From positions 24,522 to 88,521 of the forward strand of contig JASHQM010000040.1 in the NCBI GenBank assembly GCA_030039165.1: a stretch of DNA of 64,000 bases, in the 5' to 3' direction. This document shows, one piece after another, positions 1 through 64,000 of this stretch (positions are counted from its first letter, which is position 1; each line of letters begins with the position of its first letter). Below the pieces are notes generated by a model. The model was not told the origin of the DNA. It did not search any database and saw only the letters and a program-made list of their open reading frames with translations. The DNA is from Candidatus Sulfotelmatobacter sp. (GTDB lineage Bacteria; Acidobacteriota; Terriglobia; Terriglobales; Acidobacteriaceae). A program made the position numbers and the translations under genes.

Positions 1-255
1 CACGACAGGCTTCCGCCCTAAGTTACCTGGTTTGGTTACGTAATCGTCGTTAGAGTCCGCTCTTTCAGGACTCCCCGCGTTCTCCGTGCCGGTTGCAGAA
101 GTAAGTGCCGCTCGTCCCCCCGAATCCACTTTACATTACCCTCGCTGCTGACCGTGAGGCATCTGGTCCGGTCAAACATGGTTGGGTACGTTAGCGCTAC
201 AAGGACTACCCGCACTCGCGCGTCCTTCGAATCGCACCTTCGAGAGGTCTTAATC

Positions 256-2601
256 ATGCACTCCGAACTCCCCCCAGCTCGGAACAACCAGCCGTTTCGC
301 AACACCCGTCTGATTTCGCAAGCCTCCAATAATTACAGATTAATTCGATCCACGCTGAGCCTGATTTTACTTGCTCTCGCCTCATCCTATGTTTATTCCG
401 CGACAACGGCACTGCATCCACGGAGTCTCGGATTTTTCGCCTGGCCGCAAAGGCACCTGACGGTTGCGGGAAACCTGCCATCGGCGGCAATTGGATCAAG
501 TTATACCGGATCAGTTACGGCCGAAGGTGGCACCGCACCGTACACATTTGAGCTTCCGTTCGGCCAGTTGCCAGGCGGGTTGGTGCTGAACCAAACCAGC
601 GGAGCCATCTCCGGCACACCGCAGGAAACTGGAACTTATAATTTTGGCATTTATGCGATGGACTCTAGAGGCTTGACAGGATGGGGAAGATTCCAGATCA
701 CGGTTTCGGGGGCCGGGATTGCCGTGACGATAACGCCCAGCACGGCGAGTGTCGCGGAGGATGGCACTGTGCAGTTCACCGCCCTGGTAACGAATACGCC
801 GAATACGGGCGTGACATGGTCGGCAACGGCAGGGAGCGTTTCCTCCACGGGGCTTTATCAGGCGCCCGGCATGAAAGCCACAGCAACTGTAACCGCAACA
901 AGCGTTGCGGACCCGACAAAGTCTGCGGAGGCGATTGTAACCGTAAGCGGCGGTAGTTCGCTTGCAATCACGACCACATCGTTAGCAGCGGCGACAGAGG
1001 GAGATCCTTATTCGGAAGCGGTGGATGCCACTGGAGGAACACCACCTTATCACTGGGCGCTCACCTCCGGAACCCTCCCCAGCGGAATTTCGTTGCAATC
1101 TTCGGGCTCGCTTGCGGGTACGACCAGCGAGTCGGGTCAATTCAATTTCACACTGCAAGTAGCCGATTCCTCATCGCCGCTGCAAACTGCATCCCAGGAA
1201 TACACACTGGCAGTGGGCAGTTCGACCGCCAATCCCACGGCCATTCCTTTCAGTATGTTTGGGTTTACTGAAAACGATACTTACGCAAACAATTTCCCCA
1301 CTGTGACCTATGGAATGCAGCGCTTCTGGGATTCGCCGCCGCTGCAGTGGCCCTCGATCAACACGGCGTCAGGAGCGTTCACGTTCACGAGCCTCGATAA
1401 CATGCTGGCGAATGACCTCTCAAACGGCATCACGGCAACTATGTATACGCTGGCGCGAACACCGACGTGGGCAAGTTCGAACCCCGGCGATAAAACATGC
1501 GCCTACACGACAGCAACTTCGGGCGGCGGCAATGGAGAGTGTGACCCTCCGTATGATGTGAACCCCGATGGCAGCGGGAGCGACGCTACGTGGAAGGCAT
1601 GGATCAGCGCAATTGCTTCGCACGTCAATGCTCCCGGCTACTGCACGGGTCCGGGCGCGTCTCATGCGTGCATCAAGTATTGGGAAATCTGGAACGAACC
1701 GGATACCGAGCCTGAATCCTCAAACCGATTCTGGGCAGGAACTTTCGCGCAACTCGCGCGCCTGACCGAAGACGCGAACTGCATCATTACGGGACGAGGC
1801 GTGATTCACGAAAACGGCAACGGGAGCGCAACACCGTGCACGGCGACGCCGATCGACCCCACCGCCAAGATCGTAATGGCCTCAGGCCATGCCAGGGGCA
1901 CGGCGTTGACCTTCGCACAGAACCAACTTTACTGCAATAACACGGCGAACATTCCGAGCGAGGAACTTCCCTGCCCGAATCCGGCGAATGCAATTGCCAC
2001 AGCGATCGACATTGTGAACTTCCACATGAAGCCCGGCAACGAGACTGGGAATAACTGCCCCGCTCCGACTCCGTGCACACCGGAATCGGCCATGCAGATG
2101 TACGTCTCCAATGTAAAAAGTATTCTGCAGCCGGCCGAACTGGCTAAACCGCTGTGGAATGGTGAGGGCTCATACTCGGAATACGGATTCACCGGAGATT
2201 ACACAGACTCCGGAATGCAGGCATCCTTTGTGCCAAGGTATTACATTCTCAATTGGTCGCTGGGCGTATCAGCACTGGAATGGTACACGTGGGAAAATTT
2301 GAATTCTGCTTCAGTACAGACCGCGTATCAGCAGACATATAACTGGCTGTATAACGCCACACTCTCCAGCGCATGCTCAGCGAAGGGGACAGTTTGGTCG
2401 TGCGGAATCACGAACGGTGGAGAGCAATATCTGATCATGTGGGATACCGGCCAGAGTTGCTCCAGTAGTTATTGCACTACGGCGGAACAATCCGTGGGCA
2501 GCAGTTGGACACAATATCAGGATATGACTACCGCCAGCAGTCCGATCACGATCTCGGGACAGATTGTTCCGGTCGGAATTAAACCGATCGTGCTGAAATA
2601 G
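256..2601 (+). CDS. secreted Ig-like-repeat protein with C-terminal clan GH-A-like glycoside hydrolase domain
   Basis: ORF 154..2601. ATG at 256 precedes a signal-like stretch (LSLILLALASSYVYSA). Two putative-Ig repeats of the type GGT(A/P)PY...LP.G(L/I)..L....G.(I/L).GT, and one Big_2-like segment (VTITPSTASVAEDGTVQFTA). The C-terminal half has YWEIWNEPD (NEP acid/base motif typical of clan GH-A TIM barrels). GH family not assignable by eye. Confidence 0.75.
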   Translation: MHSELPPARNNQPFRNTRLISQASNNYRLIRSTLSLILLALASSYVYSATTALHPRSLGFFAWPQRHLTVAGNLPSAAIGSSYTGSVTAEGGTAPYTFELPFGQLPGGLVLNQTSGAISGTPQETGTYNFGIYAMDSRGLTGWGRFQITVSGAGIAVTITPSTASVAEDGTVQFTALVTNTPNTGVTWSATAGSVSSTGLYQAPGMKATATVTATSVADPTKSAEAIVTVSGGSSLAITTTSLAAATEGDPYSEAVDATGGTPPYHWALTSGTLPSGISLQSSGSLAGTTSESGQFNFTLQVADSSSPLQTASQEYTLAVGSSTANPTAIPFSMFGFTENDTYANNFPTVTYGMQRFWDSPPLQWPSINTASGAFTFTSLDNMLANDLSNGITATMYTLARTPTWASSNPGDKTCAYTTATSGGGNGECDPPYDVNPDGSGSDATWKAWISAIASHVNAPGYCTGPGASHACIKYWEIWNEPDTEPESSNRFWAGTFAQLARLTEDANCIITGRGVIHENGNGSATPCTATPIDPTAKIVMASGHARGTALTFAQNQLYCNNTANIPSEELPCPNPANAIATAIDIVNFHMKPGNETGNNCPAPTPCTPESAMQMYVSNVKSILQPAELAKPLWNGEGSYSEYGFTGDYTDSGMQASFVPRYYILNWSLGVSALEWYTWENLNSASVQTAYQQTYNWLYNATLSSACSAKGTVWSCGITNGGEQYLIMWDTGQSCSSSYCTTAEQSVGSSWTQYQDMTTASSPITISGQIVPVGIKPIVLK

Positions 2602-2712
2602 AAATCTCGGAGCCGGAATGGAGCCAGTATCTCGTCGAAGATGCGGGGCCGCGTGGTCGTCACCCCGTATCTGCTGGCCGAAAAGTAGCACCCGCGTGCT
2701 AGACTTGGCCCG

Positions 2713-3192
2713 TTGACTTCCTTCCGCAATCGATTCCAACAACACCTCTTCTCCATAGTTTCGCGGGTCTGTTTTACCACGTACCATTATTTTCCAATCT
2801 TCGGAACATTACGGGCATCGATAGGAATCGTTCAGCGCCAGGGAAAGTTTCTCGTCATTCACCGTAACGACGGACGCGGGCTTTGTTTGCCGGGAGGAAT
2901 CTCGGGATGGCACGAAGCTCCAGAGGAAACGCTGCGGCGTGAGATTCGCGAAGAGACCGGGATGACGGTCACCCGGCTGGAGTACAAGTTCACGTATTAC
3001 AGCAAGGCGGAGGTGCCATGTAACATTTCCGTGTTCGTGGTGCGTGCCAGCGGTGAACCCGAGAATTCCTGGGAGGGATCTCCACGATGGACGGCAGTGG
3101 AGGAGCTGGAGGCGGGAATATTGCCGAGCCAGAGAGCGGTATTGGGATTATTGAAGAGTATGAGCGGAAGCTCAGAGGAGAACAAACATTGA
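2713..3192 (+). CDS. NUDIX hydrolase
   Basis: Nudix box GGISGWHEAPEETLRREIREETGM (GX5EX7REUXEEXGU). Only usable start is TTG 2713. Stop TGA 3190-3192 overlaps the next ATG by 1 nt (TGATG). Confidence 0.8.
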   Translation: MTSFRNRFQQHLFSIVSRVCFTTYHYFPIFGTLRASIGIVQRQGKFLVIHRNDGRGLCLPGGISGWHEAPEETLRREIREETGMTVTRLEYKFTYYSKAEVPCNISVFVVRASGEPENSWEGSPRWTAVEELEAGILPSQRAVLGLLKSMSGSSEENKH

Positions 3193-4337
3193 TGAGAAAT
3201 GCTTCGGTATTAAATCTTCATCATGATCCTCCACGCGCGCGCGGGATCGCATTTCTCCTGCTTCTTCTGCCGTTGGTGAATGTCGCTGCGCGGGCTCAGC
3301 GGGCATCAAAGGACAACTTCCCGAGTTGCTCGGAGGCTCTTTCCACTGTTGCCGTACCAAACGGCCCGCACGGGCTGTTTGCGATTCTTTTCCCTGATGT
3401 CCGAATGCAGGCGAAGGCGGAACAGGTTCTGCTCCACAATCCGCTCGTCTGCGGGATAAACATGTATCTGATATGGAACCTGATCGACCGCGGGCCTGAA
3501 TCGGACTCCCGCTACGACTTTTCCAAGGTTGAAGAAGCGATGCAGCCGTGGATCAAGGCTGGGAAACAGGTCAACCTGATTTCCTGGGCCGTGGGATACG
3601 GCGGCAAACGGCAGGTGACTCCGGATTACGTCTTCGAGCAGACTGAATCAGTGAATTGCGAAAATGCGGGCAAAGTGCCTGTGTTCTGGGAAAAAGGATT
3701 CGTGGAAAATTACCGGCAGTTCATGGCGGCGATTGTGCAGCGCTTCGGAGATAACCGTTCTGTAGGATACATCCGCTTCGGATTAGGGCTGGGCGGAGAA
3801 ACTTTTCCCGCGTGCATGTACGCGCTGAAGAGCAAGGGCTTCACACCGGATCGATGGCGCAAGTACATCCTCGACATGCTGGATTACGAAGCTTCACTCA
3901 ATTCGCCCAAGCAGTTGATGGTTGGAATCAATAGCTTTCCGGGGCCGCCGAATTATGAGTTTCCCGACGCAGTCGCGCTCCACGCCGTGCAGAACAAAAT
4001 TGCCATCGGCAGCCAGGGATTATCGATTCGCGACATAACCTCCGACCAGTCGGGCTCTCCATGCGAGGTCGACTGGTGCCACGTGTTCCGTGAAGCGGCC
4101 GGCAAGGCGCCGCTGGAACTGCAGACGGTAAAGCCGAGCAATCCGGATGGGAACGGCCGGGTGGGTTCTATGGTAGATCTACTGCCATTCGCCCTGAAGC
4201 TGCACGCGCAAATCTTCGAGATCTACGTGCAGGATTGGCTGGTGGCTTACGATCCTGCGAACCCCGACTACGATGCTCACCACAAGGAGTATCAGCAGGC
4301 GTTCGAGTCGGCGGCAAGAGTTGTGGGAGCACAGTGA
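3192..4337 (+). CDS. secreted hypothetical protein, possibly a TIM-barrel glycosidase-like fold
   Basis: ORF 3087..4337. Internal ATG 3192 is followed by signal-like GIAFLLLLLPLVNVAARAQ and is coupled to the NUDIX stop. No catalytic motif recognised with certainty, so the function call is weak. Confidence 0.65.
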   Translation: MRNASVLNLHHDPPRARGIAFLLLLLPLVNVAARAQRASKDNFPSCSEALSTVAVPNGPHGLFAILFPDVRMQAKAEQVLLHNPLVCGINMYLIWNLIDRGPESDSRYDFSKVEEAMQPWIKAGKQVNLISWAVGYGGKRQVTPDYVFEQTESVNCENAGKVPVFWEKGFVENYRQFMAAIVQRFGDNRSVGYIRFGLGLGGETFPACMYALKSKGFTPDRWRKYILDMLDYEASLNSPKQLMVGINSFPGPPNYEFPDAVALHAVQNKIAIGSQGLSIRDITSDQSGSPCEVDWCHVFREAAGKAPLELQTVKPSNPDGNGRVGSMVDLLPFALKLHAQIFEIYVQDWLVAYDPANPDYDAHHKEYQQAFESAARVVGAQ

Positions 4338-4388
4338 ACTCGGGGCGCCGATCAACGTTCCGAGGCAAGTTGAGCCAATAACAAAAAA

Positions 4389-4408
4389 GGCCCGCCTCCC
4401 GGCGGGCC
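4389..4408. terminator. bidirectional intrinsic terminator hairpin between convergent genes
   Basis: GGCCCGCC-tccc-GGCGGGCC: perfect 8-bp GC stem with a 4-nt loop. Preceded by AAAAAA (a T-run for the minus strand) and followed by a T-rich stretch (ctcttcttgttt). Lies between the 3' ends of 3192..4337(+) and 4465..7728(-). Confidence 0.6.
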
Positions 4409-4464
4409 AGGGCTCTCTTCTTGTTTACTTAACACTTACAAACTTGCACTCAAAAGAGCGGCTT

Positions 4465-7400
4465 CTAATTGCTCCCTGTCCCGGCAAGGCTGACTTCCTG
4501 CGGCGAGGAACCGGCGCCATAGCTAACTGTCAAAACGCCACTAAGGGTGCCAGTTGCGGTTGGGCTGAACTCTACGCCGATGGTGCACAGACTGTTGGCA
4601 GGAATGTTCGTGCCGCACGCTGGACTGCCTCCCGTGGTCGCGACGAAGTCGCCGCTGGCAACCAGGCTGTTGATGGGAACTGCCGCAGCCGTGTTGTTGG
4701 TCAGCGTAACTACCTGCGCTGAACTCGAGCTTCCCACGGCAACGGTACCGAACGAAAGCGAGGTCGGCGAGACGTTAACGGCGAGGATGCCGGTGCCGAT
4801 TGCATTCTGCACTTCGGTAATCGTGGAAGCATTGTCGCTCAAGGTGATGCCGCCGACGAGCGATCCCGCAATCGTCGGAGTGACGGTGACAGTCACTGTG
4901 CAAGACTTGCCTGCAGCCAGCGAGTAACCGGACGTGCAGGGCGTGGTCCCGCTTGGCGTGACGGTGAAGTATCCTCCTGCGGTAACGCTGTTGATGGTCA
5001 CTGGCGAACTGGTTGTGTTCTTGATCGTGGTGGTTTTCGAGGTCGGAGTGTTGAGCACAACATTGCCAAAATTCAAACTTGCCGGGCTGAAGGTCAAGGG
5101 CTCAGCCGGGCCGTTTTGGCCGGTTCCAGTCATTCCTCCAACAGCGATAGGCGCACTTGCCCCGGTGGGAGTGATCGACACCGAGCCTTTAATCAGGCCA
5201 TTCGTCGTAGGCGTAAAGCTCACCGCGAATGTGCACTTGGATTTGGCAGCCAGAGTCCCATTGCAGGGAGCTGAGCCGTCGCCAACAACCGAATAATCTC
5301 CGGTGACCGCGGTGGTGTAGGTAAAGCTCGTGCTCTGGTTGTTGGTGAAGGTCATGGTCTGGGCGGTACTGGTCGTTCCCACGTTTGTGGCTGGATAGGA
5401 AAGATTGCTCGAGACTGTGACCGGCAGCAGGCCGGCGCCCGTAAGGGTGACGATCTGCGGCGCCCCGGTGACGCTGTCGTTGATGGTAATCGCACCGGAG
5501 ATGGCGCCTGTTACACCCGGCGTGAAATTGACGGTGATTGCGCAGGACTGCCCGGGAGTGAGATTGGTGCCGGTACAGTTGTCGCTTTCCGCATAGTCGC
5601 CGCTGGCTGCAACGGAACTCACCGCGAAATTAACAAAGCCGCTGTTAGTCACCGTGATGTTCTGGCCGGCGCTTGTGGTGTTCAGAACTTGACTGCCAAA
5701 TGCAAGCGTTCCCGGGCTTACCGTAATGGCGGATGTGGCCCCGGCGCCCGTGAGAGATGCGGTTTGAGGACTGCTGCTCGCATTGTCGGTGATCGTGAGC
5801 GTACCAGTGATCGTGCCCGTGGTGTTAGGAGTGAAATAGACGCTGATGGTGCAATTGCCATTCGGAGCAAGCGGCTGCTGGCAGGTATTGGTTTGAGTGT
5901 ACGCTCCCCCGGCGGCAATGCCCGTGATGTTGAGGTCGGTCGTCATGTTATTGGTGACTGTTTCAACCATGGGGCTGGATTTGGTCCCAACCTGCACACT
6001 GCCGAAATTCAGCAGCACAGTGGAAAGCGAAACCGGTCCACCCGCGCAGGTGCTCATGGGCGGCAGCTTGCCGATCTCTGTATACCAATAAGGCTCGGTC
6101 GTACGGTTGGTGGGCAGATACTCGCCCGCAACCCAGACGGTGCAGGAGTCGCTGGGATCGAGCACTGCGCTATACCAATCTCCCCAGCGATAATTCAGGC
6201 TGTCGGTATCTTCAGCATCGCCGTCGGTATTGGGATTAGCGACATAGCCCCATGTGCTTTCGGTCAGCGAGCCTGGAACGAAGGTAACGGTGTCGAGTCC
6301 CGGATGCTCATTGACGCCGCTGCCAGAGATTCCCAGGATACCTTGCAGATTCCCTGCTTTGTCCCGCGCGATGCTGGGGAGCACGACGTAGGCATTCGCG
6401 TCGACTGGGTCGAGGATAGGATAATCTCCCGCGACATAAACCGCGCCCAGGCTGTTGCGCTGGAGGATGCGGATGTCGGCTTCGGTCTGCGTAAAGTTTG
6501 TGGGATTGGGATTGATCTGGATGGCGTGGGCCGACGTCCAAATACTGCCCTGGCCGCCGCTTGAAGTGTAGTGAAAGAACTGCTGCATGCGGTCGGCAAC
6601 CGAGTCGATGTAGATGCCCGTAGTAGCCGTGGAAGGTTGCGGAACACAGACCGTATCGTAGTAATTGAGTGGATTGAAGCAGCCGAGCTGATCCCCATTA
6701 GCCTGAGTCGAGGGCAGATCCCAGCTGTTGAGCAACGTAGGAGTCGGAGTAGCTGCAGACCAATTGATGGTCCATTGCTGCACGCCCTGCGTGGCCGTGG
6801 GGCTGGTCAGATAGGATGTGCCGTTCTTGGGCGGCTCGATCATGTAAGTGAACATTTCGCCATCGGCATCGATGGGCGGCGTTGTGTCGGAGTTATTCGC
6901 CGGCACCCAGCTGCGCTGCTGGTTATATGGGGTGATGGCACTGCTCAATGTGCAGGCGGGAGCATGCGAGTTGTTTATATATGGACTGGAAGTGCTGGCA
7001 CGCAGCCCGGCCAAATCGACGGCGCAGATGAGCACGGTAACGATGTCATCGCCATTGTTAGGATCCTGCAAATCGTAAGTGATCCACATGGCCTGATCCG
7101 TTGCCGCCGTGTAGGGTGGAGCTGTGCTCGTGGAGCTTTGCCAGAGGCCGGATTGCGGATAATCGGGGTAATAGTAATTGCCGTGCGAATTGGTAGGAAT
7201 GACGTTGTCGAGGTTGTATTCGAAGGCGAACCAGCTAAAAGAGGACGAAGAGACGTCCTCGACGTTACTGATGGCGACGCACATGTAGTTATCGCCATTG
7301 AGCTTGGAGGTAATTCGCTTCTCCAGAATCCAGAGATTGTAGACGTTGTCGTGCAGCATCTGCGAGTTAGGCGAAAAGGCGGTCGGGCAGTTGGGAGTGT

Positions 7401-7728
7401 TGCCACTATTGTCGCTGTTCTGGCTCCAGGGACCGGAATCGGATTTGGGGGTCGTGCTGCCCAAGAAATTGACGGGCTGATTGGCATTGGCGCCGCTTTT
7501 GTACCAGCACTGGTAGGCGCTGTTGACATGCTCGCAGTATTCCAGCGTGCCTACAGCGATAGTCGGATCTGGAGTGGCCGTCGGATTCTCCCCTTTGACC
7601 CCTGTGCTAAGTCCGGCAAAAGTACTGAGGCTGCCTGATTGCGCAAAAGTACCGGCACAGACGATGAGTGCGAATGAAGCAACCAGCGCGGCTTGCGCGG
7701 ATAGAGTCAGCAAACGAAGTTCTTTCAT
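4465..7728 (-). CDS. large secreted protein: unrecognised ~550-aa N-terminal region + five choice-of-anchor-D / ASH(HYDIN)-type Ig-like repeats
   Basis: 1100-aa ORF. Signal-like MKELRLLTLSAQAALVASFALIVCAGTFAQ; ATG 7728 lies 9 nt after GGGGA, with ATG 7734 and 7767 as alternatives. The C-terminal half is five ~100-aa repeats of the pattern L.FG.V.VG..S....T.TN.....I.S......F.......C......L....SC.I.V.F.P...G...G.L. Confidence 0.85.
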   Translation of the reverse strand: MKELRLLTLSAQAALVASFALIVCAGTFAQSGSLSTFAGLSTGVKGENPTATPDPTIAVGTLEYCEHVNSAYQCWYKSGANANQPVNFLGSTTPKSDSGPWSQNSDNSGNTPNCPTAFSPNSQMLHDNVYNLWILEKRITSKLNGDNYMCVAISNVEDVSSSSFSWFAFEYNLDNVIPTNSHGNYYYPDYPQSGLWQSSTSTAPPYTAATDQAMWITYDLQDPNNGDDIVTVLICAVDLAGLRASTSSPYINNSHAPACTLSSAITPYNQQRSWVPANNSDTTPPIDADGEMFTYMIEPPKNGTSYLTSPTATQGVQQWTINWSAATPTPTLLNSWDLPSTQANGDQLGCFNPLNYYDTVCVPQPSTATTGIYIDSVADRMQQFFHYTSSGGQGSIWTSAHAIQINPNPTNFTQTEADIRILQRNSLGAVYVAGDYPILDPVDANAYVVLPSIARDKAGNLQGILGISGSGVNEHPGLDTVTFVPGSLTESTWGYVANPNTDGDAEDTDSLNYRWGDWYSAVLDPSDSCTVWVAGEYLPTNRTTEPYWYTEIGKLPPMSTCAGGPVSLSTVLLNFGSVQVGTKSSPMVETVTNNMTTDLNITGIAAGGAYTQTNTCQQPLAPNGNCTISVYFTPNTTGTITGTLTITDNASSSPQTASLTGAGATSAITVSPGTLAFGSQVLNTTSAGQNITVTNSGFVNFAVSSVAASGDYAESDNCTGTNLTPGQSCAITVNFTPGVTGAISGAITINDSVTGAPQIVTLTGAGLLPVTVSSNLSYPATNVGTTSTAQTMTFTNNQSTSFTYTTAVTGDYSVVGDGSAPCNGTLAAKSKCTFAVSFTPTTNGLIKGSVSITPTGASAPIAVGGMTGTGQNGPAEPLTFSPASLNFGNVVLNTPTSKTTTIKNTTSSPVTINSVTAGGYFTVTPSGTTPCTSGYSLAAGKSCTVTVTVTPTIAGSLVGGITLSDNASTITEVQNAIGTGILAVNVSPTSLSFGTVAVGSSSSAQVVTLTNNTAAAVPINSLVASGDFVATTGGSPACGTNIPANSLCTIGVEFSPTATGTLSGVLTVSYGAGSSPQEVSLAGTGSN
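4468..6040 (-). repeat. five tandem ~300-nt coding repeats (choice-of-anchor-D-like domains)
   Basis: Protein-level periodicity is visible from ...GGPVSLSTVLLNFGSVQVGT to the C-terminus. Each unit ends in (L/M)TG(A/T)G. Divergent at the DNA level. Confidence 0.7.
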
Positions 7729-7851
7729 GAACATCTTCCCCAGGAATTGTGGCCTAGAACGGCGCATAGCGAGTTCCCCATCTGCCGGACCTCCGGCAGC
7801 TTTCTCAAATTTAAGTAATGATGTAATTTGGGGGATTTTTACTGCGCCGCT

Positions 7852-8919
7852 TTACTGTTCTGCGGTCTTGCGACTTGCTGGTTCCGTAATTTTCATTTGT
7901 CGATATTTTTGCCAGACCGCGGTCGGGACGAACGAATACAGTGCCGGAATCAAAGCGTCCTGTCCGCGGAGAATTGAGAGACGAATGCTGTCGCTTACGC
8001 GTTCCGTCCACGAAGCCGGTCGCGTTGTATGGCTTACGACTGCCTTGGCCGGCCACCCGCCGTATTGCTTTCTCCACAATGCGACGTAGCGTTCTACTTT
8101 GTTTCTAAAGTCGGGCGACAGAACTTCGGGGCGCTCGCGTGCGGCCATGATCGCTGCACCATTCACCCCGGAGTGGTGGTCACCGTTGTAAATGGCCGAT
8201 CGATCAGCACCATCCAGCGACGTCATTCTTGGGCTGTACCCGATACCGATGAAATCGCAAATTGTTCTCGCCGCTGACTCGGGATCGCGCACCAGGTCGT
8301 CATATTGCAACTGGTGAATCTCAGCGCCGCGACGGATCAGTTGATCAGTTTCCTGCTTCATGCGGTGACAGCCAAGCAGAGCGCGCAGATCCATGCCAGG
8401 ACGAGCGAACCACAGGGATTGTTTGGCAGCACGCGCCACGCTGCGGCAGACGTCGGCCGGATCGCGCCAGATCACGATAAACTTCGCCTGCGGGAAATGG
8501 TCGGCAAGCTGGGTCATCCGATCGTAATAGTTGGGTGACTTGCATCCCCAGATCGTCGCGCCCCTGCTGGCCGCATACTGCTGGGCGACGGAGCGGAATG
8601 CCGAAGGCATGTTGCTTACGTCTCCGGGAAGAGAGGCGGTATCGATTTTGTGACGCGTGAGCGCCCCGTTCCAGGAATCGAGTTTCTCCATCCACCAACC
8701 CCTCCTCCGAGGTAAGGAAAACAGGGTCGTCAGCAGAAAGAAGTCGGATTCGTACATCAATCCGATTTGCGGGTGCTGATTGAGCAGGGCATAAAGCAGC
8801 GAAGTTCCCGAGCGCCACATGCCAATGACAAAGAGCGGACCTGGAGCCATTGCTCCGCCGCTTCGGACAACCTTATCGCTGTCCCGGCTCTCCATTCTTA
8901 TGTCAACGGCTGCACTCAT
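7852..8919 (-). CDS. sulfotransferase family protein
   Basis: 5'-PSB-like P-loop FVIGMWRSGTSLLYALL and 3'-PB-like IVIWRDPADVCRSV. ATG 8919 overlaps the upstream GT4 stop (tcat at 8916-8919 = ATGA on the minus strand). Confidence 0.85.
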   Translation of the reverse strand: MSAAVDIRMESRDSDKVVRSGGAMAPGPLFVIGMWRSGTSLLYALLNQHPQIGLMYESDFFLLTTLFSLPRRRGWWMEKLDSWNGALTRHKIDTASLPGDVSNMPSAFRSVAQQYAASRGATIWGCKSPNYYDRMTQLADHFPQAKFIVIWRDPADVCRSVARAAKQSLWFARPGMDLRALLGCHRMKQETDQLIRRGAEIHQLQYDDLVRDPESAARTICDFIGIGYSPRMTSLDGADRSAIYNGDHHSGVNGAAIMAARERPEVLSPDFRNKVERYVALWRKQYGGWPAKAVVSHTTRPASWTERVSDSIRLSILRGQDALIPALYSFVPTAVWQKYRQMKITEPASRKTAEQ

Positions 8920-10109
8920 GCTGCTGCCTGCACCTGCGAAAAAATACTCATGAGATTCTTATATCCTTGCTCCGGACCGTATTTAGTTTCGGTCAAACGG
9001 CGACCGTGGCCGCCCATGCGGATTGCCGCAGCGGGATCACCGGCAAGGTTTCGGATTTTTTGCGCGAGTTCACTCACCTTGCCGGCTTCAAATAAAAAAC
9101 CGGAGCGTCCCTCTTCCACGATGTAGGGCAAGCCTCCCATGCGTGAAGCGACCACCGGCTTCGCCGCCATAAATGCTTCCAGAACGGTGACGGGAAAATT
9201 CTCATACCACTCCGACGGCAAAACCAGGCAGAGCGCATCGCGCAGCAGTTGCCATTTCTCGTTGCCGCTCCTGAAGCCGAGAAACTCCACGTTCCCAATT
9301 CCCTTCTGGCGAACGTAATCGCGCAACTCCTGCTCCTGCGGCCCGGTTCCAATGATCTTCAGCGGAACCTCGGGCAGTTGTTCGAAGGCGCGGATCAGCG
9401 TCATGCAGCCTTTCTCAGGCGACAAGCGCCCGAGATAAAGTGCGTACTTGCCTGGGCTAGATATCTCCCCGGTCAGCGGCGGAGCGTACACAAAATTGGG
9501 GCGGACAAAAAGCTTGGAATCCGGAACGCCAAACTCGTGCATCTTGATTTTGAAAAACTCAGTGAGGCAGATGAATCCTGCAATCTTGTTCACCATGCCA
9601 GCCAGGCGGTTCGCGCCCAGCGCCGCACCGTACAGGCCGCTGAGAGCATAACTGTCTTTGTAGCAGCGGTTCCGCACTGCATTCAGATAATTGCCGTGCT
9701 TGCAGGCCTCACAAATCCGCCCCTTCGTGTAAAAGAATCCGTTCGGGCAGAAAGGCCGGAAATTATGCAGTACCTGCACCGCCGGCACGCCCAACGAATA
9801 CAGCTTGTGATAGACGGACGGCGAAATCAGCGGATAAATATTGTGCACAAATGCGACGTCGGGTTTGAAAGCCCGCACTACATCCCCGACTTCATCGCTG
9901 CTGCGCCATGAATAAATCGTTTGCGGGAGAAAAGCGGCCTTCTCGGCAATGTCGAACGACTTGATCTCGTCATTGTGGCGGGAGTAAACGAAAACTTCAT
10001 CGCCATAGCGTTCCAGCAGTTCGCGCTCGGCGCGCACCACGGAGTCCTCTCCGCCGAACTGCTGGTAGGCGCCGTGAATGAGCAAAACTCTCATCGGATC
10101 ATGAGCCAC
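8916..10109 (-). CDS. glycosyltransferase family 4 (GT-B, retaining type)
   Basis: N-terminal MRVLLIHGAYQQFGGEDS. C-terminal EX7E region LPSEWYENFPVTVLEAFMAAKPVVASRMGGLPYIVEEGRSGFLFE. ORF start is GTG 10109; ATG 10094 is an alternative. Confidence 0.9.
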   Translation of the reverse strand: MAHDPMRVLLIHGAYQQFGGEDSVVRAERELLERYGDEVFVYSRHNDEIKSFDIAEKAAFLPQTIYSWRSSDEVGDVVRAFKPDVAFVHNIYPLISPSVYHKLYSLGVPAVQVLHNFRPFCPNGFFYTKGRICEACKHGNYLNAVRNRCYKDSYALSGLYGAALGANRLAGMVNKIAGFICLTEFFKIKMHEFGVPDSKLFVRPNFVYAPPLTGEISSPGKYALYLGRLSPEKGCMTLIRAFEQLPEVPLKIIGTGPQEQELRDYVRQKGIGNVEFLGFRSGNEKWQLLRDALCLVLPSEWYENFPVTVLEAFMAAKPVVASRMGGLPYIVEEGRSGFLFEAGKVSELAQKIRNLAGDPAAAIRMGGHGRRLTETKYGPEQGYKNLMSIFSQVQAAA

Positions 10110-10175
10110 GAATTCGCACGGAATAATTCTTTCTCATCGATCCGTGTGAACCCGCGCAAAACGGTGGCAAAGACT

Positions 10176-10973
10176 TTACGCGTTCCCGTATTTCGCGATC
10201 CCCAGCAGCTCGAGAATGATCCGGTAAACGAACTTCGGGTTGTTCACCAGATAGCGTTTCCATAGCCGTTTGGGATCCTGATAAATGCGGTGCATCCATT
10301 GCATGCCGGTGAGCTTCATCCAATAGGGAGCGTCTTTGATGCGGCCGGTATGAATATCGAAGGCTGCGCCCACACCGAACATGATGTGCGCGTCGAGCTT
10401 CGAGATGTACTGGTCCATAAAGCGCTCTTGCTTCGGCGTGCTCAGGCCGACCCAGAAGAAGTCCGGTTTCATTTCGGCGACCATGCGAATAAGATCGGCC
10501 TCTTCCTCCGCGTTCAGGGGGCTGAACGGAGGAGTGTACGTGCCGACCACATTCATTCTTGGAAAGCGCGCCGTGAGCGATTTTTTTAGCTGCCCGGCGA
10601 CACCTTCGACGCCTCCGTAGAAGAAGTGCGTGTAGCGCTTCTCCTCCGACAGGGCGCAAAGCTTCAGCATCATGTCCGGGCCGGTGACCTGTCGCATCCT
10701 GAAAAATCCGCGCAGCCATCCCACCCAGACGGTCGGGCGGCCGTCGGGAGTGGTCAGCACGGAGTTGTTGATGATGCGCTTGAGGTTGGAATCGACCTGG
10801 GCTTCCATGATGCCCTGCACGCCGGTGACGCAGACATAGCCTTTCTCGCCATTGCGCAACGCCGATTCGATGCGCGCGAGGGCGCGGTCCATGCTGGTGG
10901 CATGCACCTTGACCCCAAGAATGCTTACACAGTCGTCGGCGGCGAAATTGGACAAAGCGGCGGTCGTGGCCAA
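10176..10973 (-). CDS. WecB/TagA/CpsF-family glycosyltransferase (GT26)
   Basis: ILGVKVHATSMDRALARIE...GYVCVTGVQGIMEA...TPDGRPTVWV...FGVGAAFD pattern typical of GT26. TTG start 10973, one nt after the epimerase stop. Confidence 0.85.
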   Translation of the reverse strand: MATTAALSNFAADDCVSILGVKVHATSMDRALARIESALRNGEKGYVCVTGVQGIMEAQVDSNLKRIINNSVLTTPDGRPTVWVGWLRGFFRMRQVTGPDMMLKLCALSEEKRYTHFFYGGVEGVAGQLKKSLTARFPRMNVVGTYTPPFSPLNAEEEADLIRMVAEMKPDFFWVGLSTPKQERFMDQYISKLDAHIMFGVGAAFDIHTGRIKDAPYWMKLTGMQWMHRIYQDPKRLWKRYLVNNPKFVYRIILELLGIAKYGNA

Positions 10974-10974
10974 G

Positions 10975-11982
10975 TTAGTCTCCTGCCACCTCGGCCAATT
11001 CGCCGGCTTCTTGCCCGGCTTCCTTCTTCTTCAATTCGCTCGCGATCCATTTGTAAGTGATCGCCAGGCCCTTTTCGAGCGGAGTGCCCGGCTCCCAGCC
11101 CAGCACTTTGCGCAGCAGGGTGTTATCGCTGTTGCGTCCGCGGACGCCCTGAGGCTTGGTAAGATCGTGGCGTTTCCTCAGATTCTTTCCCGCGATCGTG
11201 CAGACCATGTCGACGAGGTGATTGATACTGACCATTTCGTCGGTGCCGAGGTTGAGCGCTTCGCGATGGTTCGAAGCCATCAGACGAATCAGGCCCTCGA
11301 CACAGTCATCCACGTACATGTAAGAGCGTGTCTGATGACCGTCGCCCCAGATTTCGATCTCGCCGCCGTCGCGTGCCATGGCGACTTTGCGGGAAATCGC
11401 GGCGGGAGATTTCTCCTTGCCGCCGTCGTAGGTTCCGAGAGGTCCGTAGACGTTGTGGAAGCGCACGATGCGCGTCTCGAATTTGTAGTCATGATAGTAG
11501 TAACGGCAAAGTTCTTCGGCAAAGAGCTTTTCCCATCCGTAACCGGGCTCGGGATCGGCAGGATAGGCATCTTCTTCCTTCAGCGGCGTTACCTCCGCAC
11601 TCTTCTGCTTCGACTGCGCGTAAACGCAGGCGGAAGAAGAGAACAGGAAGCGCTTCACATGGTTCTGCTTGCTGGCTTCGAGCATGTGGGCGTTGATGAG
11701 GATGTTGTTCTTGGAAATCTCGGCCAGGAAGGCGGTGATGTAGCCAATCCCGCCCATATCGGCTGCGAGGTTATACACCTGATCGATGCCATGCGTTGCG
11801 GTCAGGCAGTTTTCCCACAGTCTGAGATCGAGAATTTGAAAGTCGTCTGCAGCAGACTTCTCGTACTCGGGGTACTTGATATCGACCCCGCGAACCCAAT
11901 GGCCATCCGCCTTTAGACGCTTGACCAGATGATGGCCAATGAACCCGCCCGCCCCCGTTACCAGTATTCGAGTCTTACCCAT
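10975..11982 (-). CDS. NAD-dependent nucleotide-sugar epimerase, GDP-mannose 3,5-epimerase-like
   Basis: Rossmann motif ILVTGAGGFIGHHL. YGWEKLFAEELCRYY...RFHNVYGP.GT..GG.EK.PAA..RK closely resembles my recollection of plant/bacterial GME (YGLEKLATEELCKHY...RFHNIYGPFGTWKGGREKAPAAFCRK). The subfamily call is from memory only. Confidence 0.8.
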   Translation of the reverse strand: MGKTRILVTGAGGFIGHHLVKRLKADGHWVRGVDIKYPEYEKSAADDFQILDLRLWENCLTATHGIDQVYNLAADMGGIGYITAFLAEISKNNILINAHMLEASKQNHVKRFLFSSSACVYAQSKQKSAEVTPLKEEDAYPADPEPGYGWEKLFAEELCRYYYHDYKFETRIVRFHNVYGPLGTYDGGKEKSPAAISRKVAMARDGGEIEIWGDGHQTRSYMYVDDCVEGLIRLMASNHREALNLGTDEMVSINHLVDMVCTIAGKNLRKRHDLTKPQGVRGRNSDNTLLRKVLGWEPGTPLEKGLAITYKWIASELKKKEAGQEAGELAEVAGD

Positions 11983-12105
11983 TTTGCACTCCCCCTAAAC
12001 GTTGATTAAGTTATTTGTTGCCCGAAAATCGCGGTTGCGACTTCCCTTTTTTCTTTCTTCAAGACTTTTCTTCCCGCACAAGGTGATCTACCGTCTCATC
12101 GCTGG

Positions 12106-13668
12106 TCAAGAATATTCCGCATCGAGCTGCCAGGTACGCGGCTCCGGCACTGCGACCGGCACGGCGTCGCGCTTTCTCTGGACGCGTATGAATTCCGCAT
12201 AGCCCAAAATCGCGAAGTACAGCAGCGGGCAGTGCCAGCTGAGCTCATCGTTAAAGAACGAATGGATCGTCAACATCCCGAGCAGTGCAAAGCACTCCAG
12301 TGCGAGCTGCCGCTGCTCGGGCGCAAAGGCGTTGCTGCGGATGCAGCGGAACAGAAACCACCAGGCTGCGATCAACGCGCCCGCAAAAGGAATCAGTCCC
12401 CAGAAGCTGGTGCCGATGATCACTTCGACCCAATCGCTGTGCATCATGGCGGCGGCGCCCACCCCCAGTTTGCCCAGCACGGCAAAGCGCCCTGCGGCAT
12501 AGGCGCCAAGCCCGGTAAACGGATGCTTGGACAACTGTTCCATGCCGTACGCCCACCAAGCGGTGCGTCCGCTCAAGGAGTCGAGTGCGCTAGAGGACTG
12601 ATCCCGTTCGGCGAAGCTCACGAGCAATTCCCAGCCCTTCTCCCACATGCGCTGGCTCAACAGCAGTGACACGGTGACGAAGGGCGCCAAAACGGCGGTA
12701 CTGATCACCACAATCTTGCGCAATTGCCGGTTGAAGAAAACAACCATCAGCACCGCGATGGCGAAAGCGGCCTCGGCGTTTCGCGTTTGCGACAGCACCA
12801 TCGAAACCATGCCGAAGATCAGCAGCAAGATGTACCAGGCCTGGCTCTTGGCCTTGCCGTAAATCGGCCAGAGACGGCAGAGAGCTACGATGCACAGAAC
12901 TGCCCCCGACGTGCCTACGCTGTTCGAGGCCTCGACGGGGATGACGCCCGTGAGACGTCCGCCATCCATGGCTTCCGTCGGCCAGATCGGGAGATTGCTC
13001 CAGACACCGACGAGCGAAAGCCCGTAAAAGGTAAACGTCCAGTCCAGAAGATTTTGATAGGTCAAAAATGAATCGGCGCTGGCCACGATAGCGGCAAGCA
13101 GCGAAACGTCGGCCAGAAATTCCAGAGACTTGTAGGCTGTCCAGGATGCGTTCACCGACCAGGCGCTCGAGGCTACGCAAATCACGCAATAGATCGCCAT
13201 CAGGCCGGGAATGCCGGTGAACAACGCTTTCAGCCAGTTGGGTTTTTTCAACAGCAGACGAATAATCAGGCTCAGCGACACGAACGCCTCGGGAAGGACA
13301 CGCGTCATAGCCCACGCATCGAGTGGGTTCGCCTTCGCGGCATCGACATCGCGGATGCGGAAAACCAAAATGCTGAAGAAAATCAGAAACCACAGCGGAT
13401 GCCACCACGTCCAGTTCTGGCGTAGCAATCGCAGCTTGGACAATCCCTGGGGGAACGCTTTCACGGCCAGCCACACGGTGGGAATCATCAGCAGGATGGC
13501 ACCGGCAGCAACGAGCGCTCCGTAAGGCTGCGAACCCGCTAACATCGAGATCGCGACTGCGATCGAGAATCCGAACACGACAAAAAACACCAGCAGCCAC
13601 AACGAACTGCGCCGCCGCGCGTTCATTTCACTGGCGTCCGGTGTTCGGACTGTTGCGCCCAGACTCAT
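12106..13668 (-). CDS. O-antigen ligase/polymerase-like (Wzy_C) integral membrane protein
   Basis: About 12 predicted TM stretches, and SQTRNAEAAFAIAVLMV typical of the Wzy_C loop. Internal ATG 13668 overlaps the GH10 stop (tcat 13665-13668 = ATGA). The 13767 start would overlap GH10 by 100 nt. Confidence 0.8.
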   Translation of the reverse strand: MSLGATVRTPDASEMNARRRSSLWLLVFFVVFGFSIAVAISMLAGSQPYGALVAAGAILLMIPTVWLAVKAFPQGLSKLRLLRQNWTWWHPLWFLIFFSILVFRIRDVDAAKANPLDAWAMTRVLPEAFVSLSLIIRLLLKKPNWLKALFTGIPGLMAIYCVICVASSAWSVNASWTAYKSLEFLADVSLLAAIVASADSFLTYQNLLDWTFTFYGLSLVGVWSNLPIWPTEAMDGGRLTGVIPVEASNSVGTSGAVLCIVALCRLWPIYGKAKSQAWYILLLIFGMVSMVLSQTRNAEAAFAIAVLMVVFFNRQLRKIVVISTAVLAPFVTVSLLLSQRMWEKGWELLVSFAERDQSSSALDSLSGRTAWWAYGMEQLSKHPFTGLGAYAAGRFAVLGKLGVGAAAMMHSDWVEVIIGTSFWGLIPFAGALIAAWWFLFRCIRSNAFAPEQRQLALECFALLGMLTIHSFFNDELSWHCPLLYFAILGYAEFIRVQRKRDAVPVAVPEPRTWQLDAEYS

Positions 13669-14753
13669 CTTCCTTCCTTCAACGCCTGCAACACGCCGTC
13701 GTACGCAGGCTTTTTCCTGTATTCGTCGTCGAACAACACAGGCTTGGCGTCGGGCAAAGTGTTCCAATCTCTCGTGCGCAGCCAGGTGTAGCGGTCCGCG
13801 ATGCCCCAGGTCATCAAACCGATGCAGTTCGCATCCTGTAAGCAGGCATGTACGATGTTGTAGAAAACTTCTTTCTGCTTGGCAAAAGCTTCGGCCGAGT
13901 CTGTCGGACCCTGGTAAACGTCCATTTCGGTAACGTGCACCTTTACGCCCGCCTCGCGCGCGTTGCGCAAAAATTCCTTAAACTCGTCGAGATACGTCGG
14001 CCGCAGTTGCGGCATCTCCCAGTGCATCTCAGTCCCCACTGCGTCGATCGGCGCTCCCTCCGCTTTCAGGCGCTTTACTAAAGCCCAGAACTCGTCGGCA
14101 CGTTTCTTGTCGATCCCTCCCTGGCCGAACGTGTCATTCAGCATGAGCAAGGCATCGGGCTTTGCCGCTTCGCGCGCATATTGGAACGCTTTCACCATGT
14201 ATTGGTCATCGCCCAGAATTCGCGACCAGCATCCGTTGTGATTGGGTTCGGTCGGCTCGTTGACTACTTCCCACGCGTAGTAACTGTCGCCGCCATGGTG
14301 GACAACCGCCTGAATCTGTTCCTTTAGTATCTCGTCCAGATCCTTCGGCGACCATCCCCCGCAAGTGCCATTATTAAAGTTCAGCCAGGGCGCGGAAACC
14401 GCATTTTTGTAAACCAGGCAGTGTCCCATGAGCTTCACATCGTTTTGCCGGGCAAAGCTCACGGCCTCATCCATCGGGTCCCAGTTGAAGTCCCCGCGCC
14501 GGGGCTGCGTAATTCCTTGAAAAACAATGGAAACCGCGGCATTGAATTCGCGCGCCAGGACCGGCCTGTATTCCGGATCGCGGTTCCACATGCGTCCCTG
14601 AATGGTCGTGCCAACGTAGAAATGGAGCTTGTCGGCGGCCTGGCGCAGGGTTTGGCTGTCGGACCCGGCATCCTTGCTCTGGGGGAATGCAGCAGGCAAA
14701 AGCGCCACCATCATCGCCAGAACAGGCACGATTTTCTTGAGTACTAAAGTCAT
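13665..14753 (-). CDS. secreted glycoside hydrolase family 10 (endo-beta-1,4-xylanase-type)
   Basis: Signal-like MTLVLKKIVPVLAMMVALLPAAFPQ. GH10 acid/base YAWEVVNEP and nucleophile VHVTEMDV are both intact. WG(I/V)ADRYTW near the C-terminus. Confidence 0.85.
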   Translation of the reverse strand: MTLVLKKIVPVLAMMVALLPAAFPQSKDAGSDSQTLRQAADKLHFYVGTTIQGRMWNRDPEYRPVLAREFNAAVSIVFQGITQPRRGDFNWDPMDEAVSFARQNDVKLMGHCLVYKNAVSAPWLNFNNGTCGGWSPKDLDEILKEQIQAVVHHGGDSYYAWEVVNEPTEPNHNGCWSRILGDDQYMVKAFQYAREAAKPDALLMLNDTFGQGGIDKKRADEFWALVKRLKAEGAPIDAVGTEMHWEMPQLRPTYLDEFKEFLRNAREAGVKVHVTEMDVYQGPTDSAEAFAKQKEVFYNIVHACLQDANCIGLMTWGIADRYTWLRTRDWNTLPDAKPVLFDDEYRKKPAYDGVLQALKEGR

Positions 14754-14789
14754 CGAAGAGGATATTACTCGTAAAGCCGAGAGCGGGCG

Positions 14790-15686
14790 TTACGCCTGCA
14801 CTTCGGCAATCTCTTCACGCTGCGCCGGCGTCTCCAAACCCGCAGGGTAGCCGGTGCGCTGCAGCGCATCTGCAGCGTATTTCCCGACCATCTCGATCTG
14901 TGCCGCGTTCAGCTTTTCGCGCCAGCCGCCGACCGAGCCAGAGCGCACGAAGCGCGCGTCTTCCTTGTCGATGCGATGCTTGCGCAACAGTGTTCCCTTG
15001 CCTAGCGTGGCGCCGGAGGTCTTGGCCTTTTCTTCCTTCTCGCGCATGGCACGGAGAGAGTTGTTTTCGATGGCGCGGCGGATCAAATTGCGATCGGCCG
15101 GAATCCCCAGGAATTCGAGCATCTCCACCAAACCGGGCTCGGTATCGGCACGCAAATCCTCGTACCGCACTACCAGCAGATTGCCATTCTTCGCCAGTGC
15201 GCAATCCAACCACGAGTTCACATGTTTCTGCCATGAACCGAAGCGGGTGACTTTGCCTTTGAGGAAGTTTTCGACATAGCCATCCATTCCCCGGCCCTGA
15301 TCGAAGTACTGCGAGAAACCCATTTCCTTGTCCCGCGCCCAGTTCGAGAGCATCACATCGCGGAGATCGCGGATAAGGTAGATCGCTCGCTTGTAGACGG
15401 GACGGTACATATAGTGCGTCTTGATCAGCCGCCCGCCATTGGGCAAGGCCGGCTTCATCTTCATATGGGTGCCGAGCTCGGGCAGAATCTGGTTTACGTT
15501 CAGGAATCCTGCATTGTCTTTGGTAAGAATCTCCATGAGGACAAAACGCAGCCAGGTGTTACCTGAACGCTCGAACGACGCCAGGTATGTGTCCCTATCA
15601 TTGAGGCCGCGGTGCTCCCACCATCCTTTGGGAGCGCGGAGTTTGGTTCGCGATGCCCGGAAACGTAGTTCTTTCAGTTTGTTCAT
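14790..15686 (-). CDS. sulfotransferase domain protein
   Basis: 5'-PSB SFERSGNTWLRFVL, 3'-PB YLIRDLRDVMLSNW, and a C-terminal RSGSVGGWREKL-type motif. ATG 15686 lies 7 nt after the flippase stop codon (15694-15696); GTG 15704 is an alternative. Confidence 0.85.
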   Translation of the reverse strand: MNKLKELRFRASRTKLRAPKGWWEHRGLNDRDTYLASFERSGNTWLRFVLMEILTKDNAGFLNVNQILPELGTHMKMKPALPNGGRLIKTHYMYRPVYKRAIYLIRDLRDVMLSNWARDKEMGFSQYFDQGRGMDGYVENFLKGKVTRFGSWQKHVNSWLDCALAKNGNLLVVRYEDLRADTEPGLVEMLEFLGIPADRNLIRRAIENNSLRAMREKEEKAKTSGATLGKGTLLRKHRIDKEDARFVRSGSVGGWREKLNAAQIEMVGKYAADALQRTGYPAGLETPAQREEIAEVQA

Positions 15687-15693
15687 GAGGAGA

Positions 15694-17079
15694 TTAACCT
15701 TCACCTTCCAGAACAGGATTCAGCACCGGCGGTGTCTGCGATTTGCGTTGCAGAATATACATCGAGATCAGAAAAGCGGCGATGTTGGCGATGATGAGGC
15801 TCACAACTACGCCCCATAACCCAAACCACTTCGTGGCTGGAACGCCGACCAGCAAAGATAAAATGCTGGCTGCCAGTCGCGCCCAAAAAATGGAGTCGGG
15901 CGATTCGATGGCGCGCAACAGAATTGCAGGGCCAAAAGCCGCGCTCCACAACGTGGTTCCGATCGCCACGTAGGGAATGAAGTGGGCGACCTCCATATAC
16001 TTCCCCCCGTACAGCAGGTGAAACACCGGAACCTTCAACGGAATCAGCACCGCCCAGTAAGCGAACGCGCCGCCAACGAACAGCATGATGATTCGCCGCA
16101 CCAGCGGCCCTGAGGCCGAGATCCCATGCTGGCGGCAGATGCGCGCCGCGTAGGGCAGAAACAAAATCGACAGCGCCGTGTAGCTCTGCTCCATGGGCAG
16201 CGACAAATTCATGAGCGCGCGCAACTGCCCCGCTTGCGCCATCCCACCGAATGCGCTGACCAACGGGTAATACATGTAGTAGGGAATCCAAGTCACCACC
16301 GAAACCGCCAAAGCCCACCGTCCGTATTCCCAATGCTTGTGCCACGCCTGGCTGCGAGTGGGAGGAGTCCCCGTATCCGGCGGCAGAACCTTGTTGATCT
16401 GCGAGAGCAGGAAGAAGCCTGTTCCAACCGCGCCCAGTGCCATCAGCAGATATGCAGAAAAAGGCGACATCAGCGCGCGCTTGTAAGCGACGAACAAGCC
16501 GCCAGTGACGACCACGAAGTAAATGAACGCCCCAACCGTCGCCCGCGCCGGAGCGAGGTTCATATAGAACGAGCGCCGCATCAGCCAGAAAAACAGAATG
16601 CAGGGCGAGGCGATGGCCACGCCGGCGAGTGCTCCCGGCAGACCCCCGTCTTTGCCCATGGCTGCGGCTACAGCCGCTGCGCCGCCCAGCAACACCACTC
16701 CGAAGAGCGTAAGAATCAGGTGAATCCCGAGCAGCGTCTTCAAATACCCGCGCAGCGCCTTGCTATAAGCAGATCCGCTAAACACCGCCTGCGGTTCGGC
16801 CAGGAACGACTGATACACATAGGAGAGCAGCAGGAAGATCGAAAACGCCAGCGCGAACGCGCCGTATTGATCCTGTGTGAGCCAACGCGCCAACAAAAGA
16901 CTGACCAGAAAGTTAGAACCGGAAATCAGCCCCTGATCGAGAATGGCGAGGCCGCCTTTGGTGACCCAGCGGGCAAGTCTTCCGCCCGGGGGCGTCGCGG
17001 ACTCTGTTTCAGCCAAAACTGCGCCGGCGGCGTTGGCCAATTCCGCATCGAGGAGTTCTTCTGTCTGGGACAAGCTCAT
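15694..17079 (-). CDS. Wzx-type oligosaccharide flippase (MOP superfamily polysaccharide biosynthesis protein)
   Basis: About 12-14 TM helices. N-terminal LAILDQGLISGSNFLVSLLLARWLTQDQYGAFALAFSI is typical of the family. ATG 17079 avoids a 70-nt overlap with the NRPS gene. Confidence 0.8.
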   Translation of the reverse strand: MSLSQTEELLDAELANAAGAVLAETESATPPGGRLARWVTKGGLAILDQGLISGSNFLVSLLLARWLTQDQYGAFALAFSIFLLLSYVYQSFLAEPQAVFSGSAYSKALRGYLKTLLGIHLILTLFGVVLLGGAAAVAAAMGKDGGLPGALAGVAIASPCILFFWLMRRSFYMNLAPARATVGAFIYFVVVTGGLFVAYKRALMSPFSAYLLMALGAVGTGFFLLSQINKVLPPDTGTPPTRSQAWHKHWEYGRWALAVSVVTWIPYYMYYPLVSAFGGMAQAGQLRALMNLSLPMEQSYTALSILFLPYAARICRQHGISASGPLVRRIIMLFVGGAFAYWAVLIPLKVPVFHLLYGGKYMEVAHFIPYVAIGTTLWSAAFGPAILLRAIESPDSIFWARLAASILSLLVGVPATKWFGLWGVVVSLIIANIAAFLISMYILQRKSQTPPVLNPVLEGEG

Positions 17080-17107
17080 TATGAGGGCAAACCTTTTATG
17101 TAATGTC

Positions 17108-20100
17108 TCACTGCTGCATCTCGACGGCAATCGGGCTAAACAACGTCGGCGCGGTGACGGAAGATTCACGATGGACACTCGACTGATCGAGAGCCCGCGC
17201 CAGTTCTTCGCCCAGAAATCTGACCTGAGGCTCTTTCAACAAACTCAGGTGATCCCCGCTAATCTCGCGCAGATCGACTCCGCCCGCGGCCATGCGCCAC
17301 CAGATCGCATAGGGATCATCGAGGCTGCCGGCCGATTTTTCCTTCACTCGAAACAATGTCACGACGCCATCGTAAGGCTGAACATCGTACCCGGCGGCGG
17401 CTTTCGCGCAGGCCCGCTGCACCGCCCGCAGCGGCTTCGGCAGCATTTGCAACTCGATCCGCTTGCCCAGCGTCATCAGCACAAAGCCGCCCTTCTTAAT
17501 CAGGAACGTGGCGGCTTCTTTAAATGGCAGCTTTCTCAGATTGCGCAGCGCCGAAACTCGCGATTCCATCTTGCCGGGATAAGTATCGAACAGCGCGAGC
17601 AGGCTGACTTCCTCATCCTTCGCCTTCAACTTCTGTGCCATTTCGTAGGCCACCAGCCCGCCGAAGGAATATCCGCCAATCCGGTACGGGCCTTGCGGCT
17701 GCACGCGGCGAATTTCCTGGATATACCGTTCGGCCATCTCATGGATGCTGGCCAAGCACGGACGCTTGCCGTCGAGACCCTGCGGCTGAAGCGCATAAAA
17801 TGGCTGATCTTCACCCGTATGCCGCGCCAGATCGCGAAACCCGACCACGTTCCCGCCAACGCCATGGACGCAGAAAAACGGTGTGCGCGACCCCTCGGAC
17901 TGGATTGCCACCAACGACGACCACGAAGCCGAGCCGCCTTCCTGCCGTAGTTGTGTTGCGAGCTGTTCGATTGTCGGAGCTTGTAACAATACCGCCAGTG
18001 GCAGGCGTTGGCCGAATGTCTGCTCGATGCGGTGCATCAGGCGCGCGGCCAGCAAGGAATGCCCGCCCAGATCGAAAAAATTGTCGCGGGTGCCGACCCT
18101 GTCCTTGCCCAGAACCATCGCCCAGATTTTCGCGAGCTGAGCTTCAAGTTCGTCCTTCGGTGCGACATATTCGTTGGGCTCGGTGAAATCGCCCGTCCGC
18201 GGCGCCGGCATGTTGCGGCGATCGACCTTGCCGTTGGGCGTCTTGGGCATGGCTTCGAGCAATACGAAGGCCGCAGGCACCATGTAATGGGGAAGTTTCT
18301 GTTTCAGATAAGTACGTAGTTCGCTGCCGGTAGGTGTCTGATCACGGGAGGGGACAACATAAGCCACAAGAGTCTTCTCGCCCTTCTCTTCCCGCGCAAT
18401 GACCGCAACCTCGCGTGTGCCTGAGTGCGATCCCAGCACCGACTCGATTTCCTTAAGCTCGACGCGGTATCCGCGAATTTTTACCTGGTCGTCGGTGCGA
18501 CCGGCAAATTCGATGTCGCCGTTGGCCAGATATCTTGCCCGGTCGCCGGTCTTGTACATGCGCGCGTTCGGCTCAGGGCTGAAGGAATCCTTTATAAACT
18601 TTTCAGCCGTGATCTCCGGACGATCGTGGTAGCCACGCGCCAATCCGGGGCCGGAGACGTAAAGATCGCCGGCAATGCCGATAGGCAGTTGTTGCAATTG
18701 CTCATCGAGAATATAGATCTTCGTGTTGGCGATAGGACGGCCAATGGGCAGCGTAGCCGGGATTTCTTCCCAGTCCTTTGGCTCATGGGCAGTCACGATC
18801 ACGCTGGTCTCCGTGGGGCCATACGTATTCACCCAGCGCACCCCTGATTTCGCCAGCGTGTGCCACGCGGCCAAAACAGTTAACGACGCTTTTTCACCGC
18901 CCACAATAACCATACGCAGGCTTTCGGGCAAACCGCGCGTCGGATCAGAAGCTGCGGCTTCAGAGAGCTCGCCAACCAGTTCGTGCCAATATGCCGTGGG
19001 AAGATCGAGGACGGTCACCTGCCGCTCGCTCACCCAGCGCAGGAAATCGCTAATGGCAAGCGATGCGTCCTCCTCGCGAATCACGAGCGCGCCGCCGGAA
19101 ATCCAGGTGGGAAAAATCTCTTCAATAGCAATGTCGAACGAAATCGACGCGAACTGCGCCATGCGGTCGGCTGGAGTCAGTCCGTAAAGCTTCACCGCCG
19201 CGCAGCTGTGGTTGACCAGGCCAAGATGGTTGAGCAGCACGCCCCGCGGCTTGCCGGTCGAACCCGAGGTGTAGATCACGTACGCCAGATTTTCCGGCGT
19301 GACTCCGCTCGTGACTGCATCAGGATTTTCGCCGGCGAATGTCTTCCAGGTGGCATCGAGCGCGATCACTTCCGCATCGAAATCTGTGACCTCGGCGAGC
19401 AGTCCTGGTTGCGTGAGCAGAACCGTGGTCTGAGAATCCTCCAGCATGTACGCGAGGCGTGCTTTCGGATATGCAGGATCGAGTGGTACACAAGCAGCGC
19501 CCGCCTTAAGCACGGCCAGCAGAGTCACGGGCAGTTCCAGCGATCGCCGCAGGCAAATCCCGACTTTCGATTCTGGCCCGACTCCGCGTTTTCTCAAGAA
19601 GTGCGCCAGTTGATTGGCGCGGCGATCAAGCTCGCGATACGTGAGCCTCTGATCGCCATGCTCGACCGCTATCGCGCCGGGTGTTCGCGCCACCTGCGCT
19701 TCCACCAGTTCGTGAATGCAACGCTGATTTGGAAATTCGGTTTCCGTCCTGTTCCATTGCTCAACTTGCTGTTTTTCCGCCGCTGTCAGCATGGGCAAGC
19801 GCGAAATTTTCTTGTCGGGGTCGGCGACGATCGCTTCCAGCATCATTTCGAGATGCCCTGCCATGCGCAACATCGTCGCAGCGTCAAACAGGTCGGTACT
19901 GTAAACGAATCGGCCCAGTAACCCCTCGGGACGGTCGTCGAGCTCCAGGTCAAGATCGAACTTGGCCGTTCCGATCTCCAGGTCCAGCTGGTTTAAATCC
20001 CAGCCGGCTTCGAATTTCGGCGTCGGCGGCACCAGCGAGAACATTACTGGGAATAGCGGGTTGCGGCTCGTGTCGCGACGAACGGACAGTTCTTCCACCA

Positions 20101-22612
20101 GTCTTTCGAATGGCGCATCGTCATGCGAGAGCGCCTCCAAGGTCACTTCGCGCGTGTGAGCCAGAAACTCGCGAAAAGTCGGATCACCCGGGAAGTTCAA
20201 GCGCAACGCCAGCGGATTCTGAAAGCATCCCAGCAACTTCTCCAGTTCCGAGCGCTTGCGTCCGGAGGTAACCGTACCTACGATGAAATCCTGCTGCCCG
20301 CTGTAGCGGCGAAGCAGCGCCGCAAACCCCGCCAGGACAATCGTGAAGAAGCTGGTGTTTTCTTCCGACGCGAGCTCGTGCAGGCGTTCGGAAAGGCTAT
20401 GAGAAAACGCGAAGCGCTGCATGGCTCCGCGAAAGCTCTGCATGGCGGGCCGTGGACGGTCGGTGGGCAAGTCTAGAACCGGCAGCTCTCCATCCAGCTG
20501 TTGAGACCAGTAAGCCCGTGATGCATTTAACTGTTCGCTGGCCAGCGTCTCACGCCGCCAGCGTGCGAACTCGGGATATTGCAGCGGCAGTTCCGCAAGC
20601 GGCGATGTTTCACCGGCAAGGAATGCATTGTAAACAGTCACGAGTTCCGGCAGAAAGACGCGATAAATCGAGAACCCGTCGAAAATAATGTGATGGAGGA
20701 ACAGATAAAGCCGGTACTCTTCCTCATCCAGCCGCACCAGCATTGCGCGCAGCAGCGGGCCATTTTCCATGTCGAATGGCTCCCTGGCTTTTTCCTGAGC
20801 CATGCGAAGAGCCTCTGCTTCCCTCCGCTCGAGCGGCAACTGCCGCAGATCGGCCGCCGCAATGCCCATCTCGTACGGCTGCCGCACGATCTGCATAGGT
20901 TGCCCGTCGATCACGCAGAAAGTCGTGCGCCAGGCTTCGTGCCGGCGGATGATTTCGGCCAGGGCGCGCTCCAGCACGGCGAGGTCAAGTGGCCCGCGGC
21001 GATATACGGTTACCGACTCGTTATACAAATCCTTCGCGAACTGGCCGTGCAGCCAGATTTGTTGCTGCGCGAAGGATAGCGGTGCCGGTCCGCGATCGGT
21101 GTGCGTGGAGGGCGTAGTGGTTCTTTCCGCCGATCGCGCCTGAAGATATTTTCGAATCAACTCTTGTTTCGCATCGGTCCCCGCATCTGTCGCGGGTACG
21201 ACGTTTTCACTCTTTTCCTTTGCGCTGGAGTGAAGCGAGCCAAATGGACAGCCTCCCGGCGCAGCGGTTGCAGCTGCGGCATCCATCCGCTTCGCCGGTG
21301 CGCTGGACAATGCGACGGCGGATTTTCCGGCCAGCTTGACCTTCAGTGATTTCAGCCCGCGCAGCCCAAGGTTCGATCTCCACTCGATCGCCTGCGGCTC
21401 CAGCTTAATCTCGCGGAAACGCCGCAGCAAAGACTCGAAGACCACCTGCCCTTCCACGCGCGCCAGCGGAGCCCCAAAGCAGAAATGCGCCGCGTAGCCG
21501 AAAGCCATGTGGCGATTGTCTTTACGTGTAATGTCGAAGCGGTCGGGATCGGGAAAGCGCTCGGGATCGCGATTGGCGGCAGCCATCACGGCGATCACCG
21601 CCTGCCGCTTGTGAATCAGCTTTCCGCCCATTTCGCGCTCGGATGGGCAGATGCGCGCCGTGTGCTGGCTGGGGCTTTCGTAGCGCAGCATTTCCTCGAC
21701 GGCCGATGGAATCAGCGATAAATCAGCCCGCAGCTTTTCCATCTCCGCAGGATTGCGAAACAGAGTCAGTAGGCCGTTTCCAATCAGATTCGTGGTCGTC
21801 TCCTGCCCACCGACCATGGTGACAATGCAGTTGGCGATGACTTCTTCTTCCGTCAGCCGGTCGCCGTCAATTTCAGCGGTCATCAGCGAGTGGATCAACC
21901 CCGGCCGCGGATGCTCGCGCTCTGCGCGGATGGCATTCTGGAAATACTCCACCAGGTTCTCGACCGCTTTCAACACCCGAGGATAACGCTCGGGATTGTG
22001 CTGGAAGTTGCCCAGCATCTCGGCGAAATCCGCCGACCACGTTTTCAGTTTGAAATGATCTTCGGTTGGAACGCCGAGCATTTCTGCAGTAACGATTGCG
22101 GGCAGCGGCTCGGCTAAATCAGCGATGGCATCCATTTCGCCGCGCTTCTCAATGCCATCGAGCAAGTGGTTGACGATGTCCTGAATGTGATCGCGCAGTT
22201 CCTCAACCCGGGCCGGCGTGAAAGCCTTCGATGCTAACCCGCGCAGACGCGTGTGCGCAGGCGCATCCATGAATAACATCTGCTTCACCATCACTTGGGC
22301 AATCGGGCCCAGCGACGAGAGTCCCATCTCATCGAGTTGCGCAGGCGTGGGCGTGCGATCGGCGGAAAAGTTCAGCAGAACTTCCATCACATCGGAATAG
22401 CGTGTCACCACCCAGGCGTGCAGGAACGGATCCCAATGCACTGGATCTTCCGAGCGCAGGCGGTGAAACAACGGATAGGGATTGGCCAGCACCTCGGGGT
22501 CGAGGAGGTGATAGAGGCTCAGCGCCGCGTCCCGGTTTTCCAGACGTGGTGGAGTTTTTGTGCTATTGGACACTGCTGGCGTGGTCTCCAGAAAAGCGGG
22601 CTTGGGCGGCAA
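17108..22612 (-). CDS. non-ribosomal peptide synthetase, domain order cytochrome P450 - C - A - T - TE
   Basis: 1834 aa. P450 (aa 1-~430): I-helix MVGGQETTTN, ExxR EEMLRYESP, heme loop FGYAAHFCFGAPLA (Cys378 = nt 21479-21481). Then a ~80-aa Ala/Ser/Thr-rich linker. C domain HHIIFDGFS (nt 20678-20695). A domain LAYVIYTSGSTGKPRGV, YKTGDRARY, GRTDDQVKIRGYRVEL, PNGKVDRR. T domain FFDLGGHSLL (Ser1519 = nt 18056-18058). TE domain GYSFGG (Ser1649 = nt 17666-17668) and GDH. First in-frame start is TTG 22612; GTG 22576 is an alternative. Confidence 0.95.
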   Translation of the reverse strand: MPPKPAFLETTPAVSNSTKTPPRLENRDAALSLYHLLDPEVLANPYPLFHRLRSEDPVHWDPFLHAWVVTRYSDVMEVLLNFSADRTPTPAQLDEMGLSSLGPIAQVMVKQMLFMDAPAHTRLRGLASKAFTPARVEELRDHIQDIVNHLLDGIEKRGEMDAIADLAEPLPAIVTAEMLGVPTEDHFKLKTWSADFAEMLGNFQHNPERYPRVLKAVENLVEYFQNAIRAEREHPRPGLIHSLMTAEIDGDRLTEEEVIANCIVTMVGGQETTTNLIGNGLLTLFRNPAEMEKLRADLSLIPSAVEEMLRYESPSQHTARICPSEREMGGKLIHKRQAVIAVMAAANRDPERFPDPDRFDITRKDNRHMAFGYAAHFCFGAPLARVEGQVVFESLLRRFREIKLEPQAIEWRSNLGLRGLKSLKVKLAGKSAVALSSAPAKRMDAAAATAAPGGCPFGSLHSSAKEKSENVVPATDAGTDAKQELIRKYLQARSAERTTTPSTHTDRGPAPLSFAQQQIWLHGQFAKDLYNESVTVYRRGPLDLAVLERALAEIIRRHEAWRTTFCVIDGQPMQIVRQPYEMGIAAADLRQLPLERREAEALRMAQEKAREPFDMENGPLLRAMLVRLDEEEYRLYLFLHHIIFDGFSIYRVFLPELVTVYNAFLAGETSPLAELPLQYPEFARWRRETLASEQLNASRAYWSQQLDGELPVLDLPTDRPRPAMQSFRGAMQRFAFSHSLSERLHELASEENTSFFTIVLAGFAALLRRYSGQQDFIVGTVTSGRKRSELEKLLGCFQNPLALRLNFPGDPTFREFLAHTREVTLEALSHDDAPFERLVEELSVRRDTSRNPLFPVMFSLVPPTPKFEAGWDLNQLDLEIGTAKFDLDLELDDRPEGLLGRFVYSTDLFDAATMLRMAGHLEMMLEAIVADPDKKISRLPMLTAAEKQQVEQWNRTETEFPNQRCIHELVEAQVARTPGAIAVEHGDQRLTYRELDRRANQLAHFLRKRGVGPESKVGICLRRSLELPVTLLAVLKAGAACVPLDPAYPKARLAYMLEDSQTTVLLTQPGLLAEVTDFDAEVIALDATWKTFAGENPDAVTSGVTPENLAYVIYTSGSTGKPRGVLLNHLGLVNHSCAAVKLYGLTPADRMAQFASISFDIAIEEIFPTWISGGALVIREEDASLAISDFLRWVSERQVTVLDLPTAYWHELVGELSEAAASDPTRGLPESLRMVIVGGEKASLTVLAAWHTLAKSGVRWVNTYGPTETSVIVTAHEPKDWEEIPATLPIGRPIANTKIYILDEQLQQLPIGIAGDLYVSGPGLARGYHDRPEITAEKFIKDSFSPEPNARMYKTGDRARYLANGDIEFAGRTDDQVKIRGYRVELKEIESVLGSHSGTREVAVIAREEKGEKTLVAYVVPSRDQTPTGSELRTYLKQKLPHYMVPAAFVLLEAMPKTPNGKVDRRNMPAPRTGDFTEPNEYVAPKDELEAQLAKIWAMVLGKDRVGTRDNFFDLGGHSLLAARLMHRIEQTFGQRLPLAVLLQAPTIEQLATQLRQEGGSASWSSLVAIQSEGSRTPFFCVHGVGGNVVGFRDLARHTGEDQPFYALQPQGLDGKRPCLASIHEMAERYIQEIRRVQPQGPYRIGGYSFGGLVAYEMAQKLKAKDEEVSLLALFDTYPGKMESRVSALRNLRKLPFKEAATFLIKKGGFVLMTLGKRIELQMLPKPLRAVQRACAKAAAGYDVQPYDGVVTLFRVKEKSAGSLDDPYAIWWRMAAGGVDLREISGDHLSLLKEPQVRFLGEELARALDQSSVHRESSVTAPTLFSPIAVEMQQ

Positions 22613-24434
22613 CTTTGGCGAGGATGAGTTCCTCGATCTGCGAAGACATTTCAGCCACGGTAGGATGGTCGAACAGTTTAAGCAGAGTCAGCTCGACTCC
22701 GAAGGTTTCGCCGACGCGGGCGATCAACTGTGTCCCCAGCAGCGAATGGCCGCCGAGGAGGAAGAAGTTATCGTTAACTCCGACGCGCTCAAGTTTGAGC
22801 AAGGGAGCCAGAATCCTGACCAGTTGTTCTTCAACCGGCGTCCGGGCCTCGACGTAAGCCGCAGAGTTGCGCTTGCCATTCGGACTGGGCAGCGCCGCCC
22901 GATCGACCTTCCCATTGGCCGTCACGGGAATGCTGTCAATGGGAACAAACTGCGCCGGCACCATGTAATCGGGCAGGCTTTTGCGCACGTGATCGCGGAG
23001 TTCGTTCGCCTTTACCTTCGCGCCCGCAGCGGGTACCACGTAAGCGATCAATTCCTTTTCGCCAGGCGTATCTTCTTTGGCTATCACGATGCTGGCCCGC
23101 ACCGAAGCATGCTGATTCAAGACAACGGCGACCTCGCCCGGTTCGACGCGATAGCCGCGAATCTTGACTTGCTCATCGACACGGCCGAGAAATGCAATCT
23201 GGCCATCAGGCAGGCGCTTGCCCAGATCTCCGGTGCGATACATCCGCGCATTGGGTTCAGCGCTGAAGGGATTAGGACTAAATCTCTCCGAAGTTAAGTC
23301 GGGCCGATTGCGGTATCCGCGCGCCAGACCCGCGCCGCCGATATATATTTCACCGACTGTTCCTTCCCGGACGGGCCGTCGGTGATCGTCCAACAAGTAA
23401 ACTTGCACGTTGTCGATCTCCCGGCCGATCGAGGGTTGCTGCCCCGCCGAACTGTTTGGAGAAATCACTCCCGAGGTAGCAACTACCGTCGCTTCCGTTG
23501 GACCATAGTTATTGACCAACGCGAACGGCAGCCATGGCGAAGGATATGTTTTTAGCGTATCGGCGCCGGTGAGCAGGAATCGCAGAGATGTTTGCTTCGG
23601 CCATTCCATCTGCATGAGGCTTTCGGCGATGGGCGTGGCGGCAAAAGAAATAGTGATATGGTTCTCAATGATCCAATCTCGTAGCGTTTTTGTGTCATTG
23701 CGCACGGCATCGTCGGCGAGATGCACGCTCGCGCCACATGTCAGATATGGCCACAACTCCCAAACCGCGGCATCGAATCCCAGCGCCGCCGTGTGGCTGG
23801 CGCGGTCCGCCGAAGTGACTTGAAATGCGCGTTGGTGCCAATCGACGAGATTCACCAACCCAGCATGAGTAAGTTCTACACCCTTGGGCTGGCCGGTCGA
23901 GCCGGACGTATAAATAATGTAGGCAATGTCCCTCGGCATGGCGCCGTTTTCGGGCTGCGCATCGGGCTGGGCAGCGATTTTGGCCGCATCGGCGTCGACG
24001 GTCACAACCTGCCACGAAGCGGCGGCAAGCTTTTCAGTCAACTTCGTTGTGCTGACTACGACGCGGGCATCGGCATCGCGCAGCATAAAAGCAAGTCGCG
24101 TCACTGGCTGCGCGGGATCGAGCGGAATGTAGGCGCCGCCGGCTTTCAGAATCGCCAGAGCGGCAATTACCATGTCGGGAGTGCGTTCGAGATACAGGCC
24201 GACGGGCACATCTCGCGCAACGCCGAGCGTGCGCAGATAATTCGCCAGGCGATTGGCGCGGCGGTTCAATTCCTCATAAGAGATGATCTTCTCTCCCCGC
24301 GAAACAGCCGCAGCGGCTGGCTTAGCCTTTGCCTGGCGCGCCACGCGTTCGTGCACGCAGAGACACTCCTGGGCGGTCGCCGGATTCGACTCGTTCATCT
24401 CCATTCGAAGATCCAAGGCCTTGGAAGAGTGCAT
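22563..24434 (-). CDS. non-ribosomal peptide synthetase loading didomain (A - T)
   Basis: 623 aa. IAYIIYTSGSTGQPKGV, NNYGPTE, YRTGDLGKR, GRVDEQVKIRGYRVEPGEV, ANGKVDR. T domain FFLLGGHSLL (Ser564 = nt 22743-22745). No C, E or TE domain. Confidence 0.95.
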   Translation of the reverse strand: MHSSKALDLRMEMNESNPATAQECLCVHERVARQAKAKPAAAAVSRGEKIISYEELNRRANRLANYLRTLGVARDVPVGLYLERTPDMVIAALAILKAGGAYIPLDPAQPVTRLAFMLRDADARVVVSTTKLTEKLAAASWQVVTVDADAAKIAAQPDAQPENGAMPRDIAYIIYTSGSTGQPKGVELTHAGLVNLVDWHQRAFQVTSADRASHTAALGFDAAVWELWPYLTCGASVHLADDAVRNDTKTLRDWIIENHITISFAATPIAESLMQMEWPKQTSLRFLLTGADTLKTYPSPWLPFALVNNYGPTEATVVATSGVISPNSSAGQQPSIGREIDNVQVYLLDDHRRPVREGTVGEIYIGGAGLARGYRNRPDLTSERFSPNPFSAEPNARMYRTGDLGKRLPDGQIAFLGRVDEQVKIRGYRVEPGEVAVVLNQHASVRASIVIAKEDTPGEKELIAYVVPAAGAKVKANELRDHVRKSLPDYMVPAQFVPIDSIPVTANGKVDRAALPSPNGKRNSAAYVEARTPVEEQLVRILAPLLKLERVGVNDNFFLLGGHSLLGTQLIARVGETFGVELTLLKLFDHPTVAEMSSQIEELILAKVAAQARFSGDHASSVQ

Positions 24435-24450
24435 GGAAAACTCCGGGCTC

Positions 24451-25902
24451 TTATGCCGCGCCCGAACCTTTCAAAACAGCGGGGACTGTTTTGGCGAGAA
24501 TTTCCAAATCAAGCCACAACGACCACGTCCGTATGTACTGCAAATCCAACTCCATCCATTTTTCGAAAGGAATCGAACTGCGTCCTTTGATTTGCCAGAG
24601 GCAGGTAATGCCCGGGCGCACGCTGAAGCGGCGGCGCTGCCAGTCCTTGCCGAAGGTATCGAACAACTCGTAATCGCGCACCTGAAGCGGACGTGGACCG
24701 ACCAGGCTCATGTCGCCTTTCAGCACGTTGAACAACTGCGGAAGCTCATCGATGCTGGTCTTGCGCAGCAAGCGGCCGACGGCCGTAATCCGCGGATCGT
24801 TCTTGATCTTGAATACCGGCCCGCTCACTTCATTCTGGTGCTCGATTTCCTTCAGCCGCTCTTCGGCATCGATGACCATGGTTCGGAACTTGTAGATGTC
24901 GAACATGCGCTTGTTGCGCCCCAGCCGTTTCTGCACAAAGAAAATCGGACCCAGGCTGCTGAGCTTGACCATGATGGCGGTCAATACCAGGACGGGCGAA
25001 AGCACCACAATCGCCATCGCGGAAACCACAATGTCGATCAGCCGCTTGATCGCCAGGCCCCAGGCGTCGACGATGGTGCTGTCGTGTCCAATTAGCAGCT
25101 CGTCCTCATGCCCGAAATCGTCGGCCCGGTGTTTAGCTTCTTTCAGGTCGAAGATGTTGGGCATGAATCGCACGATGATGCCTTGTTGTTCGCAAGCGGC
25201 TGCAATCCGCGAACCCAGCCCATGGAATGATCGGATAGGTAAAGCTATGACGATTTCATCCACAATGTTCTTGCGCAGGTATGCGGGCAGAGATTCCAGG
25301 TCGCTGACCAGCGAATAGCCCTCTGTCCTGAACCCGTCAAGCCCATTCCACTGTTCATCAGCAAACCCGAGAATCCTGTAACCGAGTTCGGGCCTAGCCT
25401 GAATGCGTTTCACCAGAGAGAGGGCCCTTGAGTTGGTGCCGATGATGAGAAGATTGCGCGCGTTGTGTCCACGCCGCCGGGCGTAAGCAAGAGTGGCGCG
25501 AATCAGCACGCGGCTCAGGATTACCGCTCCGGTGGTCAACAGCCAGAACAGAACCAGGAAGATGCGGTTTACCACCCAAATCTGGAACACCAAGGCCGTG
25601 AGCGCAATTACGAACGTTCCCAGGGTGGTCGCCGCTACGATATCGCGAAATTCATCCCGGCGCCGCGACAAGCGCTTCGACCCATAGAGGCCAAATACAT
25701 TAAAAAGGATGTGCCATACCAGCATGAAGCTGAGGAACAACAACAAATTGCTGAGCTTCACACGCATGGAGAAAAACTCGGTCAGCGTTAGCCTGTGTAC
25801 CCGATGGAACAGCGGCAGGGTCGATACCATGAATGCCGCCACCATCAGCAGCAAGTCGAAAACCTTCATCCCGGTTGAGAAAACCTTGCGGTCAATGCCC
25901 AT
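24451..25902 (-). CDS. polyprenyl-phosphate sugar-phosphate transferase (WbaP/EpsB-type priming glycosyltransferase)
   Basis: N-terminal TM helices, then KRLIDIVVSAMAIVVLSPVLVLTAIMVKLSSLGPIFFVQKRLGRNKRMFDIYKFRTM and DELPQLFNVLKGDMSLVGPRP (bacterial sugar transferase domain). Confidence 0.9.
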   Translation of the reverse strand: MGIDRKVFSTGMKVFDLLLMVAAFMVSTLPLFHRVHRLTLTEFFSMRVKLSNLLLFLSFMLVWHILFNVFGLYGSKRLSRRRDEFRDIVAATTLGTFVIALTALVFQIWVVNRIFLVLFWLLTTGAVILSRVLIRATLAYARRRGHNARNLLIIGTNSRALSLVKRIQARPELGYRILGFADEQWNGLDGFRTEGYSLVSDLESLPAYLRKNIVDEIVIALPIRSFHGLGSRIAAACEQQGIIVRFMPNIFDLKEAKHRADDFGHEDELLIGHDSTIVDAWGLAIKRLIDIVVSAMAIVVLSPVLVLTAIMVKLSSLGPIFFVQKRLGRNKRMFDIYKFRTMVIDAEERLKEIEHQNEVSGPVFKIKNDPRITAVGRLLRKTSIDELPQLFNVLKGDMSLVGPRPLQVRDYELFDTFGKDWQRRRFSVRPGITCLWQIKGRSSIPFEKWMELDLQYIRTWSLWLDLEILAKTVPAVLKGSGAA

Positions 25903-26015
25903 GATTAATCAGTCCTAAGGAACTGCAGAATTTTCCGGGGAAAAGGGGAGAAACTTCTCTGAAACCGACTCAAATGACGAGCAGCCCACCAGCCCGTCAG
26001 TTCAACTGCCGGCCA

Positions 26016-26276
26016 CTACTTCTTTGACTTCGCAATCACCAAGCGTTCAATGGCATCAACGCTTTCCAGGTTATCGTGAGTGATCTCTTCGTCGCCTACG
26101 CGAATCTTGAATGTGTCTTCCAGAAACGCCACCAGTCGGAAAATACCCATGGAATCCATAATGCCGTTCTTGGTCAGGATTTCCTGATCCGTAATCTGAT
26201 TGATGCCCTTGGTTTTGGCGAACTCGTCCAGCACGTACTGGCGAATCTGGTCTTTGGCTTCTGTGGTCTGAATCAT
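26016..26276 (-). CDS. acyl/peptidyl carrier protein
   Basis: 86 aa. Phosphopantetheine site GIMDSMGIFRLVAFLE (DSxG). Good RBS (GGGAG 5 nt upstream of the ATG). Confidence 0.85.
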   Translation of the reverse strand: MIQTTEAKDQIRQYVLDEFAKTKGINQITDQEILTKNGIMDSMGIFRLVAFLEDTFKIRVGDEEITHDNLESVDAIERLVIAKSKK

Positions 26277-26426
26277 GTTCTCCCTCTAAGAGTGTGGTGA
26301 TTGTATTTCGCGAGTGCAAAAAACTGTATGGCCTGTTCGTGTGGTAACTTTCGGTCATCTGAACCATTCGCCGGTCCACAACCGGTTCCAGATCCCATGA
26401 AAAGCCGCACGGAGCTGTGCGCCCGT

Positions 26427-28001
26427 CTACCGCACCGCCATGGTTTCTTCTTTCAATTTGACCCGATCGATTTTGCCGGTTGAGGTCTTGGGCAGCTCCC
26501 CATGAAAATCGATGAACTCCGGAATCATGTATTTCGGGACCTTGGTTGAGCAGTGCTGCTGCAGGTCCAGCGGTTTCAGTGAATCGGCGACATTCAGCGA
26601 TATAACAGCACGGATGCGGTTTCCCACGACCTCGTCAGGAATCGCCAGCACGGCCGCCTCTTTGACTCCCGGATGGCTCAACAACGCGCTTTCAATCTCA
26701 CCCAGCTCGATGCGGTAGCCGCGGCTTTTGATCATGCTGTCGCGGCGGCCCTGGAAATAAAAATTGCCGTCTTCGTTGACCGTAACCAGGTCGCCGGTAC
26801 GGTACATCTTTTCCTCGAAATTCTCCTGAAAGTGGTTTGGCACGACCATTTTTCGGGTCTTTTCGACGTCGGCCCAATATCCATAAGTGACGGCCGGGCC
26901 GCGAACGCAGAGTTCGCCGCTTTCACCCACGCGGGCGATGCGGCCATCATCAGTAACAGCGAATGCGTCGGTGTTGGCACAGGCAATGCCGATGGGCAGT
27001 TTGTCCATACTGGCGAGACGCTCGCGCTCGACTTTGTAATAGGTGCAGACGTTGGTTTCCGTCGGACCGTAAAGATTGTAGAGATCGGCTTGCGGCGCCA
27101 TTTCCGCCAGTTGGCGCAGATACTTCATGGGGAAGACTTCGCCGGCAAATAGGATCGTTCGCAGGCTCGCCAGCTTCTCCGGCGTCAGCCGTGCGTGCAG
27201 CAGCAGAAGCATCAGCGCAGAGGGCACCGAGTACCAGATCGTGATCTGTTTTTCCTGAATGAACGCGGCGAGGCTGGTAGGAAAGAGCGCCAGCTCCTCG
27301 GTGATCAGGTAAACTGTCGCACCCGCCTCCAGAGCGTTGTACACATCAAAAACTGAGAGATCGAAGTGCAACGGCGCGTGATTGGAAAGCTTGTCTCCGC
27401 TGCGCACCTGAAATTCCTCCGCGCACCATTCGACAAAGGTGAGCGCATTCTGGTGGCTCAGCATCACGCCCTTCGGGCGGCCGGTCGAACCCGAAGTATA
27501 AAGAATGTAAGCGATATCAGTTTCGATGGACGTTCCGTTCGGCGCCCGATCGGCAGGAAACTCCGCCAGATCAGACCACGGGATCATCCTGCCGCTATTG
27601 CCGTTCTCAGGCTGATCGGTCGAGATGCAGCAGTCGAGCAATTCGAGCGTTTCCGGCGAAAGCGCCTGCCGCTTTTCCTGGTTCGTAATCAACACGCGAA
27701 TACCGCAGTTGCCGATGATGTAGCACACGCGATCGGCCGGGGCCTGGGGATCGAGCGGAACGTACACTCCCCCGGCCTTTAATACGCCCAACATGCTGAC
27801 GATGGACTCGACGCACTTGGGGAAAAACAATCCCACGCGATCGCCTTTGCCGACCCCCTGTTCGCGCAACAGGTGAGCGAGTTGATTCGAGCGTTGCTCC
27901 AGCTCGCGATACGTAAGACTGCGGCCGCGCGCCCAGACGGCTTCCTTCCCCGGATATTTCTTTGCGCTCCTGCTCAGTAGTTGCTGTAAGACGTATGCCA
28001 T
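26427..28001 (-). CDS. stand-alone adenylation enzyme (DltA-like / amino-acid or acyl-AMP ligase)
   Basis: 524 aa. IAYILYTSGSTGRPKGV, NLYGPTE, YRTGDLV, GRRDSMIKSRGYRIELGEIE, STGKIDR. The FDLSV...W.S.PS...LF.GE architecture resembles DltA-type free-standing A domains. Confidence 0.9.
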   Translation of the reverse strand: MAYVLQQLLSRSAKKYPGKEAVWARGRSLTYRELEQRSNQLAHLLREQGVGKGDRVGLFFPKCVESIVSMLGVLKAGGVYVPLDPQAPADRVCYIIGNCGIRVLITNQEKRQALSPETLELLDCCISTDQPENGNSGRMIPWSDLAEFPADRAPNGTSIETDIAYILYTSGSTGRPKGVMLSHQNALTFVEWCAEEFQVRSGDKLSNHAPLHFDLSVFDVYNALEAGATVYLITEELALFPTSLAAFIQEKQITIWYSVPSALMLLLLHARLTPEKLASLRTILFAGEVFPMKYLRQLAEMAPQADLYNLYGPTETNVCTYYKVERERLASMDKLPIGIACANTDAFAVTDDGRIARVGESGELCVRGPAVTYGYWADVEKTRKMVVPNHFQENFEEKMYRTGDLVTVNEDGNFYFQGRRDSMIKSRGYRIELGEIESALLSHPGVKEAAVLAIPDEVVGNRIRAVISLNVADSLKPLDLQQHCSTKVPKYMIPEFIDFHGELPKTSTGKIDRVKLKEETMAVR

Positions 28002-28096
28002 GAATTACCGCGCCCTTTTTGATCTCAGTGGTTGCCGTTGTGAGTTGGGGGGAATAACAAAAATGCGGGATAGCCACCTGCAAAGATTACGCAGCC

Positions 28097-29239
28097 TTAC
28101 AGGCCTTGCATGTTGGCGATGATCACGCGATGAATCTCGGAGGTTCCCGAGTAGATTGTTCCCGCAATCGCGTCGCGCAGTTCACGCTCCAGTTCGTATT
28201 CGGTCGTGTATCCGTAGCCGCCGTGAATCTGAATAGCGTCGAGGCAGCTTTGCACGCAGGCCTCGCTCACGTAGACCTTGGCAATCGACGCTTCGCGCAG
28301 CGGATGCCGTCCCTGGCTCTTCATCCACGCCGCTTTGTAAAGGGCTAAGCGGCCAGTCTCCAGCCGGATATCCATCTCCGCGATCTTGTTGTTGATGGCG
28401 GGAAACTTCCCGATGGGTTCGCCAAACTGCTTGCGCTCCTTGGCGTACTTCGTGCAGGTTTCCATGATGCGCTGCATGGCGCCCAGATGGCTGGCCAGGA
28501 TGCAGATGCGCTCCCATTCCATCGACGAAGTAAAAACCGCCTGGCCGCCAAATTCTTTGCCCAGGAGATGCGACACCGGAATTTCGCAATCCTGCAGATA
28601 GATTTCCGCCATGGGCGAGGTGCGCAGCCCCATCTTGTGCAACTTCTTGCCAACCGTAAAACCCGGGGTGCCTTTATCGACGAGGAATGCTGTCACTCCG
28701 TTCGGCCCGCGCGAGGGATCCAGATTCGCGAAAACGATGGTTACATCCGCGTCAGGAGCATTGCTGCTGAATGTCTTCGAGCCATTGAGCACATAGCAGT
28801 CACCGTGGCGTTCGGCCCGGGTTTTCAGGCTGTAGGCGTCCGAACCGGAGCCCGGCTCGGTCATCGCATGCAAGCCGAGTCCCCCGCTGACCAGTCCCGG
28901 CAGATACTTGCGTTTCTGTTCTTCGGTTCCGAATTGCCAGATGGGAATCTCGGAACTCCACATGTGGGCGTTGATGGAAAAGATCAGGCCATTATCTTTG
29001 CAGCCATAACCCAGCATTTCGAGCGCGCCCACGGTGGTAAGCGTGTCAGCGCCGCCGCCGCCGTATTCCTGAGGAATGGGAAGTCCCTGAATACCGAACT
29101 TCGCGCATTTTACCCACAACTCGCGCGAGAATTCTTCGTTTTTGTCTCGCGTGATAATGTCATCATTCAGCTCTTCTTTGGCAAATCGCAAAACTTCTTT
29201 GCGAAATGCGGCCTGCTCATCATTCCATGCAAAGTCCAA
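28097..29239 (-). CDS. acyl-CoA dehydrogenase-family flavoprotein
   Basis: 380 aa, full ACAD layout. ...GLHAMTEPGSGSDA..., ...IHGGYGYTTEYELERELRDA..IYSGTSEI... (C-terminal catalytic Glu region). Confidence 0.9.
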   Translation of the reverse strand: MDFAWNDEQAAFRKEVLRFAKEELNDDIITRDKNEEFSRELWVKCAKFGIQGLPIPQEYGGGGADTLTTVGALEMLGYGCKDNGLIFSINAHMWSSEIPIWQFGTEEQKRKYLPGLVSGGLGLHAMTEPGSGSDAYSLKTRAERHGDCYVLNGSKTFSSNAPDADVTIVFANLDPSRGPNGVTAFLVDKGTPGFTVGKKLHKMGLRTSPMAEIYLQDCEIPVSHLLGKEFGGQAVFTSSMEWERICILASHLGAMQRIMETCTKYAKERKQFGEPIGKFPAINNKIAEMDIRLETGRLALYKAAWMKSQGRHPLREASIAKVYVSEACVQSCLDAIQIHGGYGYTTEYELERELRDAIAGTIYSGTSEIHRVIIANMQGL

Positions 29240-29305
29240 GGCTGTTCCCTCTCTCCTTGTGTTCCCGGCCCAGATATCCTTGAGCTTTGTAGTTCGAAAA
29301 ATCTC

Positions 29306-29971
29306 TTACGCCGATGCGGAGGTGGATGCCGCCGCATTCGCCGGAATCGCTGCCGGCGCCGCCTTCGCTTCAGCCCCTGGCAACTTCGCTTCAGCCGGGG
29401 CGTTTGCCACTTCCGGCTTCTTCACAAACCGCTGCGGACGCCCGCCCGGCAACTTGATTCGGGCCGGCACGCCCATGACCATCATGTTGTCGCGCACGTC
29501 GGTGAGCACCAGACTGTTGGCGGCGATCACCACGTTGCTGCCGATTTTGGCGTCACCAACGAGTTTCGCTCCCGGCCCGAAGTACACGTTGTCGCCAATG
29601 CCGCGGCAGGCGTGTGAAATCAGACATCCGGTCGCAATGGTGAAATTCTTCCCGATCTTCGTGGCGCCCAGGTTAATGGCGTACACGGAATGGATCACAA
29701 AGCCCGGGCCGATCTCGGCGCGAACGTCAATGTGCACGCTGGTGAAGACTTCCACAAACTTGCGCAAAAACAGCGCGGAAATTCTGAGCAACTGGCCAAC
29801 CAGCGGAATTTGCACGCCGCGCGCCCAACGGGAAAAGCGGTAGGCGACCACCGGCCAGGTCGCGTGCCGGATCATTCCTTCCAGCCGCTTACCCATGCTT
29901 GGTTGCCAGTTGGGATCGTTGCGGGTTTCGCGCAGCGCCCGGTCTATATCTTGACGAAGGTTCTCGAACAT
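29306..29971 (-). CDS. hexapeptide-repeat acyltransferase, serine O-acetyltransferase (CysE/EpsC)-like, with Ala/Pro-rich C-terminal tail
   Basis: IDVRAEIGPGFVIHSVYAINLGATKIGKNFTIATGCLI...GDNVYFGPGAKLVGDAKIGSNVVIAANSLVLTDV is a left-handed beta-helix. The last ~38 aa are low complexity (KKPEVANAPAEAKLPGAEAKAAPAAIPANAAASTSASA). Confidence 0.8.
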   Translation of the reverse strand: MFENLRQDIDRALRETRNDPNWQPSMGKRLEGMIRHATWPVVAYRFSRWARGVQIPLVGQLLRISALFLRKFVEVFTSVHIDVRAEIGPGFVIHSVYAINLGATKIGKNFTIATGCLISHACRGIGDNVYFGPGAKLVGDAKIGSNVVIAANSLVLTDVRDNMMVMGVPARIKLPGGRPQRFVKKPEVANAPAEAKLPGAEAKAAPAAIPANAAASTSASA

Positions 29972-29983
29972 TTCTATTTCCGC

Positions 29984-30775
29984 TTAGAGCTTCTTGTAAA
30001 TCTTTTCGGGCACGGGGAACGTCCGGTGATTGAGCACTGCGCCCAGCAGTCTGACGTTTGCTACGGCAAGATCGTGAACCGCCTGCTTGGCCGTTTCCCG
30101 GCGCGAAGAGTTCGCCCGCAGAACCAGTACGACGCCTTCGGCATAGCGGCTCAGGGCAATCGTATCGTCGCCCGGCCGCATGGGCGGGGCATCGACGAGA
30201 ACGTAGTCGAATTCGCGTTGCAGCTCTGGGAGGAGCGAACGCATGCGCTCGCTGCCCAGCAGGGCGTGCGATTTCTGTGTTTCCGAACCGCAGCTCATCA
30301 GCCAGAGATTCGAACGGGAAAGCTGGGTAACAAAGCCGCGCACTGGCTCATAGGTCTGCAAGCAATCGGAAAGACCATAGTGGTTGGGCACCTCGAACTG
30401 TGCGTGCAAACCCGGGGATCGCAAATTCGCGTCCACCAGGCAAACCGTGCCGGAGGTTTGCGAGGCCAGCACTTCACCCATGCGCGCGCAAATCCAACTG
30501 CCACCGTTGCCCGCTTCCGTCGCGGAAACTACCACCAGCCGCGATCCGTCATGGCCGGGGGCGAAGAATACACGCTGCACCAGTTTGAAGATTTCATCGC
30601 GCTGCCCGTCTTCCATCTTCAAGGCCAGTGGCTTGAGGTCGACCGGCGGCTTAGGCTCGGCCATGCTCGCAGTCACTGCGGCGGGCGCAGCTGCCACGGA
30701 CAGAGACTCGATAGAGGTCTGGAACATGTCGCGTTCCTTACCCAGATTCTGCATCAGTTCGAAATTCTTGCTCAT
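29984..30775 (-). CDS. BY-kinase-like (CpsD/CapB/EpsG-type) P-loop protein with degenerate Walker A
   Basis: Walker A' CLVDANLRSP and Walker B DYVLVDAPP are present. The Walker A position reads SATEAGNGGSW (no Lys, nt ~30497-30511). No C-terminal Tyr cluster (tail ...FPVPEKIYKKL). Confidence 0.75.
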   Translation of the reverse strand: MSKNFELMQNLGKERDMFQTSIESLSVAAAPAAVTASMAEPKPPVDLKPLALKMEDGQRDEIFKLVQRVFFAPGHDGSRLVVVSATEAGNGGSWICARMGEVLASQTSGTVCLVDANLRSPGLHAQFEVPNHYGLSDCLQTYEPVRGFVTQLSRSNLWLMSCGSETQKSHALLGSERMRSLLPELQREFDYVLVDAPPMRPGDDTIALSRYAEGVVLVLRANSSRRETAKQAVHDLAVANVRLLGAVLNHRTFPVPEKIYKKL

Positions 30776-30827
30776 AAACTCCTTGGGTCTAACGCCGGCC
30801 GAAACAAACCTGATCCGTGTACATACC

Positions 30828-31898
30828 TTAGCTTACGGGAGTGTCGGAACGCGTTCCGCTACGCCAGTTGTTCAACAGCCGGGCGACATCGCGCATATGC
30901 TGCATCGCTTCCGCCGGGGTCAACGAGTCCTTCTTCTTTTGCGAAACTTCGGAGTGACTGTTGCCATTGGCCCCACTGCCGTTGTCCCCGTCCCTGCGCG
31001 ACTCATAGGGCTCGGGCATGGGATCGCTGCTCAAAACCCCGGTAGACATCATTCTCGACATGGTCAAGGGCACTTCGACTTCCGACATGAAGCGGTGTAT
31101 ATCCAGATCGTTGGCCACCTCACGCACGATTTGGAGATCCACGACCTTTTTTCGCTCGGCACAAGCCAGCGAAAGGGAATGGAAGCAATAGTTGTTGATT
31201 TGCCGGGGGATACCTTCGCTCGCGTCGGCGAGCAGTGCCAGCGCCTCGGGCGTAAATAAGCTGCGTCCATTGTGTCCGGCGACCTTCAAACGATGATCGA
31301 TGAAGCGCTGAGTTTCAAGCGGCGAAAGCGGAGTCAACCCGCTCAGGGAGGTGATTCTCTGCCGCAACTGCGTCAGGGCCGAACTGGCCAGTTTATCCGC
31401 CAGTGATGGCTGGCCGACCAGAATGATCTGCAGCAGCTTGGCCTGCGGCGTTTCGAAGTCGGAGAGCAGGCGCACGGTTTCGAGAACCGAGGCATCCAGG
31501 TTCTGTGCCTCGTCGATAACTACGATGAAGCGCCGGCCGGCGCGCGCTTCCTGCACCAGACAGCGGTTGAACTGCTCGTGCATGCGCACGAAATCGTTGC
31601 TTTCGTTTTCGATTCCGATTTCCGCCAGCAGAAAGCGCATGAACTCGCGCGAGTTGCACTGCGTCTGAAAAATAAACGCGGTGCGCGCCGTGTGCGAAAA
31701 CTTGGCCAGTAGATGAAACAGCAAAGTGGTTTTTCCCATGCCCGGGCGTGCCACCAGGGACAGGAATCCGCGATCTGCCTCGATGCCGTAATAGAGCGAC
31801 GCCAGCGCTTCCCGGTGCGCCGGGCCGAGATACAGATACCGTGGGTCCGGCGATACGCCGAAAGGTTGCTCTCGCAATCCAAAGAATTCAAGAAACAT
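30828..31898 (-). CDS. ExeA/GspA-like AAA ATPase of the PEP-CTERM-locus type
   Basis: N-terminal FFGLREQPFGVSPDPRYLYLGPAHREAL, P-loop ARPGMGKTTLL, and DEAQ box VVIDEAQNL. These are the features recalled for TIGR03015. Confidence 0.85.
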   Translation of the reverse strand: MFLEFFGLREQPFGVSPDPRYLYLGPAHREALASLYYGIEADRGFLSLVARPGMGKTTLLFHLLAKFSHTARTAFIFQTQCNSREFMRFLLAEIGIENESNDFVRMHEQFNRCLVQEARAGRRFIVVIDEAQNLDASVLETVRLLSDFETPQAKLLQIILVGQPSLADKLASSALTQLRQRITSLSGLTPLSPLETQRFIDHRLKVAGHNGRSLFTPEALALLADASEGIPRQINNYCFHSLSLACAERKKVVDLQIVREVANDLDIHRFMSEVEVPLTMSRMMSTGVLSSDPMPEPYESRRDGDNGSGANGNSHSEVSQKKKDSLTPAEAMQHMRDVARLLNNWRSGTRSDTPVS

Positions 31899-31926
31899 GA
31901 CTTTACCTTCTGCCTTTCCGGGGGAC

Positions 31927-33561
31927 TTAGTTGTCCATATTGCCGCTTACTTCGTGAGTGCTCTCACTGCCATTTCCGTGCACCGTTTCACTGCTGTTGC
32001 CATTGCCGTGGCCGTTTCCGCTCTTGTTAAGCGCACTGCCTTTGCTTTGCTGCGTAGGAACTGCAGCCAGCACCGGAATTCTCAACTCCGCCATGACCTC
32101 CGATGGAGTGCGGAACGACTGGTCGGCGTAATCGAGGGCGAAAACCACTCCCAGGCTGACAGCTGATGCCAACAAGCAAGCCACCAGACCGAAAATCCAG
32201 GGCGAGCGCGTCGGCAAGCTGGGAAGGGACGGGTTTTGCGCGATCGAGACGTTAAGGATGCGCGTCTTATCCATGGCGTCGGAAATCCTCGCCTCCTCGC
32301 GCTTCTTCGTGTAAAGCAGGTAATTGCCTTCGGCTGCAGTCTTGGCGCGTATCAGGTCGCCTTGCCGGATTGATTGCTCATCCAGGTTCTTGGCCTTTTC
32401 CCTGTACCAATTCACGGTGGCCTCAAGGCTTCTCTCCCTGGCCTGGTATCCGCTCAAATCAGCCTTCGCCTTGGCCAACTCGGAAGCGACCCACACGTAA
32501 GTCGAGTTCTGATCTGTAGTTTCCTCAGTGACCGGGGCAGCTTCTTCCTGCGCCAGGGCAGCTTTGGTATCGGCGATCTCTTTATCGACCTCTACCACCA
32601 GTGGATAAGTCGGCTGATACTTCGTGAGCAGTTCGGTGCGCTTGTTTTCGAGCGTGACCAAAGTCGACTTCAGAGTTTCCAGAACCTGTGCATTCTGTCC
32701 TTTTTTCACCTGTGTTGTCAGGCGGGTCGGCGTGGAGTGCGACTGGGCTTCGAGGTCGGCGATCCGCCTTTCACTTTCAGCGATGGAAGCCCTGGTTGTA
32801 TCGAGCGTGCTGCTGAAATCGGCCAGCTTTTGGAGAATCATGTCCCGCTGGGTGGTGGGCGCCACACCATTCTGCTCATCCGAAAATCTTGCCAGCTCGC
32901 CCTCGACTGTCATCATCTCTTTTTTGTACTTGTCCGCTTCCCGCTCGAAAAATTCGGCCTGCCCCGAAGGATGATGCACTTCCAGGTGTTTGTCCAGGTA
33001 TGCTTTATCGAGCGTGGCCAGTACCCGTTGCGCCAACTCGGGCTTATGCGATTCGTAGGCGATACTGATGACGTTGGTCTTCTTGATCACTTCCAGCTGC
33101 AGATCAGAGCGCAGACGAACCACCGCACGGTCAGTGCGATTCTGCAGCGTCTCGCCGGGGTGGAAGACGCTGCCCAGGAAGGTTTTCTGGTCGAGGCCGC
33201 AAGTGGTAACAACTTTTTGGAGCACATCCTGGCTCTGAATCAACTCCACTTCGGAGTTGATCTCTTCTTCGCTCACCGTGTCGTGGAACATCAAGGGAGC
33301 ATTTTGCTCAGGGCTGACGACAGGATCGACTCTTTCGCGGTTCACCAGCAGCTTGGTTTCGGCCCGGTACTTCGCCGGCAAAGCCAGAGCTGAGAGCATC
33401 ACGCCCAGGGCAACACCAACAAAACAGAGCGCCATCACTCGCTGATGGCGGAATCCAATGGCCACCACGTCTCTCGCCGTGAAACTGTAGGGTCTGTGTC
33501 CGGTTTTGAAAATTGAATCGTTCATTGGTTGCAGTCTCCGTACCGCCTTCGCTTCCATCAC
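31927..33561 (-). CDS. polysaccharide chain-length determinant / co-polymerase (Wzz/GumC family)
   Basis: TM helix - long coiled-coil periplasmic region - C-terminal TM helix (WIFGLVACLLASAVSLGVVFAL). Wzz-like N-terminal motif. His/Gly/Asn-rich tail. Confidence 0.85.
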   Translation of the reverse strand: MMEAKAVRRLQPMNDSIFKTGHRPYSFTARDVVAIGFRHQRVMALCFVGVALGVMLSALALPAKYRAETKLLVNRERVDPVVSPEQNAPLMFHDTVSEEEINSEVELIQSQDVLQKVVTTCGLDQKTFLGSVFHPGETLQNRTDRAVVRLRSDLQLEVIKKTNVISIAYESHKPELAQRVLATLDKAYLDKHLEVHHPSGQAEFFEREADKYKKEMMTVEGELARFSDEQNGVAPTTQRDMILQKLADFSSTLDTTRASIAESERRIADLEAQSHSTPTRLTTQVKKGQNAQVLETLKSTLVTLENKRTELLTKYQPTYPLVVEVDKEIADTKAALAQEEAAPVTEETTDQNSTYVWVASELAKAKADLSGYQARERSLEATVNWYREKAKNLDEQSIRQGDLIRAKTAAEGNYLLYTKKREEARISDAMDKTRILNVSIAQNPSLPSLPTRSPWIFGLVACLLASAVSLGVVFALDYADQSFRTPSEVMAELRIPVLAAVPTQQSKGSALNKSGNGHGNGNSSETVHGNGSESTHEVSGNMDN

Positions 33562-33594
33562 CCCGGGGGAAATAGCTCGTCCGAACCCGTCGTA

Positions 33595-34356
33595 TCAGGG
33601 AATCTGCAACGGCAGGTACGTTCCCGCGCTCAGATTGGGCACCACTCGGTCAATTTTGGACAAGGTATTCTTCGGGACGAATAACATGTCGCCCGAGTGC
33701 AGGAATGGGTCTTCGCGCAGGTCGCGGTTCTTTTCCATTTTCTTGACATCGATCAGTTTGGCTTCAGTCCACTGGTCGTCGATGCGGCGGAACAGCACCA
33801 CCTGGGAATGCTTCGCGCTCGATTGAAAGCCTCCCGCAATGGCAATGGCCTGGGTTACGGTTATATTTCCGTGCATGTCATATTTGCCGGGCTTTGCCAC
33901 CTGGCCGTCGGCGACGAAATAAGGCTTCTCGAAATCTTTCAGCACAACCGAGATGGGCGGGTTATTCAGAAACTTTCCATAAGCCGATTTCAGCGTTGCC
34001 GTCAGCTCTGGAACGGTCATTCCGGCGACCTTCAGTTCTGCGATCCCGCGTAGAGTAACGAAACCATCGGGTTGTACCGCGACGGCCGTTTGATTGAACT
34101 CGGGGCTGAGATCGAAGGTGAGATCGAAGGTGTCGCCCGCCTCGATGTGGTAGCGCGGAGTACGCGAGTTGAATTGCGGACCGTTTGCCGCGGGCTTGGA
34201 CGCGTCGCTCTTGCTCGCGTCCGGCGCCCCGCTGGTCGCAGCGGAAGTTGTACTTGAAGCCGTGGTCGTCTGCGCCGAGCAAATCATCGCGCTCAGCAGG
34301 CATGCCGCCAATGCGGTCAGCAACGGCTGCTTAATTGAGTTCGTAATCATTGTCAA
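33595..34356 (-). CDS. polysaccharide export protein (Wza/EpsE-like, Poly_export + SLBB)
   Basis: Signal peptide. YHIEAGDTFDLTF...VQPDGFVTLRGIAELKVAGMTVPEL (Poly_export), followed by YFVADGQVAKPGKYDMHGNITVTQAIAIAGG (SLBB). Confidence 0.85.
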   Translation of the reverse strand: MTMITNSIKQPLLTALAACLLSAMICSAQTTTASSTTSAATSGAPDASKSDASKPAANGPQFNSRTPRYHIEAGDTFDLTFDLSPEFNQTAVAVQPDGFVTLRGIAELKVAGMTVPELTATLKSAYGKFLNNPPISVVLKDFEKPYFVADGQVAKPGKYDMHGNITVTQAIAIAGGFQSSAKHSQVVLFRRIDDQWTEAKLIDVKKMEKNRDLREDPFLHSGDMLFVPKNTLSKIDRVVPNLSAGTYLPLQIP

Positions 34357-34470
34357 ACCTCCGTACTGTTCATCGCTTTAGCTCGCGCAGGTTCCCGGCC
34401 CGTAAAGGCAGACTAAGCGCGGTCGCCGCCGCACAGCTGCAACCCTCGGCCGCTGCCGCCGCTTGGCGGG

Positions 34471-34776
34471 TTATTCCGCCTTCGCCGACTCAGCGACCAG
34501 AGGCTGAACCTGTCGTACGGTGTTCGGGCTCAGATTGTGCTGACGAATCTTGTACAAGATTCCGCGATAACTGATGGACAGCAACTGAGCCGCCCGGCGT
34601 CGATTCCAGCCAGTGTATTCCAGAGTGCGGGTGATGGCGTAAATTTCCGCTTCGGCGCGCAGACTGCGCAGCGAAAAGTGCGGATCGCTCAGCGGCTGCT
34701 CGGGATTCTCGCCGGATTCGGCTTTGGGCACGGGATTGCCAGTTTTATTGGCTTTCACCTTGTTTTCTAATTCCAT
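34471..34776 (-). CDS. stand-alone Fis-type (HTH_8) DNA-binding protein
   Basis: C-terminal AEAEIYAITRTLEYTGWNRRRAAQLLSISYRGILYKIRQHNL. No receiver or AAA+ domain. ATG 34776 preferred; the ORF extends to 34818. Confidence 0.65.
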   Translation of the reverse strand: MELENKVKANKTGNPVPKAESGENPEQPLSDPHFSLRSLRAEAEIYAITRTLEYTGWNRRRAAQLLSISYRGILYKIRQHNLSPNTVRQVQPLVAESAKAE

Positions 34777-34839
34777 ATGACTAGCCTCGCAACAGAAGTG
34801 AACGTGACTTATTTTCAAACCGGGGGAAAGGAGGGAACT

Positions 34840-35400
34840 CTAAACGGGTTCCACCTCGTAGCCGGCGACGCGCACATACAACGAGCGCTGAATCGGTTCC
34901 ACCGAAATCACTAGGCTGCGGTCGCCATTCTCGGCAACCAGAATTCCCTGAACTCCGTCCAGGGCTCCGCCGCGGACTCGCACGCGCTGGCCGAGGCGAA
35001 GATAAGGACGTTCATCGTAGGGAATTCTGCTGGCGAGGAGGGTCTTAATATCTTCGATCTGATGGTCGGGAATCGGGGTTCCACCGCCCTGCACCCCGAC
35101 GAAGCTCACCACGCCCTGAGTTTTGAGCACGCGAACTCTCTCGTCGGAAGTATGGATCATGCGCAGGAAGGCGTAACCGGAAAACAGGGGGGTTTCGACT
35201 TGCTTGCGGCGGTCGCTCCAGCTGTGAGTCTGCGTGACCACTGGAAGAAACGATTCGATGCCTTGACTTGCCAGTTGCCGCGCGACTAGCTTTTCATGGC
35301 GTGAGCGGGTGCGAACGGCGAACCATTGCGGCTGTTCCGGCCTTTGGCATTGCCCTTCCGCAGGCTGGAATCTCTGCATCACTGATGCCGCTCCGTTCAT
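34840..35400 (-). CDS. NusG-paralog transcription antiterminator (RfaH/UpxY/LoaP-like)
   Basis: NGN-domain start WFAVRTRSRHEKLVARQLASQGIESFLPV and KOW motif GQRVRVRGGALDGVQGILV. GGAG lies 3-6 nt upstream of ATG 35400. First gene of the minus-strand run. Confidence 0.85.
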   Translation of the reverse strand: MNGAASVMQRFQPAEGQCQRPEQPQWFAVRTRSRHEKLVARQLASQGIESFLPVVTQTHSWSDRRKQVETPLFSGYAFLRMIHTSDERVRVLKTQGVVSFVGVQGGGTPIPDHQIEDIKTLLASRIPYDERPYLRLGQRVRVRGGALDGVQGILVAENGDRSLVISVEPIQRSLYVRVAGYEVEPV

Positions 35401-35445
35401 GGCTCCGCCCTCTCAGTCACATTCCGCGATTCCAACAGGGAGGAA

Positions 35446-35474
35446 AATACACGCGTGAATATGGCATTGGTCAA
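35446..35474 (-). promoter_or_regulatory. candidate sigma70-type promoter for the EPS operon
   Basis: Minus strand: TTGACC (35474-35469), 17 nt, TGTATT (35451-35446), about 45 nt upstream of the NusG-paralog ATG. Pattern match only. Confidence 0.25.
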
Positions 35475-36049
35475 CTGCCAATACGAACAACGATTAAACC
35501 GTCGCCGGAGTTTCTGATTAGGGGGGATCTAATGCCGAACCACCGATGCCGGTGGGTCAATCAAAACGTGAACCGAGTGTACGTAGACTTGCAATTTCCT
35601 GCAAGAGGTAGAAAGCACTACGCAGCAAAAGACTTTCTGGCCCTATCCTTTAGTTGATCTCTAGAGACTTTGCAATAGAGGCAAAAGACTCTGCCTCGCC
35701 TGTTTCTTGTAAGATTCAGTATCCAAAAGGATTAGTTTTCCAAACTCTCCTTGACAGTGGGATTCAATGTATGGGAAAACACGCGCATCCAGTCAGAGTT
35801 GGACGGTTGCCCAGGTGTCGAGTGCGCCGCCTGAGAAGCTCCGTCATCGCCAGCCTGTGGAGTAAGGAGCCTGCTCTATTTGCATTTCATAGCAGGCGCC
35901 ACAAAATCACGCTTGGGAACCTTCGGCCTATGTCAGAAGGCGGCCCTCCCCCAGGGCGCAATTAGGACTAGTGAGAAGTTTCGCTCGCGACTCTAGGAAC
36001 CGGAAAACTAAATTGCCAGTTGCCACCGGCAACGCTAAAGGAGTTTTCT

Positions 36050-37660
36050 ATGCGCTCCCTTCGTCTGGCAGCCATTCTGTTTCTGGTTGCTCTTGCAGTG
36101 GTGATCATTTCCACACGCCAGACCGACACAGTAGAAGCCTCGTGTACACCGTCAACTTGTGCTCCACCACCGCCGCCTCCCCCCACCGTGGGCGAGTTCG
36201 GCGGACCTTTGGCGGGACTCAACCCTACGCAAACTGGATTGTTTAACGGGGGCTACGAGGAGTTTGCAATCAAATGGGATCCCATCCGCGGCCTGGGTCC
36301 CGTTTCCACTAAGACCGGATGTTTCGACTGTCACGGTGCCGGCACCAACGTACTAACGGGCACGGCCGGAGATACCAGTATGCAGACCGGCACGCGGTAC
36401 GGCAAATGGAATCCCGATGACACGTTCAATTATCTCGATGGCAATGGAACCTATCCGGAAAACGAAGGTGGGCCCACGAAGCACGGCGTTTCTAATGCAG
36501 GCTTCGGCACGTTGCCCGGCTGCAGCGTGATGAACATCGCGGCTTCGCCGGCGGGGGCGACCGAATCGGGAACTACCGTGACCATTACCACCACTGCACC
36601 CCACTTGTTCAAAGTGGGGCAGATGGCCCAGGTTGAGCAGGTTGGAGTGAAGGGTTACAACGGGATCTTCCAGATCGTCTCGATTCCAACGTCGACAACG
36701 CTCACCTACACCAACACGGTTTCCGGCCTTTCAACCTCGGGTGGTGGCGCGGTGAAAAACCTGCCGAGCGAAATCGTGCCTGCCGACGCAACGGTGGTCA
36801 GCACGGTGCGCTCGCCGCAGCTGTTCGGCCTGGGACTGGTCGACAACATTCCCGACTCGGCGATTCTGGCCAATGTGGGCGTGAGCAAGCCCTATGGCAT
36901 TACTGGGGTCGCCAACATGGTGCCGGATGAGAACGGCGTGATTCGTCCGGGGAAGTTCGGGCAGAAGTCGACGAATGTTTCGCTGTTTCAATTCGCCTTC
37001 AACGCCGAGTTCAACGAACTGGGGATGACCAACAATAACGGCCCCTTCGGCGCCGCCGGCATGTTCTTCCCGAACAAACACCTGCCCCAGGGCTTGCCAT
37101 ACCCTTCGGCTTGTGTGGATGACCCCAACTCACCCAATGACGTGAACCAGGTGGTCATGACCAAGAACACTCAGTTCATGGCCCTTCTCGCGCCGTTGCC
37201 TCCGGCGCAGTCAACTTCGCAAACCGAAGCCGGCTTCACCGTGTTTCAAAACGCCGGTTGCAGCGTTTGCCACATGGTCAGCTTCACGACACAATCTAAC
37301 GTGAAGCTGAGAACGACCAATGGCACTTTGACCGGCACCGTTGTGCCTCTCTCTAACGTGACCTTCAGCCCATACTCTGATTTCCTGCTGCACGACATGG
37401 GCTCGGGAGATTCGGGCGGCATTCCATATCAACCAAACAACCAGGGACAGGCAACTCTCACCATGTGGCGGACTGCGCCGCTATGGGGCTTGAGCAACAT
37501 CCTGCTCAAGGCTGGGGGGCTGATGCATGACAATGCCTCGACAAGCATTAATGCCGCCATTCTCCGGCATGGGGGCGAGGCAGCTACGGTCGTGCTGAAC
37601 TACCAGGGCCTGGACTCGAGCGACCAGTCGAATCTTTTGGCATTTCTAAATTCGCTGTAG
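36050..37660 (+). CDS. secreted di-heme c-type protein, DUF1111 (putative thiol oxidoreductase/peroxidase)-like
   Basis: AAAGGAG RBS ending 7 nt before ATG 36050, and a signal peptide. Two CxxCH motifs (CFDCH, CSVCH). GLGPVSTKTGCFDCH context typical of DUF1111. A Pro7 run follows the signal peptide. Confidence 0.8.
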   Translation: MRSLRLAAILFLVALAVVIISTRQTDTVEASCTPSTCAPPPPPPPTVGEFGGPLAGLNPTQTGLFNGGYEEFAIKWDPIRGLGPVSTKTGCFDCHGAGTNVLTGTAGDTSMQTGTRYGKWNPDDTFNYLDGNGTYPENEGGPTKHGVSNAGFGTLPGCSVMNIAASPAGATESGTTVTITTTAPHLFKVGQMAQVEQVGVKGYNGIFQIVSIPTSTTLTYTNTVSGLSTSGGGAVKNLPSEIVPADATVVSTVRSPQLFGLGLVDNIPDSAILANVGVSKPYGITGVANMVPDENGVIRPGKFGQKSTNVSLFQFAFNAEFNELGMTNNNGPFGAAGMFFPNKHLPQGLPYPSACVDDPNSPNDVNQVVMTKNTQFMALLAPLPPAQSTSQTEAGFTVFQNAGCSVCHMVSFTTQSNVKLRTTNGTLTGTVVPLSNVTFSPYSDFLLHDMGSGDSGGIPYQPNNQGQATLTMWRTAPLWGLSNILLKAGGLMHDNASTSINAAILRHGGEAATVVLNYQGLDSSDQSNLLAFLNSL

Positions 37661-37706
37661 CAGGTTTCTTTTTTGGATCGGCGCGGCTTTCGAGTCGCGT
37701 CGCGCG

Positions 37707-39026
37707 CTAGTACGCCAGCAGGATTCTCAGATCGCGTACATTGTTTCCTGTTGGCCCAGTCTCGATTGCGTCTCCCAACGCCGAGAATAGAGGATAAGCA
37801 TCAAATCTCTTCAGCGGCGCTTGCAGCTCGAAGCCGAGCTGCCGCGCCCGTGCGGCCGTGGTTCCATCGGCGACTGCTCCGGCGGCGGGGCTGTTTCCAT
37901 CCACGCCGTCGGTCCCTCCGCTGAGCACAGTAATGTTCTCTCCGGCAATTTGCTGCGCGCACGCAAGCGCAAACTGCTGGTTGCGGCCGCCTCTCCCACC
38001 ATCGGTTACCTTCACTGTCACTTCGCCGCCGGAAAGCAGGCACGCGGGCTCGGACTCTTTTCTCATCTTGCGCAGATGTTTCAGCAGATATTCAGCGGCG
38101 CGCTCGTACTCCCAGTCGTCGCAGGAGTTATCCACATGAACTGTGAAGCCCGCGCTTTCGGCCGCAGCTTTCGCCTGCTCCACGGCCCTCTGATTCGATA
38201 AAACGGTCCACCAGCGCGAGCGCCCAAATGCCTGATCGTCGGATTTAGGAGTTTCCTCGAGCGCATGGCGCTCAAACAGTTCGCGCGTGGAGATGGGTAA
38301 TTGCGCCATCAAATCGTGCTTCTCAGCGATGCGATAGCAATCCTCGACGCTGGTCGAATCGGGCATGGTCGGGCCGGAGGCCAGCGCATCAGGTGTGTTG
38401 TCAGGAACATCTGAAACGAACAACGAAACCTGCTGCGCCGGGAACGCCGCCTGGGCCAACCGTCCGCCTTTGACCGCAGAAAGATGTTTTCTTACGGCAT
38501 TGATTTCGGCAATCGGAGCTCCCGAATGCACAAGCACACGATAAGTGCCAATGAGGTCGTCCAGAGAAATTTCATCATCAATGGGCTTCTCGACGATCGA
38601 CGACCCTCCCCCGCTGATCATGAAAATCACGAGCGAGGTCGCTGTCTGCCCTTCCAGAATCTTGCGAATCGCTTTTGCCGCATGAATCGACTCAGCATTC
38701 GGCGTAGGATGCCCACCGCAGAAATATCGCAAGCCACGAACCTGCGTAGGCGCAATCACCGAACTGGCCACAATGCCTTCGAGAGCGGACTCGCCCACCT
38801 GTTGACTTAGCGCTTCCACCATCGTGTGTCCAGCCTTGCCGATAGAAATTACGAGCACACGCGAATAGGAATGCAGATCGTAGAGATCTTCGCAGACGCG
38901 CAGAATTCCGCGCTCGCAGTGGACATGCCGGGCAAAGGCTTTGGCGATCGAAGCTTCGGCCAAGGCGTAGCGAAAGATTTCCCGAGCGGTATCGCGCATT
39001 TGACGATGCGGGTCAGTTTTGTTCAT
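37707..39026 (-). CDS. glycerate 2-kinase / hydroxypyruvate reductase-type protein (DUF4147 + MOFRL)
   Basis: LLSGGEVTVKVTDGGRGGRNQQFALA and VLSGGTDGVDGNSPAAGAVAD are MOFRL-family signatures. Confidence 0.85.
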   Translation of the reverse strand: MNKTDPHRQMRDTAREIFRYALAEASIAKAFARHVHCERGILRVCEDLYDLHSYSRVLVISIGKAGHTMVEALSQQVGESALEGIVASSVIAPTQVRGLRYFCGGHPTPNAESIHAAKAIRKILEGQTATSLVIFMISGGGSSIVEKPIDDEISLDDLIGTYRVLVHSGAPIAEINAVRKHLSAVKGGRLAQAAFPAQQVSLFVSDVPDNTPDALASGPTMPDSTSVEDCYRIAEKHDLMAQLPISTRELFERHALEETPKSDDQAFGRSRWWTVLSNQRAVEQAKAAAESAGFTVHVDNSCDDWEYERAAEYLLKHLRKMRKESEPACLLSGGEVTVKVTDGGRGGRNQQFALACAQQIAGENITVLSGGTDGVDGNSPAAGAVADGTTAARARQLGFELQAPLKRFDAYPLFSALGDAIETGPTGNNVRDLRILLAY

Positions 39027-39792
39027 GAATATTGGTCAGTTGTTCATGAATGAGCGTTGCCCTCACCCACCTCTCAATCGCTTCGCGCAACTCGCGCAAC
39101 CGCCCTTCGAAAAAGTGATCTGCGCCTTCGACCAGCACCAGCTTTTTCGGCTCGGCCGCCATGGCGACCATCTCTTCTAGTCTCGCCCGCGGTCCGAACG
39201 GGTCCCGCGCTCCGCTCAAAAACAATTTCGGCTTCGAGCACTCTCGCAGAAATTCGTATGCATACGTTCGCGAAACCAGACTGTCGCCCACCATCTGGCC
39301 GACCGGCGTTCCCAGGCCAATTAATGCCCTCACGCGCGTATCCGGACACGCCGCACGCAGACCAACCGACGCGCCAAAGGAAAATCCGGCAAATATGATG
39401 GGCAAATGAGATTCTTCCGCCAGCCAGTCCAGCGCGGAGTGGACATCATCTACTTCTCCGCCGCCCCCATCGTGCTCGCCATGACTCAGGCCCGCGCCTC
39501 GAAAGTTGAAGCGCAGCACGGGAAATCCGAAACTGTTCAGCGCCTTCATGGTATGAAACACAACTTTGTTGTGCATCGTGCCGCCAAACAGAGGATGCGG
39601 ATGGCAAACCAGCGCGGCATGACTCGCGTTCTTCGCGCCGCCATTCAGCAGCGCTTCGAGCCTTCCAGCCGGGCCGTCAAGAAAAAACGACCGGATAGTA
39701 GAGTTCTGCGCGATCACTGGATTCAGATTACATGAAGTCAGAAATTTAAGATGCGGGAGGTGCAGTTCGGTGTCATCCTGAGCAAGCCTCAT
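39013..39792 (-). CDS. alpha/beta hydrolase (COG2945-like)
   Basis: GPAGRLEALL...HPHPLFGGTMHNKVV...FAGFSFGA (GxSxG). Start uncertain: ATG 39792, GTG 39717, or the ORF start 39879. 14-nt overlap with the glycerate kinase start. Confidence 0.7.
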   Translation of the reverse strand: MRLAQDDTELHLPHLKFLTSCNLNPVIAQNSTIRSFFLDGPAGRLEALLNGGAKNASHAALVCHPHPLFGGTMHNKVVFHTMKALNSFGFPVLRFNFRGAGLSHGEHDGGGGEVDDVHSALDWLAEESHLPIIFAGFSFGASVGLRAACPDTRVRALIGLGTPVGQMVGDSLVSRTYAYEFLRECSKPKLFLSGARDPFGPRARLEEMVAMAAEPKKLVLVEGADHFFEGRLRELREAIERWVRATLIHEQLTNIHEQN

Positions 39793-39948
39793 TTGCGCAG
39801 CGAAGGATCTGGGCGAGCCGCGCGGTGCGGGGCGTTCGTTGCGCCGCAACAATCGCGCCTTGGCTCGCCTCCTCTTCAAACTGTAAGGCTGCCCTGCATT
39901 GACTTCTTACCGTCTGACCTTCCGGCTCCGTTTGCTATCCTCAATCTC

Positions 39949-40959
39949 ATGGATGCCATTACGCTCACGAGGCAACTCATCGACATCGAATCCATCTCCG
40001 GCAACGAAGGCGCGGTCGGACATTACTTGTACGGCGAGTTGTGCCGTGCCGGATACCAGGCGCGAAGAATTCCGGTCGAAGGCGAACGCTTCAACATATT
40101 TGCCACATCGCCCGAGCAGTCGCATCCTGCGGTAGTTTTTTCCACCCACATGGATACCGTCCCGCCATTTATTCCCTCATCCGAAGACGCCACCAAGATT
40201 TACGGCCGTGGATCATGCGACGCCAAAGGCATCATCGCCGCGCAGGTCGCCGCCGCAGAGCGCCTGCGCCAGCAGGGAATCTTTGCGGGATTGTTGTTTG
40301 TCGCAGGCGAAGAACGGGACAGCCTGGGTGCGAAGGTTGCAAACGAGTACGCGGGCAGTCAGAACATAAGAAGCAAATATCTTATTAACGGCGAGCCTAC
40401 CGAAAATCGAGTGGCCCTGGCCTCCAAAGGAACGCTGCGAGTCGAAGTTACCGCCTCCGGGCGCATGGCGCACTCGGCTTATCCCGAGCTCGGCGATTCC
40501 GCGATTGACAAGCTGATTGCCGTTCTTTCGCGCTTGTTGGCCATGCCTCTGCCCAGCGACCCGGAAATCGGCCCGTGCACGTTGAACATCGGATTGATCG
40601 AAGGCGGCCGCGCGCCCAACGTAATTCCCGATTACGCCCACTCCGACCTGGTCTACCGGCTGGTTGGCCCTACGCAAGAATTGCGGCGCGAGATTCTGGC
40701 AGCGGCCGGAGATCGCGTTAAGATCGATTTCCCCCTCGAACTTCCTTTCGTCCGCCTGCGAACGGTTGACGGCTTGCCCACCATGATCGCGGCCTTCACT
40801 ACCGACATTCCCCGGCTTACGAACTGGGGCGAACCGTTGCTGATCGGCCCTGGGTCAATTCACGTGGCGCACACGGAAGGCGAATTCATCGAGAAGCGTC
40901 AGCTTGTGGAAGCGATCGAGTTGTACTGCAAAATCGCCAGAACGCTGGTCGACGGGTAG
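39949..40959 (+). CDS. M20-family metallopeptidase (ArgE/DapE-like deacylase)
   Basis: MDAITLTRQLIDIESISGNEGAV, HMDTVP, GRGSCDAKG, GEE, and AHSAYPELG in the dimerisation-domain region. ATG 39949 chosen over ORF start 39751. Confidence 0.85.
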   Translation: MDAITLTRQLIDIESISGNEGAVGHYLYGELCRAGYQARRIPVEGERFNIFATSPEQSHPAVVFSTHMDTVPPFIPSSEDATKIYGRGSCDAKGIIAAQVAAAERLRQQGIFAGLLFVAGEERDSLGAKVANEYAGSQNIRSKYLINGEPTENRVALASKGTLRVEVTASGRMAHSAYPELGDSAIDKLIAVLSRLLAMPLPSDPEIGPCTLNIGLIEGGRAPNVIPDYAHSDLVYRLVGPTQELRREILAAAGDRVKIDFPLELPFVRLRTVDGLPTMIAAFTTDIPRLTNWGEPLLIGPGSIHVAHTEGEFIEKRQLVEAIELYCKIARTLVDG

Positions 40960-40975
40960 GTAAGCGCGTAACGAC

Positions 40976-41725
40976 TTACTTGGCCTGCAGCTTCAACCTC
41001 GCCAGCAGCGCATATGCCTTGCGGAACCACGGCCGCTCACGGCGTCGTTGATATCCTGGCATGGTCGGCCTCTTGTCGAGAATCTTCTGGGCCCATTCGC
41101 GTGCCTCCGCCACCCGGCCCTGCGACTGAAGAAAGAGTGCATAGTTGTAGTAAGTCTCGGAGCTGGTAGAAATCTTGGTCGCTTGCCGAAACAGCTCGTT
41201 GGCTTTTTCGTTCTGCCCGGTCTGCGCATAGGCGTGAGCCAGCAAGCCTTTGGCGCGATGAAAATCGTAGTCAGGGTCGGCGTCGACCGCCCGCTTGAGG
41301 TCGGGTTCAGCTGCGGCAAAATCTCCCATCTCCACCTCGGCCACGCCGCGCCGGTAGAACGGATCGACGGAATCGGTGCGCGACGAGATTGCCCGGGCGT
41401 AGCAGGCGCGTGCCTGGGCGAAGTCGCCATCATCGAGATAGAGCAATCCCAGCTCTTCATAATTGCCGGCGGAAGGATTGTCCATAATGGCCCGCTCCAG
41501 TTCGTGAATGCGCCGGCGCCGCGGAAAAACCTGAAATTCCGTGCGCAGCAAACTGGCGTCGGGGAGCACTTCGACCACGATGTAAACCAAAGCCCCGATC
41601 CATCCCAGGAAGAGAATGATAAAGATCCAATAGGTGTCGGGGCGGCGGCGGATGAAATGCACGATGGCTACTACCTGCAAAATTACTCCCCACCAGGAGG
41701 CGAAAAAGAACAGTAGCGATCCCAT
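40976..41725 (-). CDS. membrane protein with PLDc_N-like two-helix N-terminus and TPR repeats
   Basis: MGSLLFFFASWWGVILQVVAIVHFIRRRPDTYWIFIILFLGWIGALVYIVVE, followed by several TPR-like units (AQARACYARAIS..., HAYAQTGQNEKANELFRQA...). ATG 41725 chosen; the upstream part of the ORF looks non-coding. Confidence 0.7.
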   Translation of the reverse strand: MGSLLFFFASWWGVILQVVAIVHFIRRRPDTYWIFIILFLGWIGALVYIVVEVLPDASLLRTEFQVFPRRRRIHELERAIMDNPSAGNYEELGLLYLDDGDFAQARACYARAISSRTDSVDPFYRRGVAEVEMGDFAAAEPDLKRAVDADPDYDFHRAKGLLAHAYAQTGQNEKANELFRQATKISTSSETYYNYALFLQSQGRVAEAREWAQKILDKRPTMPGYQRRRERPWFRKAYALLARLKLQAK

Positions 41726-41791
41726 GGAAAGCGCAATATAACACGCGGGAGGCCGAAGCCCCACGCCTGAAGCCCGAAGCCCGCCCGTCAT

Positions 41792-42694
41792 GTGACAATA
41801 TCGATAGTGACCAATTCTTCTCTCAAAAGCCCTACTCCGATCGCCGAAGCCGCAAGCCCGGCTTGCTCTATTCGGCTCATCGCCACCGACATTGATGGCA
41901 CGCTGCTCAATCCCCAATTCCAGATCTCTGCCGATGATCTGAACGCGCTTCGCCGCGCTCACGACACAGGCATCGAAATCGTGCTGGTCACCGGCCGCAG
42001 GCACACTTTTGCCCTGCCCATCGCCCAGCAACTCGGCTTCGATCTATGGCTGATCAGTTCCAACGGTGCGGTCACGCGCTCGCTTTCAGGCGAGACATTT
42101 CATCGCGACTTCATGCCGTGCCAAATCTGCCGCGAACTGTGCGAAGCCATGCAAGCTTTCCGCGGAAACACCGTTCTTACATTTGACCGAGAAACCAAAG
42201 GCGCCATCGTTATCGAACATCTTGACGATTTGAACTTGAGCATCCGCCGCTGGCTGGAAAAGAACATGCCGTATATCGAGTTTGTTGTTCCCCTCGAAAA
42301 GGCCTTGACCACGGACCCTCTGCAAGCGATGTTCTGCGGCTCGATGGCGCGGATGAGTGAGGCCTTGGCTGCGCTCGATGCCAGCGGCGTCGGCAACCGG
42401 GTCACGATCCTGCGCACCGAATATCCTGACCGTAACCTCTCTATGATTGATGTACTGAATGCAGGCTGCTCCAAAGGCCACGCGCTCCAACGCTGGGCCA
42501 TTTATCGCGGCCTGCGCCGCGAGCAGGTCATGGCCATCGGTGACAACCATAACGATGTAGAAATGCTTGAGTTCGCCGGCCATCCGGTTATCATGGGAAA
42601 TGCGTGTGAGGAACTGCGCGGCCGGGGCTGGAATTTGACCTTGGGCAATGATTGCGGCGGAGTTGCCGCAGCCGTCGCTGGGGTTCTCGGTTAG
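41792..42694 (+). CDS. Cof-type HAD-IIB phosphatase
   Basis: Motif I LIATDIDGTLL, motif II VLVTGR, motif IV IGDNHNDVEML. GTG start. Confidence 0.85.
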   Translation: MTISIVTNSSLKSPTPIAEAASPACSIRLIATDIDGTLLNPQFQISADDLNALRRAHDTGIEIVLVTGRRHTFALPIAQQLGFDLWLISSNGAVTRSLSGETFHRDFMPCQICRELCEAMQAFRGNTVLTFDRETKGAIVIEHLDDLNLSIRRWLEKNMPYIEFVVPLEKALTTDPLQAMFCGSMARMSEALAALDASGVGNRVTILRTEYPDRNLSMIDVLNAGCSKGHALQRWAIYRGLRREQVMAIGDNHNDVEMLEFAGHPVIMGNACEELRGRGWNLTLGNDCGGVAAAVAGVLG

Positions 42695-42756
42695 CAGCAC
42701 TCGACCGGACGCAAGGTCGAAACAGCCGAGTCTGCCGAGCTGAAATTTGACCTGAG

Positions 42757-43602
42757 TTGCAAATTTTGAAGGCGAAACGCACAATCCGGCTTACCGCACT
42801 TAGCGCCCTGCTCGCGCTGGCCTTAATCCCTCTTTGCTCTGGAACCGATGTAGCCGTACTGCGCAATGGATTCTCCATTCGTCACGAGCGCCGCAGAGTA
42901 ATCGGCACCACCACCCGCCTCTATGTCGACGGAGACAATTCGAGTTTTGTCGATGTGCCCACCGACCAGATTGATCATTTCGAGCAACTGCCAACTGAAC
43001 CGCGTTCCACCGGTGCAAAAACTCTCACGCCAGCGCGCGAGGAATATTCCGCCCACAGCCTCGATCAGCCGCTCGATCTGAACGAACTGATCAATACTTC
43101 GAGCGAGATCTATAAGCTTGATCCCGATCTGGTCAGCAGCGTCATCCACGCGGAGAGCGGTTTTAATGTGCGCGCCGTTTCGCCAAAAGGTGCGCAAGGG
43201 CTGATGCAGTTAATGCCCCGGACCGCATCAGATTTGGGCGTGAGCAACGCCTTCGACGCGCGCGCCAACGTGGACGGCGGCACGCGCTATCTGCGCGAAC
43301 TGCTCGAGCGCTACAACTTCGACATCATCAAGGCACTCGCCGCGTATAATGCCGGGCCTCAACGTGTCGAGCAGTATGGGGGCGTTCCTCCTTACTACGA
43401 GACCAAGGCCTACGTGGCGCGCGTGGTGCGGGACTTCAACAAAAAGAAGCTCGCAGCCAAGGCTGCGGATCACTCGACTGCCCACAAAACCGGAACCATG
43501 ACCTCCGCTCCCGGTGCGAAGCCAGAAGGCTCGAAGCGGCCGGCGCAGGCCAAAAACCATCCGGATGCTTCCCAATCGGCAACTCAAATGGCGCGTCAGT
43601 GA
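42757..43602 (+). CDS. lytic transglycosylase (SLT domain)
   Basis: Signal peptide. AESGFNVRAVSPKGAQGLMQLMPRTA and AAYNAGP motifs. TTG start. Confidence 0.85.
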   Translation: MQILKAKRTIRLTALSALLALALIPLCSGTDVAVLRNGFSIRHERRRVIGTTTRLYVDGDNSSFVDVPTDQIDHFEQLPTEPRSTGAKTLTPAREEYSAHSLDQPLDLNELINTSSEIYKLDPDLVSSVIHAESGFNVRAVSPKGAQGLMQLMPRTASDLGVSNAFDARANVDGGTRYLRELLERYNFDIIKALAAYNAGPQRVEQYGGVPPYYETKAYVARVVRDFNKKKLAAKAADHSTAHKTGTMTSAPGAKPEGSKRPAQAKNHPDASQSATQMARQ

Positions 43603-43706
43603 CGTTTCATCCCGTCTTTTGGCCCTTCCCTTGTGCTGCCAGCATCTTTTAGTGGAAAATCTTCATCATACGGAATGGTTCGGGCGTTTTCCGGAGACTC
43701 TCCTTA

Positions 43707-45755
43707 ATGCAGATCAGCCCCCGACGCGTAAGTGGCGTTTCAAGCGTTTTCCTTGTCTTGTTGATGGCCCTCACCGCAACCCTTTCCTGGGGCGCCGAAA
43801 AGGCTCACCTGCGCGTGGACGATTATCAGATCGAGGCCGAATTAACTCCCCACCTCCATCAGATTTCCGCGACTGCCAAAGTCAAATTCACCGCGTTGCA
43901 GGATTTAAGCGTTGCCATCTTCGAACTCCATAACGACCTGCGCGTCACGCGCGTTACCGATGATAATGGCCAGCAACTCTCCGCGGAGCGCGTCACGCAG
44001 GATTCAACTGTCCGGGTTGCACTGCCCTCTGGTCTGTCCAAAGATTCCTCAATGACTCTCACGTTTGAGTACGAGGGACAGCTGGAAACAGCGGATGATA
44101 GCCCGGTACCCGGCCTTAAGCTGGCCTACGTAGGCGATGACACCAGCTATCTGTTATACGCCGGGCGTTGGTTTCCGGTGAGCGGCTATGGGCTGAATCG
44201 ATTCACGTCAACCATCAGCGTCACGGTGCCGGCGCATATGGTCGCGATCGGCAGCGGAAAAGCCACCGTCACTGATAATCCGCCATCCAATAAACCCAAT
44301 TCAAATGGCCTTCCTACAAAAACGTTCAAATTTGTTAGCGCCAAGCCGAGTTTTCCCGGCACGATCATCGCCGGCGTCTTCGAAGAGTACAAAAGCGACG
44401 AGGCCGGCCTCGACCTGCATACCTATTTCAAGCCCGACCATGACAAACTCGCTCCGCAATACACCACCACGGCGGTGCAGGAATTCACTTACTTCATCAC
44501 TCTTTACGGGCCCCCGCTTTCCCAGGAGCTCAGCCTTATCGAGCTCCCCGGAGACACAGTTCCTTACGCATGGGCGCCTGAAATGGCCGCTTTGGCCGGA
44601 CCTTCAATCACCGAAAAAACCAACTATCGCCTGCTGGCCAACGCAATCGCGCACCAATGGTGGGGAACTTCTATCAGCCCCGCCACAAAAGATGATTGGT
44701 GGCTGGTTGATGGTTTCTCGCGCTATTCGGAAGCCATGTATGTAGAAAACGCCGCCGGTTCCGCCGGTCTGGAAGAAGTGGTGAAAGACATGTCAGTGGG
44801 CGCGCTCGCGTACGACACGATCCCGCTTTCCAGCGCGAGCAAACTCGACCCCTTTTCTACCGAGTTTCAGTCGCTCGTCACCGACAAGGGCGCAATGATT
44901 CTGCACATGCTCCGTTGGGTTCTTGGAGAAGACAAATATCTAAAGACCATGCGTGAGTTTGCCGAAACCTACGCCGGAAAATCCGCCAGCATGGCGGATT
45001 TCCAGACCATTGCCGAGAAATATTACGGAGATCAGCTCACCTGGTTCTTTTCCCAGTGGCTCGATTCCACCGGCGCCCCGGAATTCAAACTCAAATACAC
45101 CGTCTACCGGTTAGGCACATCTCAAGGCGTTTCTCCGACTGCCAAAGAGAAACCACCCGGGTTTCGCGTGACCGGGGAAATTACCCAGGATCTCGATTTG
45201 TTCCGTATGCCTGTCGATCTGCGCGTCGATACCGACGGCAAGACTGAAGACAAGAAAATTGAAGTCGTGGGAACGCAATCCCCCTTCACGGTGGAAACCT
45301 TCGGGCGCCCGCGGCGGATCACCCTCGATCCCGATCATCACGTTCTCACCAACTCGGCCGACGTCAAGTTGCGCACTTCAATTCTGCGCGGGCAGGCGTT
45401 GCAGCAGCAGGGAGATCTCTCGGGCGCGCTCGCCGAATTCAACAAAGCTCTCGATCAGAACCATAACAGCTCTCTTGCCCACTACCGCATCGCCGAAATC
45501 TTTTTCTTGCAGCGCAACTATCAGGCTTCGGCTAACTCTTACCGTTCGTCGATCAACGGTGACGGTCAACCGCGCTGGACCGAGGTCTGGAGCCACCTTC
45601 AACTGGGGAAAATATTCGATATCACCGGCCAGCGCGAGCGCGCCATTAACGAATACCGGCAGGCCATCCAGACCAATGACGACACTTTTGGCGCGTTGGA
45701 GGAAGCGCGCAAGTACATGCAGAAAGCCTTCGAACGCCCGAAGAATCAGCAGTAG
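43707..45755 (+). CDS. M1 aminopeptidase-family homolog with degenerate zinc site, C-terminal TPR domain
   Basis: Signal peptide and M1-like fold. The HExxH position reads NAIAHQWWG (nt 44641-44655) and the WLNEGF position reads WLVDGFS. TPR-like C-terminus (LAEFNKALDQNHNSSLAHYRIAEIFF...). Confidence 0.8.
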   Translation: MQISPRRVSGVSSVFLVLLMALTATLSWGAEKAHLRVDDYQIEAELTPHLHQISATAKVKFTALQDLSVAIFELHNDLRVTRVTDDNGQQLSAERVTQDSTVRVALPSGLSKDSSMTLTFEYEGQLETADDSPVPGLKLAYVGDDTSYLLYAGRWFPVSGYGLNRFTSTISVTVPAHMVAIGSGKATVTDNPPSNKPNSNGLPTKTFKFVSAKPSFPGTIIAGVFEEYKSDEAGLDLHTYFKPDHDKLAPQYTTTAVQEFTYFITLYGPPLSQELSLIELPGDTVPYAWAPEMAALAGPSITEKTNYRLLANAIAHQWWGTSISPATKDDWWLVDGFSRYSEAMYVENAAGSAGLEEVVKDMSVGALAYDTIPLSSASKLDPFSTEFQSLVTDKGAMILHMLRWVLGEDKYLKTMREFAETYAGKSASMADFQTIAEKYYGDQLTWFFSQWLDSTGAPEFKLKYTVYRLGTSQGVSPTAKEKPPGFRVTGEITQDLDLFRMPVDLRVDTDGKTEDKKIEVVGTQSPFTVETFGRPRRITLDPDHHVLTNSADVKLRTSILRGQALQQQGDLSGALAEFNKALDQNHNSSLAHYRIAEIFFLQRNYQASANSYRSSINGDGQPRWTEVWSHLQLGKIFDITGQRERAINEYRQAIQTNDDTFGALEEARKYMQKAFERPKNQQ

Positions 45756-45767
45756 GAAGCCAGTAGT

Positions 45768-46580
45768 TCAGTTCGGTAGCTTCGGTCTCTTTGGCGGCTC
45801 GAACTCGAGAATCTCACAGGCTACAGTTTCTCGCAGGCTTCCCGCTTCCCGCGCTCTTGCCGGCCGATGCATCGCTTGCCCGCTCCCGAGCGCCGGCTGC
45901 GGCGTCATCCAACCATAAGCCTCGAAGAAGTCGAACTTCACTTTTCGCAGGCCATCATTGTGCAGTAATTCTCGCTCCAAACTTTCGCGCCGATATCTTA
46001 TGCCAGGCTCGCCAGCCATGTTTCCGTCCCCCATCCTCTGAATCCGCTGCACTGCCTGATGCACAATCTGCACGATTTCAGCCGCCTCTTTCGCTTCGCG
46101 TCCTTCGCGCAAGCATTGTGCTGCTTCATCAGCCGGGAACCAGGTACGCTTTCGATACGACTCTCGAACCGCACTCAAGCGCACGACTTCGCAGAGATGT
46201 GCATTTACCGCCCCTTTGCCATGCCGTTGTTTCTTACCACACTTGTCCGGTGGGGGAACGCGGAAATAGCGGGCGAATGCAGCCTCCTCGATCCGGCCAT
46301 GCACTCCTGCTTCTTCGAAGGCTTCGAGTGCGGCTGCCTGTGCATGAGTCAGGCCGGGTTCGGCGCTGCCTTTAGGAAATGTCCACTTGCCGCCACCGCT
46401 GGTACGAATAAGCAGGAATTCAATTTCGTGGTTCCTGATGCGGAAACAGACCGCCGCAACCTGCCCGCATTTACTCAATCTACGCAGGTTCGCTAACGGG
46501 ACAAATCGAGGCGAGGCTTCGCCGGTTTTTGGCGCCGATTCGGCATGGGGTTTTCTTACGTCTTTTGCCGCTCCGCTCAT
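45768..46580 (-). CDS. NUDIX-domain protein with ~110-aa C-terminal extension
   Basis: GKWTFPKGSAEPGLTHAQAAALEAFEEAGVHG is a Nudix box with Ala in place of the Arg of REU. Confidence 0.75.
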   Translation of the reverse strand: MSGAAKDVRKPHAESAPKTGEASPRFVPLANLRRLSKCGQVAAVCFRIRNHEIEFLLIRTSGGGKWTFPKGSAEPGLTHAQAAALEAFEEAGVHGRIEEAAFARYFRVPPPDKCGKKQRHGKGAVNAHLCEVVRLSAVRESYRKRTWFPADEAAQCLREGREAKEAAEIVQIVHQAVQRIQRMGDGNMAGEPGIRYRRESLERELLHNDGLRKVKFDFFEAYGWMTPQPALGSGQAMHRPARAREAGSLRETVACEILEFEPPKRPKLPN

Positions 46581-46767
46581 CGCACCAGAATGCGGTGTTT
46601 CGAGGACAGTGGCTAGAACATACTTTGGTTCCGGATTTTAATGGAGGTTCGGCTATATTCGGACCACTCTGCCCGGAATCCGCTTACATACTTGCCACTT
46701 GAAGATGGTCAGGACAAGATTTCTATTTTGCGGGCAACCGCGAAAGATCAAAGCACTCTCGGAAGCT

Positions 46768-47106
46768 ATGCATTGCCTCCGCTGCCATCGCGAGATCGAA
46801 CCGGGCCACAAATCGGTTGCGCTTTACATGTTCGCCCAGACAGTCGGCATCCGTCCCCGGCAAAAATCGACGGCCCAGCGTATTAGCTTTTGCCCGCAGT
46901 GTTCAGTTTCCCTGGCCATGGGACCTCCACCGGAAGGCGCGCTCAACATGGCCGCTTGGGATATGATGCGGGAACTGGTCGGCTCCGATCCCGCCTTGAA
47001 CCACGCTGCCTGGGAAGCTCTGAGTGGAATCAACGGCTTGCTGCCCGCTACCGGCACCGAAGGCGAGCGCGTCCCGCCCCAGGCAAACGGCTATTTCGAA
47101 TTTTGA
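46768..47106 (+). CDS. small hypothetical protein with two CxxC pairs (zinc-ribbon-like)
   Basis: MHCLRCH...FCPQCS. ATG 46768 lies inside ORF 46699..47106. No family recognised. Confidence 0.45.
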   Translation: MHCLRCHREIEPGHKSVALYMFAQTVGIRPRQKSTAQRISFCPQCSVSLAMGPPPEGALNMAAWDMMRELVGSDPALNHAAWEALSGINGLLPATGTEGERVPPQANGYFEF

Positions 47107-47136
47107 CCCGAACAGGCCAGCATTCCGAACTCACCT

Positions 47137-47550
47137 CTAAGGTGCGCTAAGTACCCAGTGCCAGGCTTCCTCGACGGAGTCGAAAATCGAGAAATGACGC
47201 TGCGTGCGCAGAATCTTGTGCATGCGCGCCGCGTGGCGCTGCACCTCATTCTTCACCACAAAAGCTCGCCTCGCCTCCTCGGAGAAGGGATCGATTTCAT
47301 CTGCAAGGCGGATAAACTCCTCGGCCTTCAGATCAAGTTCCTCGACCTCGCTCATGTCGACAATTTCCGAGAAGTTTGGACGAAAAAGCGGGTCCCTCCG
47401 CAGCGAAGTGGCATACCGCGCAATATCCTGGACAGTGACCTTATTGTGGAACTTTACCCACACAAACTTTTTCTGCGTGTTCAGAACATAATCAGGGATT
47501 GCACCCTTTTTCTGGCTCTCCTGGGCTTCAGGCACGGTGATAAAAGTCAC
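47137..47550 (-). CDS. hypothetical protein (possibly STAS/SpoIIAA-like fold)
   Basis: 137-aa ORF with coding-like composition. The fold guess comes only from length and the pattern FVWVKFHNKVTVQDI...VDMSEVEELDL. Confidence 0.5.
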   Translation of the reverse strand: MTFITVPEAQESQKKGAIPDYVLNTQKKFVWVKFHNKVTVQDIARYATSLRRDPLFRPNFSEIVDMSEVEELDLKAEEFIRLADEIDPFSEEARRAFVVKNEVQRHAARMHKILRTQRHFSIFDSVEEAWHWVLSAP

Positions 47551-47875
47551 ATTACTCCCGGCAAAGACTGTCGGGGAACGCAGTCAGCACACTAAAGATC
47601 CCCGCACAAGTGTTAATCGGCGGCTCGACTTGAGATCTTTAACGACCAATAGTCTGGCGGTCACACGTATAAAAGACGACAGTCACGTTTTTCGCTCTAC
47701 TCTGCGACTTGCACACCATACTCGCCCAACACCTTCTGCACGATCGGCTAACGTTCTTGTCTTACGGTTGTCTAAATAACCAACAACAGCAAGGGAACTT
47801 CGCATTACCTGGCTGCGTATTACTGATCAGATCGTCGGGCGGGATTGAGACCCCTCGCCTGAGCGTACCCGGGCC

Positions 47876-47905
47876 CCCCCACGCTTCTTCCTGGAGGCGT
47901 GGGGG
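47876..47905 (+). promoter_or_regulatory. GC-rich hairpin overlapping the Shine-Dalgarno of the first FtsX permease gene
   Basis: CCCCCACGC (47876-47884), 12-nt loop, GCGTGGGGG (47897-47905): a perfect 9-bp stem. GGAGG (47893-47897) spans the loop/stem junction. ATG at 47912. Confidence 0.3.
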
Positions 47906-47911
47906 CATAAC

Positions 47912-49159
47912 ATGCGAATATTTCTCGACATCATTCGGCAGTCCCTGTCTACCCTCTGGGCGCACAAACTGCGCTCATTCCTCACCATGTTTGGGATCGC
48001 CTGGGGAGTGGGTTCGCTATTGCTGTTGGTTGGTCTGGGCGAAGGATTTCGCAGCGGCCAGGAAAAAGAACTGGCTACCCTGGGACAGAACATCATGTTT
48101 ATGTTTCCCGGCCGCATTCCCGCGGTCGAAGGCAGTACCCAATCCGGCCGCACATATTACTTTACCTACGCAGACTACGTTGCTGTCCGCCAGCAGGCTA
48201 AGTTCGTGGGCCCTCTATCCCCTGTTTTGAACCGGGAAGATATCCGTGCTGTCAGTGATTACGGATCGACCAACGGCCAGGTATTCGGCGTCGCGCCGGA
48301 TTATAACCAGATTCGCAATGTGCCCGTCGCGCCGGGGCGATGGTTCAACGAAGAAGATAATGTCGAATGCCGCCGCGTCGCCATTGTAGGTTGGGAACTG
48401 CTAAAAAACATGTTTCCCGGACGGCCGGCAGTTGGCTCGACGATTCTTCTAAACGGAATTCGTTTTGATGTAATTGGAGTCGTCGCCAAGGTCGGCCGCG
48501 ACGGCAGTAACGGAACTAATGCGCGGATCTTTATTCCGATCGGCACCATGCGTAATCTGTTCCGCCTGACCAAGGCAAACTCCGAAGACGCGATCTCGTT
48601 TCTCAACTACGCGCCCATCCGCAAAGATCTCCACGCCGAAGCCAAAACCGAGATTCATCAGATCATCGCCGAGCGGCACGGTTTCGACCCCAAGCTGGAA
48701 GACGCGTTTGAAGACTGGGACACCATCGAGAATATGCAGCGTGTGGGCAAGATCTTCGACGCGATGGATTGGTTCCTGGGCGTGGTCGGCGTAGTTACTC
48801 TCGCCCTTGGCGCCATCGGCATTGTCAATATCATGCTGGTTTCCGTGAGCGAGCGCACGAAAGAAATCGGCCTGCGCAAGGCGCTGGGCGCGACTCACAA
48901 AAATATTCTTACTCAGTTTTTTGTGGAAGGAGCCTTCCTGACTGCTTTTAGCGGAGGAATCGGGCTGGCATTGGCGACTGGTTTCGTGGCTCTGCTGGCC
49001 ATGCTGCCTTCACCGGAAGGCTTCGACACCCCGCGCATTATTCCGGCTTCGGCGCTGGCGGCAATTGGATCGCTGGCAATCGCGGGAATATCGGCCGGCT
49101 TGTACCCTGCGCGCAAAGCAGCGCTGATGGAGCCGGTGGAAGCCTTGCGGCAAGAGTAG
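47912..49159 (+). CDS. ABC transporter permease, MacB/LolC-like (MacB_PCD + FtsX)
   Basis: LRSFLTMFGIAWGVGSLLL, a large periplasmic domain, and C-terminal RTKEIGLRKALGA plus three TM helices. Confidence 0.9.
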   Translation: MRIFLDIIRQSLSTLWAHKLRSFLTMFGIAWGVGSLLLLVGLGEGFRSGQEKELATLGQNIMFMFPGRIPAVEGSTQSGRTYYFTYADYVAVRQQAKFVGPLSPVLNREDIRAVSDYGSTNGQVFGVAPDYNQIRNVPVAPGRWFNEEDNVECRRVAIVGWELLKNMFPGRPAVGSTILLNGIRFDVIGVVAKVGRDGSNGTNARIFIPIGTMRNLFRLTKANSEDAISFLNYAPIRKDLHAEAKTEIHQIIAERHGFDPKLEDAFEDWDTIENMQRVGKIFDAMDWFLGVVGVVTLALGAIGIVNIMLVSVSERTKEIGLRKALGATHKNILTQFFVEGAFLTAFSGGIGLALATGFVALLAMLPSPEGFDTPRIIPASALAAIGSLAIAGISAGLYPARKAALMEPVEALRQE

Positions 49160-49217
49160 AGAGTCAGAGGCCAGCGATCAGGGATCAGTGGAACCGAAAG
49201 GGCTAAAGATAAAGATT

Positions 49218-50456
49218 ATGTTCGCCGATCTCGGCAGACAAGCGCTTAGCGCCTTGAAGCACAACCGGCGCCGAAGTGTGCTCACCATGCTCGGCATGGC
49301 CTGGGGTATTGCGACCGTTGTCTTGCTGCTGGCATACGGATCTGGTTTTGAACGCGGTCTTTGGGTTGCTTTCCGCTCATTTGGCACCAACCTGGTTTTT
49401 ATTTTTCCCGGCCGCACCGAGTTGCAGGCCGGAGGCACCAAAGCGGGTTCGGAAATCAAACTTACAGTCGACGATCTCGATTACATCCGCGACGAAGTTC
49501 CGCTGCTCAAACACGTTTCTCCCGAGGTCGCCAAGCAGACGCTCGTAGCCTATGGTACGCGCAGCGCGACTTACGGCGTAAGCGGCGTTTACGCCTCTTA
49601 CGGCCGCATGAGACGGCTGGACACCGAAGAGGGCAGCTTTTTCAGCGAGGCGGACGATTTCACTCACTCTCGCGTAGCCGTAATCGGCTCCGACGCGAGA
49701 AAGAAACTGTTTTCCGGCCAACCCGCGCTTGGTGAGAGCATTCGCCTCGATGGAATTTCCTACCAGGTGATCGGCGTGCTTCGTCATCAAGTGCAAAACG
49801 GCGACGAGAACATCAACGAGCACGTCTACGTCCCGTTCAGTGCAATGAGCGATCTCGCCAAAACCTATTATCTCAATTCGATCGTGATGGAATACGAAGG
49901 CGACCACGCCAAGGTGGTGACCGCGGTTCGCAATTCTATGGCTTTTCACCACAACTTCGATCCCAAGGATCAACGCGCGATTTTCGTCTTCGACGTTTTC
50001 GCTGATCTGCTCGATCTGCAAGTGATCAGCACTGGAATTAAGATTCTCCTCGGCTTCATTGGATTGCTGACGCTGGGTATCGGCGGCGTCGGCCTGATGA
50101 ACATCATGCTGGTTTCCGTTACCCAGCGCACTCGCGAGATTGGCGTAGAAAAGGCCCTGGGCGCACACCGCTGGCACATCTTGCTTCAGTTTCTGATGGA
50201 AGCGCTCGTGATCACCGCACTTGGCGGACTGCTCGGAGTGGCGCTGGCCTATCTGGTGTCGTGGAGTGTGGGTTCGCTGACTCTGTGGAGCGCCTTTGAG
50301 GAAAACGCCAGCGAAGGAGACATCCACCTCTATATCAATGCCGCGACCCTGCTGTGGTCGACCCTCATCCTGGGTTTCGTCGGCATCGTCAGTGGCATGC
50401 TTCCCGCGATCAAAGCGGCATGGCTGAATCCGATAGAGGCGCTCAGGTACGAGTAG
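49218..50456 (+). CDS. ABC transporter permease, MacB/LolC-like (second copy)
   Basis: RRSVLTMLGMAWGIATVVLL and RTREIGVEKALGA. ATG 49218 (the ORF opens with GTG 49188). Confidence 0.9.
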   Translation: MFADLGRQALSALKHNRRRSVLTMLGMAWGIATVVLLLAYGSGFERGLWVAFRSFGTNLVFIFPGRTELQAGGTKAGSEIKLTVDDLDYIRDEVPLLKHVSPEVAKQTLVAYGTRSATYGVSGVYASYGRMRRLDTEEGSFFSEADDFTHSRVAVIGSDARKKLFSGQPALGESIRLDGISYQVIGVLRHQVQNGDENINEHVYVPFSAMSDLAKTYYLNSIVMEYEGDHAKVVTAVRNSMAFHHNFDPKDQRAIFVFDVFADLLDLQVISTGIKILLGFIGLLTLGIGGVGLMNIMLVSVTQRTREIGVEKALGAHRWHILLQFLMEALVITALGGLLGVALAYLVSWSVGSLTLWSAFEENASEGDIHLYINAATLLWSTLILGFVGIVSGMLPAIKAAWLNPIEALRYE

Positions 50457-50535
50457 CGCCTGCGTCTCGCCAGCTGCAGGGACGTGCTCTTCATAGGAGC
50501 CTGCGAGCGGCTCACATTCGATTTACAATTTTACC

Positions 50536-50835
50536 GTGCCTGCCACCAGCACCCCGCTCGATCGCGTCCTCGCCCAGCTTGCGCTCTATGAGCATCCGCT
50601 GCTGAGTTTTTCTGCGCGAGCGAAGGGAGACGGTGTAGAGGTCATCATTCAGTTCAAAGACATATCCGTTCCCGTGCACACATATTATTTCGATCTCCAT
50701 CCGCGCGATCTCGATCATGCGCAGTTTGAATGGACTTTTCAGCGCCAACTCTACGACGCTTTACACGATTATTTCGTGGAGATGTTCATTCGTACTCCGC
50801 AGGATCTTGCTGAACGCCGCCGGAAGGAATCGTGA
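50536..50835 (+). CDS. hypothetical small protein
   Basis: 99-aa ORF with a GTG start. Its stop overlaps the MidA start (GTGA at 50832-50835), which suggests coupling. No family recognised. Confidence 0.5.
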   Translation: MPATSTPLDRVLAQLALYEHPLLSFSARAKGDGVEVIIQFKDISVPVHTYYFDLHPRDLDHAQFEWTFQRQLYDALHDYFVEMFIRTPQDLAERRRKES

Positions 50836-52037
50836 ACCATCTCCGTTCAAGAATTGAGAACGAAATCCGCGAGCACGGCCCGATTCCCTTCTCGAGGTAT
50901 ATGGAGCTGTGCCTTTACCACCCAGAATTTGGTTACTATTCGCGAAATGCCGAGCAATTCGGCAAGGCCGGCGACTTCTATACTTCGAGCGATGTGCATG
51001 CAGTCTTCGGAAGGCTCATGGCTCGCCAGTTCGAAGAGATGTGGCGTGCCCTCGGCTCCCCGCAGCGGATCGATCTGATTGAACTCGGCCCCGGCCGCGG
51101 GTTGTTCGCGCAGGACGTATTGACCTGGGCCGAGAACAAGTTTCCCGGTTTTTTCGCCGCCCTGCGTTATGTCTTGGTCGAAAACTCCACAGCTCTGCGC
51201 ACGCGAATCGAGGCCACGTTGAGACGCTATTTCAACTCCGGAAAAGCGGCCTTCTGTGCACTCGCCGATCCCCATAGCGAACGCCTTTGGGCGGCACAGC
51301 GCTTCTGCGCCGCGGGTGATTCGTCTTCAGGCTCAGGGGCATTCGCCCCTGAGGTGGCCACTGACACCATCTTTTTTGCCAACGAATTTTTCGATGCACT
51401 TCCCGTCGAAATCCTCAGCGCGCAGGGTTCCCTGCGCATCGACGCGCGCAATGGCCAATTCATCGAAACCTGGGCTCGGCCATCAAAACAGGAATCAGAA
51501 TTCCTCGACCAATACTCAGTTCACCCAGAGAGCGGAGAGCGGTTCGAAGTTCCTCTCGCCGCTCAAAATTACATGAAGTGCGTTGCCGCCCGCATTGAAC
51601 ACGGATTTTTCATTTCCATCGATTACGGCTACATCCGCGAAGAACAACTTGCGGGGCGCCATCGCGGCACGCTGAAGGCGATCCGTCGGCACTCCCTCTG
51701 CGGCAATCCCTACGAAGCTCCGGGCGAGCAGGACATCACTGCCGACGTAAACTTCACCGCACTCGCGGCAGCTGCGCAAAGCCAGGGCATGTTACCGCAC
51801 AAATTGGTCACGCAATCGCAATTTCTATTAGGGATTGGCGAGGGCAATCAATTCGCCGACGCTTTCGAAGATTGCCGGTTGCCGCCGGAGCGCGCCAAAG
51901 TGGCGCTGCAACTCAAGCATCTGGTCACGCCAGCAGGCATGGGAGAGAGCTTTCATGTGCTGGTGGCGAGCAAAAGAGTCTCACAGAAGTCGGCGACCTT
52001 ATCGGGTTTAAACTTCGGCAGGATGCAGCTAAGGTAG
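50832..52037 (+). CDS. MidA/NDUFAF7-family SAM-dependent methyltransferase (DUF185)
   Basis: IPFSRYMELCLYHPEFGYYS...FGKAGDFYTSSDVHAVFGRLMARQ...ELGPGRGLFAQDVL is typical of the family. Confidence 0.85.
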   Translation: MNHLRSRIENEIREHGPIPFSRYMELCLYHPEFGYYSRNAEQFGKAGDFYTSSDVHAVFGRLMARQFEEMWRALGSPQRIDLIELGPGRGLFAQDVLTWAENKFPGFFAALRYVLVENSTALRTRIEATLRRYFNSGKAAFCALADPHSERLWAAQRFCAAGDSSSGSGAFAPEVATDTIFFANEFFDALPVEILSAQGSLRIDARNGQFIETWARPSKQESEFLDQYSVHPESGERFEVPLAAQNYMKCVAARIEHGFFISIDYGYIREEQLAGRHRGTLKAIRRHSLCGNPYEAPGEQDITADVNFTALAAAAQSQGMLPHKLVTQSQFLLGIGEGNQFADAFEDCRLPPERAKVALQLKHLVTPAGMGESFHVLVASKRVSQKSATLSGLNFGRMQLR

Positions 52038-52047
52038 GGAGCGCGGG

Positions 52048-52929
52048 TCAACTCTTGTGGAGAGCTTCTTTCGCCTCCTCATACTCATACACGCCCCGAC
52101 CCGATTTCCTTCCCAACCTTCCCGCCTTCACGTACTGCACCAGCAGTGGCGCGGGACGGTATTTTTCGCCCAGAGATTTATGCAGGTATTCGAGAATACT
52201 CAGCCGCGTATCGAGCCCCACCAGGTCCACCAATTCGAACGGCCCCATGGGGTGATTGAGTCCGAGCTTGAGCGCCTTGTCAATATCGGCCGCCGACGCG
52301 ATTCCTTCCTGCAACATGTAGAACGCCTCGTTGCCGATCATGGCATTAATGCGGCTGGTGATGAAACCGGGGGACTCTCTGATCACCACAACTTCTTTCC
52401 CCATCCGCTTGCCTACTTCAACCGCGGTTGCCAGAGTCTCGTCGTCCGTCTCCAACGCCCGCACCACCTCCAGCAGCTTCATCTTATGCACGGGATTGAA
52501 GAAATGCATGCCAATGCACTTTTTCGCGCGATAGGTCACGCTGGCAATTTCCGTAATGCTAAGCGACGAAGTGTTCGAAGCGAGAATCGTCGTGGGCCGG
52601 CAGATCTTGTCGAGCAGCGTGAAGATCTCGATTTTCGACTCCATCTCCTCGGGAACGGCTTCAATTACCAGATCGGCTTCGCGCGCCGCTTCATCGACCG
52701 CGCCGGCATATTGCAGCCGCCGGAATGCTGCATCGGCATCGCCGGCCTCGACCTTTCCCAATTCAACAGCTTTATCGAGATTCGCGCGGATTTCGCTTTC
52801 CGCTTTGCGCAGTGCCGTGGGCAACAGATCCTCGAGAATAGTGCGGTAGCCGCCAAGTGCCGCCGCATGGGCAATGCCGCGGCCCATGATGCCGGCTCCG
52901 ATCACAGCCACTGTATTCACTTCCGGCAT
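52048..52929 (-). CDS. hbd: 3-hydroxybutyryl-CoA / 3-hydroxyacyl-CoA dehydrogenase
   Basis: VAVIGAGIMGRGIAHAAALGGY Rossmann motif, NTSSLSITEIA, HFFNPV, and PGFITSRI motifs. Confidence 0.9.
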   Translation of the reverse strand: MPEVNTVAVIGAGIMGRGIAHAAALGGYRTILEDLLPTALRKAESEIRANLDKAVELGKVEAGDADAAFRRLQYAGAVDEAAREADLVIEAVPEEMESKIEIFTLLDKICRPTTILASNTSSLSITEIASVTYRAKKCIGMHFFNPVHKMKLLEVVRALETDDETLATAVEVGKRMGKEVVVIRESPGFITSRINAMIGNEAFYMLQEGIASAADIDKALKLGLNHPMGPFELVDLVGLDTRLSILEYLHKSLGEKYRPAPLLVQYVKAGRLGRKSGRGVYEYEEAKEALHKS

Positions 52930-53118
52930 TTATTGCTCCGCCTTTTCGAGATCGGAAAGCATAGCATTCAAAGTATTACCTGCTGCTCGCAACGACTCGG
53001 CCAGTCGCCTCCTCTCGTCGGCACTCATGCTCGGAATATAAAGACAGATGCGTCGCAGTGTCGCCGTAATATCCTCCACATAATTCATCGCCCGGATGAG
53101 TTCCCCAGTTGCTGGCAT
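52930..53118 (-). CDS. small hypothetical protein abutting hbd
   Basis: 62-aa ORF. Its TAA (52930-52932) directly abuts the hbd ATG (52927-52929). Helical-looking sequence; no family recognised. Confidence 0.4.
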   Translation of the reverse strand: MPATGELIRAMNYVEDITATLRRICLYIPSMSADERRRLAESLRAAGNTLNAMLSDLEKAEQ

Positions 53119-53318
53119 AATGGCTCCTGTACGATCAGCGTTCGGCTGAGTGCCAAGATTTTCCGCCGCGCCAAGGCGTGAACACGCTCTTGCGAGGCAG
53201 ACCTTTTATTTTGGACGTGCCAGGGAATTTAGTAAAGGAGACCAAGACTTCCCGAAAAGCCTGCCTTCGTAGTAGTGTTCCAAGAACTGTAGAACTCGAC
53301 TCATAACCCGGAGCGACA

Positions 53319-53513
53319 ATGCGACTCTTATGCATCCTGAGCGGTCTCGCGGTTCTGCTCACCACCGCCGCGTTCGCGCATTTGCTGCATCATTACTATA
53401 TGCATGCGGGAGACGTGCACAACCCACTGTTCATGACTGGAATGGCCGTCGGCATCGTCATTGGAGTTTTTTCCTTGCTTGGAGCCTTTCTCCTCCTTAG
53501 GCTCGGCCGCTGA
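53319..53513 (+). CDS. small two-helix membrane protein (hypothetical)
   Basis: 64 aa with two hydrophobic stretches separated by the His-rich HLLHHYYMHAGDVHN. Confidence 0.35.
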   Translation: MRLLCILSGLAVLLTTAAFAHLLHHYYMHAGDVHNPLFMTGMAVGIVIGVFSLLGAFLLLRLGR

Positions 53514-53630
53514 TTGCGAATTACACAAGCCAGTCTGACTGACGTCGATCGACGGCTACGTTGTCAGCTTTGTAACCGAGTCGTAACATTGATTGAACCG
53601 GGCTCCAAATATTCGTGATCCATTCTTTTT

Positions 53631-54512
53631 ATGGGCCTTGCCCGCTCCATCGCGAATCAAACCCCTATGGCAGAGAATCCTTTGAAGCGCTACATTTTCG
53701 CCAGTGATTTCGACCAGACTCTCACTTTCAACGACTCCGGTTACGTGCTGGCCGAGTTGGTCGGCATTCCTGTTTCCGAATTCGAACGCAAGTTAAAAGG
53801 AATGGCGAAAATTAACCTGGTCCAGCAGGGAGCGGAACTCGCCTATCTGCTGCTGCACGACCCCGAGTTCCGCGCCAAAGTGCGCAAAGACCACTTGCAT
53901 GAAGTCGGCAGACGCGTTCGTCTCAAGGCCGATATCAAACTTCTGTACCAGGTGCTCGACCAGGGCATCGACGGTTACATCTTCGATTTTTATGTTCTCT
54001 CCGCTGCCCCGGTCGAAGTGATTCATGCCGCGTTGGACGGAATCGTTCCCGCAGATCATATTTTTGGCACGGAATTCCGCTATGGGCCTTCGGGCGAGAT
54101 CGACACTATCGTTTCGGCCACGGCGGGTTACGGCAAAGTGGCGATGTTGAACCAATTACTCGTGCAAACAGTAACCGGCCCCGATCACGTCATTTACTCG
54201 GGCGATGGCAGCTCTGACATCCATGTGATGCTCGAGGTGAATGCCCGCGACGGGCTGACGATTGCCGTTTCCGAGTCGCCTCGCGTCTCGAAAATCGCCA
54301 AACGCACCGTCCTCAGCACCAGCGCCTTCGCGGTGCTGGCGCCTATTCTCGAAGAAATCGCCGGATGGGAGCGCGTCCGCATCCGCGCCTTCTTCGAATC
54401 CAACGGCATGTTGATTCAGGAGTGGGAGCGCGTTCGCACGGATTGGCTGACCGTACGGCCCGCGGTCTCCGAAAACTCCGAAACGGTAAGCGCTGTTGCC
54501 GATGCCAGATAA
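53631..54512 (+). CDS. HAD-superfamily hydrolase (phosphoserine-phosphatase-like subfamily IB)
   Basis: Motif I FASDFDQTLT and motif IV SGDGSSDIH. ATG 53667 is an alternative start. Confidence 0.75.
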   Translation: MGLARSIANQTPMAENPLKRYIFASDFDQTLTFNDSGYVLAELVGIPVSEFERKLKGMAKINLVQQGAELAYLLLHDPEFRAKVRKDHLHEVGRRVRLKADIKLLYQVLDQGIDGYIFDFYVLSAAPVEVIHAALDGIVPADHIFGTEFRYGPSGEIDTIVSATAGYGKVAMLNQLLVQTVTGPDHVIYSGDGSSDIHVMLEVNARDGLTIAVSESPRVSKIAKRTVLSTSAFAVLAPILEEIAGWERVRIRAFFESNGMLIQEWERVRTDWLTVRPAVSENSETVSAVADAR

Positions 54513-54524
54513 CGATAGAACTCC

Positions 54525-55019
54525 ATGTTACGAGACAAGAGCCTGATCCCACTCTCCCGTCAACATCAGCACGCGTTGGCTTTGTGCGTTCGTATCGACC
54601 GCGCTCAACCTATTCCGCCCCAGGATTTGCAAGGCTGGCACGAGGAAATCGAGCGTCACTTTGCGGAAGAAATCAACATTCATTTCTCGGCGGAGGAGAA
54701 AGTCCTCTTTCCCTCCGCTCGCCGGTTCCCGGAACTTGTCCCTCCCGTAAACGAATTGATGGCAGACCACGCCCGCCTGCGCGGATTGTTCGCGCAGGCC
54801 CAAAGACGAACCCTGTCAGGCAAGGATATAGTGCTGCTTGCGCAGAAACTCTCCGCACATATTCGTAAGGAAGAGCGCCAACTTTTTGAGCGGATGCAAG
54901 AATTGATCTCCGCTGAACAGCTCGCCTCCCTTGGCGCTAAGTTGGACGCCGCACTCGAAGAAGCGGTTCACGCTTGCGAAATAATCAACAAACCGAAAAC
55001 CCCGATGTCCCGGAAGTAG
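54525..55019 (+). CDS. hemerythrin-like (HHE cation-binding) domain protein
   Basis: His/Glu ligand pattern: HQHAL..., HFAEEINIHFSAEEKVLFP, DHARL, HIRKEERQLFE. Confidence 0.75.
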   Translation: MLRDKSLIPLSRQHQHALALCVRIDRAQPIPPQDLQGWHEEIERHFAEEINIHFSAEEKVLFPSARRFPELVPPVNELMADHARLRGLFAQAQRRTLSGKDIVLLAQKLSAHIRKEERQLFERMQELISAEQLASLGAKLDAALEEAVHACEIINKPKTPMSRK

Positions 55020-55032
55020 CCGCCCTCATTCG

Positions 55033-56784
55033 TCATGCTTCCAGCCTGAAGCGCGTTTCCGCCAACCCGTAGAGCTTACGCCAGACAAGCCGATTTATCG
55101 TTACCACCGTGGCGGCCATCATCATGGTCGCCGCCAGCAGCAGATCGTAGTTGCCCCTGTCGGTTGCCTGGCTGATAGTTGCCCCTAATCCCGTGGTGGT
55201 ATAAATCTGCCCCTTGAAGCGAAAATATTCGGCGACAATGCTGACGTTCCATGCCCCCCCGGAAGCGGTTACCAGTCCGGTAACGAGGTAAGGAAAAATC
55301 CCAGGCAGAATCAACTTCTTCCAGCGCTCGAATCCGCGCAGCCCAAAGACTTCGCAGCATTCTTTTAAATCCGTTGGAATCGCCATGGCTCCCGCGATCA
55401 CGTTAAACAAGACATACCATTGCGTTCCCAGCAGCAACACGACGATCGCGGCCAGGCCGAGACCTCCGCCCAAACGAATCAGCACCAGCAAAATTATCGG
55501 AAGCAGCGCCGTCGCCGGAACTGATGCCGCAATTTGCGCCAATGGCTGCGCGATGCGCGCCAGCCGAGGATTGAAGCCAATAGCCACGCCGGCGGGAACG
55601 GTCCACAACGTGCCGATCAAGAGTGCCAGATTCACGCGCAGGAACGTCGCCCCCAGCCCCAGTGCCGCCTCGTGCAGTTCGGCTCGTTGCAAGCCACTGA
55701 GGATCATTGTGACACGCACCACCGTGTATCCGATGGCGACCAGCACGGCAACACCAATCAGGCGCACCAGCCAATCGCGCCAGGGAACCGGCGCCTGGGG
55801 AACATTTTTTTCCCGCTTGCGTGCAAACAGCAGGAGCAAATTCTCGCCCAGAGGCTGCAGGGTCTTCGCGCGCAGGCGCGCAAGCCCGTGCGAGTGCTGC
55901 AAAATGTTGTACACCCATGACTGCGGTGCACTGGTGCTCTCAACCTGCTCAAATTTAAACTTTTCCGCCCACGCGATCACCGGCCGCCAGACGAACTGAT
56001 CGAGCAGCACGATCACCAGAATCATGGTTGCGACGCCCCAGATGATCGATGAGGTATCGCCTGCGCTCGCCGCGGTTTGCAGGTACGATCCTAATCCCGG
56101 CAGCCGGAAATCGCGATCACCCAGCACGAACATCTCGCACACCATCAGCGCGAACCATCCTCCCGCCACTGACATCATCGAATTCCACACCAAACCGATT
56201 GCCGAAAATGGCAATTCCATCTGGATAAATCGCTGCCACCAACTGAAGCGGTAAATCGCCGCCGCCTCGCGCATCTCCGATGGAATGCTCTTCAGCGATG
56301 CGTAGAAGCTGAACGTCATATTCCAGACCTGCCCGGTAAAAATCAGGAGGATGGCGGCACACTCCACTCCCAATTGCCGCCCGGGGAAAAGCCCCACCAT
56401 TGCCAGGGTCACAGGCGGCAGAAAGCTCAACACCGGGATCGACTGGAGCACATCCAGCAAGGGGATCATGAAGCGCTCGGCGCGAGCGTTATAGGCGGCG
56501 ACGTAGCCATACACCAGCGTGAATATCAGGCTCAGCCCGTAAGCAATCGTAATTCGCAGCAGCGAATAGCCGGCATACACCGGCAACGCGCGCACGTTTC
56601 GAGAGATCTCTACCGTCGGCGTAAACGGTCCAAACCACGAGCGCCCCACGATCAACACGCCGTAAAACAGCGCCAGCGCCGCGCCGAACATGACCACATC
56701 CGGCAAACGGGACACTTCGATCCGCGGCAGTTGCGACCACAGCCGGTAGGCAGAGAATCCACGCAGGCTGATGCTCTTTTTCAT
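55033..56784 (-). CDS. ABC transporter permease, NitT/TauT-type, duplicated (two BPD_transp_1 halves)
   Basis: About 12 TM helices and two EAA-like loops (SIPSEMREAAAIYRFSWWQRF; IPTDLKECCEVFGLRGFERW). ATG 56784 chosen over 56952. Confidence 0.85.
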   Translation of the reverse strand: MKKSISLRGFSAYRLWSQLPRIEVSRLPDVVMFGAALALFYGVLIVGRSWFGPFTPTVEISRNVRALPVYAGYSLLRITIAYGLSLIFTLVYGYVAAYNARAERFMIPLLDVLQSIPVLSFLPPVTLAMVGLFPGRQLGVECAAILLIFTGQVWNMTFSFYASLKSIPSEMREAAAIYRFSWWQRFIQMELPFSAIGLVWNSMMSVAGGWFALMVCEMFVLGDRDFRLPGLGSYLQTAASAGDTSSIIWGVATMILVIVLLDQFVWRPVIAWAEKFKFEQVESTSAPQSWVYNILQHSHGLARLRAKTLQPLGENLLLLFARKREKNVPQAPVPWRDWLVRLIGVAVLVAIGYTVVRVTMILSGLQRAELHEAALGLGATFLRVNLALLIGTLWTVPAGVAIGFNPRLARIAQPLAQIAASVPATALLPIILLVLIRLGGGLGLAAIVVLLLGTQWYVLFNVIAGAMAIPTDLKECCEVFGLRGFERWKKLILPGIFPYLVTGLVTASGGAWNVSIVAEYFRFKGQIYTTTGLGATISQATDRGNYDLLLAATMMMAATVVTINRLVWRKLYGLAETRFRLEA

Positions 56785-56810
56785 GCTTGGTTCGTTCTCT
56801 CGACTGTACT

Positions 56811-58226
56811 TCAGGCGTCTGGAGTGGAAGTCGGACTGTGATTCTGGGAAATTGCAGTTTCGGCGCGGGCCGCTTCGCTTGCAGCCGCTTCGCTTTGCAC
56901 CAGGCGGCCGCTTTCGCGATCGTAATCGAAAATCTCCGCATAGCGGCCCCAATTCATTGCCGTATCGAACTGCCTTTGCACTTCTTCTTCGGAAAAATGT
57001 TCGTCCAGAATATCGCGAAAAAAATCCTCCTCGATCGCGTGGTCCGACTTTCGTTTGAGAACGCTATCGATCTGCTTCAGGATGGTAACGTTCTCCAGCG
57101 CGGCCTTGCGGAATAGAACTTTGCGTGTCTGAATATCGGCTTCGGCAAACTCCGCTCCCGCTTTCGAAACCTGAACGTCGCCTTCTTTCAGCCAGGCAAA
57201 ACCAAGCAGTTGGCACGCCTCCAGGATGGGCAGCAAGTCTTCCACATCCATCACCAAATCCTCGCTCAGGCGGAATAAATCTTCCCGCCCGCCGCGATCA
57301 TGCAGCAACTCGAGTAGACCGGCAATGCCCGCCACCCGGGCATGAGGAAGGACTTGGTATTTAGCGGAGCGAACCGGAGGCTCCCTGCGTTTTAACCCTC
57401 CAGCGGGCAATACAACTTCGCCCGTGCTTTCGGCATCGGGTGGCGCATGTTCGACATCCGGCTCGGTCATGACCTTATAGATGTAATCCACCAGTTCGAT
57501 AAAGCGTGGCGATTTGCGGTCCCGGGGATGCAGGAGGCGTACATTAATATCCGATCGAATTCGCGCCGGGTTCCTGCCCAATACCACAATGCGGTCGGCC
57601 AGCATCACCGCCTCTTCAATGTTGTGAGTCACAATGAAAATCGCGCTGGTCGGCATTTTCTTGCTCAGCCAGAGCTCCAGCAGTTCGCCGCGCAGATTCT
57701 CCGCGGTGAGCACGTCGAGCGCAGAAAACGGCTCGTCCATGAACAGCACTTCCGGTTCGACTACCAGCGCCCGGGCAAATCCCACGCGCTGCTTCATCCC
57801 GCCCGAAAGCTCCTTGGGGTAGGCGGTTTCAAAACCATCCAGGCCGACCGTATCCAGAGTCCGTAGCGCCCGCTTGCGGCGCTCGACCGCTTCTATACCC
57901 CTCGCTTCAAGCGGAGCCTCTACGTTCTCCAGCACCGTTAGCCACGGAAAAAGAGCAAAGCTCTGAAAGACAATTGCGACGTTAGGAGTTTGGCCATTCA
58001 GCGGCTTACCATGCCAGAACAGCGCACCCGATGTGGGCTGCGAGAGTCCGCTCAGGATGCGCAGCAGCGTCGATTTGCCGCATCCCGAAGCCCCGAGCAA
58101 GGCAATGATCTTCCCCGTCTCGATCGAAAAATCCATCAGTCCCACCACCTGAATGCGTGTGCTGCCGTCAGGCTGCGGGTAGGACTTTTCAATCGCCCGC
58201 GCTTCGATGATCGGTTCCGTAGACAA
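56811..58226 (-). CDS. ABC transporter ATP-binding protein, NitT/TauT-type, with C-terminal AAA-associated domain
   Basis: Walker A LLGASGCGKSTLL, signature LSGGMKQRVGFARAL, Walker B LFMDEPFSALD, plus a ~210-aa extra C-terminal domain. Confidence 0.9.
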   Translation of the reverse strand: MSTEPIIEARAIEKSYPQPDGSTRIQVVGLMDFSIETGKIIALLGASGCGKSTLLRILSGLSQPTSGALFWHGKPLNGQTPNVAIVFQSFALFPWLTVLENVEAPLEARGIEAVERRKRALRTLDTVGLDGFETAYPKELSGGMKQRVGFARALVVEPEVLFMDEPFSALDVLTAENLRGELLELWLSKKMPTSAIFIVTHNIEEAVMLADRIVVLGRNPARIRSDINVRLLHPRDRKSPRFIELVDYIYKVMTEPDVEHAPPDAESTGEVVLPAGGLKRREPPVRSAKYQVLPHARVAGIAGLLELLHDRGGREDLFRLSEDLVMDVEDLLPILEACQLLGFAWLKEGDVQVSKAGAEFAEADIQTRKVLFRKAALENVTILKQIDSVLKRKSDHAIEEDFFRDILDEHFSEEEVQRQFDTAMNWGRYAEIFDYDRESGRLVQSEAAASEAARAETAISQNHSPTSTPDA

Positions 58227-58369
58227 GAAATTCCCCCTTCACTTCTATACACGAGCACCGCGCTTTTTGTGAACTTTAAATGCTCCGAGTAGAAGCATTA
58301 ATCCGCCAGGTTTTCGGCTCTGCGTCGATCGCGGACGCCACGCTGTTTTTCATTTTCCTAAGTTATTTA

Positions 58370-58386
58370 ACTTTGTATTACAAAGT
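58370..58386. promoter_or_regulatory. perfect 17-nt palindrome ACTTTGTA-T-TACAAAGT (operator-like), copy 1
   Basis: Read directly from the sequence. Ends 2 nt before a TTGACA hexamer. Overlaps a second inverted repeat, AAGTTA-tt-TAACTT (58360-58373). Confidence 0.45.
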
Positions 58387-58388
58387 AC

Positions 58389-58417
58389 TTGACATTAATG
58401 AAGCTTTGGATTATGGT
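58389..58417 (+). promoter_or_regulatory. candidate sigma70-type promoter, possibly giving a leaderless mRNA
   Basis: TTGACA (58389-58394), 17 nt, TATGGT (58412-58417). The ATG at 58424 begins 7 nt after the -10 hexamer. Confidence 0.35.
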
Positions 58418-58423
58418 GCCGTC

Positions 58424-59053
58424 ATGCTTGGTCCGCGCCCGCACCGCCTCCGCCGCCTGCACCGCGCCATGTTGGTGCCACACGGCGTGGGAGCCGATCC
58501 CGCCGCTGATCTTCGTTTCATCCGCGACACCATGGAGCGTACGGCCGCATTTACCGCCGTACCCGGGTGGGGGATGGTTATTCTCGGCCTCACCGCGCTC
58601 GGCGCCGTGGCCCTCAGTTGGGGGCAGTCGAATTCTTCCGTTTGGCTCAAGATCTGGCTGGCCGAAGCTCTGCTCGCCGTTCTGATTGCTTTTCTTTCCA
58701 TGCGACTGAAAGCCGAGCGCCGGGGCCTGCCGCTTTTTTCCGGTCCCGGCCGCAAAGTGGCCGTTGGCGTTTTTCCGCCTTTCATCGCCGCCGCTCTTCT
58801 CACCTATTTACTTCAGCACGCCGGTTTGCAATTCGCCCTGGCGCCGACATGGCTGTTGCTTTACGGCGCCGGCATCATGACCGGAGGAGCCTATTCGGTC
58901 TCGATTGTTCCCGTGATGGGACTCTGCTTCATGGTTACCGGCGCTATGGCGATTCTCGCGCCCGTAGGATGGTCGAGCTCTTTTCTCGCGGCCGGTTTCG
59001 GCGGACTGCATATCATTTTCGGATTTCTCATCGCGCGGAGGCACGGTGGCTAG
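58424..59053 (+). CDS. integral membrane protein (hypothetical, ~5-6 TM)
   Basis: ATG 58424 inside ORF 58280..59053. Hydrophobic helices follow FTAVPGWGMVILGLTALGAVAL. 8-nt overlap with the downstream regulator gene. Confidence 0.65.
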   Translation: MLGPRPHRLRRLHRAMLVPHGVGADPAADLRFIRDTMERTAAFTAVPGWGMVILGLTALGAVALSWGQSNSSVWLKIWLAEALLAVLIAFLSMRLKAERRGLPLFSGPGRKVAVGVFPPFIAAALLTYLLQHAGLQFALAPTWLLLYGAGIMTGGAYSVSIVPVMGLCFMVTGAMAILAPVGWSSSFLAAGFGGLHIIFGFLIARRHGG

Positions 59054-59420
59054 ACACTTAGCTCAACGCGGCAAGCGCGTAAAGGCTGGAATTACAGCGC
59101 GGCAGCGCGTTCCGGGCCGCCTGCCCGCTTTGCCCGAACTGGATCGCTTGATTCACGAGCGTATCCGGCTGGGTATTGTCAGCGCCCTCGCCGCCAATGC
59201 CAGCCTCAGCTTCAACGATCTGAAACGCATTCTCAAAACTACCGATGGCAACCTCAGCGTGCACGCCCGCAAGCTGGAAGAGGCCGAATATATCTCGTGC
59301 CTGAAATATTTCGAAGGACGTGTGCCCCGCACCGACTATCGCTTAACTCCCGCCGGCCGCCGTGCGCTGGGCGAATATTTGGATCAGATGGAGGAATGGA
59401 TTCGCGTCACCCGCGAATAA
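59046..59420 (+). CDS. winged-helix transcriptional regulator (HTH_34/ArsR-MarR-like)
   Basis: LDRLIHERIRLGIVSALAANASLSFNDLKRILKTTDGNLSVHARKLEEAEYI. GTG start 59046. Confidence 0.8.
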   Translation: MARHLAQRGKRVKAGITARQRVPGRLPALPELDRLIHERIRLGIVSALAANASLSFNDLKRILKTTDGNLSVHARKLEEAEYISCLKYFEGRVPRTDYRLTPAGRRALGEYLDQMEEWIRVTRE

Positions 59421-59434
59421 TTTTTTGTCCATCG

Positions 59435-59451
59435 ACTTTATTGTGCAAAGT
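59435..59451. promoter_or_regulatory. operator-like motif ACTTTATTGTGCAAAGT, copy 2
   Basis: 13/17 identical to 58370-58386, with the same ACTTT-N7-AAAGT arms and the same following AC. Ends 20 nt upstream of ATG 59472. Confidence 0.4.
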
Positions 59452-59471
59452 ACATTGTTAACGACATAACA

Positions 59472-59885
59472 ATGAGGAACACCGAAATGGACGCACATAC
59501 CGCAATCCCCGCCGCACCGTTTTCGCTCTCCGCCTCAGCCCGTTTTTGGGAACCTCGGCGCGCCCTGTATAACCTGGTTCTGGCCGCTGTCGCGGTCGTC
59601 TGGCTAGCCCTGGATTGGCCGCATTTCCGCCCTGCAATCACCTGGTCGTCACTCCCAAAGCTCGCATTATTGGCGCTTCTCGCCAACCTCTGTTATACCG
59701 CCGCTTATGCCGTAGATGCCGGCATCCAGCGCTTCGCAACCGACTCACAACAACGCTGGCGCTGGGCCTTCTGGCTGCTGGGCACTCTGTTCGCCATCCT
59801 GGTTGAGAGCTACTGGATCAACGACGAAATCTACCCTGGCATTCCCCATGCCGCTTCAGTTTTGTTGAGGAGCATCCTGCCCTGA
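59472..59885 (+). CDS. integral membrane protein (hypothetical)
   Basis: 137 aa, about 4 hydrophobic helices. Stop TGA overlaps the next ATG by 1 nt (TGATG at 59883-59887). Confidence 0.6.
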   Translation: MRNTEMDAHTAIPAAPFSLSASARFWEPRRALYNLVLAAVAVVWLALDWPHFRPAITWSSLPKLALLALLANLCYTAAYAVDAGIQRFATDSQQRWRWAFWLLGTLFAILVESYWINDEIYPGIPHAASVLLRSILP

Positions 59886-60532
59886 TGAATCCTGCTGCCA
59901 GCAACATCAATTTCCCGGCTCCCCTGGCCGTCCTTGCCTTTCTCGGCGCCGTCGGAGGGTTGTTTCTTTTTCTCGTTTCCGCTGGAATCGCATGGTTCGC
60001 GCGTAAGCCGAAGTTCGCTGGCGCGTGCGTCGCGATAGTCTATGGCGGAGCAGCAGTTTATCTCGTGTTGTTGTTCAGCTTCTCACTTGCCAGCCATACT
60101 CATGTCCTCAACCGCGGCCAGGAGAAATACTTCTGCGAAATTGATTGCCACCTCGCCTATTCACTGGTCGATGTCAAAACTGAACCCGTAAATGGCGTCA
60201 CGCATTATCTTGTTACCATCCGCACGCGCTTCGACGAAACCACCATTTCACCATCGCGGCCCAAAGGTGTTCCTCTCACCCCTTCGCCTCGAACCATCTA
60301 TCTTGCCGACTCGACTGGCCGCGAATACTTGCCCGTGCGGGTCGAAGGCACGCCTTTGCTCACGCCGCTGAGGCCATCCGACTCCTACACTACTCAGTTC
60401 GAGTTTGATGTCCCGCGCAGCGAAGCGCACTCCCTGCGCTTGCTCATCAATACCACTCCTTCATGGCCTGATCTCCTGGTGATCGGCGACGAAAACAGCC
60501 TCCTTCACCATAAAACCTATTTCTCGTTGTAA
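59885..60532 (+). CDS. membrane-anchored hypothetical protein
   Basis: Two N-terminal TM helices, then a ~140-aa soluble, beta-rich-looking domain. Coupled to the upstream gene. Confidence 0.6.
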   Translation: MNPAASNINFPAPLAVLAFLGAVGGLFLFLVSAGIAWFARKPKFAGACVAIVYGGAAVYLVLLFSFSLASHTHVLNRGQEKYFCEIDCHLAYSLVDVKTEPVNGVTHYLVTIRTRFDETTISPSRPKGVPLTPSPRTIYLADSTGREYLPVRVEGTPLLTPLRPSDSYTTQFEFDVPRSEAHSLRLLINTTPSWPDLLVIGDENSLLHHKTYFSL

Positions 60533-60562
60533 GCCGGATGAGCGGTGCTACAATTCCGGCGC

Positions 60563-61258
60563 ATGAAGCGTCACGCGTTTTTCTGCCTCATCGCAACCGT
60601 GCTTTTCGCGCAAGCCGCTGGGCCCGAGGTCGAAATCACGGCCGAACCGCACCACCACCTGACCATCGATAACCAATCGGTTCGCGCCTACTATGTTGAA
60701 ATCCCGCCTCACGGTGAAACCCTGATGCACTGGCACCGGCACGACTATTTTTTCGTTAGCATTGGACCGGCCGACATTGTCAATGAGGTAAAAGACAAAC
60801 TGCCGGCTTCTCTTAAATTCCAGGATGGAGAAACACGCTTCGCTCCCGCCACTTTTGCGCACATCGCCCGCAATGTCTCCGACCAACCCTTCCGCAATGT
60901 CACCATTGAGATCCTCGATGATGCGAACCTGCGTAACTCGACCGCAAAATGGGACGAAGATCGCGGTCTGGATGTTTTGAAAGGCGGCACGAAGCAGGTT
61001 GTTTTCGTGAAAGACGGCATTCGCGTCACCGAATTTGAGCTTCAGCCCGGCGGAATCGTGCCCATGCACCATTATGCTGGTCCTCACTTGCTGGTTGCCG
61101 TGAGCGATCTCGATATCCGCAGCGACGTGCAGGGTCAGGGTCACACGGCCACACACCTCAAGTCTGGCGAATCAAAGTGGCTGCCCGGCAAGTATTCGCA
61201 CAGCGTTACCAACACCGGCAAACGACCAGCGAAATTTGTCACCTTGGAATTCCCGTAG
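60563..61258 (+). CDS. secreted cupin-domain protein (two cupin-like halves)
   Basis: Signal peptide MKRHAFFCLIATVLFAQA. GETLMHWHRHDYFFV and GGIVPMHHYAGPHLLVAV are cupin motif-1-like. Confidence 0.7.
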   Translation: MKRHAFFCLIATVLFAQAAGPEVEITAEPHHHLTIDNQSVRAYYVEIPPHGETLMHWHRHDYFFVSIGPADIVNEVKDKLPASLKFQDGETRFAPATFAHIARNVSDQPFRNVTIEILDDANLRNSTAKWDEDRGLDVLKGGTKQVVFVKDGIRVTEFELQPGGIVPMHHYAGPHLLVAVSDLDIRSDVQGQGHTATHLKSGESKWLPGKYSHSVTNTGKRPAKFVTLEFP

Positions 61259-61370
61259 AAAGGCTCGCTCTAAGACCGGCACTCGTCTAAAGAAAACGGC
61301 CTCTGGGAACGCTCCCCCGAGCGGACGGGTCCGTCTCCAAAGGCCGGCAATCGACGAAGCGGGTGGTCGG

Positions 61371-61976
61371 TTACATGACCACGAACACAGCAACCTGGAC
61401 GCCGGGGTGCAGCAGATCGAACAAGAAGTATTCCCCGTCGATGTAGTCGATGTAGCAGTCATCCGTATAGGCCCAGCCGGCAGGCCACGCATCCACCAAC
61501 TGGAACGAGTAGCCGCCATATTGGAATTGTGGCTGGCCCGAAACGATTACGGTGTTGGCCCGGAACGTATGTTCCCGTCCGAAGTGAGCGTGAAATTGCT
61601 GGTCCGGGATATGCCCACCACCGTTTGCCGGGCGCGCGTTACCGCCCTGAGCCGGATGCATCTGGTCCTGGCGTGCGGGCATCTGTCTGTTTGGCTGCTC
61701 CGGATGCTCTGGAGCCGCGTGATCCCGCGTTTCTTTTTCCTGCTTTTGCATCTGCTTTTCGTCTTGCTTCTCTTGTTTGGTGGGCTTGGCTTCATCATGC
61801 TTTGGCGGCTTGGCTTCGTCCTGCTTCGGCTTGGCTTCATCCTGTGCGGACTGTGGCTTCATGTCTTCCTGCTGGGGTTTGTCTGCCTGCTGCTTCTCAT
61901 CCTGCGCATAAAGAAAAACAGACGCCCCAAGCGTTACCGCAAGAATCGTAAGACCCAGAACTCTCAAAACTCGCAT
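61371..61976 (-). CDS. secreted protein with Lys/Gln/Asp/Glu-rich repeat region and conserved-looking C-terminal domain
   Basis: ATG 61976 followed by signal peptide MRVLRVLGLTILAVTLGASVFLYAQ. (K)QDEAKP repeats. C-terminal YGGYSFQLVDAWPAGWAYTDDCYIDYIDGEYFLF. Confidence 0.6.
   Translation of the reverse strand: MRVLRVLGLTILAVTLGASVFLYAQDEKQQADKPQQEDMKPQSAQDEAKPKQDEAKPPKHDEAKPTKQEKQDEKQMQKQEKETRDHAAPEHPEQPNRQMPARQDQMHPAQGGNARPANGGGHIPDQQFHAHFGREHTFRANTVIVSGQPQFQYGGYSFQLVDAWPAGWAYTDDCYIDYIDGEYFLFDLLHPGVQVAVFVVM
61783..61841 (-). repeat. three imperfect 21-24-nt tandem coding repeats (GGCTTGGCTTC[A/G]TC core)
   Basis: Core copies start at 61783, 61807 and 61828. On the minus strand each encodes DEAKP. 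Confidence 0.7.
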
Positions 61977-62183
61977 AATGTCCTCCAAGCATTTGTCCTC
62001 GACGGCCGCCCTTCGTTGCATCACTGCTCTTTGTGGTTGCCGCGGATTGGGATGCCATTTTGCGCCGCCAGGGCGGTAGTAAGAAACTGTAGCTATTAAC
62101 CGGATGGGACTGTAAGAAGCGACGTCACTCAGCTTGGCCAAAACCGGGTTAGAAGTGAAAAATTCTGAGAACGATACCAGGAC

Positions 62184-63251
62184 TCATTCGAGTGTTTCGA
62201 TCGCCCAAGCCGCCGCTTCGCTCACCACTTCATCTTCGTCGCCAATCAACTTCCGAAGCAGCGGCAGAAATTTGCGCTCGCCGCTGTTTCCCATGGCGAC
62301 GACGGCGTTGCGGCGCAAGCCGGAGCGCTTGGCTCGGCGCACGGGTGAGGCACGAAATGTGCGGCGAAACTCTTCTGCGCTCATGTCGGCCAGCCATTCG
62401 AGCGATGGATTTACCAGCCCATCTTGCGGCTGAAATTCCTCCGCCTTCGTGACTGGCGCCTTGCGATTCCATGGACACACATCCTGACAAATATCGCAGC
62501 CAAAAACATGCCGTCCCATACCTGCGCGAAGTTCTTCCGCAATCGGTCCGCGCTTTTCGATCGTCAGGTACGCAATACATTTGTTCGCGTCGAGTCGATA
62601 GGGCGCAATCAGTGCCTCCGTGGGGCAGGCGTCGATGCAGCGTGTACAAGTGCCGCAGCGGTCGGGTGCGGGAACGTTCGCAACACCGGCTGCGAAATCG
62701 AGTGATGTAAGAATCACCCCCAGAAAAATCCACGAACCCAGCTTCTGATTGATGATGCAGGTGTTCTTTCCAATCCAGCCGATGCCAGCATATTTGGCGA
62801 TCACGCGTTCGACGACCGGCCCGGTATCGACGTAAGAGCGCGTGATCAGATCGGGATACTGATATGCACTCCTGACCGCGGCCTCGACCTCCCGCAGCCG
62901 CCGCAACGTCGCTTCGTGATAATCCTGAGCACCCCATGCATATCGCGAAATCCACCCGCGCGGTTCTACAGGAGAAACTGTGGAATAGGGCTGATCGCTG
63001 TTGTAGTTGATCGCGCAGACTATCACACTGCGCGCCCACGGAGCGGCATGGGCCAGTGACGCCCGCTTCAGACGTCCCTGCTCGTCGCGCGCTTCCATAT
63101 ACTTCATTTCGCCTGCATGCCCGGCCGCAATCCATCGCGGAAAGAATTCGAGTTCGGGGCTATCCTCAACCTGAGCTATGCCAACCAGATCAAATCCGGC
63201 ATCCTTGGCGGCTTTCGTGACTACTGCCTGAATCTCAAGCGATTGCTGCAT
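62184..63251 (-). CDS. queG: tRNA epoxyqueuosine(34) reductase
   Basis: Two ferredoxin-type clusters, CGTCTRCIDACPT and CDICQDVCPWN. DUF1730-like N-terminus and a HEAT-like C-terminus (GDEDEVVSEAAAWAI). Confidence 0.9.
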   Translation of the reverse strand: MQQSLEIQAVVTKAAKDAGFDLVGIAQVEDSPELEFFPRWIAAGHAGEMKYMEARDEQGRLKRASLAHAAPWARSVIVCAINYNSDQPYSTVSPVEPRGWISRYAWGAQDYHEATLRRLREVEAAVRSAYQYPDLITRSYVDTGPVVERVIAKYAGIGWIGKNTCIINQKLGSWIFLGVILTSLDFAAGVANVPAPDRCGTCTRCIDACPTEALIAPYRLDANKCIAYLTIEKRGPIAEELRAGMGRHVFGCDICQDVCPWNRKAPVTKAEEFQPQDGLVNPSLEWLADMSAEEFRRTFRASPVRRAKRSGLRRNAVVAMGNSGERKFLPLLRKLIGDEDEVVSEAAAWAIETLE

Positions 63252-63430
63252 GGGGATAAAACCGTCTATTGCCTCTAAAGCGGCGCAGGGTACGTTCCAA
63301 ATTGAAACTCACCTGCACATTTTTATGCGCGCGAGAGCTGATTTTCTTTCTTCAGCGTATAAGCTTTTCTTCACAGAGTCACGCAGTCCCGATGCGCGTT
63401 CTCCGAATTTGTCTTCCAGGAGCAAACGTT

Positions 63431-64000
63431 ATGCCGCAAACCACGCACGCGCAAACATCCACGATTCAGATTACCGTGATCAACGAGAGCACCATAGTAT
63501 CCGACACCGACGTGGTGCCCACCATTGCTGCTCTGCAAAAGCAGGTCACCAACGACTTTCGTCCGGTGTGGGGAACGGACGCGGAACTCACCATCATTCC
63601 CAAAAGCACACAACCGCCGGCTGGAAGCTGGTGGCTGGTGATTCTTGATGACTCCGACCAGGCGAACGCGCTTGGTTATCACGATCTCACTTCTGAAGGA
63701 CTGCCCATCGGCAAGGTCTTCGCTGCTAGCGACCTGAAGGCCGGAACCTCATGGTCGGTCACCGCCAGCCATGAACTGCTCGAAATGCTTGCCGACCCCA
63801 ACATCAACCTTACAGTTTTTGTGCAAAGCGCCAACACCGCCGGCATGCTCTATGCCTATGAAGTCTGCGACGCCTGCGAAGATGACGGCCTCGGCTACCG
63901 AATCGACAATATTCTCGTTTCCGACTTCGTCTATCCGGCATGGTTCGAAGGTTTTCGCACCGAAGGCTCCGCCCAGTTCGACTGCCAGAACAGGATGCAG
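63431..64000 (+). CDS. hypothetical protein, 5' part only (runs off the window end)
   Basis: Absent from the supplied ORF track because it has no stop in the window. AGGAG (63418-63422) lies 8 nt before ATG 63431. My translation MPQTTHAQTSTIQITVINESTIVSDTDVVPTIAALQKQVTNDFRPVWGTDAELTIIPK...HELLEMLADPNIN... stays open for 190 codons to position 64000. Confidence 0.6.
   Translation, partial: MPQTTHAQTSTIQITVINESTIVSDTDVVPTIAALQKQVTNDFRPVWGTDAELTIIPKSTQPPAGSWWLVILDDSDQANALGYHDLTSEGLPIGKVFAASDLKAGTSWSVTASHELLEMLADPNINLTVFVQSANTAGMLYAYEVCDACEDDGLGYRIDNILVSDFVYPAWFEGFRTEGSAQFDCQNRMQ

Follow-up and report, generated by a model that had tools for sequence, protein, structure and literature searches.

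We find that NRPS genes are embedded within a Wzx/Wzy-type polysaccharide locus, a block of 22 co-directional genes that occupies ~31 kb of the minus strand (35400..4465) in the 64-kb window, which is the whole stretch of DNA analyzed. We regard as evenly balanced the proposal that this locus, from an uncultured soil bacterium of Acidobacteriaceae type, encodes a Wzx/Wzy-dependent sulfated exopolysaccharide or capsule, with thiotemplate enzymes operating within the repeat-unit tailoring machinery. There is likewise about an even chance that the TE domain moves a basic aminoacyl or dipeptidyl group to the lipid-linked repeat unit before flipping, and we infer from sequence that this attachment would be covalent. 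Because more than 100 related soil genomes retain the pairing of NRPS and polysaccharide genes, the polymer is probably amino-acid-decorated, in a mode without earlier description. A modular NRPS within a Wzx/Wzy operon had been considered new in the initial annotation, and our literature search likewise found no published description of an NRPS integral to a polysaccharide operon.

All 22 of the open reading frames previously listed were confirmed, and Pfam and NCBIfam models back nearly every label given to them. Junctions and start sites were checked against the gene calls of the identical ENA contig. Intergenic gaps in the block reach 150 nt at most, and there are overlaps between three pairs of neighboring genes. 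The first gene (34840..35400; all features described here are on the minus strand) encodes a UpxY-family NusG-like antiterminator (NF033644, 122.6 bits, cutoff 100; Pfam NusG). Directly 3′ of the last gene, 57 nt past its stop codon, is the sole strong terminator-like hairpin of the minus strand (4389..4408), composed of a stem of eight G-C pairs followed by TTTTTTG. Given the short gaps, the overlaps, the antiterminator at the start and the lone strong terminator at the end, the best reading is that the genes form a single long operon under antiterminator control. GC content is uniform throughout the block, the flanking genes are unrelated and lie on the opposite strand, and no tRNA or Rfam RNA was found within the window. 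The gap between the priming transferase and the first NRPS gene is 16 nt (24434/24451), that between the second NRPS gene and the Wzx-like gene is 28 nt (17079/17108), and our minus-strand hairpin search found no strong terminator-like hairpin at the NRPS junctions. These gap lengths match those reported earlier, as do the ATGA stop/start overlaps at 8916-8919 and 13665-13668, which the ENA gene calls reproduce. The 14-50-nt overlap once proposed at 22563-22612 does not hold, since the ENA start at 22573 yields an overlap of 11 nt between the two NRPS genes.

The core Wzx/Wzy set begins with a priming polyprenyl-phosphate hexose-1-phosphate transferase (24451..25902) carrying Bac_transf and CoA_binding_3 domains (TIGR03025, 421.6, cutoff 295.55). 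It also includes a GT26 glycosyltransferase of the WecG/TagA/CpsF family (10176..10973; PF03808; TIGR00696, 136.6, cutoff 69), a GT4 glycosyltransferase (8916..10094; PF00534, PF13692), and two sulfotransferases, one of the Sulfotransfer_1 type (14790..15686; PF00685, E 3e-33) and the other of the Sulfotransfer_3 type (7852..8919; PF13469, E 3e-33). A nucleotide-sugar epimerase/dehydratase (10975..11982; PF01370) retains 75-93% identity across the family; the label 'GME-like' must be withdrawn, as this is a generic SDR protein whose best model, GDP-fucose synthase, scores far under cutoff. The set is completed by a MOP/Wzx-like protein, a Wzy-type polymerase (12106..13668; PF04932, 41.1, cutoff 31.7), a Wzz/GumC-like chain-length determinant or co-polymerase (31927..33561; PF02706, 25.6, cutoff 25.5; TIGR03007-like at 141 bits, below cutoff), a Wza/OPX-like outer-membrane polysaccharide export protein with Poly_export and SLBB domains (33595..34356), and a GH10 glycoside hydrolase (13665..14753; PF00331, E 4e-63) that is a probable polymer-trimming enzyme.

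Several accessory genes accompany this set. A small Fis-type HTH regulator (34471..34818; PF02954 HTH_8, E 3e-9) is kept in loci L010, L057 and L161, and an AAA_22 ATPase (30828..31898; PF13401) resembles ExeA and the XrtA-locus ATPase (TIGR03015, 239 bits, below the cutoff of 324.5). The P-loop protein at 29984..30775 does resemble BY-kinases, as had been suggested, through matches to TIGR03018 and TIGR01007 that fall below cutoff. However, neither the canonical Walker A GK[ST] nor the C-terminal Tyr cluster was found when the sequence was read by eye, and the protein looks degenerate. The last gene (4465..7767) encodes an Ig-like repeat protein with choice-of-anchor D domains (NF012200 five times, ASH, Cep192_D4), whose N-terminus is hydrophobic and signal-peptide-like and which carries no PEP-CTERM tail.

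The first NRPS gene (22563..24434) encodes a loading module, A(Leu)-T, with AMP-binding and PP-binding domains. Its specificity code DAWFLGNVVK, the most frequent leucine code (PMC12283262), recurs exactly or with one substitution in almost all of 80 genome loci examined. The product of the second gene, NRPS2 (17108..22573), has the order P450-C-A(basic amino acid)-T-TE, is covered by six Pfam domains, and retains intact catalytic motifs, including the heme Cys in FGYAAHFCFG as well as HHIIFD, GGHSL and GYSFG. Its A-domain code, DIEDIGTVIK, contains E239 and D278, a combination characteristic of codes for Arg, Lys or Orn.

Four additional genes should together produce a thioester of an oxidised prolyl group (pyrroline- or pyrrole-carboxyl), judging from their sequence relatives. 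The stand-alone A enzyme (26427..28001; code DLFYLALVCK) is proline-specific, with PltF and PigI as its best pocket matches and nine of ten code residues equal to those of PltF. Its partner is a type II peptidyl carrier protein of 86 aa (26016..26276) with the serine motif GIMDSMG, of the DS(M) type, whose best PDB matches are type II PCPs including PltL. Both proteins had been recognized previously, but their role in proline oxidation was overlooked. The carrier gene, which is also called on the ENA contig, is the frame at 26016..26276; the open reading frame at 26071..26379 is longer but is in the wrong frame. What had been labeled an acyl-CoA dehydrogenase (28097..29239) is instead an FAD-dependent L-prolyl-carrier-protein dehydrogenase, best matched by the PigA (418.6 bits) and RedW (412.9 bits) models and, among known proteins, by AnaB (4irn; 468 bits, compared with 303 bits for PigA). 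A left-handed beta-helix (hexapeptide-repeat) acyltransferase (29306..29971; PF00132) adjoins the dehydrogenase gene in three gene orders (L002, L035 and L071), and it is a candidate for transferring the acyl unit made from proline. Moreover, this acyltransferase and the proline cassette are retained in variant loci that lack a catalytic C domain. By model scores the enzyme is nearer to the acetyl-CoA-dependent CysE, WcaB and EpsC than to LpxA and LpxD, which are hexapeptide acyltransferases with acyl-ACP donors. This likeness speaks against transfer to the repeat unit, as does the absence from the locus of any sugar-amine-forming aminotransferase or deacetylase.

Comparative analysis drew on 80 genome loci selected by their NRPS genes and on a reverse search of metagenome loci seeded only with Wzx. 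NRPS and polysaccharide genes are paired in more than 100 related loci at 40-90% identity, spanning families of Acidobacteriota and MAGs labeled Verrucomicrobiia and Solibacter, and all of these relatives are uncultured MAGs or metagenome contigs. Many preserve the entire 22-gene synteny at 65-93% identity, and gene order in the family is extensively rearranged, with at least five NRPS architectures interleaved with the same polysaccharide genes. The arrangement described above (PGT, A-T, P450-C-A-T-TE, Wzx) is one of these. Another reads PGT, A-T-TE, Wzx, ST, Wzy, GT4, A-T, P450-C-A(His)-T-TE, and a third reads A-T, P450-A-T-TE, Wzx, GT4, C-A(His)-T-TE. The fourth is a trimodular form, and the fifth is truncated, without the Leu-A-T, the P450 and the HHxxxDG half of the C domain.

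A basic-type code (D[IV]ExxGT..K) is present in 51 of the 80 NRPS-selected loci, and in 50 of these a Wzx homolog follows the T-TE directly, the exception being a 7-kb contig; conversely, the homolog is missing from 27 of the 29 loci without such a code. In the Wzx-seeded search, every one of the 56 loci whose upstream sequence was available has a T-TE immediately before the Wzx gene, even where Wzx identity falls to 50%. Across the family, the Wzx gene and the A-T-TE for basic amino acids are invariably adjacent. The truncated form retains an intact A-T-TE open reading frame of 1127-1133 aa in three lineages with pairwise identities of 72-77%, indicating that the conserved function is delivery of the basic residue. 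The polysaccharide-specific conserved element is the basic-amino-acid A-T-TE rather than the entire dipeptide line.

These data bear directly on the possibility that an NRPS gene cluster merely sits, by chance or recent insertion, in an ordinary and functionally unlinked exopolysaccharide locus. NRPS cassettes are evolutionarily mobile, and a related cassette is found alone. However, recurrence at such divergence and in differing gene orders, uniform GC, junctions that leave neither room nor signal for insertion scars, and the lack of junction terminators or window RNAs make this exceedingly improbable, and the Wzx-seeded search and the TE-Wzx adjacency effectively refute it. No locus without an NRPS was encountered among the NRPS-selected or Wzx-seeded relatives. 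The comparative evidence is thus decisive that the NRPS is a conserved, integral component of the locus rather than an abutting cluster.

A rather unlikely but more serious alternative is that one operon yields two products, wherein the product of the NRPS is a free small molecule (such as an oxidised Leu-(Lys/Orn/Arg) dipeptide, its C-terminal lactam or a diketopiperazine) that is merely co-regulated with the polysaccharide and leaves through a MATE-like MOP protein or is released into the matrix. Leu-A-T/P450/C-A-T-TE cassettes beside a PPTase, with second modules for Val, Gly or other residues, occur without polysaccharide genes in Verrucomicrobiota, Pyrinomonadales, Chloroflexia and Sphingomonas populi, and so such a line can yield a free product. 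Self-cyclisation of a C-terminal Lys/Orn-type residue is a documented mode of TE release (PMC12283262), and therefore even a lone A-T-TE would not strictly need an external acceptor. Both observations weaken the case for transfer, and the P450 has family-level likeness to cyclodipeptide-associated enzymes (TIGR04538, 200 bits, below cutoff). The MOP protein (15694..17079) is equivocal. It matches no Pfam or NCBIfam model, and a Foldseek search with a low-confidence predicted structure (pLDDT 54) ranked WzxE first with MATE and MurJ proteins also matching. Neither fold nor sequence can tell a Wzx flippase apart from an exporter of the MATE type for a small peptide. The name 'Wzx' is upheld by the MOP-type fold and by homologs that JGI calls O-antigen/teichoic acid export proteins, some of them carrying PF13440 and not MatE, but not by family models. 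If the MOP protein exported a peptide, loci that each carry a PGT and Wzy would have no flippase, as none other was found among the genes annotated in them. Furthermore, the basic-type A-T-TE is essentially confined to polysaccharide loci, and the NRPS genes are scattered, in several different orders, between genes for glycosyltransferases, sulfotransferases and Wzy. Selection has also kept the lone A-T-TE after the remaining line was lost, and because hydrolysis of a single amino acid would bring no gain, these variants, together with the invariant TE-Wzx adjacency, strengthen the argument for transfer.

Still less probable, in our estimation, is export of a low-molecular-weight glycopeptide or short oligomer whose functional core is the NRPS peptide, with the Und-PP-oligosaccharide pathway supplying secretion-coupled glycosylation. 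The NRPS/PKS locus for Collimonas carenaemin depends on a separate Wzy-type locus, and attachment of peptide to a lipid-linked sugar coupled to Wzx-mediated export has been hypothesised for that compound (PMC8313283). The TE-Wzx adjacency is compatible with such a scheme, and the degenerate-looking BY-kinase suggests that control of high-level polymerisation may be altered. Nevertheless, family-wide conservation of Wzy, Wzz, the Wza-like exporter and GH10 favors a true polymer that crosses the outer membrane.

If the decorated polymer is indeed the product, its assembly could begin with Leu loaded on a T domain and oxidised there, most likely by beta-hydroxylation, by the fused and very highly conserved P450. 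The C domain would then join the oxidised Leu to the T-bound basic amino acid, and the TE, acting as a non-hydrolytic acyltransferase, would pass the dipeptidyl or aminoacyl group to the undecaprenyl-PP-linked repeat unit in the cytoplasm, at one of its hydroxyls or amines. The hexapeptide acyltransferase may move the proline-derived acyl group from the PCP to a sugar, and the sulfotransferases would add sulfate, before the dedicated Wzx flips the decorated unit for polymerisation by Wzy and export. Precedents for such transfers are LpxA and LpxD, with their acyl-ACP donors, and the TE of Pks13, a PDB relative of the NRPS2 TE, which moves mycolate to trehalose. The finished polymer would bear positive charge from its amino acids and negative charge from its sulfates.

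All 22 consecutive minus-strand genes called between positions 35400 and 4465 are present as open reading frames (ORFs) in the window, and a metagenome contig from ENA (ERZ27241320:k141_452231, 38.7 kb), which matches the window in its Wzx protein and gene layout, carries an identical set of gene calls. Every intergenic distance in this block is 150 nt or less, and GC content is even throughout. The tight spacing reported in the initial annotation is likewise present. Comparison of the window with the ENA gene calls places 16 nt between the gene for the priming polyprenyl-phosphate hexose-1-phosphate transferase (PGT) and the first NRPS gene, whereas 28 nt separate the second NRPS gene from the Wzx-like gene, and ATGA overlaps join the GH10/Wzy and GT4/sulfotransferase pairs. 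The two NRPS genes also overlap, by 11 nt when the larger is taken to start at 22573, as in the ENA gene calls.

The first gene of the block encodes a NusG-like antiterminator of the UpxY family (NF033644, 122.6 bits against a cutoff of 100). At the opposite end, immediately 3′ of the last gene, a terminator-like hairpin of eight G-C pairs followed by a run of T residues lies at 4408-4389 (-). This is the sole convincing hairpin of this kind on the minus strand, and nothing comparable was evident when the NRPS junctions were scanned. The presence of a UpxY-type antiterminator and of a single terminator at the operon end suggests that the block is read as one long transcript. Scans of the window for tRNAs and Rfam families found none. 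The genes that flank the operon are unrelated and on the opposite strand, and encode an Ig-domain protein, a di-haem peroxidase, a MOFRL protein, hydrolases, and peptidases. Two of the flanking plus-strand genes converge with the operon end, namely that for an 815-aa He_PIG Ig-domain protein (154-2601) and that for a 416-aa protein (3087-4337) with no Pfam match even at E=5.

The Pfam and NCBIfam models confirm the Fis-type HTH protein, the Poly_export/SLBB exporter, the AAA_22 ATPase, the hexapeptide acyltransferase, both sulfotransferases (Sulfotransfer_1 and Sulfotransfer_3), the GH10 enzyme, the SDR epimerase, and the GT26 and GT4 glycosyltransferases. The hallmarks of a Wzx/Wzy locus include the PGT (Bac_transf, 236 bits; TIGR03025, 421.6 with a cutoff of 295.55) and the Wzy polymerase (PF04932, Wzy_C, 41.1 with a cutoff of 31.7), and both are found. 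The Wzz-type co-polymerase has a borderline Wzz score (25.6, cutoff 25.5). The protein previously labeled as BY-kinase-like (29984-30775, minus strand) does match the P-loop family, but it falls below the TIGR01007 cutoff. Moreover, our reading of its sequence reveals neither a canonical Walker A GK[ST] motif nor a C-terminal Tyr cluster, and thus it may be a pseudo-kinase. Its gene adjoins that of the ExeA-like AAA_22 ATPase, as in XrtA-type loci. The last operon gene (4465-7767, minus strand) encodes an 1100-aa product with a signal-peptide-like N-terminus, five choice-of-anchor D / ASH / Cep192_D4 Ig-like domains, and no recognizable C-terminal sorting tail. Conservation of this protein, which may bind the matrix or the polymer, is limited to close relatives, at 63-80%.

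The assignment of a Wzx flippase (15694..17079, minus strand) is tentative, as the protein matches nothing in Pfam or NCBIfam even at E=5. Its AlphaFold model has approximately 12 helices and a pLDDT of only 54, and so was used for superfamily assignment only. With this model, Foldseek retrieves MOP-superfamily structures exclusively; WzxE ranks at the top, and MATE and MurJ follow closely with similar scores. Homologs carry the JGI name O-antigen/teichoic acid export protein (COG2244-type), and a few carry PF13440.

Upstream of this Wzx-like gene, the Pfam domains define an A-T gene (22563..24434) and a P450-C-A-T-TE gene (17108..22573). The A, T, C, and TE domains are thus in the collinear order of a modular NRPS, and the catalytic motifs are intact, including the heme ligand segment FGYAAHFCFG, HHIIFD, two copies of GGHSL, GYSFG, and the A-domain core motifs. 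The A-T gene carries DAWFLGNVVK, the commonest Leu code. The second A domain reads DIEDIGTVIK and has the Glu239/Asp278 pair characteristic of domains that activate Arg, Lys, or Orn; the published Arg consensus is D[AV]ED[IVL]GA[VI][TD]K and an example of a Lys code is DGEDHGTVVK (PMC12283262). On the basis of this pair we call its predicted substrate a basic amino acid. The P450 paired with the A-T didomain is a true heme-thiolate enzyme, with the Cys ligand in FGYAAHFCFG and an EMLR motif, and this pairing is a feature of carrier-protein-dependent P450 tailoring of the NovH/NovI, NikP1/NikQ, and P450sky type. A match to TIGR04515 had raised the possibility of a heme-less P450-derived glycosyltransferase activator, which the intact Cys ligand and ExxR motif rule out. 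Its nearest solved relative is BioI, a P450 that acts on acyl-ACP, and the solved relatives of the TE domain include AB3403, EntF, and Pks13.

A second set of thiotemplate genes required correction. A 102-aa, Arg/His-rich ORF at 26071-26379 (-) was rejected as the carrier protein, as it overlaps the real gene in another frame. The actual carrier is an 86-aa ORF at 26016..26276 with a GIMDSMG motif, whose DS-containing product matches type II PCPs in the PDB (E 2e-8; PltL, E 4e-6) and Pfam PP-binding at E 0.007 only. The spurious ORF is longer than the real gene, and misleads simple longest-ORF picking. Similarly, the label of acyl-CoA dehydrogenase gives way to that of a probable L-prolyl-carrier-protein dehydrogenase, for which the nearest matches are PigA, RedW, and AnaB. 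The top NCBIfam models are PigA (418.6, cutoff 500) and RedW (412.9, cutoff 650), both under their equivalog cutoffs, and the nearest solved relative is AnaB (4irn, 468 bits), compared with 303 bits for PigA and at most 315 for other acyl-CoA dehydrogenases. The stand-alone A enzyme has the features of a Pro-specific enzyme: among PDB entries, PltF and PigI match its pocket most closely, and its code DLFYLALVCK equals that of PltF (DLLYLALVCK, read from the alignment) at nine of ten residues. Together, the A enzyme, PCP, and dehydrogenase therefore appear to form a proline-oxidation cassette that would yield a pyrroline- or pyrrole-2-carboxyl thioester.

To place this arrangement in a broader context, the large NRPS was searched in 185,579 species genomes, which gave 252 relatives. 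We kept 80 of these and compared all 22 window proteins with the corresponding loci by tblastn. Almost all are from MAGs of Acidobacteriaceae, Ca. Sulfotelmatobacter, Terriglobales, Pyrinomonadaceae, Blastocatellia, or Bryobacteraceae, and the minority comprises some Verrucomicrobiota, Gemmatimonadales, one Chloroflexia MAG, and a single isolate, Sphingomonas populi; the other relatives are uncultured. In the closest relatives, the block is preserved in full, at roughly 65-93% identity. When NRPS identity drops to 40-60%, gene orders and module architectures differ, and the NRPS genes are still interleaved with those for PGT, Wzx, sulfotransferase, GT4, GT26, and the epimerase. Wzy_C proteins are also encoded in the distant loci L045, L049, and L057, and no second MOP protein was found in distant loci.

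At least five architectures can be distinguished. In Type I, as in the window, the order is PGT, A(Leu)-T, P450-C-A(basic)-T-TE, and Wzx. Type III (loci L045, L063, L069, and L161) has PGT, A(basic)-T-TE, Wzx, sulfotransferase, Wzy, and GT4, followed by A(Leu)-T and P450-C-A(His)-T-TE, where DSALIAEVWK is the His code (PMC12283262). Type IV (L049, L059, and L071) splits the line into A(Leu)-T, P450-A(basic)-T-TE, Wzx, GT4, and C-A(His)-T-TE, and Type V (L017, L022, and L028) joins both modules in A(Leu)-T, P450-C-A(His)-C-A(basic)-T-TE, and Wzx. Type II (L116/L117, L123/L126, and L128) is a natural deletion variant in which the Leu A-T gene, the P450, and the N-terminal half of the C domain (HHxxxDG) are missing, and the remainder matches the window at 62-90% identity. 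What is left, a C-lobe remnant fused to A(basic)-T-TE, is an intact ORF of 1127-1133 aa in three lineages (L116:6571-9969, L126:6572-9970, and L128:6609-9989), with 72-77% identity to each other. Although the remnant could be taken for a different, starter C domain, it corresponds to the C-terminal half of the C domain found in the window, with HHxxxDG missing. Type II loci nevertheless keep the hexapeptide acyltransferase and the proline cassette though they have no catalytic C domain, and the acyltransferase is the only candidate transferase for the proline-derived group in these variants. Among the 51 loci with a basic-type code, 31 also have a Pro-type code.

A-domain codes extracted from all 80 loci reveal which parts are constant. 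The Leu code is essentially universal, and the basic-type code occurs in 51 loci. A Wzx homolog is present in 50 of these 51, always directly downstream of T-TE, and the one contig without it is 7 kb long and stops at the TE. Conversely, 27 of the 29 loci without a basic-type code have no Wzx. To remove ascertainment bias, we also searched in reverse, using an alignment of Wzx proteins only against metagenome contigs, which yielded 80 loci with 50-92% Wzx identity. Wherever at least 1.5 kb of upstream sequence was available, T-TE lies immediately upstream of Wzx (56/56, counting L160, which a distance filter alone had scored as negative). Hence the A(basic)-T-TE unit adjoining Wzx is the invariant polysaccharide-specific component, and the Leu/P450, His, and proline parts are variable add-ons.

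Distant members also contain genes that the window does not. The additional tailoring enzymes encoded in loci L017 and L045 (at L017:6845-8620, L017:5339-6469, L045:22298-23215, L045:19570-20595, and L045:24099-25184) are a carbamoyltransferase of the NodU/CmcH type, acylhydrolases of the GDSL/SGNH type, a formyltransferase, a monooxygenase resembling luciferase, and another stand-alone A enzyme, whose code is DLFFLCLIAK. The carbamoyl- and formyl-transferases and GDSL enzymes of such loci suggest extensive diversity of decoration. In L057, a P450-C didomain without A or T (9986-12703) precedes a separate C-A-T-TE (12756-16886), which results in two tandem C domains; by analogy with the X-domain idea for glycopeptides, the C domain fused to the P450 may serve in docking or recruitment.

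Conservation is highest everywhere in the P450, with 63-90% identity versus 40-60% for neighboring domains, and in mapped loci it directly follows the Leu A-T gene whatever its fusion partner. This includes loci that have no polysaccharide genes, where the order is Leu-A-T, P450, and C-A-T-TE and the second module carries a code for Val (DAFWLGGTFK) or Gly (DILQLGMIWK), or DAMHVGGVSK. Such cassettes lie at about 9.9-17.5 kb in each of L019, L023, L026, L031, L032, L040, L041, L075, L078, L079, and L080, and the gene that comes next usually encodes an Sfp-type PPTase (in 8 of 13 scanned loci). Their hosts are Acidobacteriota, Verrucomicrobiota, Gemmatimonadales, Chloroflexia, and the isolate Sphingomonas populi 3-7, and their P450s are 63-79% identical to that of the window even between phyla. 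Hidden glycan genes around loci without window-type EPS homologs were mostly ruled out, as the flanks hold PPTases, miscellaneous genes, and a few GT4s. The stand-alone cassette looks like a widespread, uncharacterized dipeptide natural-product family, for which S. populi offers a culturable entry point.

How might these components work together? We propose that the P450 would oxidize T-bound Leu, most likely by beta-hydroxylation, for which NovI, NikQ, OxyD, and P450sky are analogues, and that the C domain would then join the oxidized Leu to the T-bound basic residue. The TE would use the aminoacyl or peptidyl group to acylate a hydroxyl or an amine on the Und-PP-linked repeat unit in the cytoplasm, and the hexapeptide acyltransferase would move the oxidized prolyl group from its PCP by a logic like that of LpxA/LpxD. 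With the sulfotransferases acting in the cytoplasm, the dedicated Wzx would flip the decorated repeat unit; Wzy, Wzz, and the Wza-like exporter would polymerize and export it, and GH10 would trim the product.

The most secure element of this proposal is that the two gene sets belong together. Synteny, the loci that are rearranged but retain the pairing, and TE-Wzx adjacency strongly support the conclusion that the NRPS is integral to this family of polysaccharide loci and is kept there by selection, as originally suggested for its integration, and a fortuitous adjacency of NRPS and polysaccharide genes is scarcely credible. Whether the peptide or amino acid becomes covalently attached to the glycan is a more evenly balanced matter. 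Such decoration, as the initial annotation envisaged it, is plausible, and we consider its chances to be about even. Transfer is favored over free release because hydrolysis by a lone A-T-TE would be futile, because the TE-Wzx pairing is invariant and A-T-TE is kept after loss of the rest of the line, because the NRPS genes are dispersed among glycosyltransferase, sulfotransferase, and Wzy genes, and because no alternative flippase was found among the annotated genes.

The same loci could instead make a free peptide that is merely co-produced with the polymer, which we judge to be unlikely but deserving of serious attention. Related cassettes stand alone elsewhere, and TE-catalyzed lactamization of terminal basic residues is a known mode of release (PMC12283262). 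Further points against transfer are that Wzx and MATE cannot be told apart by their MOP fold, that no amino-sugar-forming genes are present in the locus, and that the acyltransferase is nearer to acetyl-CoA-dependent enzymes than to LpxA/LpxD in NCBIfam comparisons. It seems improbable to us that the exported product is a small glycopeptide and not a decorated polymer. Returning to decoration of the repeat unit, its fullest form would be an unrecognized hybrid pathway class in soil Acidobacteriota and in some loci from Verrucomicrobiia- and Solibacter-labeled MAGs. Under this tentative reading, which as a whole we rate slightly below an even chance, an NRPS TE would place an aminoacyl, dipeptidyl, or tripeptidyl group (a basic residue with or without His and oxidized Leu) on an undecaprenyl-PP-oligosaccharide, the hexapeptide acyltransferase would add a PCP-borne, proline-derived acyl group, and a co-evolved Wzx would flip the unit. 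The products would be sulfated zwitterionic peptido-polysaccharides, varied by the swapping of NRPS modules as O-antigens are varied by the swapping of glycosyltransferases.

Acidobacteriota are among the most abundant bacteria of soil and peat, where their exopolymers influence how soil aggregates, holds water, and stores carbon, and yet to our knowledge almost nothing is known of the chemistry of these polymers. If the proposal is true, it would add a new biosynthetic logic, in which a thiotemplate TE serves as a glycan acyltransferase, and a new polymer class that is possibly zwitterionic and metal- or mineral-binding, with decorations that could be engineered via NRPS module swaps. Genome mining is affected as well, since a tool that labels such loci "NRPS" would count them toward small-molecule potential. 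The natural variants (lone A-T-TE, truncated, bimodular, and trimodular) constitute a ready comparative series for experiments.

Full-text literature searches turned up neither this acidobacterial family nor any Wzx/Wzy locus described as having a modular NRPS within it, and searches on pyrrole-acylated polysaccharides and on the specificity codes found nothing direct. Several known systems share some of the features. The synechan (xss) cluster of Synechocystis, like the window with its Wzx-like protein, brings together PGT, Wzx, Wzy, OPX/PCP export, and PAPS-type sulfotransferases (PMC8205485). The abstract of that paper calls sulfated EPS unique to cyanobacteria among bacteria, whereas the window locus is acidobacterial. 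Synechan loci are not reported to have NRPS, P450, or carrier-protein genes. The export, chain-length, ATPase, kinase-like, and stand-alone A proteins have XrtA/PEP-CTERM models at or near the top of their matches (TIGR03007, 03015, 03018, 03027, and 03098). Membership in the exosortase systems was rejected, as every TIGR030xx match is under its curated cutoff; no exosortase was seen among the annotated window genes, and the window showed no PEP-CTERM tail.

DltABCD carries out D-alanylation of teichoic acids, and Vibrio AlmEFG carries out glycylation of lipid A. In both, an NRPS-type A enzyme loads a carrier and an ester-linked amino acid adds positive charge to a surface glycoconjugate, and DltA and DltC are among the PDB relatives found. 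However, in these systems the carrier stands alone and works with a membrane acyltransferase (DltB/DltD or AlmG), and C, TE, and P450 domains are lacking, whereas the modular NRPS of the window has C and TE domains and could assemble at most a di- or tripeptide, with the TE as proposed transferase. No gene for an MBOAT (DltB) or AlmG-like protein was found among the 22 locus genes, which places the locus outside the Dlt/Alm group, and the candidate transferases in the locus are the TE domain and the hexapeptide acyltransferase. A precedent for such a role is the TE of Pks13, a type I domain that moves mycolate to trehalose and thereby off-loads onto a sugar hydroxyl rather than water. Pks13 is a PKS whose acceptor is a free disaccharide, in contrast with the lipid-linked repeat unit and aminoacyl or peptidyl group proposed here.

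With the prolyl cassettes PltF/PltL/PltE, PigI/PigG/PigA, and AnaC/AnaD/AnaB, the window shares the Pro A enzyme, the type II PCP, and probably the FAD dehydrogenase. As AnaB, the nearest relative of this dehydrogenase, goes no further than pyrroline, the product could be at the oxidation state of either pyrroline or pyrrole, after a two-electron or a four-electron oxidation. In aminocoumarin biosynthesis (CloN4/N5/N3), the pyrrolyl group ends on the sugar noviose. The window cassette is not followed by a KS, a dedicated C domain, or a CloN2/CloN7-type transferase; its constant partner is the hexapeptide-repeat acyltransferase within the polysaccharide operon.

The UpxY-type antiterminator also has a parallel. 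Bacteroides capsular loci are long polysaccharide operons led by a locus-specific UpxY antiterminator, and the charges of B. fragilis PSA come from amino sugars and pyruvate; we know of no NRPS in these loci. The window locus likewise begins with a gene whose product exceeds the NF033644 cutoff, and its product may also be zwitterionic, but it is from a different phylum and its charges are proposed to come from amino acids and sulfate. For carenaemin of Collimonas arenae, it has been hypothesized that an NRPS peptide is joined to a lipid-linked sugar and exported by a Wzx/Wzy-type route (PMC8313283). In that case the mechanism is hypothetical, the assembly line is a PKS/NRPS hybrid whose product is small and diffusible, and two loci at different chromosomal sites take part (PMC8313283), whereas in the window family the NRPS is physically embedded and conserved inside the polysaccharide operon. 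Each part of the locus belongs to a known family, be it the Wzx/Wzy pathway, type I NRPS, prolyl-PCP oxidation cassette, or UpxY antiterminator, and there is a substantial chance that their combination, a Wzx/Wzy polysaccharide locus with thiotemplate tailoring, represents a new hybrid pathway class.

Follow-up and report, generated by a model that had tools for sequence, protein, structure and literature searches.

The P450 enzymes NovI, NikQ, OxyD and P450sky are separate proteins, and BioI (CYP107H1) takes a carrier-protein-tethered substrate, as we propose below for a new P450. The only characterised fusion between a P450 and nonribosomal peptide synthetase (NRPS) domains that we found in the literature is BsmF of bosamycin biosynthesis in Streptomyces sp. 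120454, a P450-A-T protein that oxidises a PCP-bound amino acid (PMC8161544). Its authors reported that it lacks the OxyD/Sky32-type fingerprint and stated in 2020 that such a built-in P450 domain had never been seen before (PMC8161544). In the window (the whole 64,000-nucleotide stretch of acidobacterial DNA analysed here), we identified a P450 fused in frame to a C-A-T-TE module and preceded by a separate A-T gene. Fused P450-NRPS proteins are rare among characterised systems, but this one is a variant of known chemistry. An earlier note on this DNA had called such fusions rare, which holds for characterised systems, with BsmF as the single case found, but not for acidobacterial genomes, where they are common.

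The maximal open reading frame of the fused gene (17108..22612, minus strand) comprises 1834 codons without a stop and opens at TTG 22612, a position inside the upstream A-T gene. The N-termini of homologues and the DNA itself point instead to a GTG as the probable start (Table 1). The resulting 11-nt overlap with the stop of the A-T gene suggests translational coupling, and the fused gene and its neighbours are tightly packed or overlapping in an operon-like arrangement. In the 1834-residue protein, Pfam placed p450 (PF00067) at residues 108-400 (E = 8.7e-29; 101 bits against a gathering cut-off of 22.8), Condensation at 510-949 (E = 2e-105), AMP-binding and AMP-binding_C at 971-1462, PP-binding at 1492-1553 and Thioesterase at 1578-1794. 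Chance could not plausibly account for either the E-values of the domains or the length of the open frame. All the P450 signatures described in the earlier note were recovered, namely GGQETT (residues 268-273), EMLR (307-310) and FGYAAHFCFG (371-380), as was the low-complexity linker of about 80 residues (431-509) leading to a C domain with HHIIFDG at 640-646. The Cys-ligand loop, the ExxR motif and the acid-alcohol pair of the I-helix are all intact and invariant across 36 homologues. The motifs of the termination module are also intact (HHIIFDG, YTSGSTGKPRG, an A code ending in K, GGHSL, GYSFGG and GDH). Pfam analysis of the 623-residue product of the preceding gene agreed with its previous description as an A-T protein devoid of a C domain.

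Table 1. Features of the fused gene and its surroundings, in window coordinates.
Feature	Position	Strand	Basis or remark
Fused gene P450-linker-C-A-T-TE	17108..22573	minus	1821 aa from probable GTG start at 22573
Cytochrome P450 domain	21323..22573	minus	Pfam, motifs, PDB matches
P450 I-helix GGQETT	21794..21811	minus	motif
P450 ExxR motif EMLR	21683..21694	minus	motif
P450 Cys-ligand loop FGYAAHFCFG	21473..21502	minus	motif
Linker, ~80 aa, variable, low complexity	21086..21322	minus	alignment of 19 fused proteins
GCPF motif in linker	21239..21256	minus	linker alignment, 19 fused proteins
Conserved helix-like element KQELIRKYLQAR just before C domain	21134..21169	minus	linker alignment, 19 fused proteins
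Condensation domain	19766..21085	minus	Pfam; HHIIFDG at 20675..20695
Adenylation domain, module 2	18227..19702	minus	code DIEDIGTVIK
Thiolation domain, module 2 (T2)	17954..18139	minus	Pfam; GGHSL at 18038..18067
Thioesterase domain	17231..17881	minus	Pfam; GYSFGG at 17657..17674, GDH at 17240..17257
A-T loading-module gene, 623 aa	22563..24434	minus	Pfam; A ~22908..24341, T (T1) ~22641..22829
GGHSL of the A-T gene's T domain	22725..22754	minus	motif
Polytopic membrane protein (494 aa) directly after TE, possibly Wzx-like flippase	15694..17178	minus	faint Polysacc_synt_3 match in L001 orthologue
Priming polyprenyl glycosylphosphotransferase, between carrier-protein gene and A-T gene	24451..25902	minus	TIGR03025, 421.6 bits against cut-off 295.55
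Putative carrier protein, 86 aa, DSMG serine motif	26016..26276	minus	PP-binding 17 bits, below cut-off 20.8
Free-standing A domain, 524 aa	26427..28001	minus	code DLFYLALVCK
Acyl-CoA-dehydrogenase-fold protein	28097..29239	minus	best NCBIfam matches prolyl-PCP dehydrogenases PigA, RedW

A P450 in frame with NRPS domains was present in 41 of 83 related acidobacterial loci. These comprised P450-C-A-T-TE (19 loci), P450-A-T-TE (10), P450-C-A-T-C-A-T-TE (4) and P450-C (4), along with four fusions that were cut or frameshifted; the other 42 loci encode a free P450. The fused examples come from independent assemblies, including both short-read and long-read data, and many soil Acidobacteria carry the fusion. 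The uninterrupted frame and this recurrence in relatives establish that the in-frame fusion reported previously is real. One might suspect that the fusion reflects misassembly or a frameshift error, or that two genes have recently been joined by an inactivating read-through, because several of the protein-collection homologues are fragmentary and because in the closest protein-database relative (L001; 84% identical, 88% by tblastn) the P450 is not in the same frame as C-A-T-TE, the two frames overlapping within the linker. This explanation is largely refuted and we regard it as highly improbable, given the single frame across the junction in independently assembled loci, the persistence of a conserved element between the domains and the integrity of all catalytic motifs. 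L001 is the likelier exception, since no ATG lies close to where its C-A-T-TE frame begins. A homologue search across the P450/C junction returned only fragments bearing PF00067 together with PF00668; every one derived from a MAG or metagenome and none from a cultured strain. In a protein search with the P450-C region, the best 150 matches were all giant multimodular NRPSs that scored on their repeated C domains. Every fused form fell inside one clade of the P450 tree. Fusion is dispensable, as about half of the P450 family are encoded by separate genes, including a few inside the fused clade. It is a derived state of an older and very widespread acidobacterial pair, a leucine-type A-T protein and a free P450.

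Multiple alignment with GrsA, the reference for which was checked against PDB 1AMU, gave the A-T protein the specificity code DAWFLGNVVK, the leucine code. From this Stachelhaus code alone, the A-T protein is predicted to load leucine. The code DAWTL-NVVK obtained by pairwise alignment was dropped because of a misplaced gap. Among 81 aligned A-T didomains, 76 share exactly the code DAWFLGNVVK. In 80 of the 83 loci the end of the upstream A-T gene lies within 400 nt of the P450, and the other three loci are cut by contig ends. Downstream A-domain codes, by comparison, vary by locus (DIEDIGTVIK, DSACIAEVWK, DILALGMIWK, DAMHVGGVSK or none). Three loci (L052, L062 and L073) encode only the A-T protein, the P450 and a free-standing C domain, so that T1 is the sole carrier domain there. 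The constancy of the A-T(Leu)/P450 pair beside varying downstream modules supports action of the P450 on the upstream carrier-bound leucine.

The C domain was most similar to the elongation C domains of Txo1/2 and TycC PCP-C and is of the canonical elongation type, which makes the A-T protein the loading module of a two-module line. The acidic pocket of the DIEDIGTVIK code suggests a basic amino acid as the module-2 substrate. An alternative is that the P450 works in cis, oxidising the module-2 residue or a dipeptidyl thioester on T2 rather than Leu-S-T1. BsmF, which oxidises tyrosine on its own T domain, is a precedent for such action; the ten P450-A-T-TE relatives that have no C domain show a load-oxidise-release layout, in which the P450, attached immediately to an A-T as it is in BsmF, could oxidise a residue on its own carrier domain, and the length and flexibility of the linker would put T2 within range of the P450. 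We nevertheless consider it unlikely, because the DIEDIGTVIK module is missing from many loci that keep the P450 beside A-T(Leu) and because L052, L062 and L073 lack a second T domain altogether. With module 2 variable or absent, the constant partner of the P450 is T1.

The NRPS and P450 genes lie inside a Wzx/Wzy-type exopolysaccharide operon, in one co-directional block that encodes Poly_export, Wzz, a P-loop kinase-like protein, the priming glycosylphosphotransferase, Wzy_C and glycosyltransferases. This setting was absent from the earlier note. The L001 orthologue of the 494-residue membrane protein showed a faint Polysacc_synt_3 match. Next to the NRPS and P450 genes lies a proline-to-pyrrole-like trio formed by the dehydrogenase-fold protein, the free-standing A domain and the putative carrier protein. 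The dehydrogenase scored 419 bits against PigA (cut-off 500) and 413 bits against RedW (cut-off 650), below both cut-offs, and the best single-domain PDB match of the free-standing A domain was PltF, an L-prolyl-carrier-protein ligase (369 bits). Relatives keep an 85-residue gene at the position of the putative carrier gene. No enzyme to pass a pyrrolyl unit onward was evident within the window, and scanning the window for Rfam families and tRNAs gave no matches.

The best solved-structure match of the P450 was BioI (PDB 3ejb; E = 8.4e-78, 38% identity), in complex with acyl-ACP. Its closest solved relatives are of the BioI, CYP109 and CYP107 types; PikC, EryF and similar enzymes were also in the best 60 of 393 PDB matches, and none of the OxyD, P450sky or NikQ entries was among that best 60. 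The enzyme is a class I, CYP107/109/BioI-like P450, a grouping judged from the ranking of PDB matches. Membership of the OxyD, P450sky and NikQ group, the phylogenetic test set in the earlier note, is disfavoured by this ranking, which points to BioI, CYP109 and CYP107 instead; β-hydroxylation specifically is therefore no more than a candidate reaction. The AlphaFold2 model of the domain was poor (mean pLDDT 65.6, from a 36-sequence alignment of low diversity). JGI pipelines label many members of this P450 family “pimeloyl-ACP synthase”.

CYP109/CYP107-type enzymes hydroxylate free small molecules, and their position as nearest relatives by sequence would fit a carrier-independent P450, as would the score of the domain below every curated NCBIfam cut-off, which leaves it with no curated family membership, and its location in a polysaccharide operon. 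The substrate of such an enzyme would be the product after release, an intermediate (sugar or lipid) of polysaccharide synthesis, or a pyrrole/proline unit, and the fusion would serve only co-expression and stoichiometry. We regard this as distinctly improbable: without a physical partnership it is hard to see why the P450 should lie so strictly beside A-T(Leu) and should have been joined in frame to NRPS domains repeatedly, in dozens of species, and the P450/A-T pair persists in loci where the proline trio is missing.

We propose, with moderate confidence, that the A-T gene and the fused gene together encode a small NRPS of two modules, whose built-in P450 oxidises Leu-S-T1. The A-T protein would load leucine onto its own carrier domain, T1, and the flexible linker of about 80 residues would tether the P450 to the canonical C-A-T-TE module. 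Loaded T1 would then have to approach the C domain on its donor side, where the conserved helix KQELIRKYLQAR upstream of C may, by conjecture, serve as its docking site. The tethered P450 would oxidise the Leu-S-T1 thioester there, most likely prior to condensation. The window encodes no redox partner gene for the P450, and electrons would be supplied by a ferredoxin and reductase encoded elsewhere in the genome. The C domain would couple this oxidised leucine to the residue held by module 2, probably a basic one, and the TE would release or transfer the product. On-line oxidation before condensation, suggested previously as hydroxylation, is the most economical reading of a loading A-T protein followed by an elongation C domain. 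The choice of β-hydroxylation over another oxidation or another position would be drawn purely from analogy.

The setting in a Wzx/Wzy exopolysaccharide operon suggests that the product would probably be made with, or attached to, the polymer. We tentatively raise the possibility, which we consider rather doubtful, that the NRPS genes, the tethered P450 and the proline trio constitute exopolysaccharide tailoring machinery rather than an antibiotic cluster of their own. A small oxidised-leucine acyl or peptidyl unit would be moved by the TE, or in minimal relatives by the free-standing VibH-like C domain, to an amino or hydroxyl group of a lipid-linked sugar repeat. Attachment to the polysaccharide is hypothetical and argued from analogous systems; no DltB/DltD-type or AlmG-type transferase was found. 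If this is true, a sulfated polysaccharide would be peptidylated nonribosomally, a kind of glycopolymer modification so far undescribed, and one that would be widespread among the Acidobacteria of soil and peat.

The same P450 occurs free or fused to C-A-T-TE, A-T-TE or a lone C domain, always beside the same leucine-loading A-T protein. This series may serve as a “Rosetta stone” for the still unsettled question of how P450s recognise carrier-bound substrates, and could guide the engineering of tethered oxygenases into assembly lines. The location in a polysaccharide operon hints that nonribosomal peptide chemistry is connected with the extracellular matrix. A recent meta-omics study of peatland reports that, of all phyla, Acidobacteria contribute most to the transcription of biosynthetic gene clusters (PMC13642348).

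When compared with described systems, the neighbouring trio has a layout matching PltF/PltL/PltE, and also RedM/O/W and PigI/G/A, which convert L-proline to pyrrolyl-2-carboxyl-S-PCP, but it scores below the curated cut-offs and lies in a polysaccharide operon rather than in a pigment or antibiotic cluster. D-alanylation by DltABCD and glycylation of lipid A by AlmEFG are carrier-protein-based decorations of surface glycopolymers, and share with this locus an A domain and a carrier protein encoded among envelope or polysaccharide genes. VibH, a free-standing C domain that acylates a soluble amine, is resembled by the free-standing C domain of minimal relatives such as L052.

BioI differs in that it cleaves a fatty-acyl chain on the ACP of fatty acid synthesis, whereas the partner here would be an NRPS T domain with a leucine code; no fatty-acyl-loading gene is present, and 38% identity does not indicate an orthologue. 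The order of an A-T protein followed by a P450, as in NovH/NovI, NikP1/NikQ and OxyD/BpsD, is the invariant core of the acidobacterial family. As with P450sky, which acts on PCPs of the skyllamycin NRPS, the substrate of the P450 would be a residue that remains bound to the assembly line. NovI, NikQ, OxyD and P450sky nonetheless belong to a different sequence group from the P450 of the window. BsmF, by its description, is similar in placing a P450 at the N-terminus of NRPS domains within one polypeptide with long linkers. However, BsmF is an actinobacterial stand-alone P450-A-T protein yielding the free building block 5-OH-Tyr, which is released by a separate hydrolase. The BsmF-type P450-A-T layout with neither C nor TE is not that of the window protein, and ten of its relatives are P450-A-T-TE; in the acidobacterial protein of the window, a complete C-A-T-TE termination module comes after the P450, and the A-T(Leu) loading module before it is a separate protein.

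The P450-C-A-T-TE protein is encoded by a single open frame of 1834 codons, and this frame together with its Pfam domains confirms the in-frame fusion described in the earlier note. The motifs quoted there (GGQETT, EMLR, FGYAAHFCFG, and HHIIFDG) are all found in the protein, along with the T-domain serine motif GGHSL and the TE motif GYSFGG. The preceding gene was said to be an A-T didomain lacking a C domain, and Pfam agrees. The TTG opening the maximal frame falls within this A-T gene. Because homologue N-termini, about 30 residues ahead of the NPYP motif, correspond to the GTG at 22573, which is preceded 12 nt upstream by GGAG, the protein is probably 1821 aa long, with its start overlapping the A-T stop codon by 11 nt. 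Homologues show no variation in the acid-alcohol pair (ET) or the Cys loop, both of which are intact here, and we therefore expect an ordinary oxygen-activating P450. No ferredoxin, reductase, PPTase, or MbtH genes were found within the window.

Operon genes in order, domains of the fusion protein, and neighbouring features (window numbering)
Feature	Position	Strand	Remark
1 Poly_export (Wza-like)		-	
2 Wzz		-	
3 AAA ATPase		-	
4 P-loop kinase-like protein		-	
5 Hexapeptide acyltransferase	29306..29971	-	
6 Acyl-CoA-dehydrogenase-fold enzyme	within 26016..29239	-	proline trio
7 Free A domain	within 26016..29239	-	proline trio
8 86-aa carrier protein	within 26016..29239	-	proline trio
9 Priming glycosylphosphotransferase		-	between carrier-protein and A-T genes
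10 A-T	22563..24434	-	
11 P450-C-A-T-TE	17108..22612	-	maximal ORF
12 Polytopic membrane protein		-	
13 Sulfotransferase	14790..15704	-	
14 GH10 glycoside hydrolase	13665..14753	-	
15 Wzy_C		-	
16 Epimerase		-	
17 WecG-type glycosyltransferase		-	
18 GT4-type glycosyltransferase		-	
19 Second sulfotransferase	7852..8919	-	
p450	residues 108-400	-	fusion ORF; Pfam, E 8.7e-29
Condensation	residues 510-949	-	fusion ORF; Pfam, E 2e-105
AMP-binding + AMP-binding_C	residues 971-1462	-	fusion ORF; Pfam
PP-binding	residues 1492-1553	-	fusion ORF; Pfam
Thioesterase	residues 1578-1794	-	fusion ORF; Pfam
GCP(F/Y) motif	21239..21256	-	P450-C linker
Ig-like-repeat protein	4465..7767	-	flanks operon end
Ig-like-repeat protein	154..2601	+	flanks operon end

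Close homologues of the P450 part (66-91% identical) number in the thousands, and every one comes from an Acidobacteriota metagenome or MAG; the majority are free P450s of ~430 aa, with a Condensation domain added in a few. At least 559 genomes hold a relative, and 80 loci were taken from species-representative genomes. Following the reading frame onward from the P450 match at a total of 83 loci gave 42 free P450s, 19 P450-C-A-T-TE, 10 P450-A-T-TE, 4 P450-C-A-T-C-A-T-TE, and 4 P450-C forms, plus 4 that were fused but frameshifted or cut by a contig end. Fusions occur in both Illumina (palsa, SMAG, JGI) and long-read (MFD) assemblies; we therefore rejected a sequencing artefact, and the assembly or frameshift error considered in the earlier note is at odds with a fused frame that recurs across assemblies. 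Several loci with 70-78% identical P450s (L024, L040, L053, L055, L059, L061, L081, L082) lie in MAGs labelled Verrucomicrobiia, Binatia, Rokuibacteriota, Saccharimonadales, Methylomirabilota, or Ktedonobacterales, either because contigs of Acidobacteria were mis-binned or because the genes were transferred horizontally.

When the P450 domains are placed in a neighbour-joining tree with BioI as the root, all fused forms fall in one clade and the outer clades consist of free P450s throughout. The few unfused members of the fused clade (L001, L031, L032/37/38, L077) look like secondary splits, and the downstream gene of L032/37/38 has a proper ATG. In L001, the closest homologue with genomic context, the P450 and C-A-T-TE are read in two frames whose overlap lies within the linker (11200..11450), with no ATG near the start of the downstream frame; either the gene has genuinely split at a later stage and its second part starts at a non-ATG codon, or that assembly contains an indel error. 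The helix preceding the C domain is missing from P450-A-T-TE forms (L022, L027 and similar), which have no C domain, and only the C-terminal half of this domain is left after the P450 in L019 and L021 (about 11200..12000). On these grounds the simplest history would be a deletion series in which C was lost from a P450-C-A-T-TE ancestor. L002 (10001..16970), L007, and L015 encode P450-C followed by a separate C-A-T-TE protein, and thus one extra C domain. The C domain of the separate protein is 44-47% identical to that of the window, versus 71-82% for A, T, and TE, which suggests replacement of the C region.

The constant partner of the P450 is the upstream A-T protein, whose gene ends <400 nt ahead of the P450 at 80 of the 83 loci; contig ends truncate the other three. 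When the A-T didomains of the window and these 80 loci were aligned together with GrsA (code reference checked against 1AMU), 76 of 81 carried DAWFLGNVVK, which we take to be the canonical code for Leu described by Stachelhaus et al. Downstream A-domain codes vary: DIEDIGTVIK (window and near relatives), DSACIAEVWK, DILALGMIWK (Gly-like), and DAMHVGGVSK. The pair also occurs at loci without the proline trio (the dehydrogenase, free A domain, and carrier protein genes upstream of A-T), and L052, L062, and L073 are reduced to A-T, P450, and a free-standing C domain, leaving the A-T carrier domain as the sole carrier. Since pairing and code are constant while downstream A domains vary, and the pair persists without a second carrier or the trio, the Leu-loading A-T is, as judged from sequence, the partner conserved across this P450 family. 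These three minimal loci (L052, 7845..17321) have neither a second carrier domain nor a TE; downstream of A-T(Leu), the free P450, and the 510-aa C protein come a membrane protein, GT2, and Wzy_C, an arrangement reminiscent of VibH, in which a non-carrier amine is acylated.

The on-line oxidation proposed in the earlier note is partly supported: it gains from this constant partner and fails the note's phylogenetic check against beta-hydroxylase P450s. In the most likely mechanism, T1, the A-T carrier domain charged with leucine, would have to reach the donor side of C, and there the P450 at the N-terminal end of the same protein would oxidise the leucyl thioester; condensation with the module-2 residue would come next, and TE would release the product. 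Beta-hydroxylation is one possibility, with other positions or desaturation equally open. Alternatively, the P450 could act on T2, the carrier domain of its own module 2, as BsmF of bosamycin biosynthesis does on its own T domain; P450-A-T-TE relatives favour such a role, and loci without any second T domain argue against it. Action on a free or sugar-linked substrate fits poorly with the strict A-T pairing and repeated fusions.

The P450-C linker is variable in length and composition and closes with a conserved element, KQxLIxKYLQxR, which is a speculative candidate for the A-T docking site. A short GCP(F/Y) motif is conserved within the linker in the nearest clade only. The C domain is nearest to the elongation C domains of Txo2, Txo1, and TycC PCP-C, so the A-T is predicted simply to load the first of two modules. 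In the module-2 code, DIEDIGTVIK, two pocket residues are acidic, presumably as in Lys and formyl-hydroxy-Orn codes, which it resembles; our guess for its substrate is a basic residue.

Both NRPS genes lie in a co-directional, tightly packed block (~34356 to 7852, minus strand), interleaved with Wzx/Wzy-type exopolysaccharide genes. The gene order, including the priming transferase between NRPS genes, is kept in L001-L017, and at least one homologue of the window polysaccharide genes lies within 10 kb in 59 of 83 loci. This context would allow an NRPS product to decorate the polysaccharide; we regard nonribosomal peptidylation of an exopolysaccharide as rather unlikely. The two sulfotransferases and GH10 inside the operon suggest a sulfated polymer, and a hydroxyl installed by the P450 could be a sulfation target. 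Of the large flanking Ig-like-repeat proteins, which may be surface or matrix proteins, one has Cep192/ASH/HYDIN-like and DUF1573 domains and the other He_PIG. The trio looks like a proline-to-pyrrolyl-S-PCP system: the free A domain (code DLFYLALVCK) has PltF as its best single-domain PDB match, and the dehydrogenase comes closest to PigA and RedW, which are prolyl-PCP dehydrogenases, with scores below both cut-offs. No enzyme to pass the pyrrolyl unit on was evident within the window, the adjacent hexapeptide acyltransferase being a candidate.

The nearest solved structure to the P450 is BioI (3ejb; E 8.4e-78, 38% identity), followed by what we take to be CYP109, CYP267, and CYP107 enzymes, PksS, PikC, and EryF. 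The PDB entries we associate with OxyD, P450sky, and NikQ are absent from the best 60 of 393 matches, and the P450 domain does not reach the cut-off of any curated NCBIfam P450 model, so the check for grouping with NovI/NikQ/OxyD/P450sky set in the earlier note fails. Because BioI acts on an ACP-tethered substrate, this failed grouping says little about function. The same follows from BsmF (Streptomyces sp. 120454), whose P450 is reported by its authors to lack the OxyD/Sky32 fingerprint yet hydroxylates PCP-bound Tyr (PMC8161544). Besides BsmF, no NRPS containing a P450 domain was found in the literature searched, where nothing relevant combined Acidobacteria, NRPS, P450, and exopolysaccharide. 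Such fusions are rare among studied systems, and the fused and free forms offer a natural series in which to study carrier-protein recognition by P450s. The predicted chemistry is of an expected type. The window protein would work like BsmF and the cassettes of A-T plus P450. It differs from BsmF in architecture (P450-A-T) and falls outside the beta-hydroxylase sequence group.

Follow-up and report, generated by a model that had tools for sequence, protein, structure and literature searches.

A predicted proline-loading and proline-oxidising gene set next to a candidate sugar acyltransferase in an acidobacterial EPS operon

Genes of the locus

We analysed a stretch of 64,000 nucleotides from the soil acidobacterium Candidatus Sulfotelmatobacter sp. 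(contig JASHQM010000040.1), referred to here as the window. A preliminary description of this DNA had reported three consecutive genes, for an acyl-CoA-dehydrogenase (ACAD)-family flavoprotein, an adenylation (A) enzyme and a carrier protein, between an acyltransferase and the priming sugar transferase. All three open reading frames were found on the minus strand, flanked by a hexapeptide-repeat acyltransferase gene and a sugar-phosphotransferase gene. The operon consists of the following features, from head to tail.

34840-35400, minus strand: UpxY-family antiterminator, operon head
34471-34818, minus strand: HTH_8 protein, operon head
33595-34356, minus strand: Wza-like exporter (Poly_export/SLBB), operon head
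31927-33561, minus strand: chain-length determinant (Wzz), operon head
30828-31898, minus strand: AAA ATPase, operon head
29984-30775, minus strand: tyrosine-autokinase-like ATPase, operon head
29306-29971, minus strand: hexapeptide-repeat (left-handed beta-helix) acyltransferase, CysE/WcaB type (Pfam Hexapep)
28097-29239, minus strand: ACAD-fold FAD flavoprotein, predicted prolyl-carrier-protein dehydrogenase/oxidase, 380 aa, TTG start
26427-28001, minus strand: stand-alone adenylation enzyme, predicted L-proline--[carrier protein] ligase, 524 aa
26016-26276, minus strand: free-standing carrier protein, phosphopantetheine serine in MDSMG, 86 aa
24451-25902, minus strand: priming polyprenyl-phosphate hexose-1-phosphate transferase (Bac_transf; TIGR03025 422 bits, above cutoff)
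22563-24434, minus strand: A-PCP didomain, pocket code DAWFLGNVVK, PCP serine in GGHS
17108-22612, minus strand: P450-C-A-PCP-TE fusion, 1834 aa, A-domain code DIEDIGTVIK
15694-17079, minus strand: Wzx-type flippase, 461 aa from the ATG at 17079 (homologue names, PF13440)
14790-15704, minus strand: sulfotransferase, operon tail
13665-14753, minus strand: GH10, operon tail
12106-13767, minus strand: Wzy_C-type polymerase/ligase-like protein, operon tail
10975-11982, minus strand: NAD-dependent epimerase/dehydratase, operon tail
10099-10719, minus strand: unknown protein, operon tail
8916-10109, minus strand: GT4, operon tail
7852-8919, minus strand: second sulfotransferase, operon tail
4465-7767, minus strand: Ig/ASH-repeat protein, 1100 aa, operon tail

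The listed open reading frame of the Wzx protein reaches 17178; the shorter form is backed by homologues, which are named 'O-antigen/teichoic acid export membrane protein' in JGI and in some cases carry PF13440. We found that the priming transferase, Wzx, the Wzy-type polymerase, the Wza exporter and the Wzc-like co-polymerase/kinase all lie in one operon, in which no convincing internal terminator was found. The trio sits mid-operon between the Wzc-like genes and the priming transferase, with the Wzx, Wzy-like, GT4 and sulfotransferase genes downstream. Its predicted gene products make this operon an Acidobacteriaceae EPS locus of the Wzx/Wzy type that carries sulfotransferase genes and is under UpxY control. 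The trio is likewise embedded in EPS genes in 10 loci fetched via the ACAD and in dozens of metagenomic loci. Since the operon goes on with the A-PCP and P450-C-A-PCP-TE genes, the locus has further NRPS-type parts besides the A enzyme; the preliminary description had seen the A enzyme and missed these genes further along.

Proline code of the adenylation enzyme

The A enzyme matched Pfam AMP-binding (E 6e-94) and AMP-binding_C, and all of its core motifs are intact (YTSGSTGRPKG, NLYGPTE, YRTGD and GKIDR). Its pocket code, read by alignment to positions 235-517 of GrsA-PheA, is DLFYLALVCK, identical to the code extracted by hand in the preliminary description. The likeness to Pro activators of pyrrole pathways that had been proposed there held up: the codes read from PDB alignments are DLLYLALVCK for PltF and DLFYIAWVCK for PigI, and the A enzyme agrees with them at 9/10 and 8/10 positions respectively. 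Among solved structures it scored 369 bits against PltF (6O6E) and about 258 bits against DltA. Across 9 acidobacterial loci the code does not vary, and in 6 other phyla we found either the same code or the exact PltF code in its place. The pocket is thus of the L-Pro type DL(L/F)YLALVCK known from the PltF/L/E-type cassette, and the enzyme is predicted to be L-proline-specific.

The D-Ala pocket code, in contrast, was not matched. The LFCGE of DltA reads LFAGE in the A enzyme, as had been noted before, placing Ala and not Cys at position 301, and by alignment the code differs from that of B. cereus DltA at 5/10 positions and from that of B. subtilis DltA at 6/10. It had also been asked whether the A enzyme belongs among fatty-acyl-AMP ligases; it does not, as it passed the TIGR01733 amino-acid adenylation model (408 bits, cutoff 317) and carries a code nearly that of PltF.

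The carrier protein gene has a good RBS (GAGGGAGAAC-ATG). Its product, with the MDSMG serine motif, scored 17 bits against Pfam PP-binding, below the threshold of 20.8, and matched the solved structures of a peptidyl carrier protein (2MY5, E 2e-8) and PltL (E 4e-6), and also DltC and PigG. The window shares with the PltF/L/E-type cassette a small, separately encoded carrier protein that has the serine for phosphopantetheine.

Family and product of the ACAD flavoenzyme

All three Acyl-CoA_dh Pfam domains were matched in the ACAD (E 5e-46 to 1e-27). Its best solved relative is AnaB (4IRN; 468 bits, 55% identity, full length), compared with 315 bits for Bmp3 (6CXT) and 303 bits for PigA (5ZW0) at 41-42% identity. 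In the NCBIfam ranking PigA (418.6 bits) and RedW (412.9 bits) lead the next family (336), and both scores are under the equivalog cutoffs of 500 and 650. In a neighbour-joining (NJ) tree of 37 sequences with 200 resamplings, the prolyl-type enzymes (AnaB, PigA, Bmp3 and the window ACAD) were split from ordinary ACADs with 100% support, which answers in the negative the earlier question whether the enzyme clusters with housekeeping acyl-CoA dehydrogenases. The acidobacterial EPS-linked ACADs form a clade of their own (99% support). Despite the top pairwise score, the window ACAD and AnaB were recovered as a specific pair with only 14% support; AnaB is as close as the halogenase-associated relatives, and the window ACAD lies inside neither the AnaB-type nor the halogenase-associated group. 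By these comparisons it is a separate clade within the prolyl-type family.

The catalytic Glu is kept as E243 in SMEWER and aligns with the PigA residue mutated in 6AF6; the catalytic role of this Glu is stated in PMC10849742. Sequence comparison points to the trio as a genuine proline-loading and proline-oxidising set, as in antibiotic and toxin pathways, and supports the Pro-type interpretation of the preliminary description. Proline specificity and family assignment rest on these sequence tests, and the chemistry is drawn from characterised homologues.

PltA-type halogenases act on pyrrolyl-S-carrier proteins. We found such halogenases next to the nearest ACAD relatives in four loci (L012, 409 bits to PltA; L014, L015 and L016), and one hexapeptide-transferase-linked locus (L146) has one inside it. 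Their position beside related ACADs favours pyrrole over dehydroproline and suggests that the product is most likely the pyrrolyl-2-carboxyl-S-carrier protein, a four-electron oxidation.

A four-gene module with a hexapeptide acyltransferase

The hexapeptide protein scored below cutoff against the NCBIfam models EpsC, CysE, NeuD and WcaB, and its best PDB match is a serine acetyltransferase at 37 bits; its similarity to characterised enzymes is only remote. Of 60 related metagenomic loci, 54 have it next to the trio, and two gene orders occur: the ACAD is directly downstream of it in 50, and 4 more (L124, L130, L140, L145) have the permuted order A-CP-Hexapep. Some loci, for example L121, consist of Hexapep-ACAD-A-CP alone, without NRPS genes. 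The three genes described earlier as a stand-alone trio are present, but the conserved unit is a four-gene module made up of the hexapeptide acyltransferase and the trio. The hexapeptide-linked loci all come from one bacterial family, so this synteny does not amount to many independent observations. The proline-derived acyl group may be transferred by the hexapeptide protein, which is our candidate for this step.

The NRPS parts come and go independently of the four-gene module across related loci and are an accessory, lineage-variable branch. The fusion protein has the motifs HHIIFDG (C), GGHS (PCP), GYSFG (TE) and FGYAAHFCFG (P450), and in its C domain it resembles elongation-type (Txo2, TycC6) and not starter-type domains. 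Its A-domain pocket is acidic, and thus a basic amino acid is predicted; the code of the A-PCP didomain is the commonest Leu code (PMC12283262). In the window these proteins would probably build a (hydroxy)Leu-basic-residue unit, which the TE may release or may move onto the same polymer.

Proposed decoration of the EPS

Taken together, our data suggest that a thiotemplated proline-oxidation cassette delivers a pyrrolyl group to the EPS repeat unit through the hexapeptide acyltransferase, with the NRPS as an accessory; we put the probability of this reading at roughly 0.55. The 524-aa enzyme would adenylate L-proline and attach it, as a thioester, to the 86-aa carrier protein by way of its phosphopantetheine arm, and the ACAD-fold flavoenzyme would, via Glu243, oxidise the tethered pyrrolidine ring, most likely to the pyrrolyl-2-carboxyl-S-carrier protein. 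The hexapeptide acyltransferase may then accept the carrier-bound acyl group, in the way that LpxA and LpxD draw theirs from ACP, and esterify a sugar of the lipid-linked repeat unit at the cytoplasmic face before the Wzx flip. The outcome would be an EPS with pyrrole-2-carboxyl (or dehydroprolyl) substituents. We found no gene for aminosugar formation in the window, so that the acceptor would have to be a hydroxyl group or something whose genes lie elsewhere. The coupling of the trio to a sugar-type acyltransferase points to an undescribed proline-derived polysaccharide decoration; we know of no pyrrole-acylated polysaccharide.

Several other readings of the same genes were weighed. The set could fail to be proline-specific at all, being a fatty-acyl-AMP ligase with ACP and acyl-ACP dehydrogenase, a Dlt-type D-Ala system or, as the preliminary description had offered, a variant of the TIGR03098/ACP/TIGR03099 set of exosortase-A loci. 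The A enzyme does score against TIGR03098 (366 bits) and the DltA models (325-336 bits), and EPS-locus genes give sub-threshold XrtA/PEP-CTERM-associated matches. However, these A-enzyme scores are all under the cutoffs (592 for TIGR03098; 476 and 560 for the DltA models), Asp235 and Lys517 are the mark of an enzyme that activates alpha-amino acids, 5-6 of the 10 code positions depart from DltA, the Cys-to-Ala one among them, and the ACAD is set apart from ordinary ACADs. Nor is there an MBOAT, DltD, PLP decarboxylase or exosortase among the annotated ORFs of the window. These readings are already contradicted by the sequence tests, and we consider them highly improbable. A tentative but more serious alternative keeps the cassette and its target and changes the chemistry to the AnaB type, in which a two-electron oxidation and an isomerisation would give 1-pyrroline-5-carboxyl-S-carrier protein, a cyclic imine, for transfer. 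AnaB, a two-electron enzyme, is the best solved match, ahead of the pyrrole-forming Bmp3 and PigA, and we found neither a halogenase nor any other enzyme for pyrrole tailoring in the window. The weak specific grouping with AnaB argues against it, and the long branches of PigA and Bmp3 explain the score gap; relatives at 54-64% identity adjoin PltA-type pyrrolyl-S-CP halogenases, and the imine thioester of the anatoxin pathway primes a PKS, of which there is none here.

Doubt also attaches to the fate of the acyl group. The hexapeptide protein could be an ordinary acetyl-CoA-dependent EPS O-acetyltransferase, the acyl group being passed on by the TE or C domain, or by an enzyme with its gene elsewhere. 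Its nearest families (CysE, WcaB, NeuD) use acetyl-CoA and not acyl-carrier proteins, and homologues at 70% identity (L108-L111) lie beside a deacetylase and a GT4 where no trio is close by, so it may be kept near the trio by lineage synteny. We find this doubtful, because the minimal loci L121, L117 and L126 have no other transferase candidate in the module and the adjacency outlasts the permutation of gene order. It is unlikely, too, that trio and NRPS make a small diffusible peptide, such as pyrrolyl-(hydroxy)Leu-Lys, that is hydrolysed off by the TE and co-transcribed with EPS genes without attachment. A complete minimal line is present in the window (A-PCP, P450, intact C and A-PCP-TE with the GYSFG serine), and pyrrolyl-S-carrier proteins are known NRPS/PKS starters. 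Yet many related loci have the trio but lack the C domain, the A-PCP and P450, or any NRPS; the C domain is of the elongation type; and in every locus the NRPS genes lie inside the EPS operon, intermingled with the priming transferase and Wzx. What accompanies the trio in other phyla, moreover, is a DltB-like transmembrane acyltransferase and no assembly line.

Comparison with known systems

PltF/PltL/PltE (pyoluteorin), PigI/PigG/PigA and RedM/RedO/RedW (prodiginines) and Bmp4/Bmp1/Bmp3 (bromopyrroles) comprise the same three stand-alone protein types as the window, share the ACAD clade and its catalytic Glu, and include carrier proteins (PltL, PigG) matched by ours. Unlike these cassettes, the window has no ketosynthase, halogenase or pyrrole-condensing enzyme, and its cassette lies in a Wzx/Wzy EPS operon with a hexapeptide acyltransferase. 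AnaC/AnaD/AnaB of anatoxin-a biosynthesis share the logic of oxidising proline once it is bound to a stand-alone carrier protein. There the imine thioester goes on to prime a polyketide synthase, whereas no ketosynthase or PKS domain, and thus no AnaE-G-like type I PKS alongside the trio, was found in any window ORF examined.

In clorobiocin and coumermycin biosynthesis, CloN4/CloN5/CloN3 with CloN2/CloN1/CloN7 move the pyrrolyl-2-carboxyl group from the carrier protein to the 3-OH of the deoxysugar noviose. This is, to our knowledge, the sole established case in which the product of this cassette ends as a sugar ester, the fate that we propose in the window. The acceptor there is a small-molecule aminocoumarin glycoside, with no polysaccharide machinery, and transfer relies on a second carrier protein and an acyltransferase of the alpha/beta-hydrolase type, whereas our candidate is a hexapeptide-repeat enzyme.

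The exosortase-A (XrtA/PEP-CTERM) set resembles the window in having an AMP-forming ligase and a carrier protein in an EPS locus, and the export genes of the window weakly match XrtA-associated models; it has the TIGR03099 decarboxylase where the window has the ACAD. DltABCD also pairs a stand-alone A enzyme, recognisably related to ours, with a small carrier protein, and it decorates a cell-surface glycopolymer, the teichoic acids. Unlike Dlt, the window has no MBOAT/DltD, a Pro-type code and an added oxidising flavoenzyme, and we propose that the acyl group is transferred in the cytoplasm, ahead of the Wzx flip. We saw no MBOAT or SGNH protein in the window, and a tblastn search of it with MBOAT-SGNH queries from related loci gave no match. 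Sister systems with a Pro-type trio in other phyla, in contrast, do have this DltB-fold feature: in Burkholderiales, Myxococcota, Gemmatimonadota, Planctomycetota and Vicinamibacteria the trio shares one operon with an MBOAT-SGNH fusion whose fold is closest to DltB. This cross-phylum operon supports independently a glycan or envelope target.

In other phyla the trio also adjoins PltA-like halogenases.

Gene order places the cassette in a Wzx/Wzy exopolysaccharide operon

We found that the minus strand from about 35400 to 4465 is occupied by a single long, close-packed gene array in which a scan gave no convincing internal terminator. The cassette is predicted to be co-transcribed within this Wzx/Wzy exopolysaccharide (EPS) operon.

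Features of the operon in the order of transcription
Operon head, minus: UpxY-family antiterminator, small HTH_8 protein, Wza-like exporter, chain-length determinant, AAA ATPase, tyrosine-autokinase-like ATPase
29306-29971, minus: hexapeptide acyltransferase (Hexapep)
28097-29239, minus: acyl-CoA-dehydrogenase-fold flavoprotein (ACAD)
26427-28001, minus: stand-alone adenylation (A) enzyme
26016-26276, minus: 86-aa carrier protein (CP)
24451-25902, minus: priming sugar-phosphate transferase
22563-24434, minus: A-PCP didomain gene
17108-22612, minus: P450-C-A-PCP-TE fusion, 1834 aa
15694-17079, minus: Wzx-type flippase
3' of Wzx, minus: sulfotransferase, GH10, Wzy_C protein, epimerase/dehydratase, GT4, second sulfotransferase, large Ig-repeat protein

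The coordinates agree with the preliminary description, which had placed the ACAD, A and CP trio between the acyltransferase and the priming transferase. Its account of the gene content holds for the trio but missed the NRPS genes beyond the priming transferase (17108-24434). The annotated ORFs of the window include no PKS, halogenase, PLP decarboxylase, exosortase or MBOAT, and Rfam, tRNA and promoter/terminator scans gave nothing relevant to the cassette.

The A enzyme has a proline-type pocket

The A enzyme passes the amino-acid adenylation model TIGR01733. Alignment to GrsA-PheA gave DLFYLALVCK at its ten specificity positions, reproducing a code that had earlier been derived by hand. The position mapping was validated by GrsA, whose sequence returned its own published code, DAWTIAAICK. 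From PDB alignments of the pocket segment we obtained DLLYLALVCK for PltF and DLFYIAWVCK for PigI, and DLMTLCTVAK or DLMTMCTVAK for DltA of B. cereus/B. subtilis. The A enzyme is therefore identical to PltF at 9/10 positions and to PigI at 8/10 but to DltA at only 4-5/10, which bears out the suspected likeness to the proline activators of pyrrole pathways. When the pocket segment alone was used as query, PltF and PigI were the top two matches in the whole PDB. We predict from this pocket that the A enzyme is a proline-specific ligase. The alternative that it belongs to the exosortase-A set can be set aside, as the enzyme scores 366 bits against TIGR03098, whose cutoff is 592.

The ACAD groups with prolyl-carrier-protein oxidases

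The ACAD aligns end to end with AnaB, the two-electron prolyl-ACP oxidase of anatoxin biosynthesis (55% identity), and is 41-42% identical to the pyrrole-forming Bmp3 and PigA. It keeps the catalytic Glu, the role of which is stated in PMC10849742; the PigA mutant structure 6AF6 has Ala at the aligned position. We built a neighbour-joining tree of 37 sequences comprising AnaB, Bmp3 and PigA, ACADs found beside proline-type A enzymes, and ordinary ACADs, with support counted by splits over 200 resamplings. The prolyl-type group, with the trio's ACAD inside it, was split from the ordinary acyl-CoA dehydrogenases in 100% of the resamplings. The best NCBIfam models for the ACAD were PigA and RedW, each below its equivalog cutoff; it is therefore a member of the family and an orthologue of neither. 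Acidobacterial ACADs form a well-separated clade (99% support); grouping of the ACAD with AnaB received 14%, and its position as sister to all other prolyl-type sequences 72%. Since the acidobacterial clade is sister to the rest of the family, the tree is uninformative on two- versus four-electron chemistry. We predict that the ACAD is a flavoenzyme of the prolyl-carrier-protein dehydrogenase family.

The nearest solved relatives of the carrier protein are an unidentified type II PCP (2MY5), then PltL, DltC and PigG. TIGR01733, the pocket code, the ACAD tree and the PltL and PigG matches thus concur on a trio of the proline type, as the preliminary description had proposed. An OlsHI-type carrier was also considered: the best NCBIfam match, ACP_for_OlsHI, a model drawn from a planctomycete ornithine-lipid pathway, scored 54 bits, below its cutoff of 130, and was judged a weak generic similarity.

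On one short Terriglobia contig (L011, 883-2031) a 62% identical ACAD is scrambled where the conserved KQFG.PIGKF motif is expected. The contig holds no neighbouring A enzyme or carrier protein, and this ACAD is probably a decaying copy.

A four-gene module is conserved with the hexapeptide acyltransferase

Related loci were collected through the ACAD (10) and the hexapeptide protein (80) among the matches listed, and the window proteins were mapped onto them by tblastn. Among the matches listed, the ACAD lies directly downstream of Hexapep in 50 of the 60 loci with enough flank, all of this synteny coming from a single bacterial family, and in those 50 the A and CP genes come after it wherever the contig reaches that far. 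Four of the 60 have the permuted order A-CP-Hexapep, and six lack the trio. The conserved unit is thus the four-gene module Hexapep-ACAD-A-CP, which in the related loci listed lies within the same EPS operon throughout Acidobacteriaceae. Several loci consist of the module alone, in one case (L121) bounded by convergent housekeeping genes. The trio appears tightly coupled to the hexapeptide acyltransferase, as judged from this gene order.

Four of the loci lacking the trio (L108-L111) carry a Hexapep about 70% identical to that of the window and probably represent the same population. In L108 (6888-9522) Hexapep follows a polysaccharide deacetylase and a GT4 gene, and the vicinity holds no proline cassette. 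Loss of the cassette at this locus would explain this, as would a lack of strict cassette dependence in this Hexapep family. A contig from a MAG labelled Verrucomicrobiia (L010) has the full acidobacterial-type operon head and the module at 70-74% identity, which suggests either that the contig was mis-binned or that the entire EPS locus was transferred horizontally.

The nearest families of the hexapeptide acyltransferase use acetyl-CoA, and its sequence gave only remote matches, at the level of CysE, WcaB and LpxD, as a guide to the donor. The hexapeptide fold can use acyl-carrier proteins, as in LpxA and LpxD.

Soil and peat metagenomes are the source of close homologues at 87-92% identity, which bear the names Candidatus Sulfotelmatobacter or Terriglobales. 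Cluster look-ups aimed at a cultured strain with the cassette returned MAG and metagenome sources exclusively.

The NRPS branch is accessory and variable

Across the related loci the NRPS part is variable, its commonest element being an A(basic)-PCP-TE gene. A(Leu)-PCP and the P450 are present or absent independently, and the P450, fused to C-A(basic)-PCP-TE in the window, is a separate gene in relatives. The C domain is full length solely in the window's sublineage, truncated in two loci (L103, L107) and absent from most others, so that A-PCP-TE must function there without a condensation domain.

The two NRPS pocket codes are conserved over these loci. DAWFLGNVVK, or a code like it, is the commonest leucine code, and DIEDIGTVIK shows the Glu239/Asp278 pattern reported for Arg-, Lys- and Orn-activating domains (PMC12283262). 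In our literature search on the codes only the leucine code could be sourced; no source was found for the proline-type codes (DLFYLALVCK/DLLYLALVCK) or the basic-residue code DIEDIGTV-. The window's C domain resembles the elongation domains of Txo2, Txo1 and TycC6, unlike the CDA starter C domain. This suggests that its donor is more probably Leu-S-PCP than pyrrolyl-S-CP. The best solved relative of the P450 is BioI, which acts on acyl-ACP, and the similarity would fit an enzyme that hydroxylates a tethered residue.

Sister lineages carry halogenases or a DltB-like membrane protein

ACADs 49-59% identical to that of the window occur outside Acidobacteriaceae, among other groups in Anaerolineae, Myxococcota, Gemmatimonadota, Planctomycetota, Vicinamibacteria, Cytophagales and Burkholderiales, again with a small carrier protein and a proline-code A enzyme as neighbours. 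PltA/Mpy16-type FADH2-dependent halogenases adjoin the trio in several phyla, including four such loci (L012, L014, L015, L016).

Halogenases and MBOAT-SGNH operons in related loci
L012, 12845-14107: halogenase, 409 bits to PltA and 394 to Mpy16
L014, about 12754-14040: halogenase
L015, about 16281-17444: halogenase
L016, about 1379-3984: halogenases, two copies
L146, 11802-13151: PltA-like halogenase between two ACAD copies, Hexapep-linked locus
L167, 6001-11543: MBOAT-SGNH/CP/A/ACAD operon, Burkholderiales MAG, A code DLLYLALVCK
L168, 6001-11555: MBOAT-SGNH/CP/A/ACAD operon

Characterised PltA-type enzymes halogenate pyrrolyl-S-carrier proteins; for PltA the reaction is cited in PMC10849742. 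The halogenase contexts, including L146, therefore favour four-electron pyrrole formation near the window's ACAD, and imply halopyrrolyl-S-carrier proteins in glycan-type contexts. L146 also holds a carbamoyltransferase and an SGNH protein.

A polytopic membrane protein of about 850 aa with a C-terminal SGNH domain stands beside the trio in five loci (L013, L014, L016, L018, L041), whereas L017 and L021 encode it as two separate genes; Anaerolineae loci have AT3 acyltransferases in its place. In L167 and L168 the genes for MBOAT-SGNH, CP (83 aa), A and an ACAD that shares 52-54% identity with that of the window form a compact, gap-free set of four. Homologues of the membrane protein are named DltB or AlgI by JGI. 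An AlphaFold model (mean pLDDT 83) has its best PDB folds in DltB (8JEM, 6BUG), followed by PORCN and HHAT, and its C-terminal domain matches SGNH esterases. The operon shares a DltB-fold MBOAT, a CP and an A enzyme with Dlt but differs in the proline pocket and the added oxidase; it resembles a Dlt-type machine that handles an acyl group derived from proline, and is apparently undescribed. This Dlt-like make-up implies an extracytoplasmic polymer as acceptor. A search of a limited literature collection found no description of MBOAT/SGNH/carrier-protein/ACAD systems.

Proposed pathway and its alternatives

We propose, with a probability of roughly 60%, that the A enzyme loads proline and the ACAD oxidises it to pyrrolyl-2-carboxyl-S-CP. 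Oxidation might instead stop at a two-electron pyrroline, the type of chemistry performed by AnaB, the closest of the compared enzymes by identity; given the halogenases beside related trios, we regard this outcome as less likely. If it did apply, and the basic A domain loaded lysine, the substituent could perhaps be a pyrroline-carboxy-lysine (desmethyl-pyrrolysine-like), which we consider very improbable.

Following pyrrolyl formation, a hydroxyl on the lipid-linked repeat unit would receive the acyl group from the Hexapep enzyme, after which Wzx would flip the unit. The NRPS branch may add a (hydroxy)Leu-basic-residue unit or, in loci lacking the C domain, single aminoacyl groups, with the TE acting as transferase or hydrolase. 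The nearest precedent for the fate proposed for the acyl group is the transfer of pyrrolyl to noviose in clorobiocin and coumermycin, and the nearest for the logic is Dlt.

The cassette forms a clade of its own, new and well separated (99% support), within a known cassette type, and its polysaccharide context appears to be new. We know of no report of a proline-oxidation cassette serving a polysaccharide pathway, and a search of a limited literature collection found no NRPS or proline cassette described in acidobacterial or Wzx-type polysaccharide loci. More tentatively, the cassette may be one form of a widespread, undescribed surface-glycan modification in which carrier-bound proline becomes a pyrrolyl or pyrrolinyl thioester that is passed to envelope polymers. 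In the Wzx/Wzy loci of Acidobacteriaceae, delivery would fall to a hexapeptide acyltransferase acting in the cytoplasm. In Burkholderiales, Myxococcota, Gemmatimonadota, Planctomycetota and Vicinamibacteria it would fall to the DltB-like MBOAT-SGNH fusion, sometimes after halogenation.

The Acidobacteriaceae rank among the most abundant bacteria of soil and peat. Their EPS shape soil aggregation and carbon retention; to our knowledge the chemistry of these polysaccharides is barely known. If their EPS is acylated with a proline-derived heteroaromatic and NRPS-derived aminoacyl groups, this would be a new class of polysaccharide substituent, with the thiotemplate logic of secondary metabolism recruited into primary envelope glycobiology. 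Genome mining of acidobacterial NRPS clusters may then be tallying capsule-decoration genes, not antibiotics. The MBOAT-SGNH version in other phyla would widen the Dlt paradigm to groups other than D-alanine and to bacteria that are not Gram-positive.

Other features of the operon

The UpxY-family NusG-like antiterminator and small Fis-type HTH_8 protein (34471-35400) recur as a pair heading related acidobacterial loci. The spacer between the A enzyme and CP genes (26277-26426) is unusually long at 150 nt. In it a weak hairpin of 5 bp precedes a T-rich tail (26421-26406), a pairing that in our scan was indistinguishable from chance. Two sulfotransferases (7852-8919, 14790-15704) and a GH10 glycoside hydrolase (13665-14753) suggest that the polysaccharide is sulfated and that the operon supplies its own enzyme for trimming or processing it. 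Very large Ig-like repeat proteins (ASH/Cep192/HYDIN-type, He_PIG) are encoded at the distal end of the operon (4465-7767) and just beyond it (154-2601), and may be polymer-associated surface or matrix proteins.
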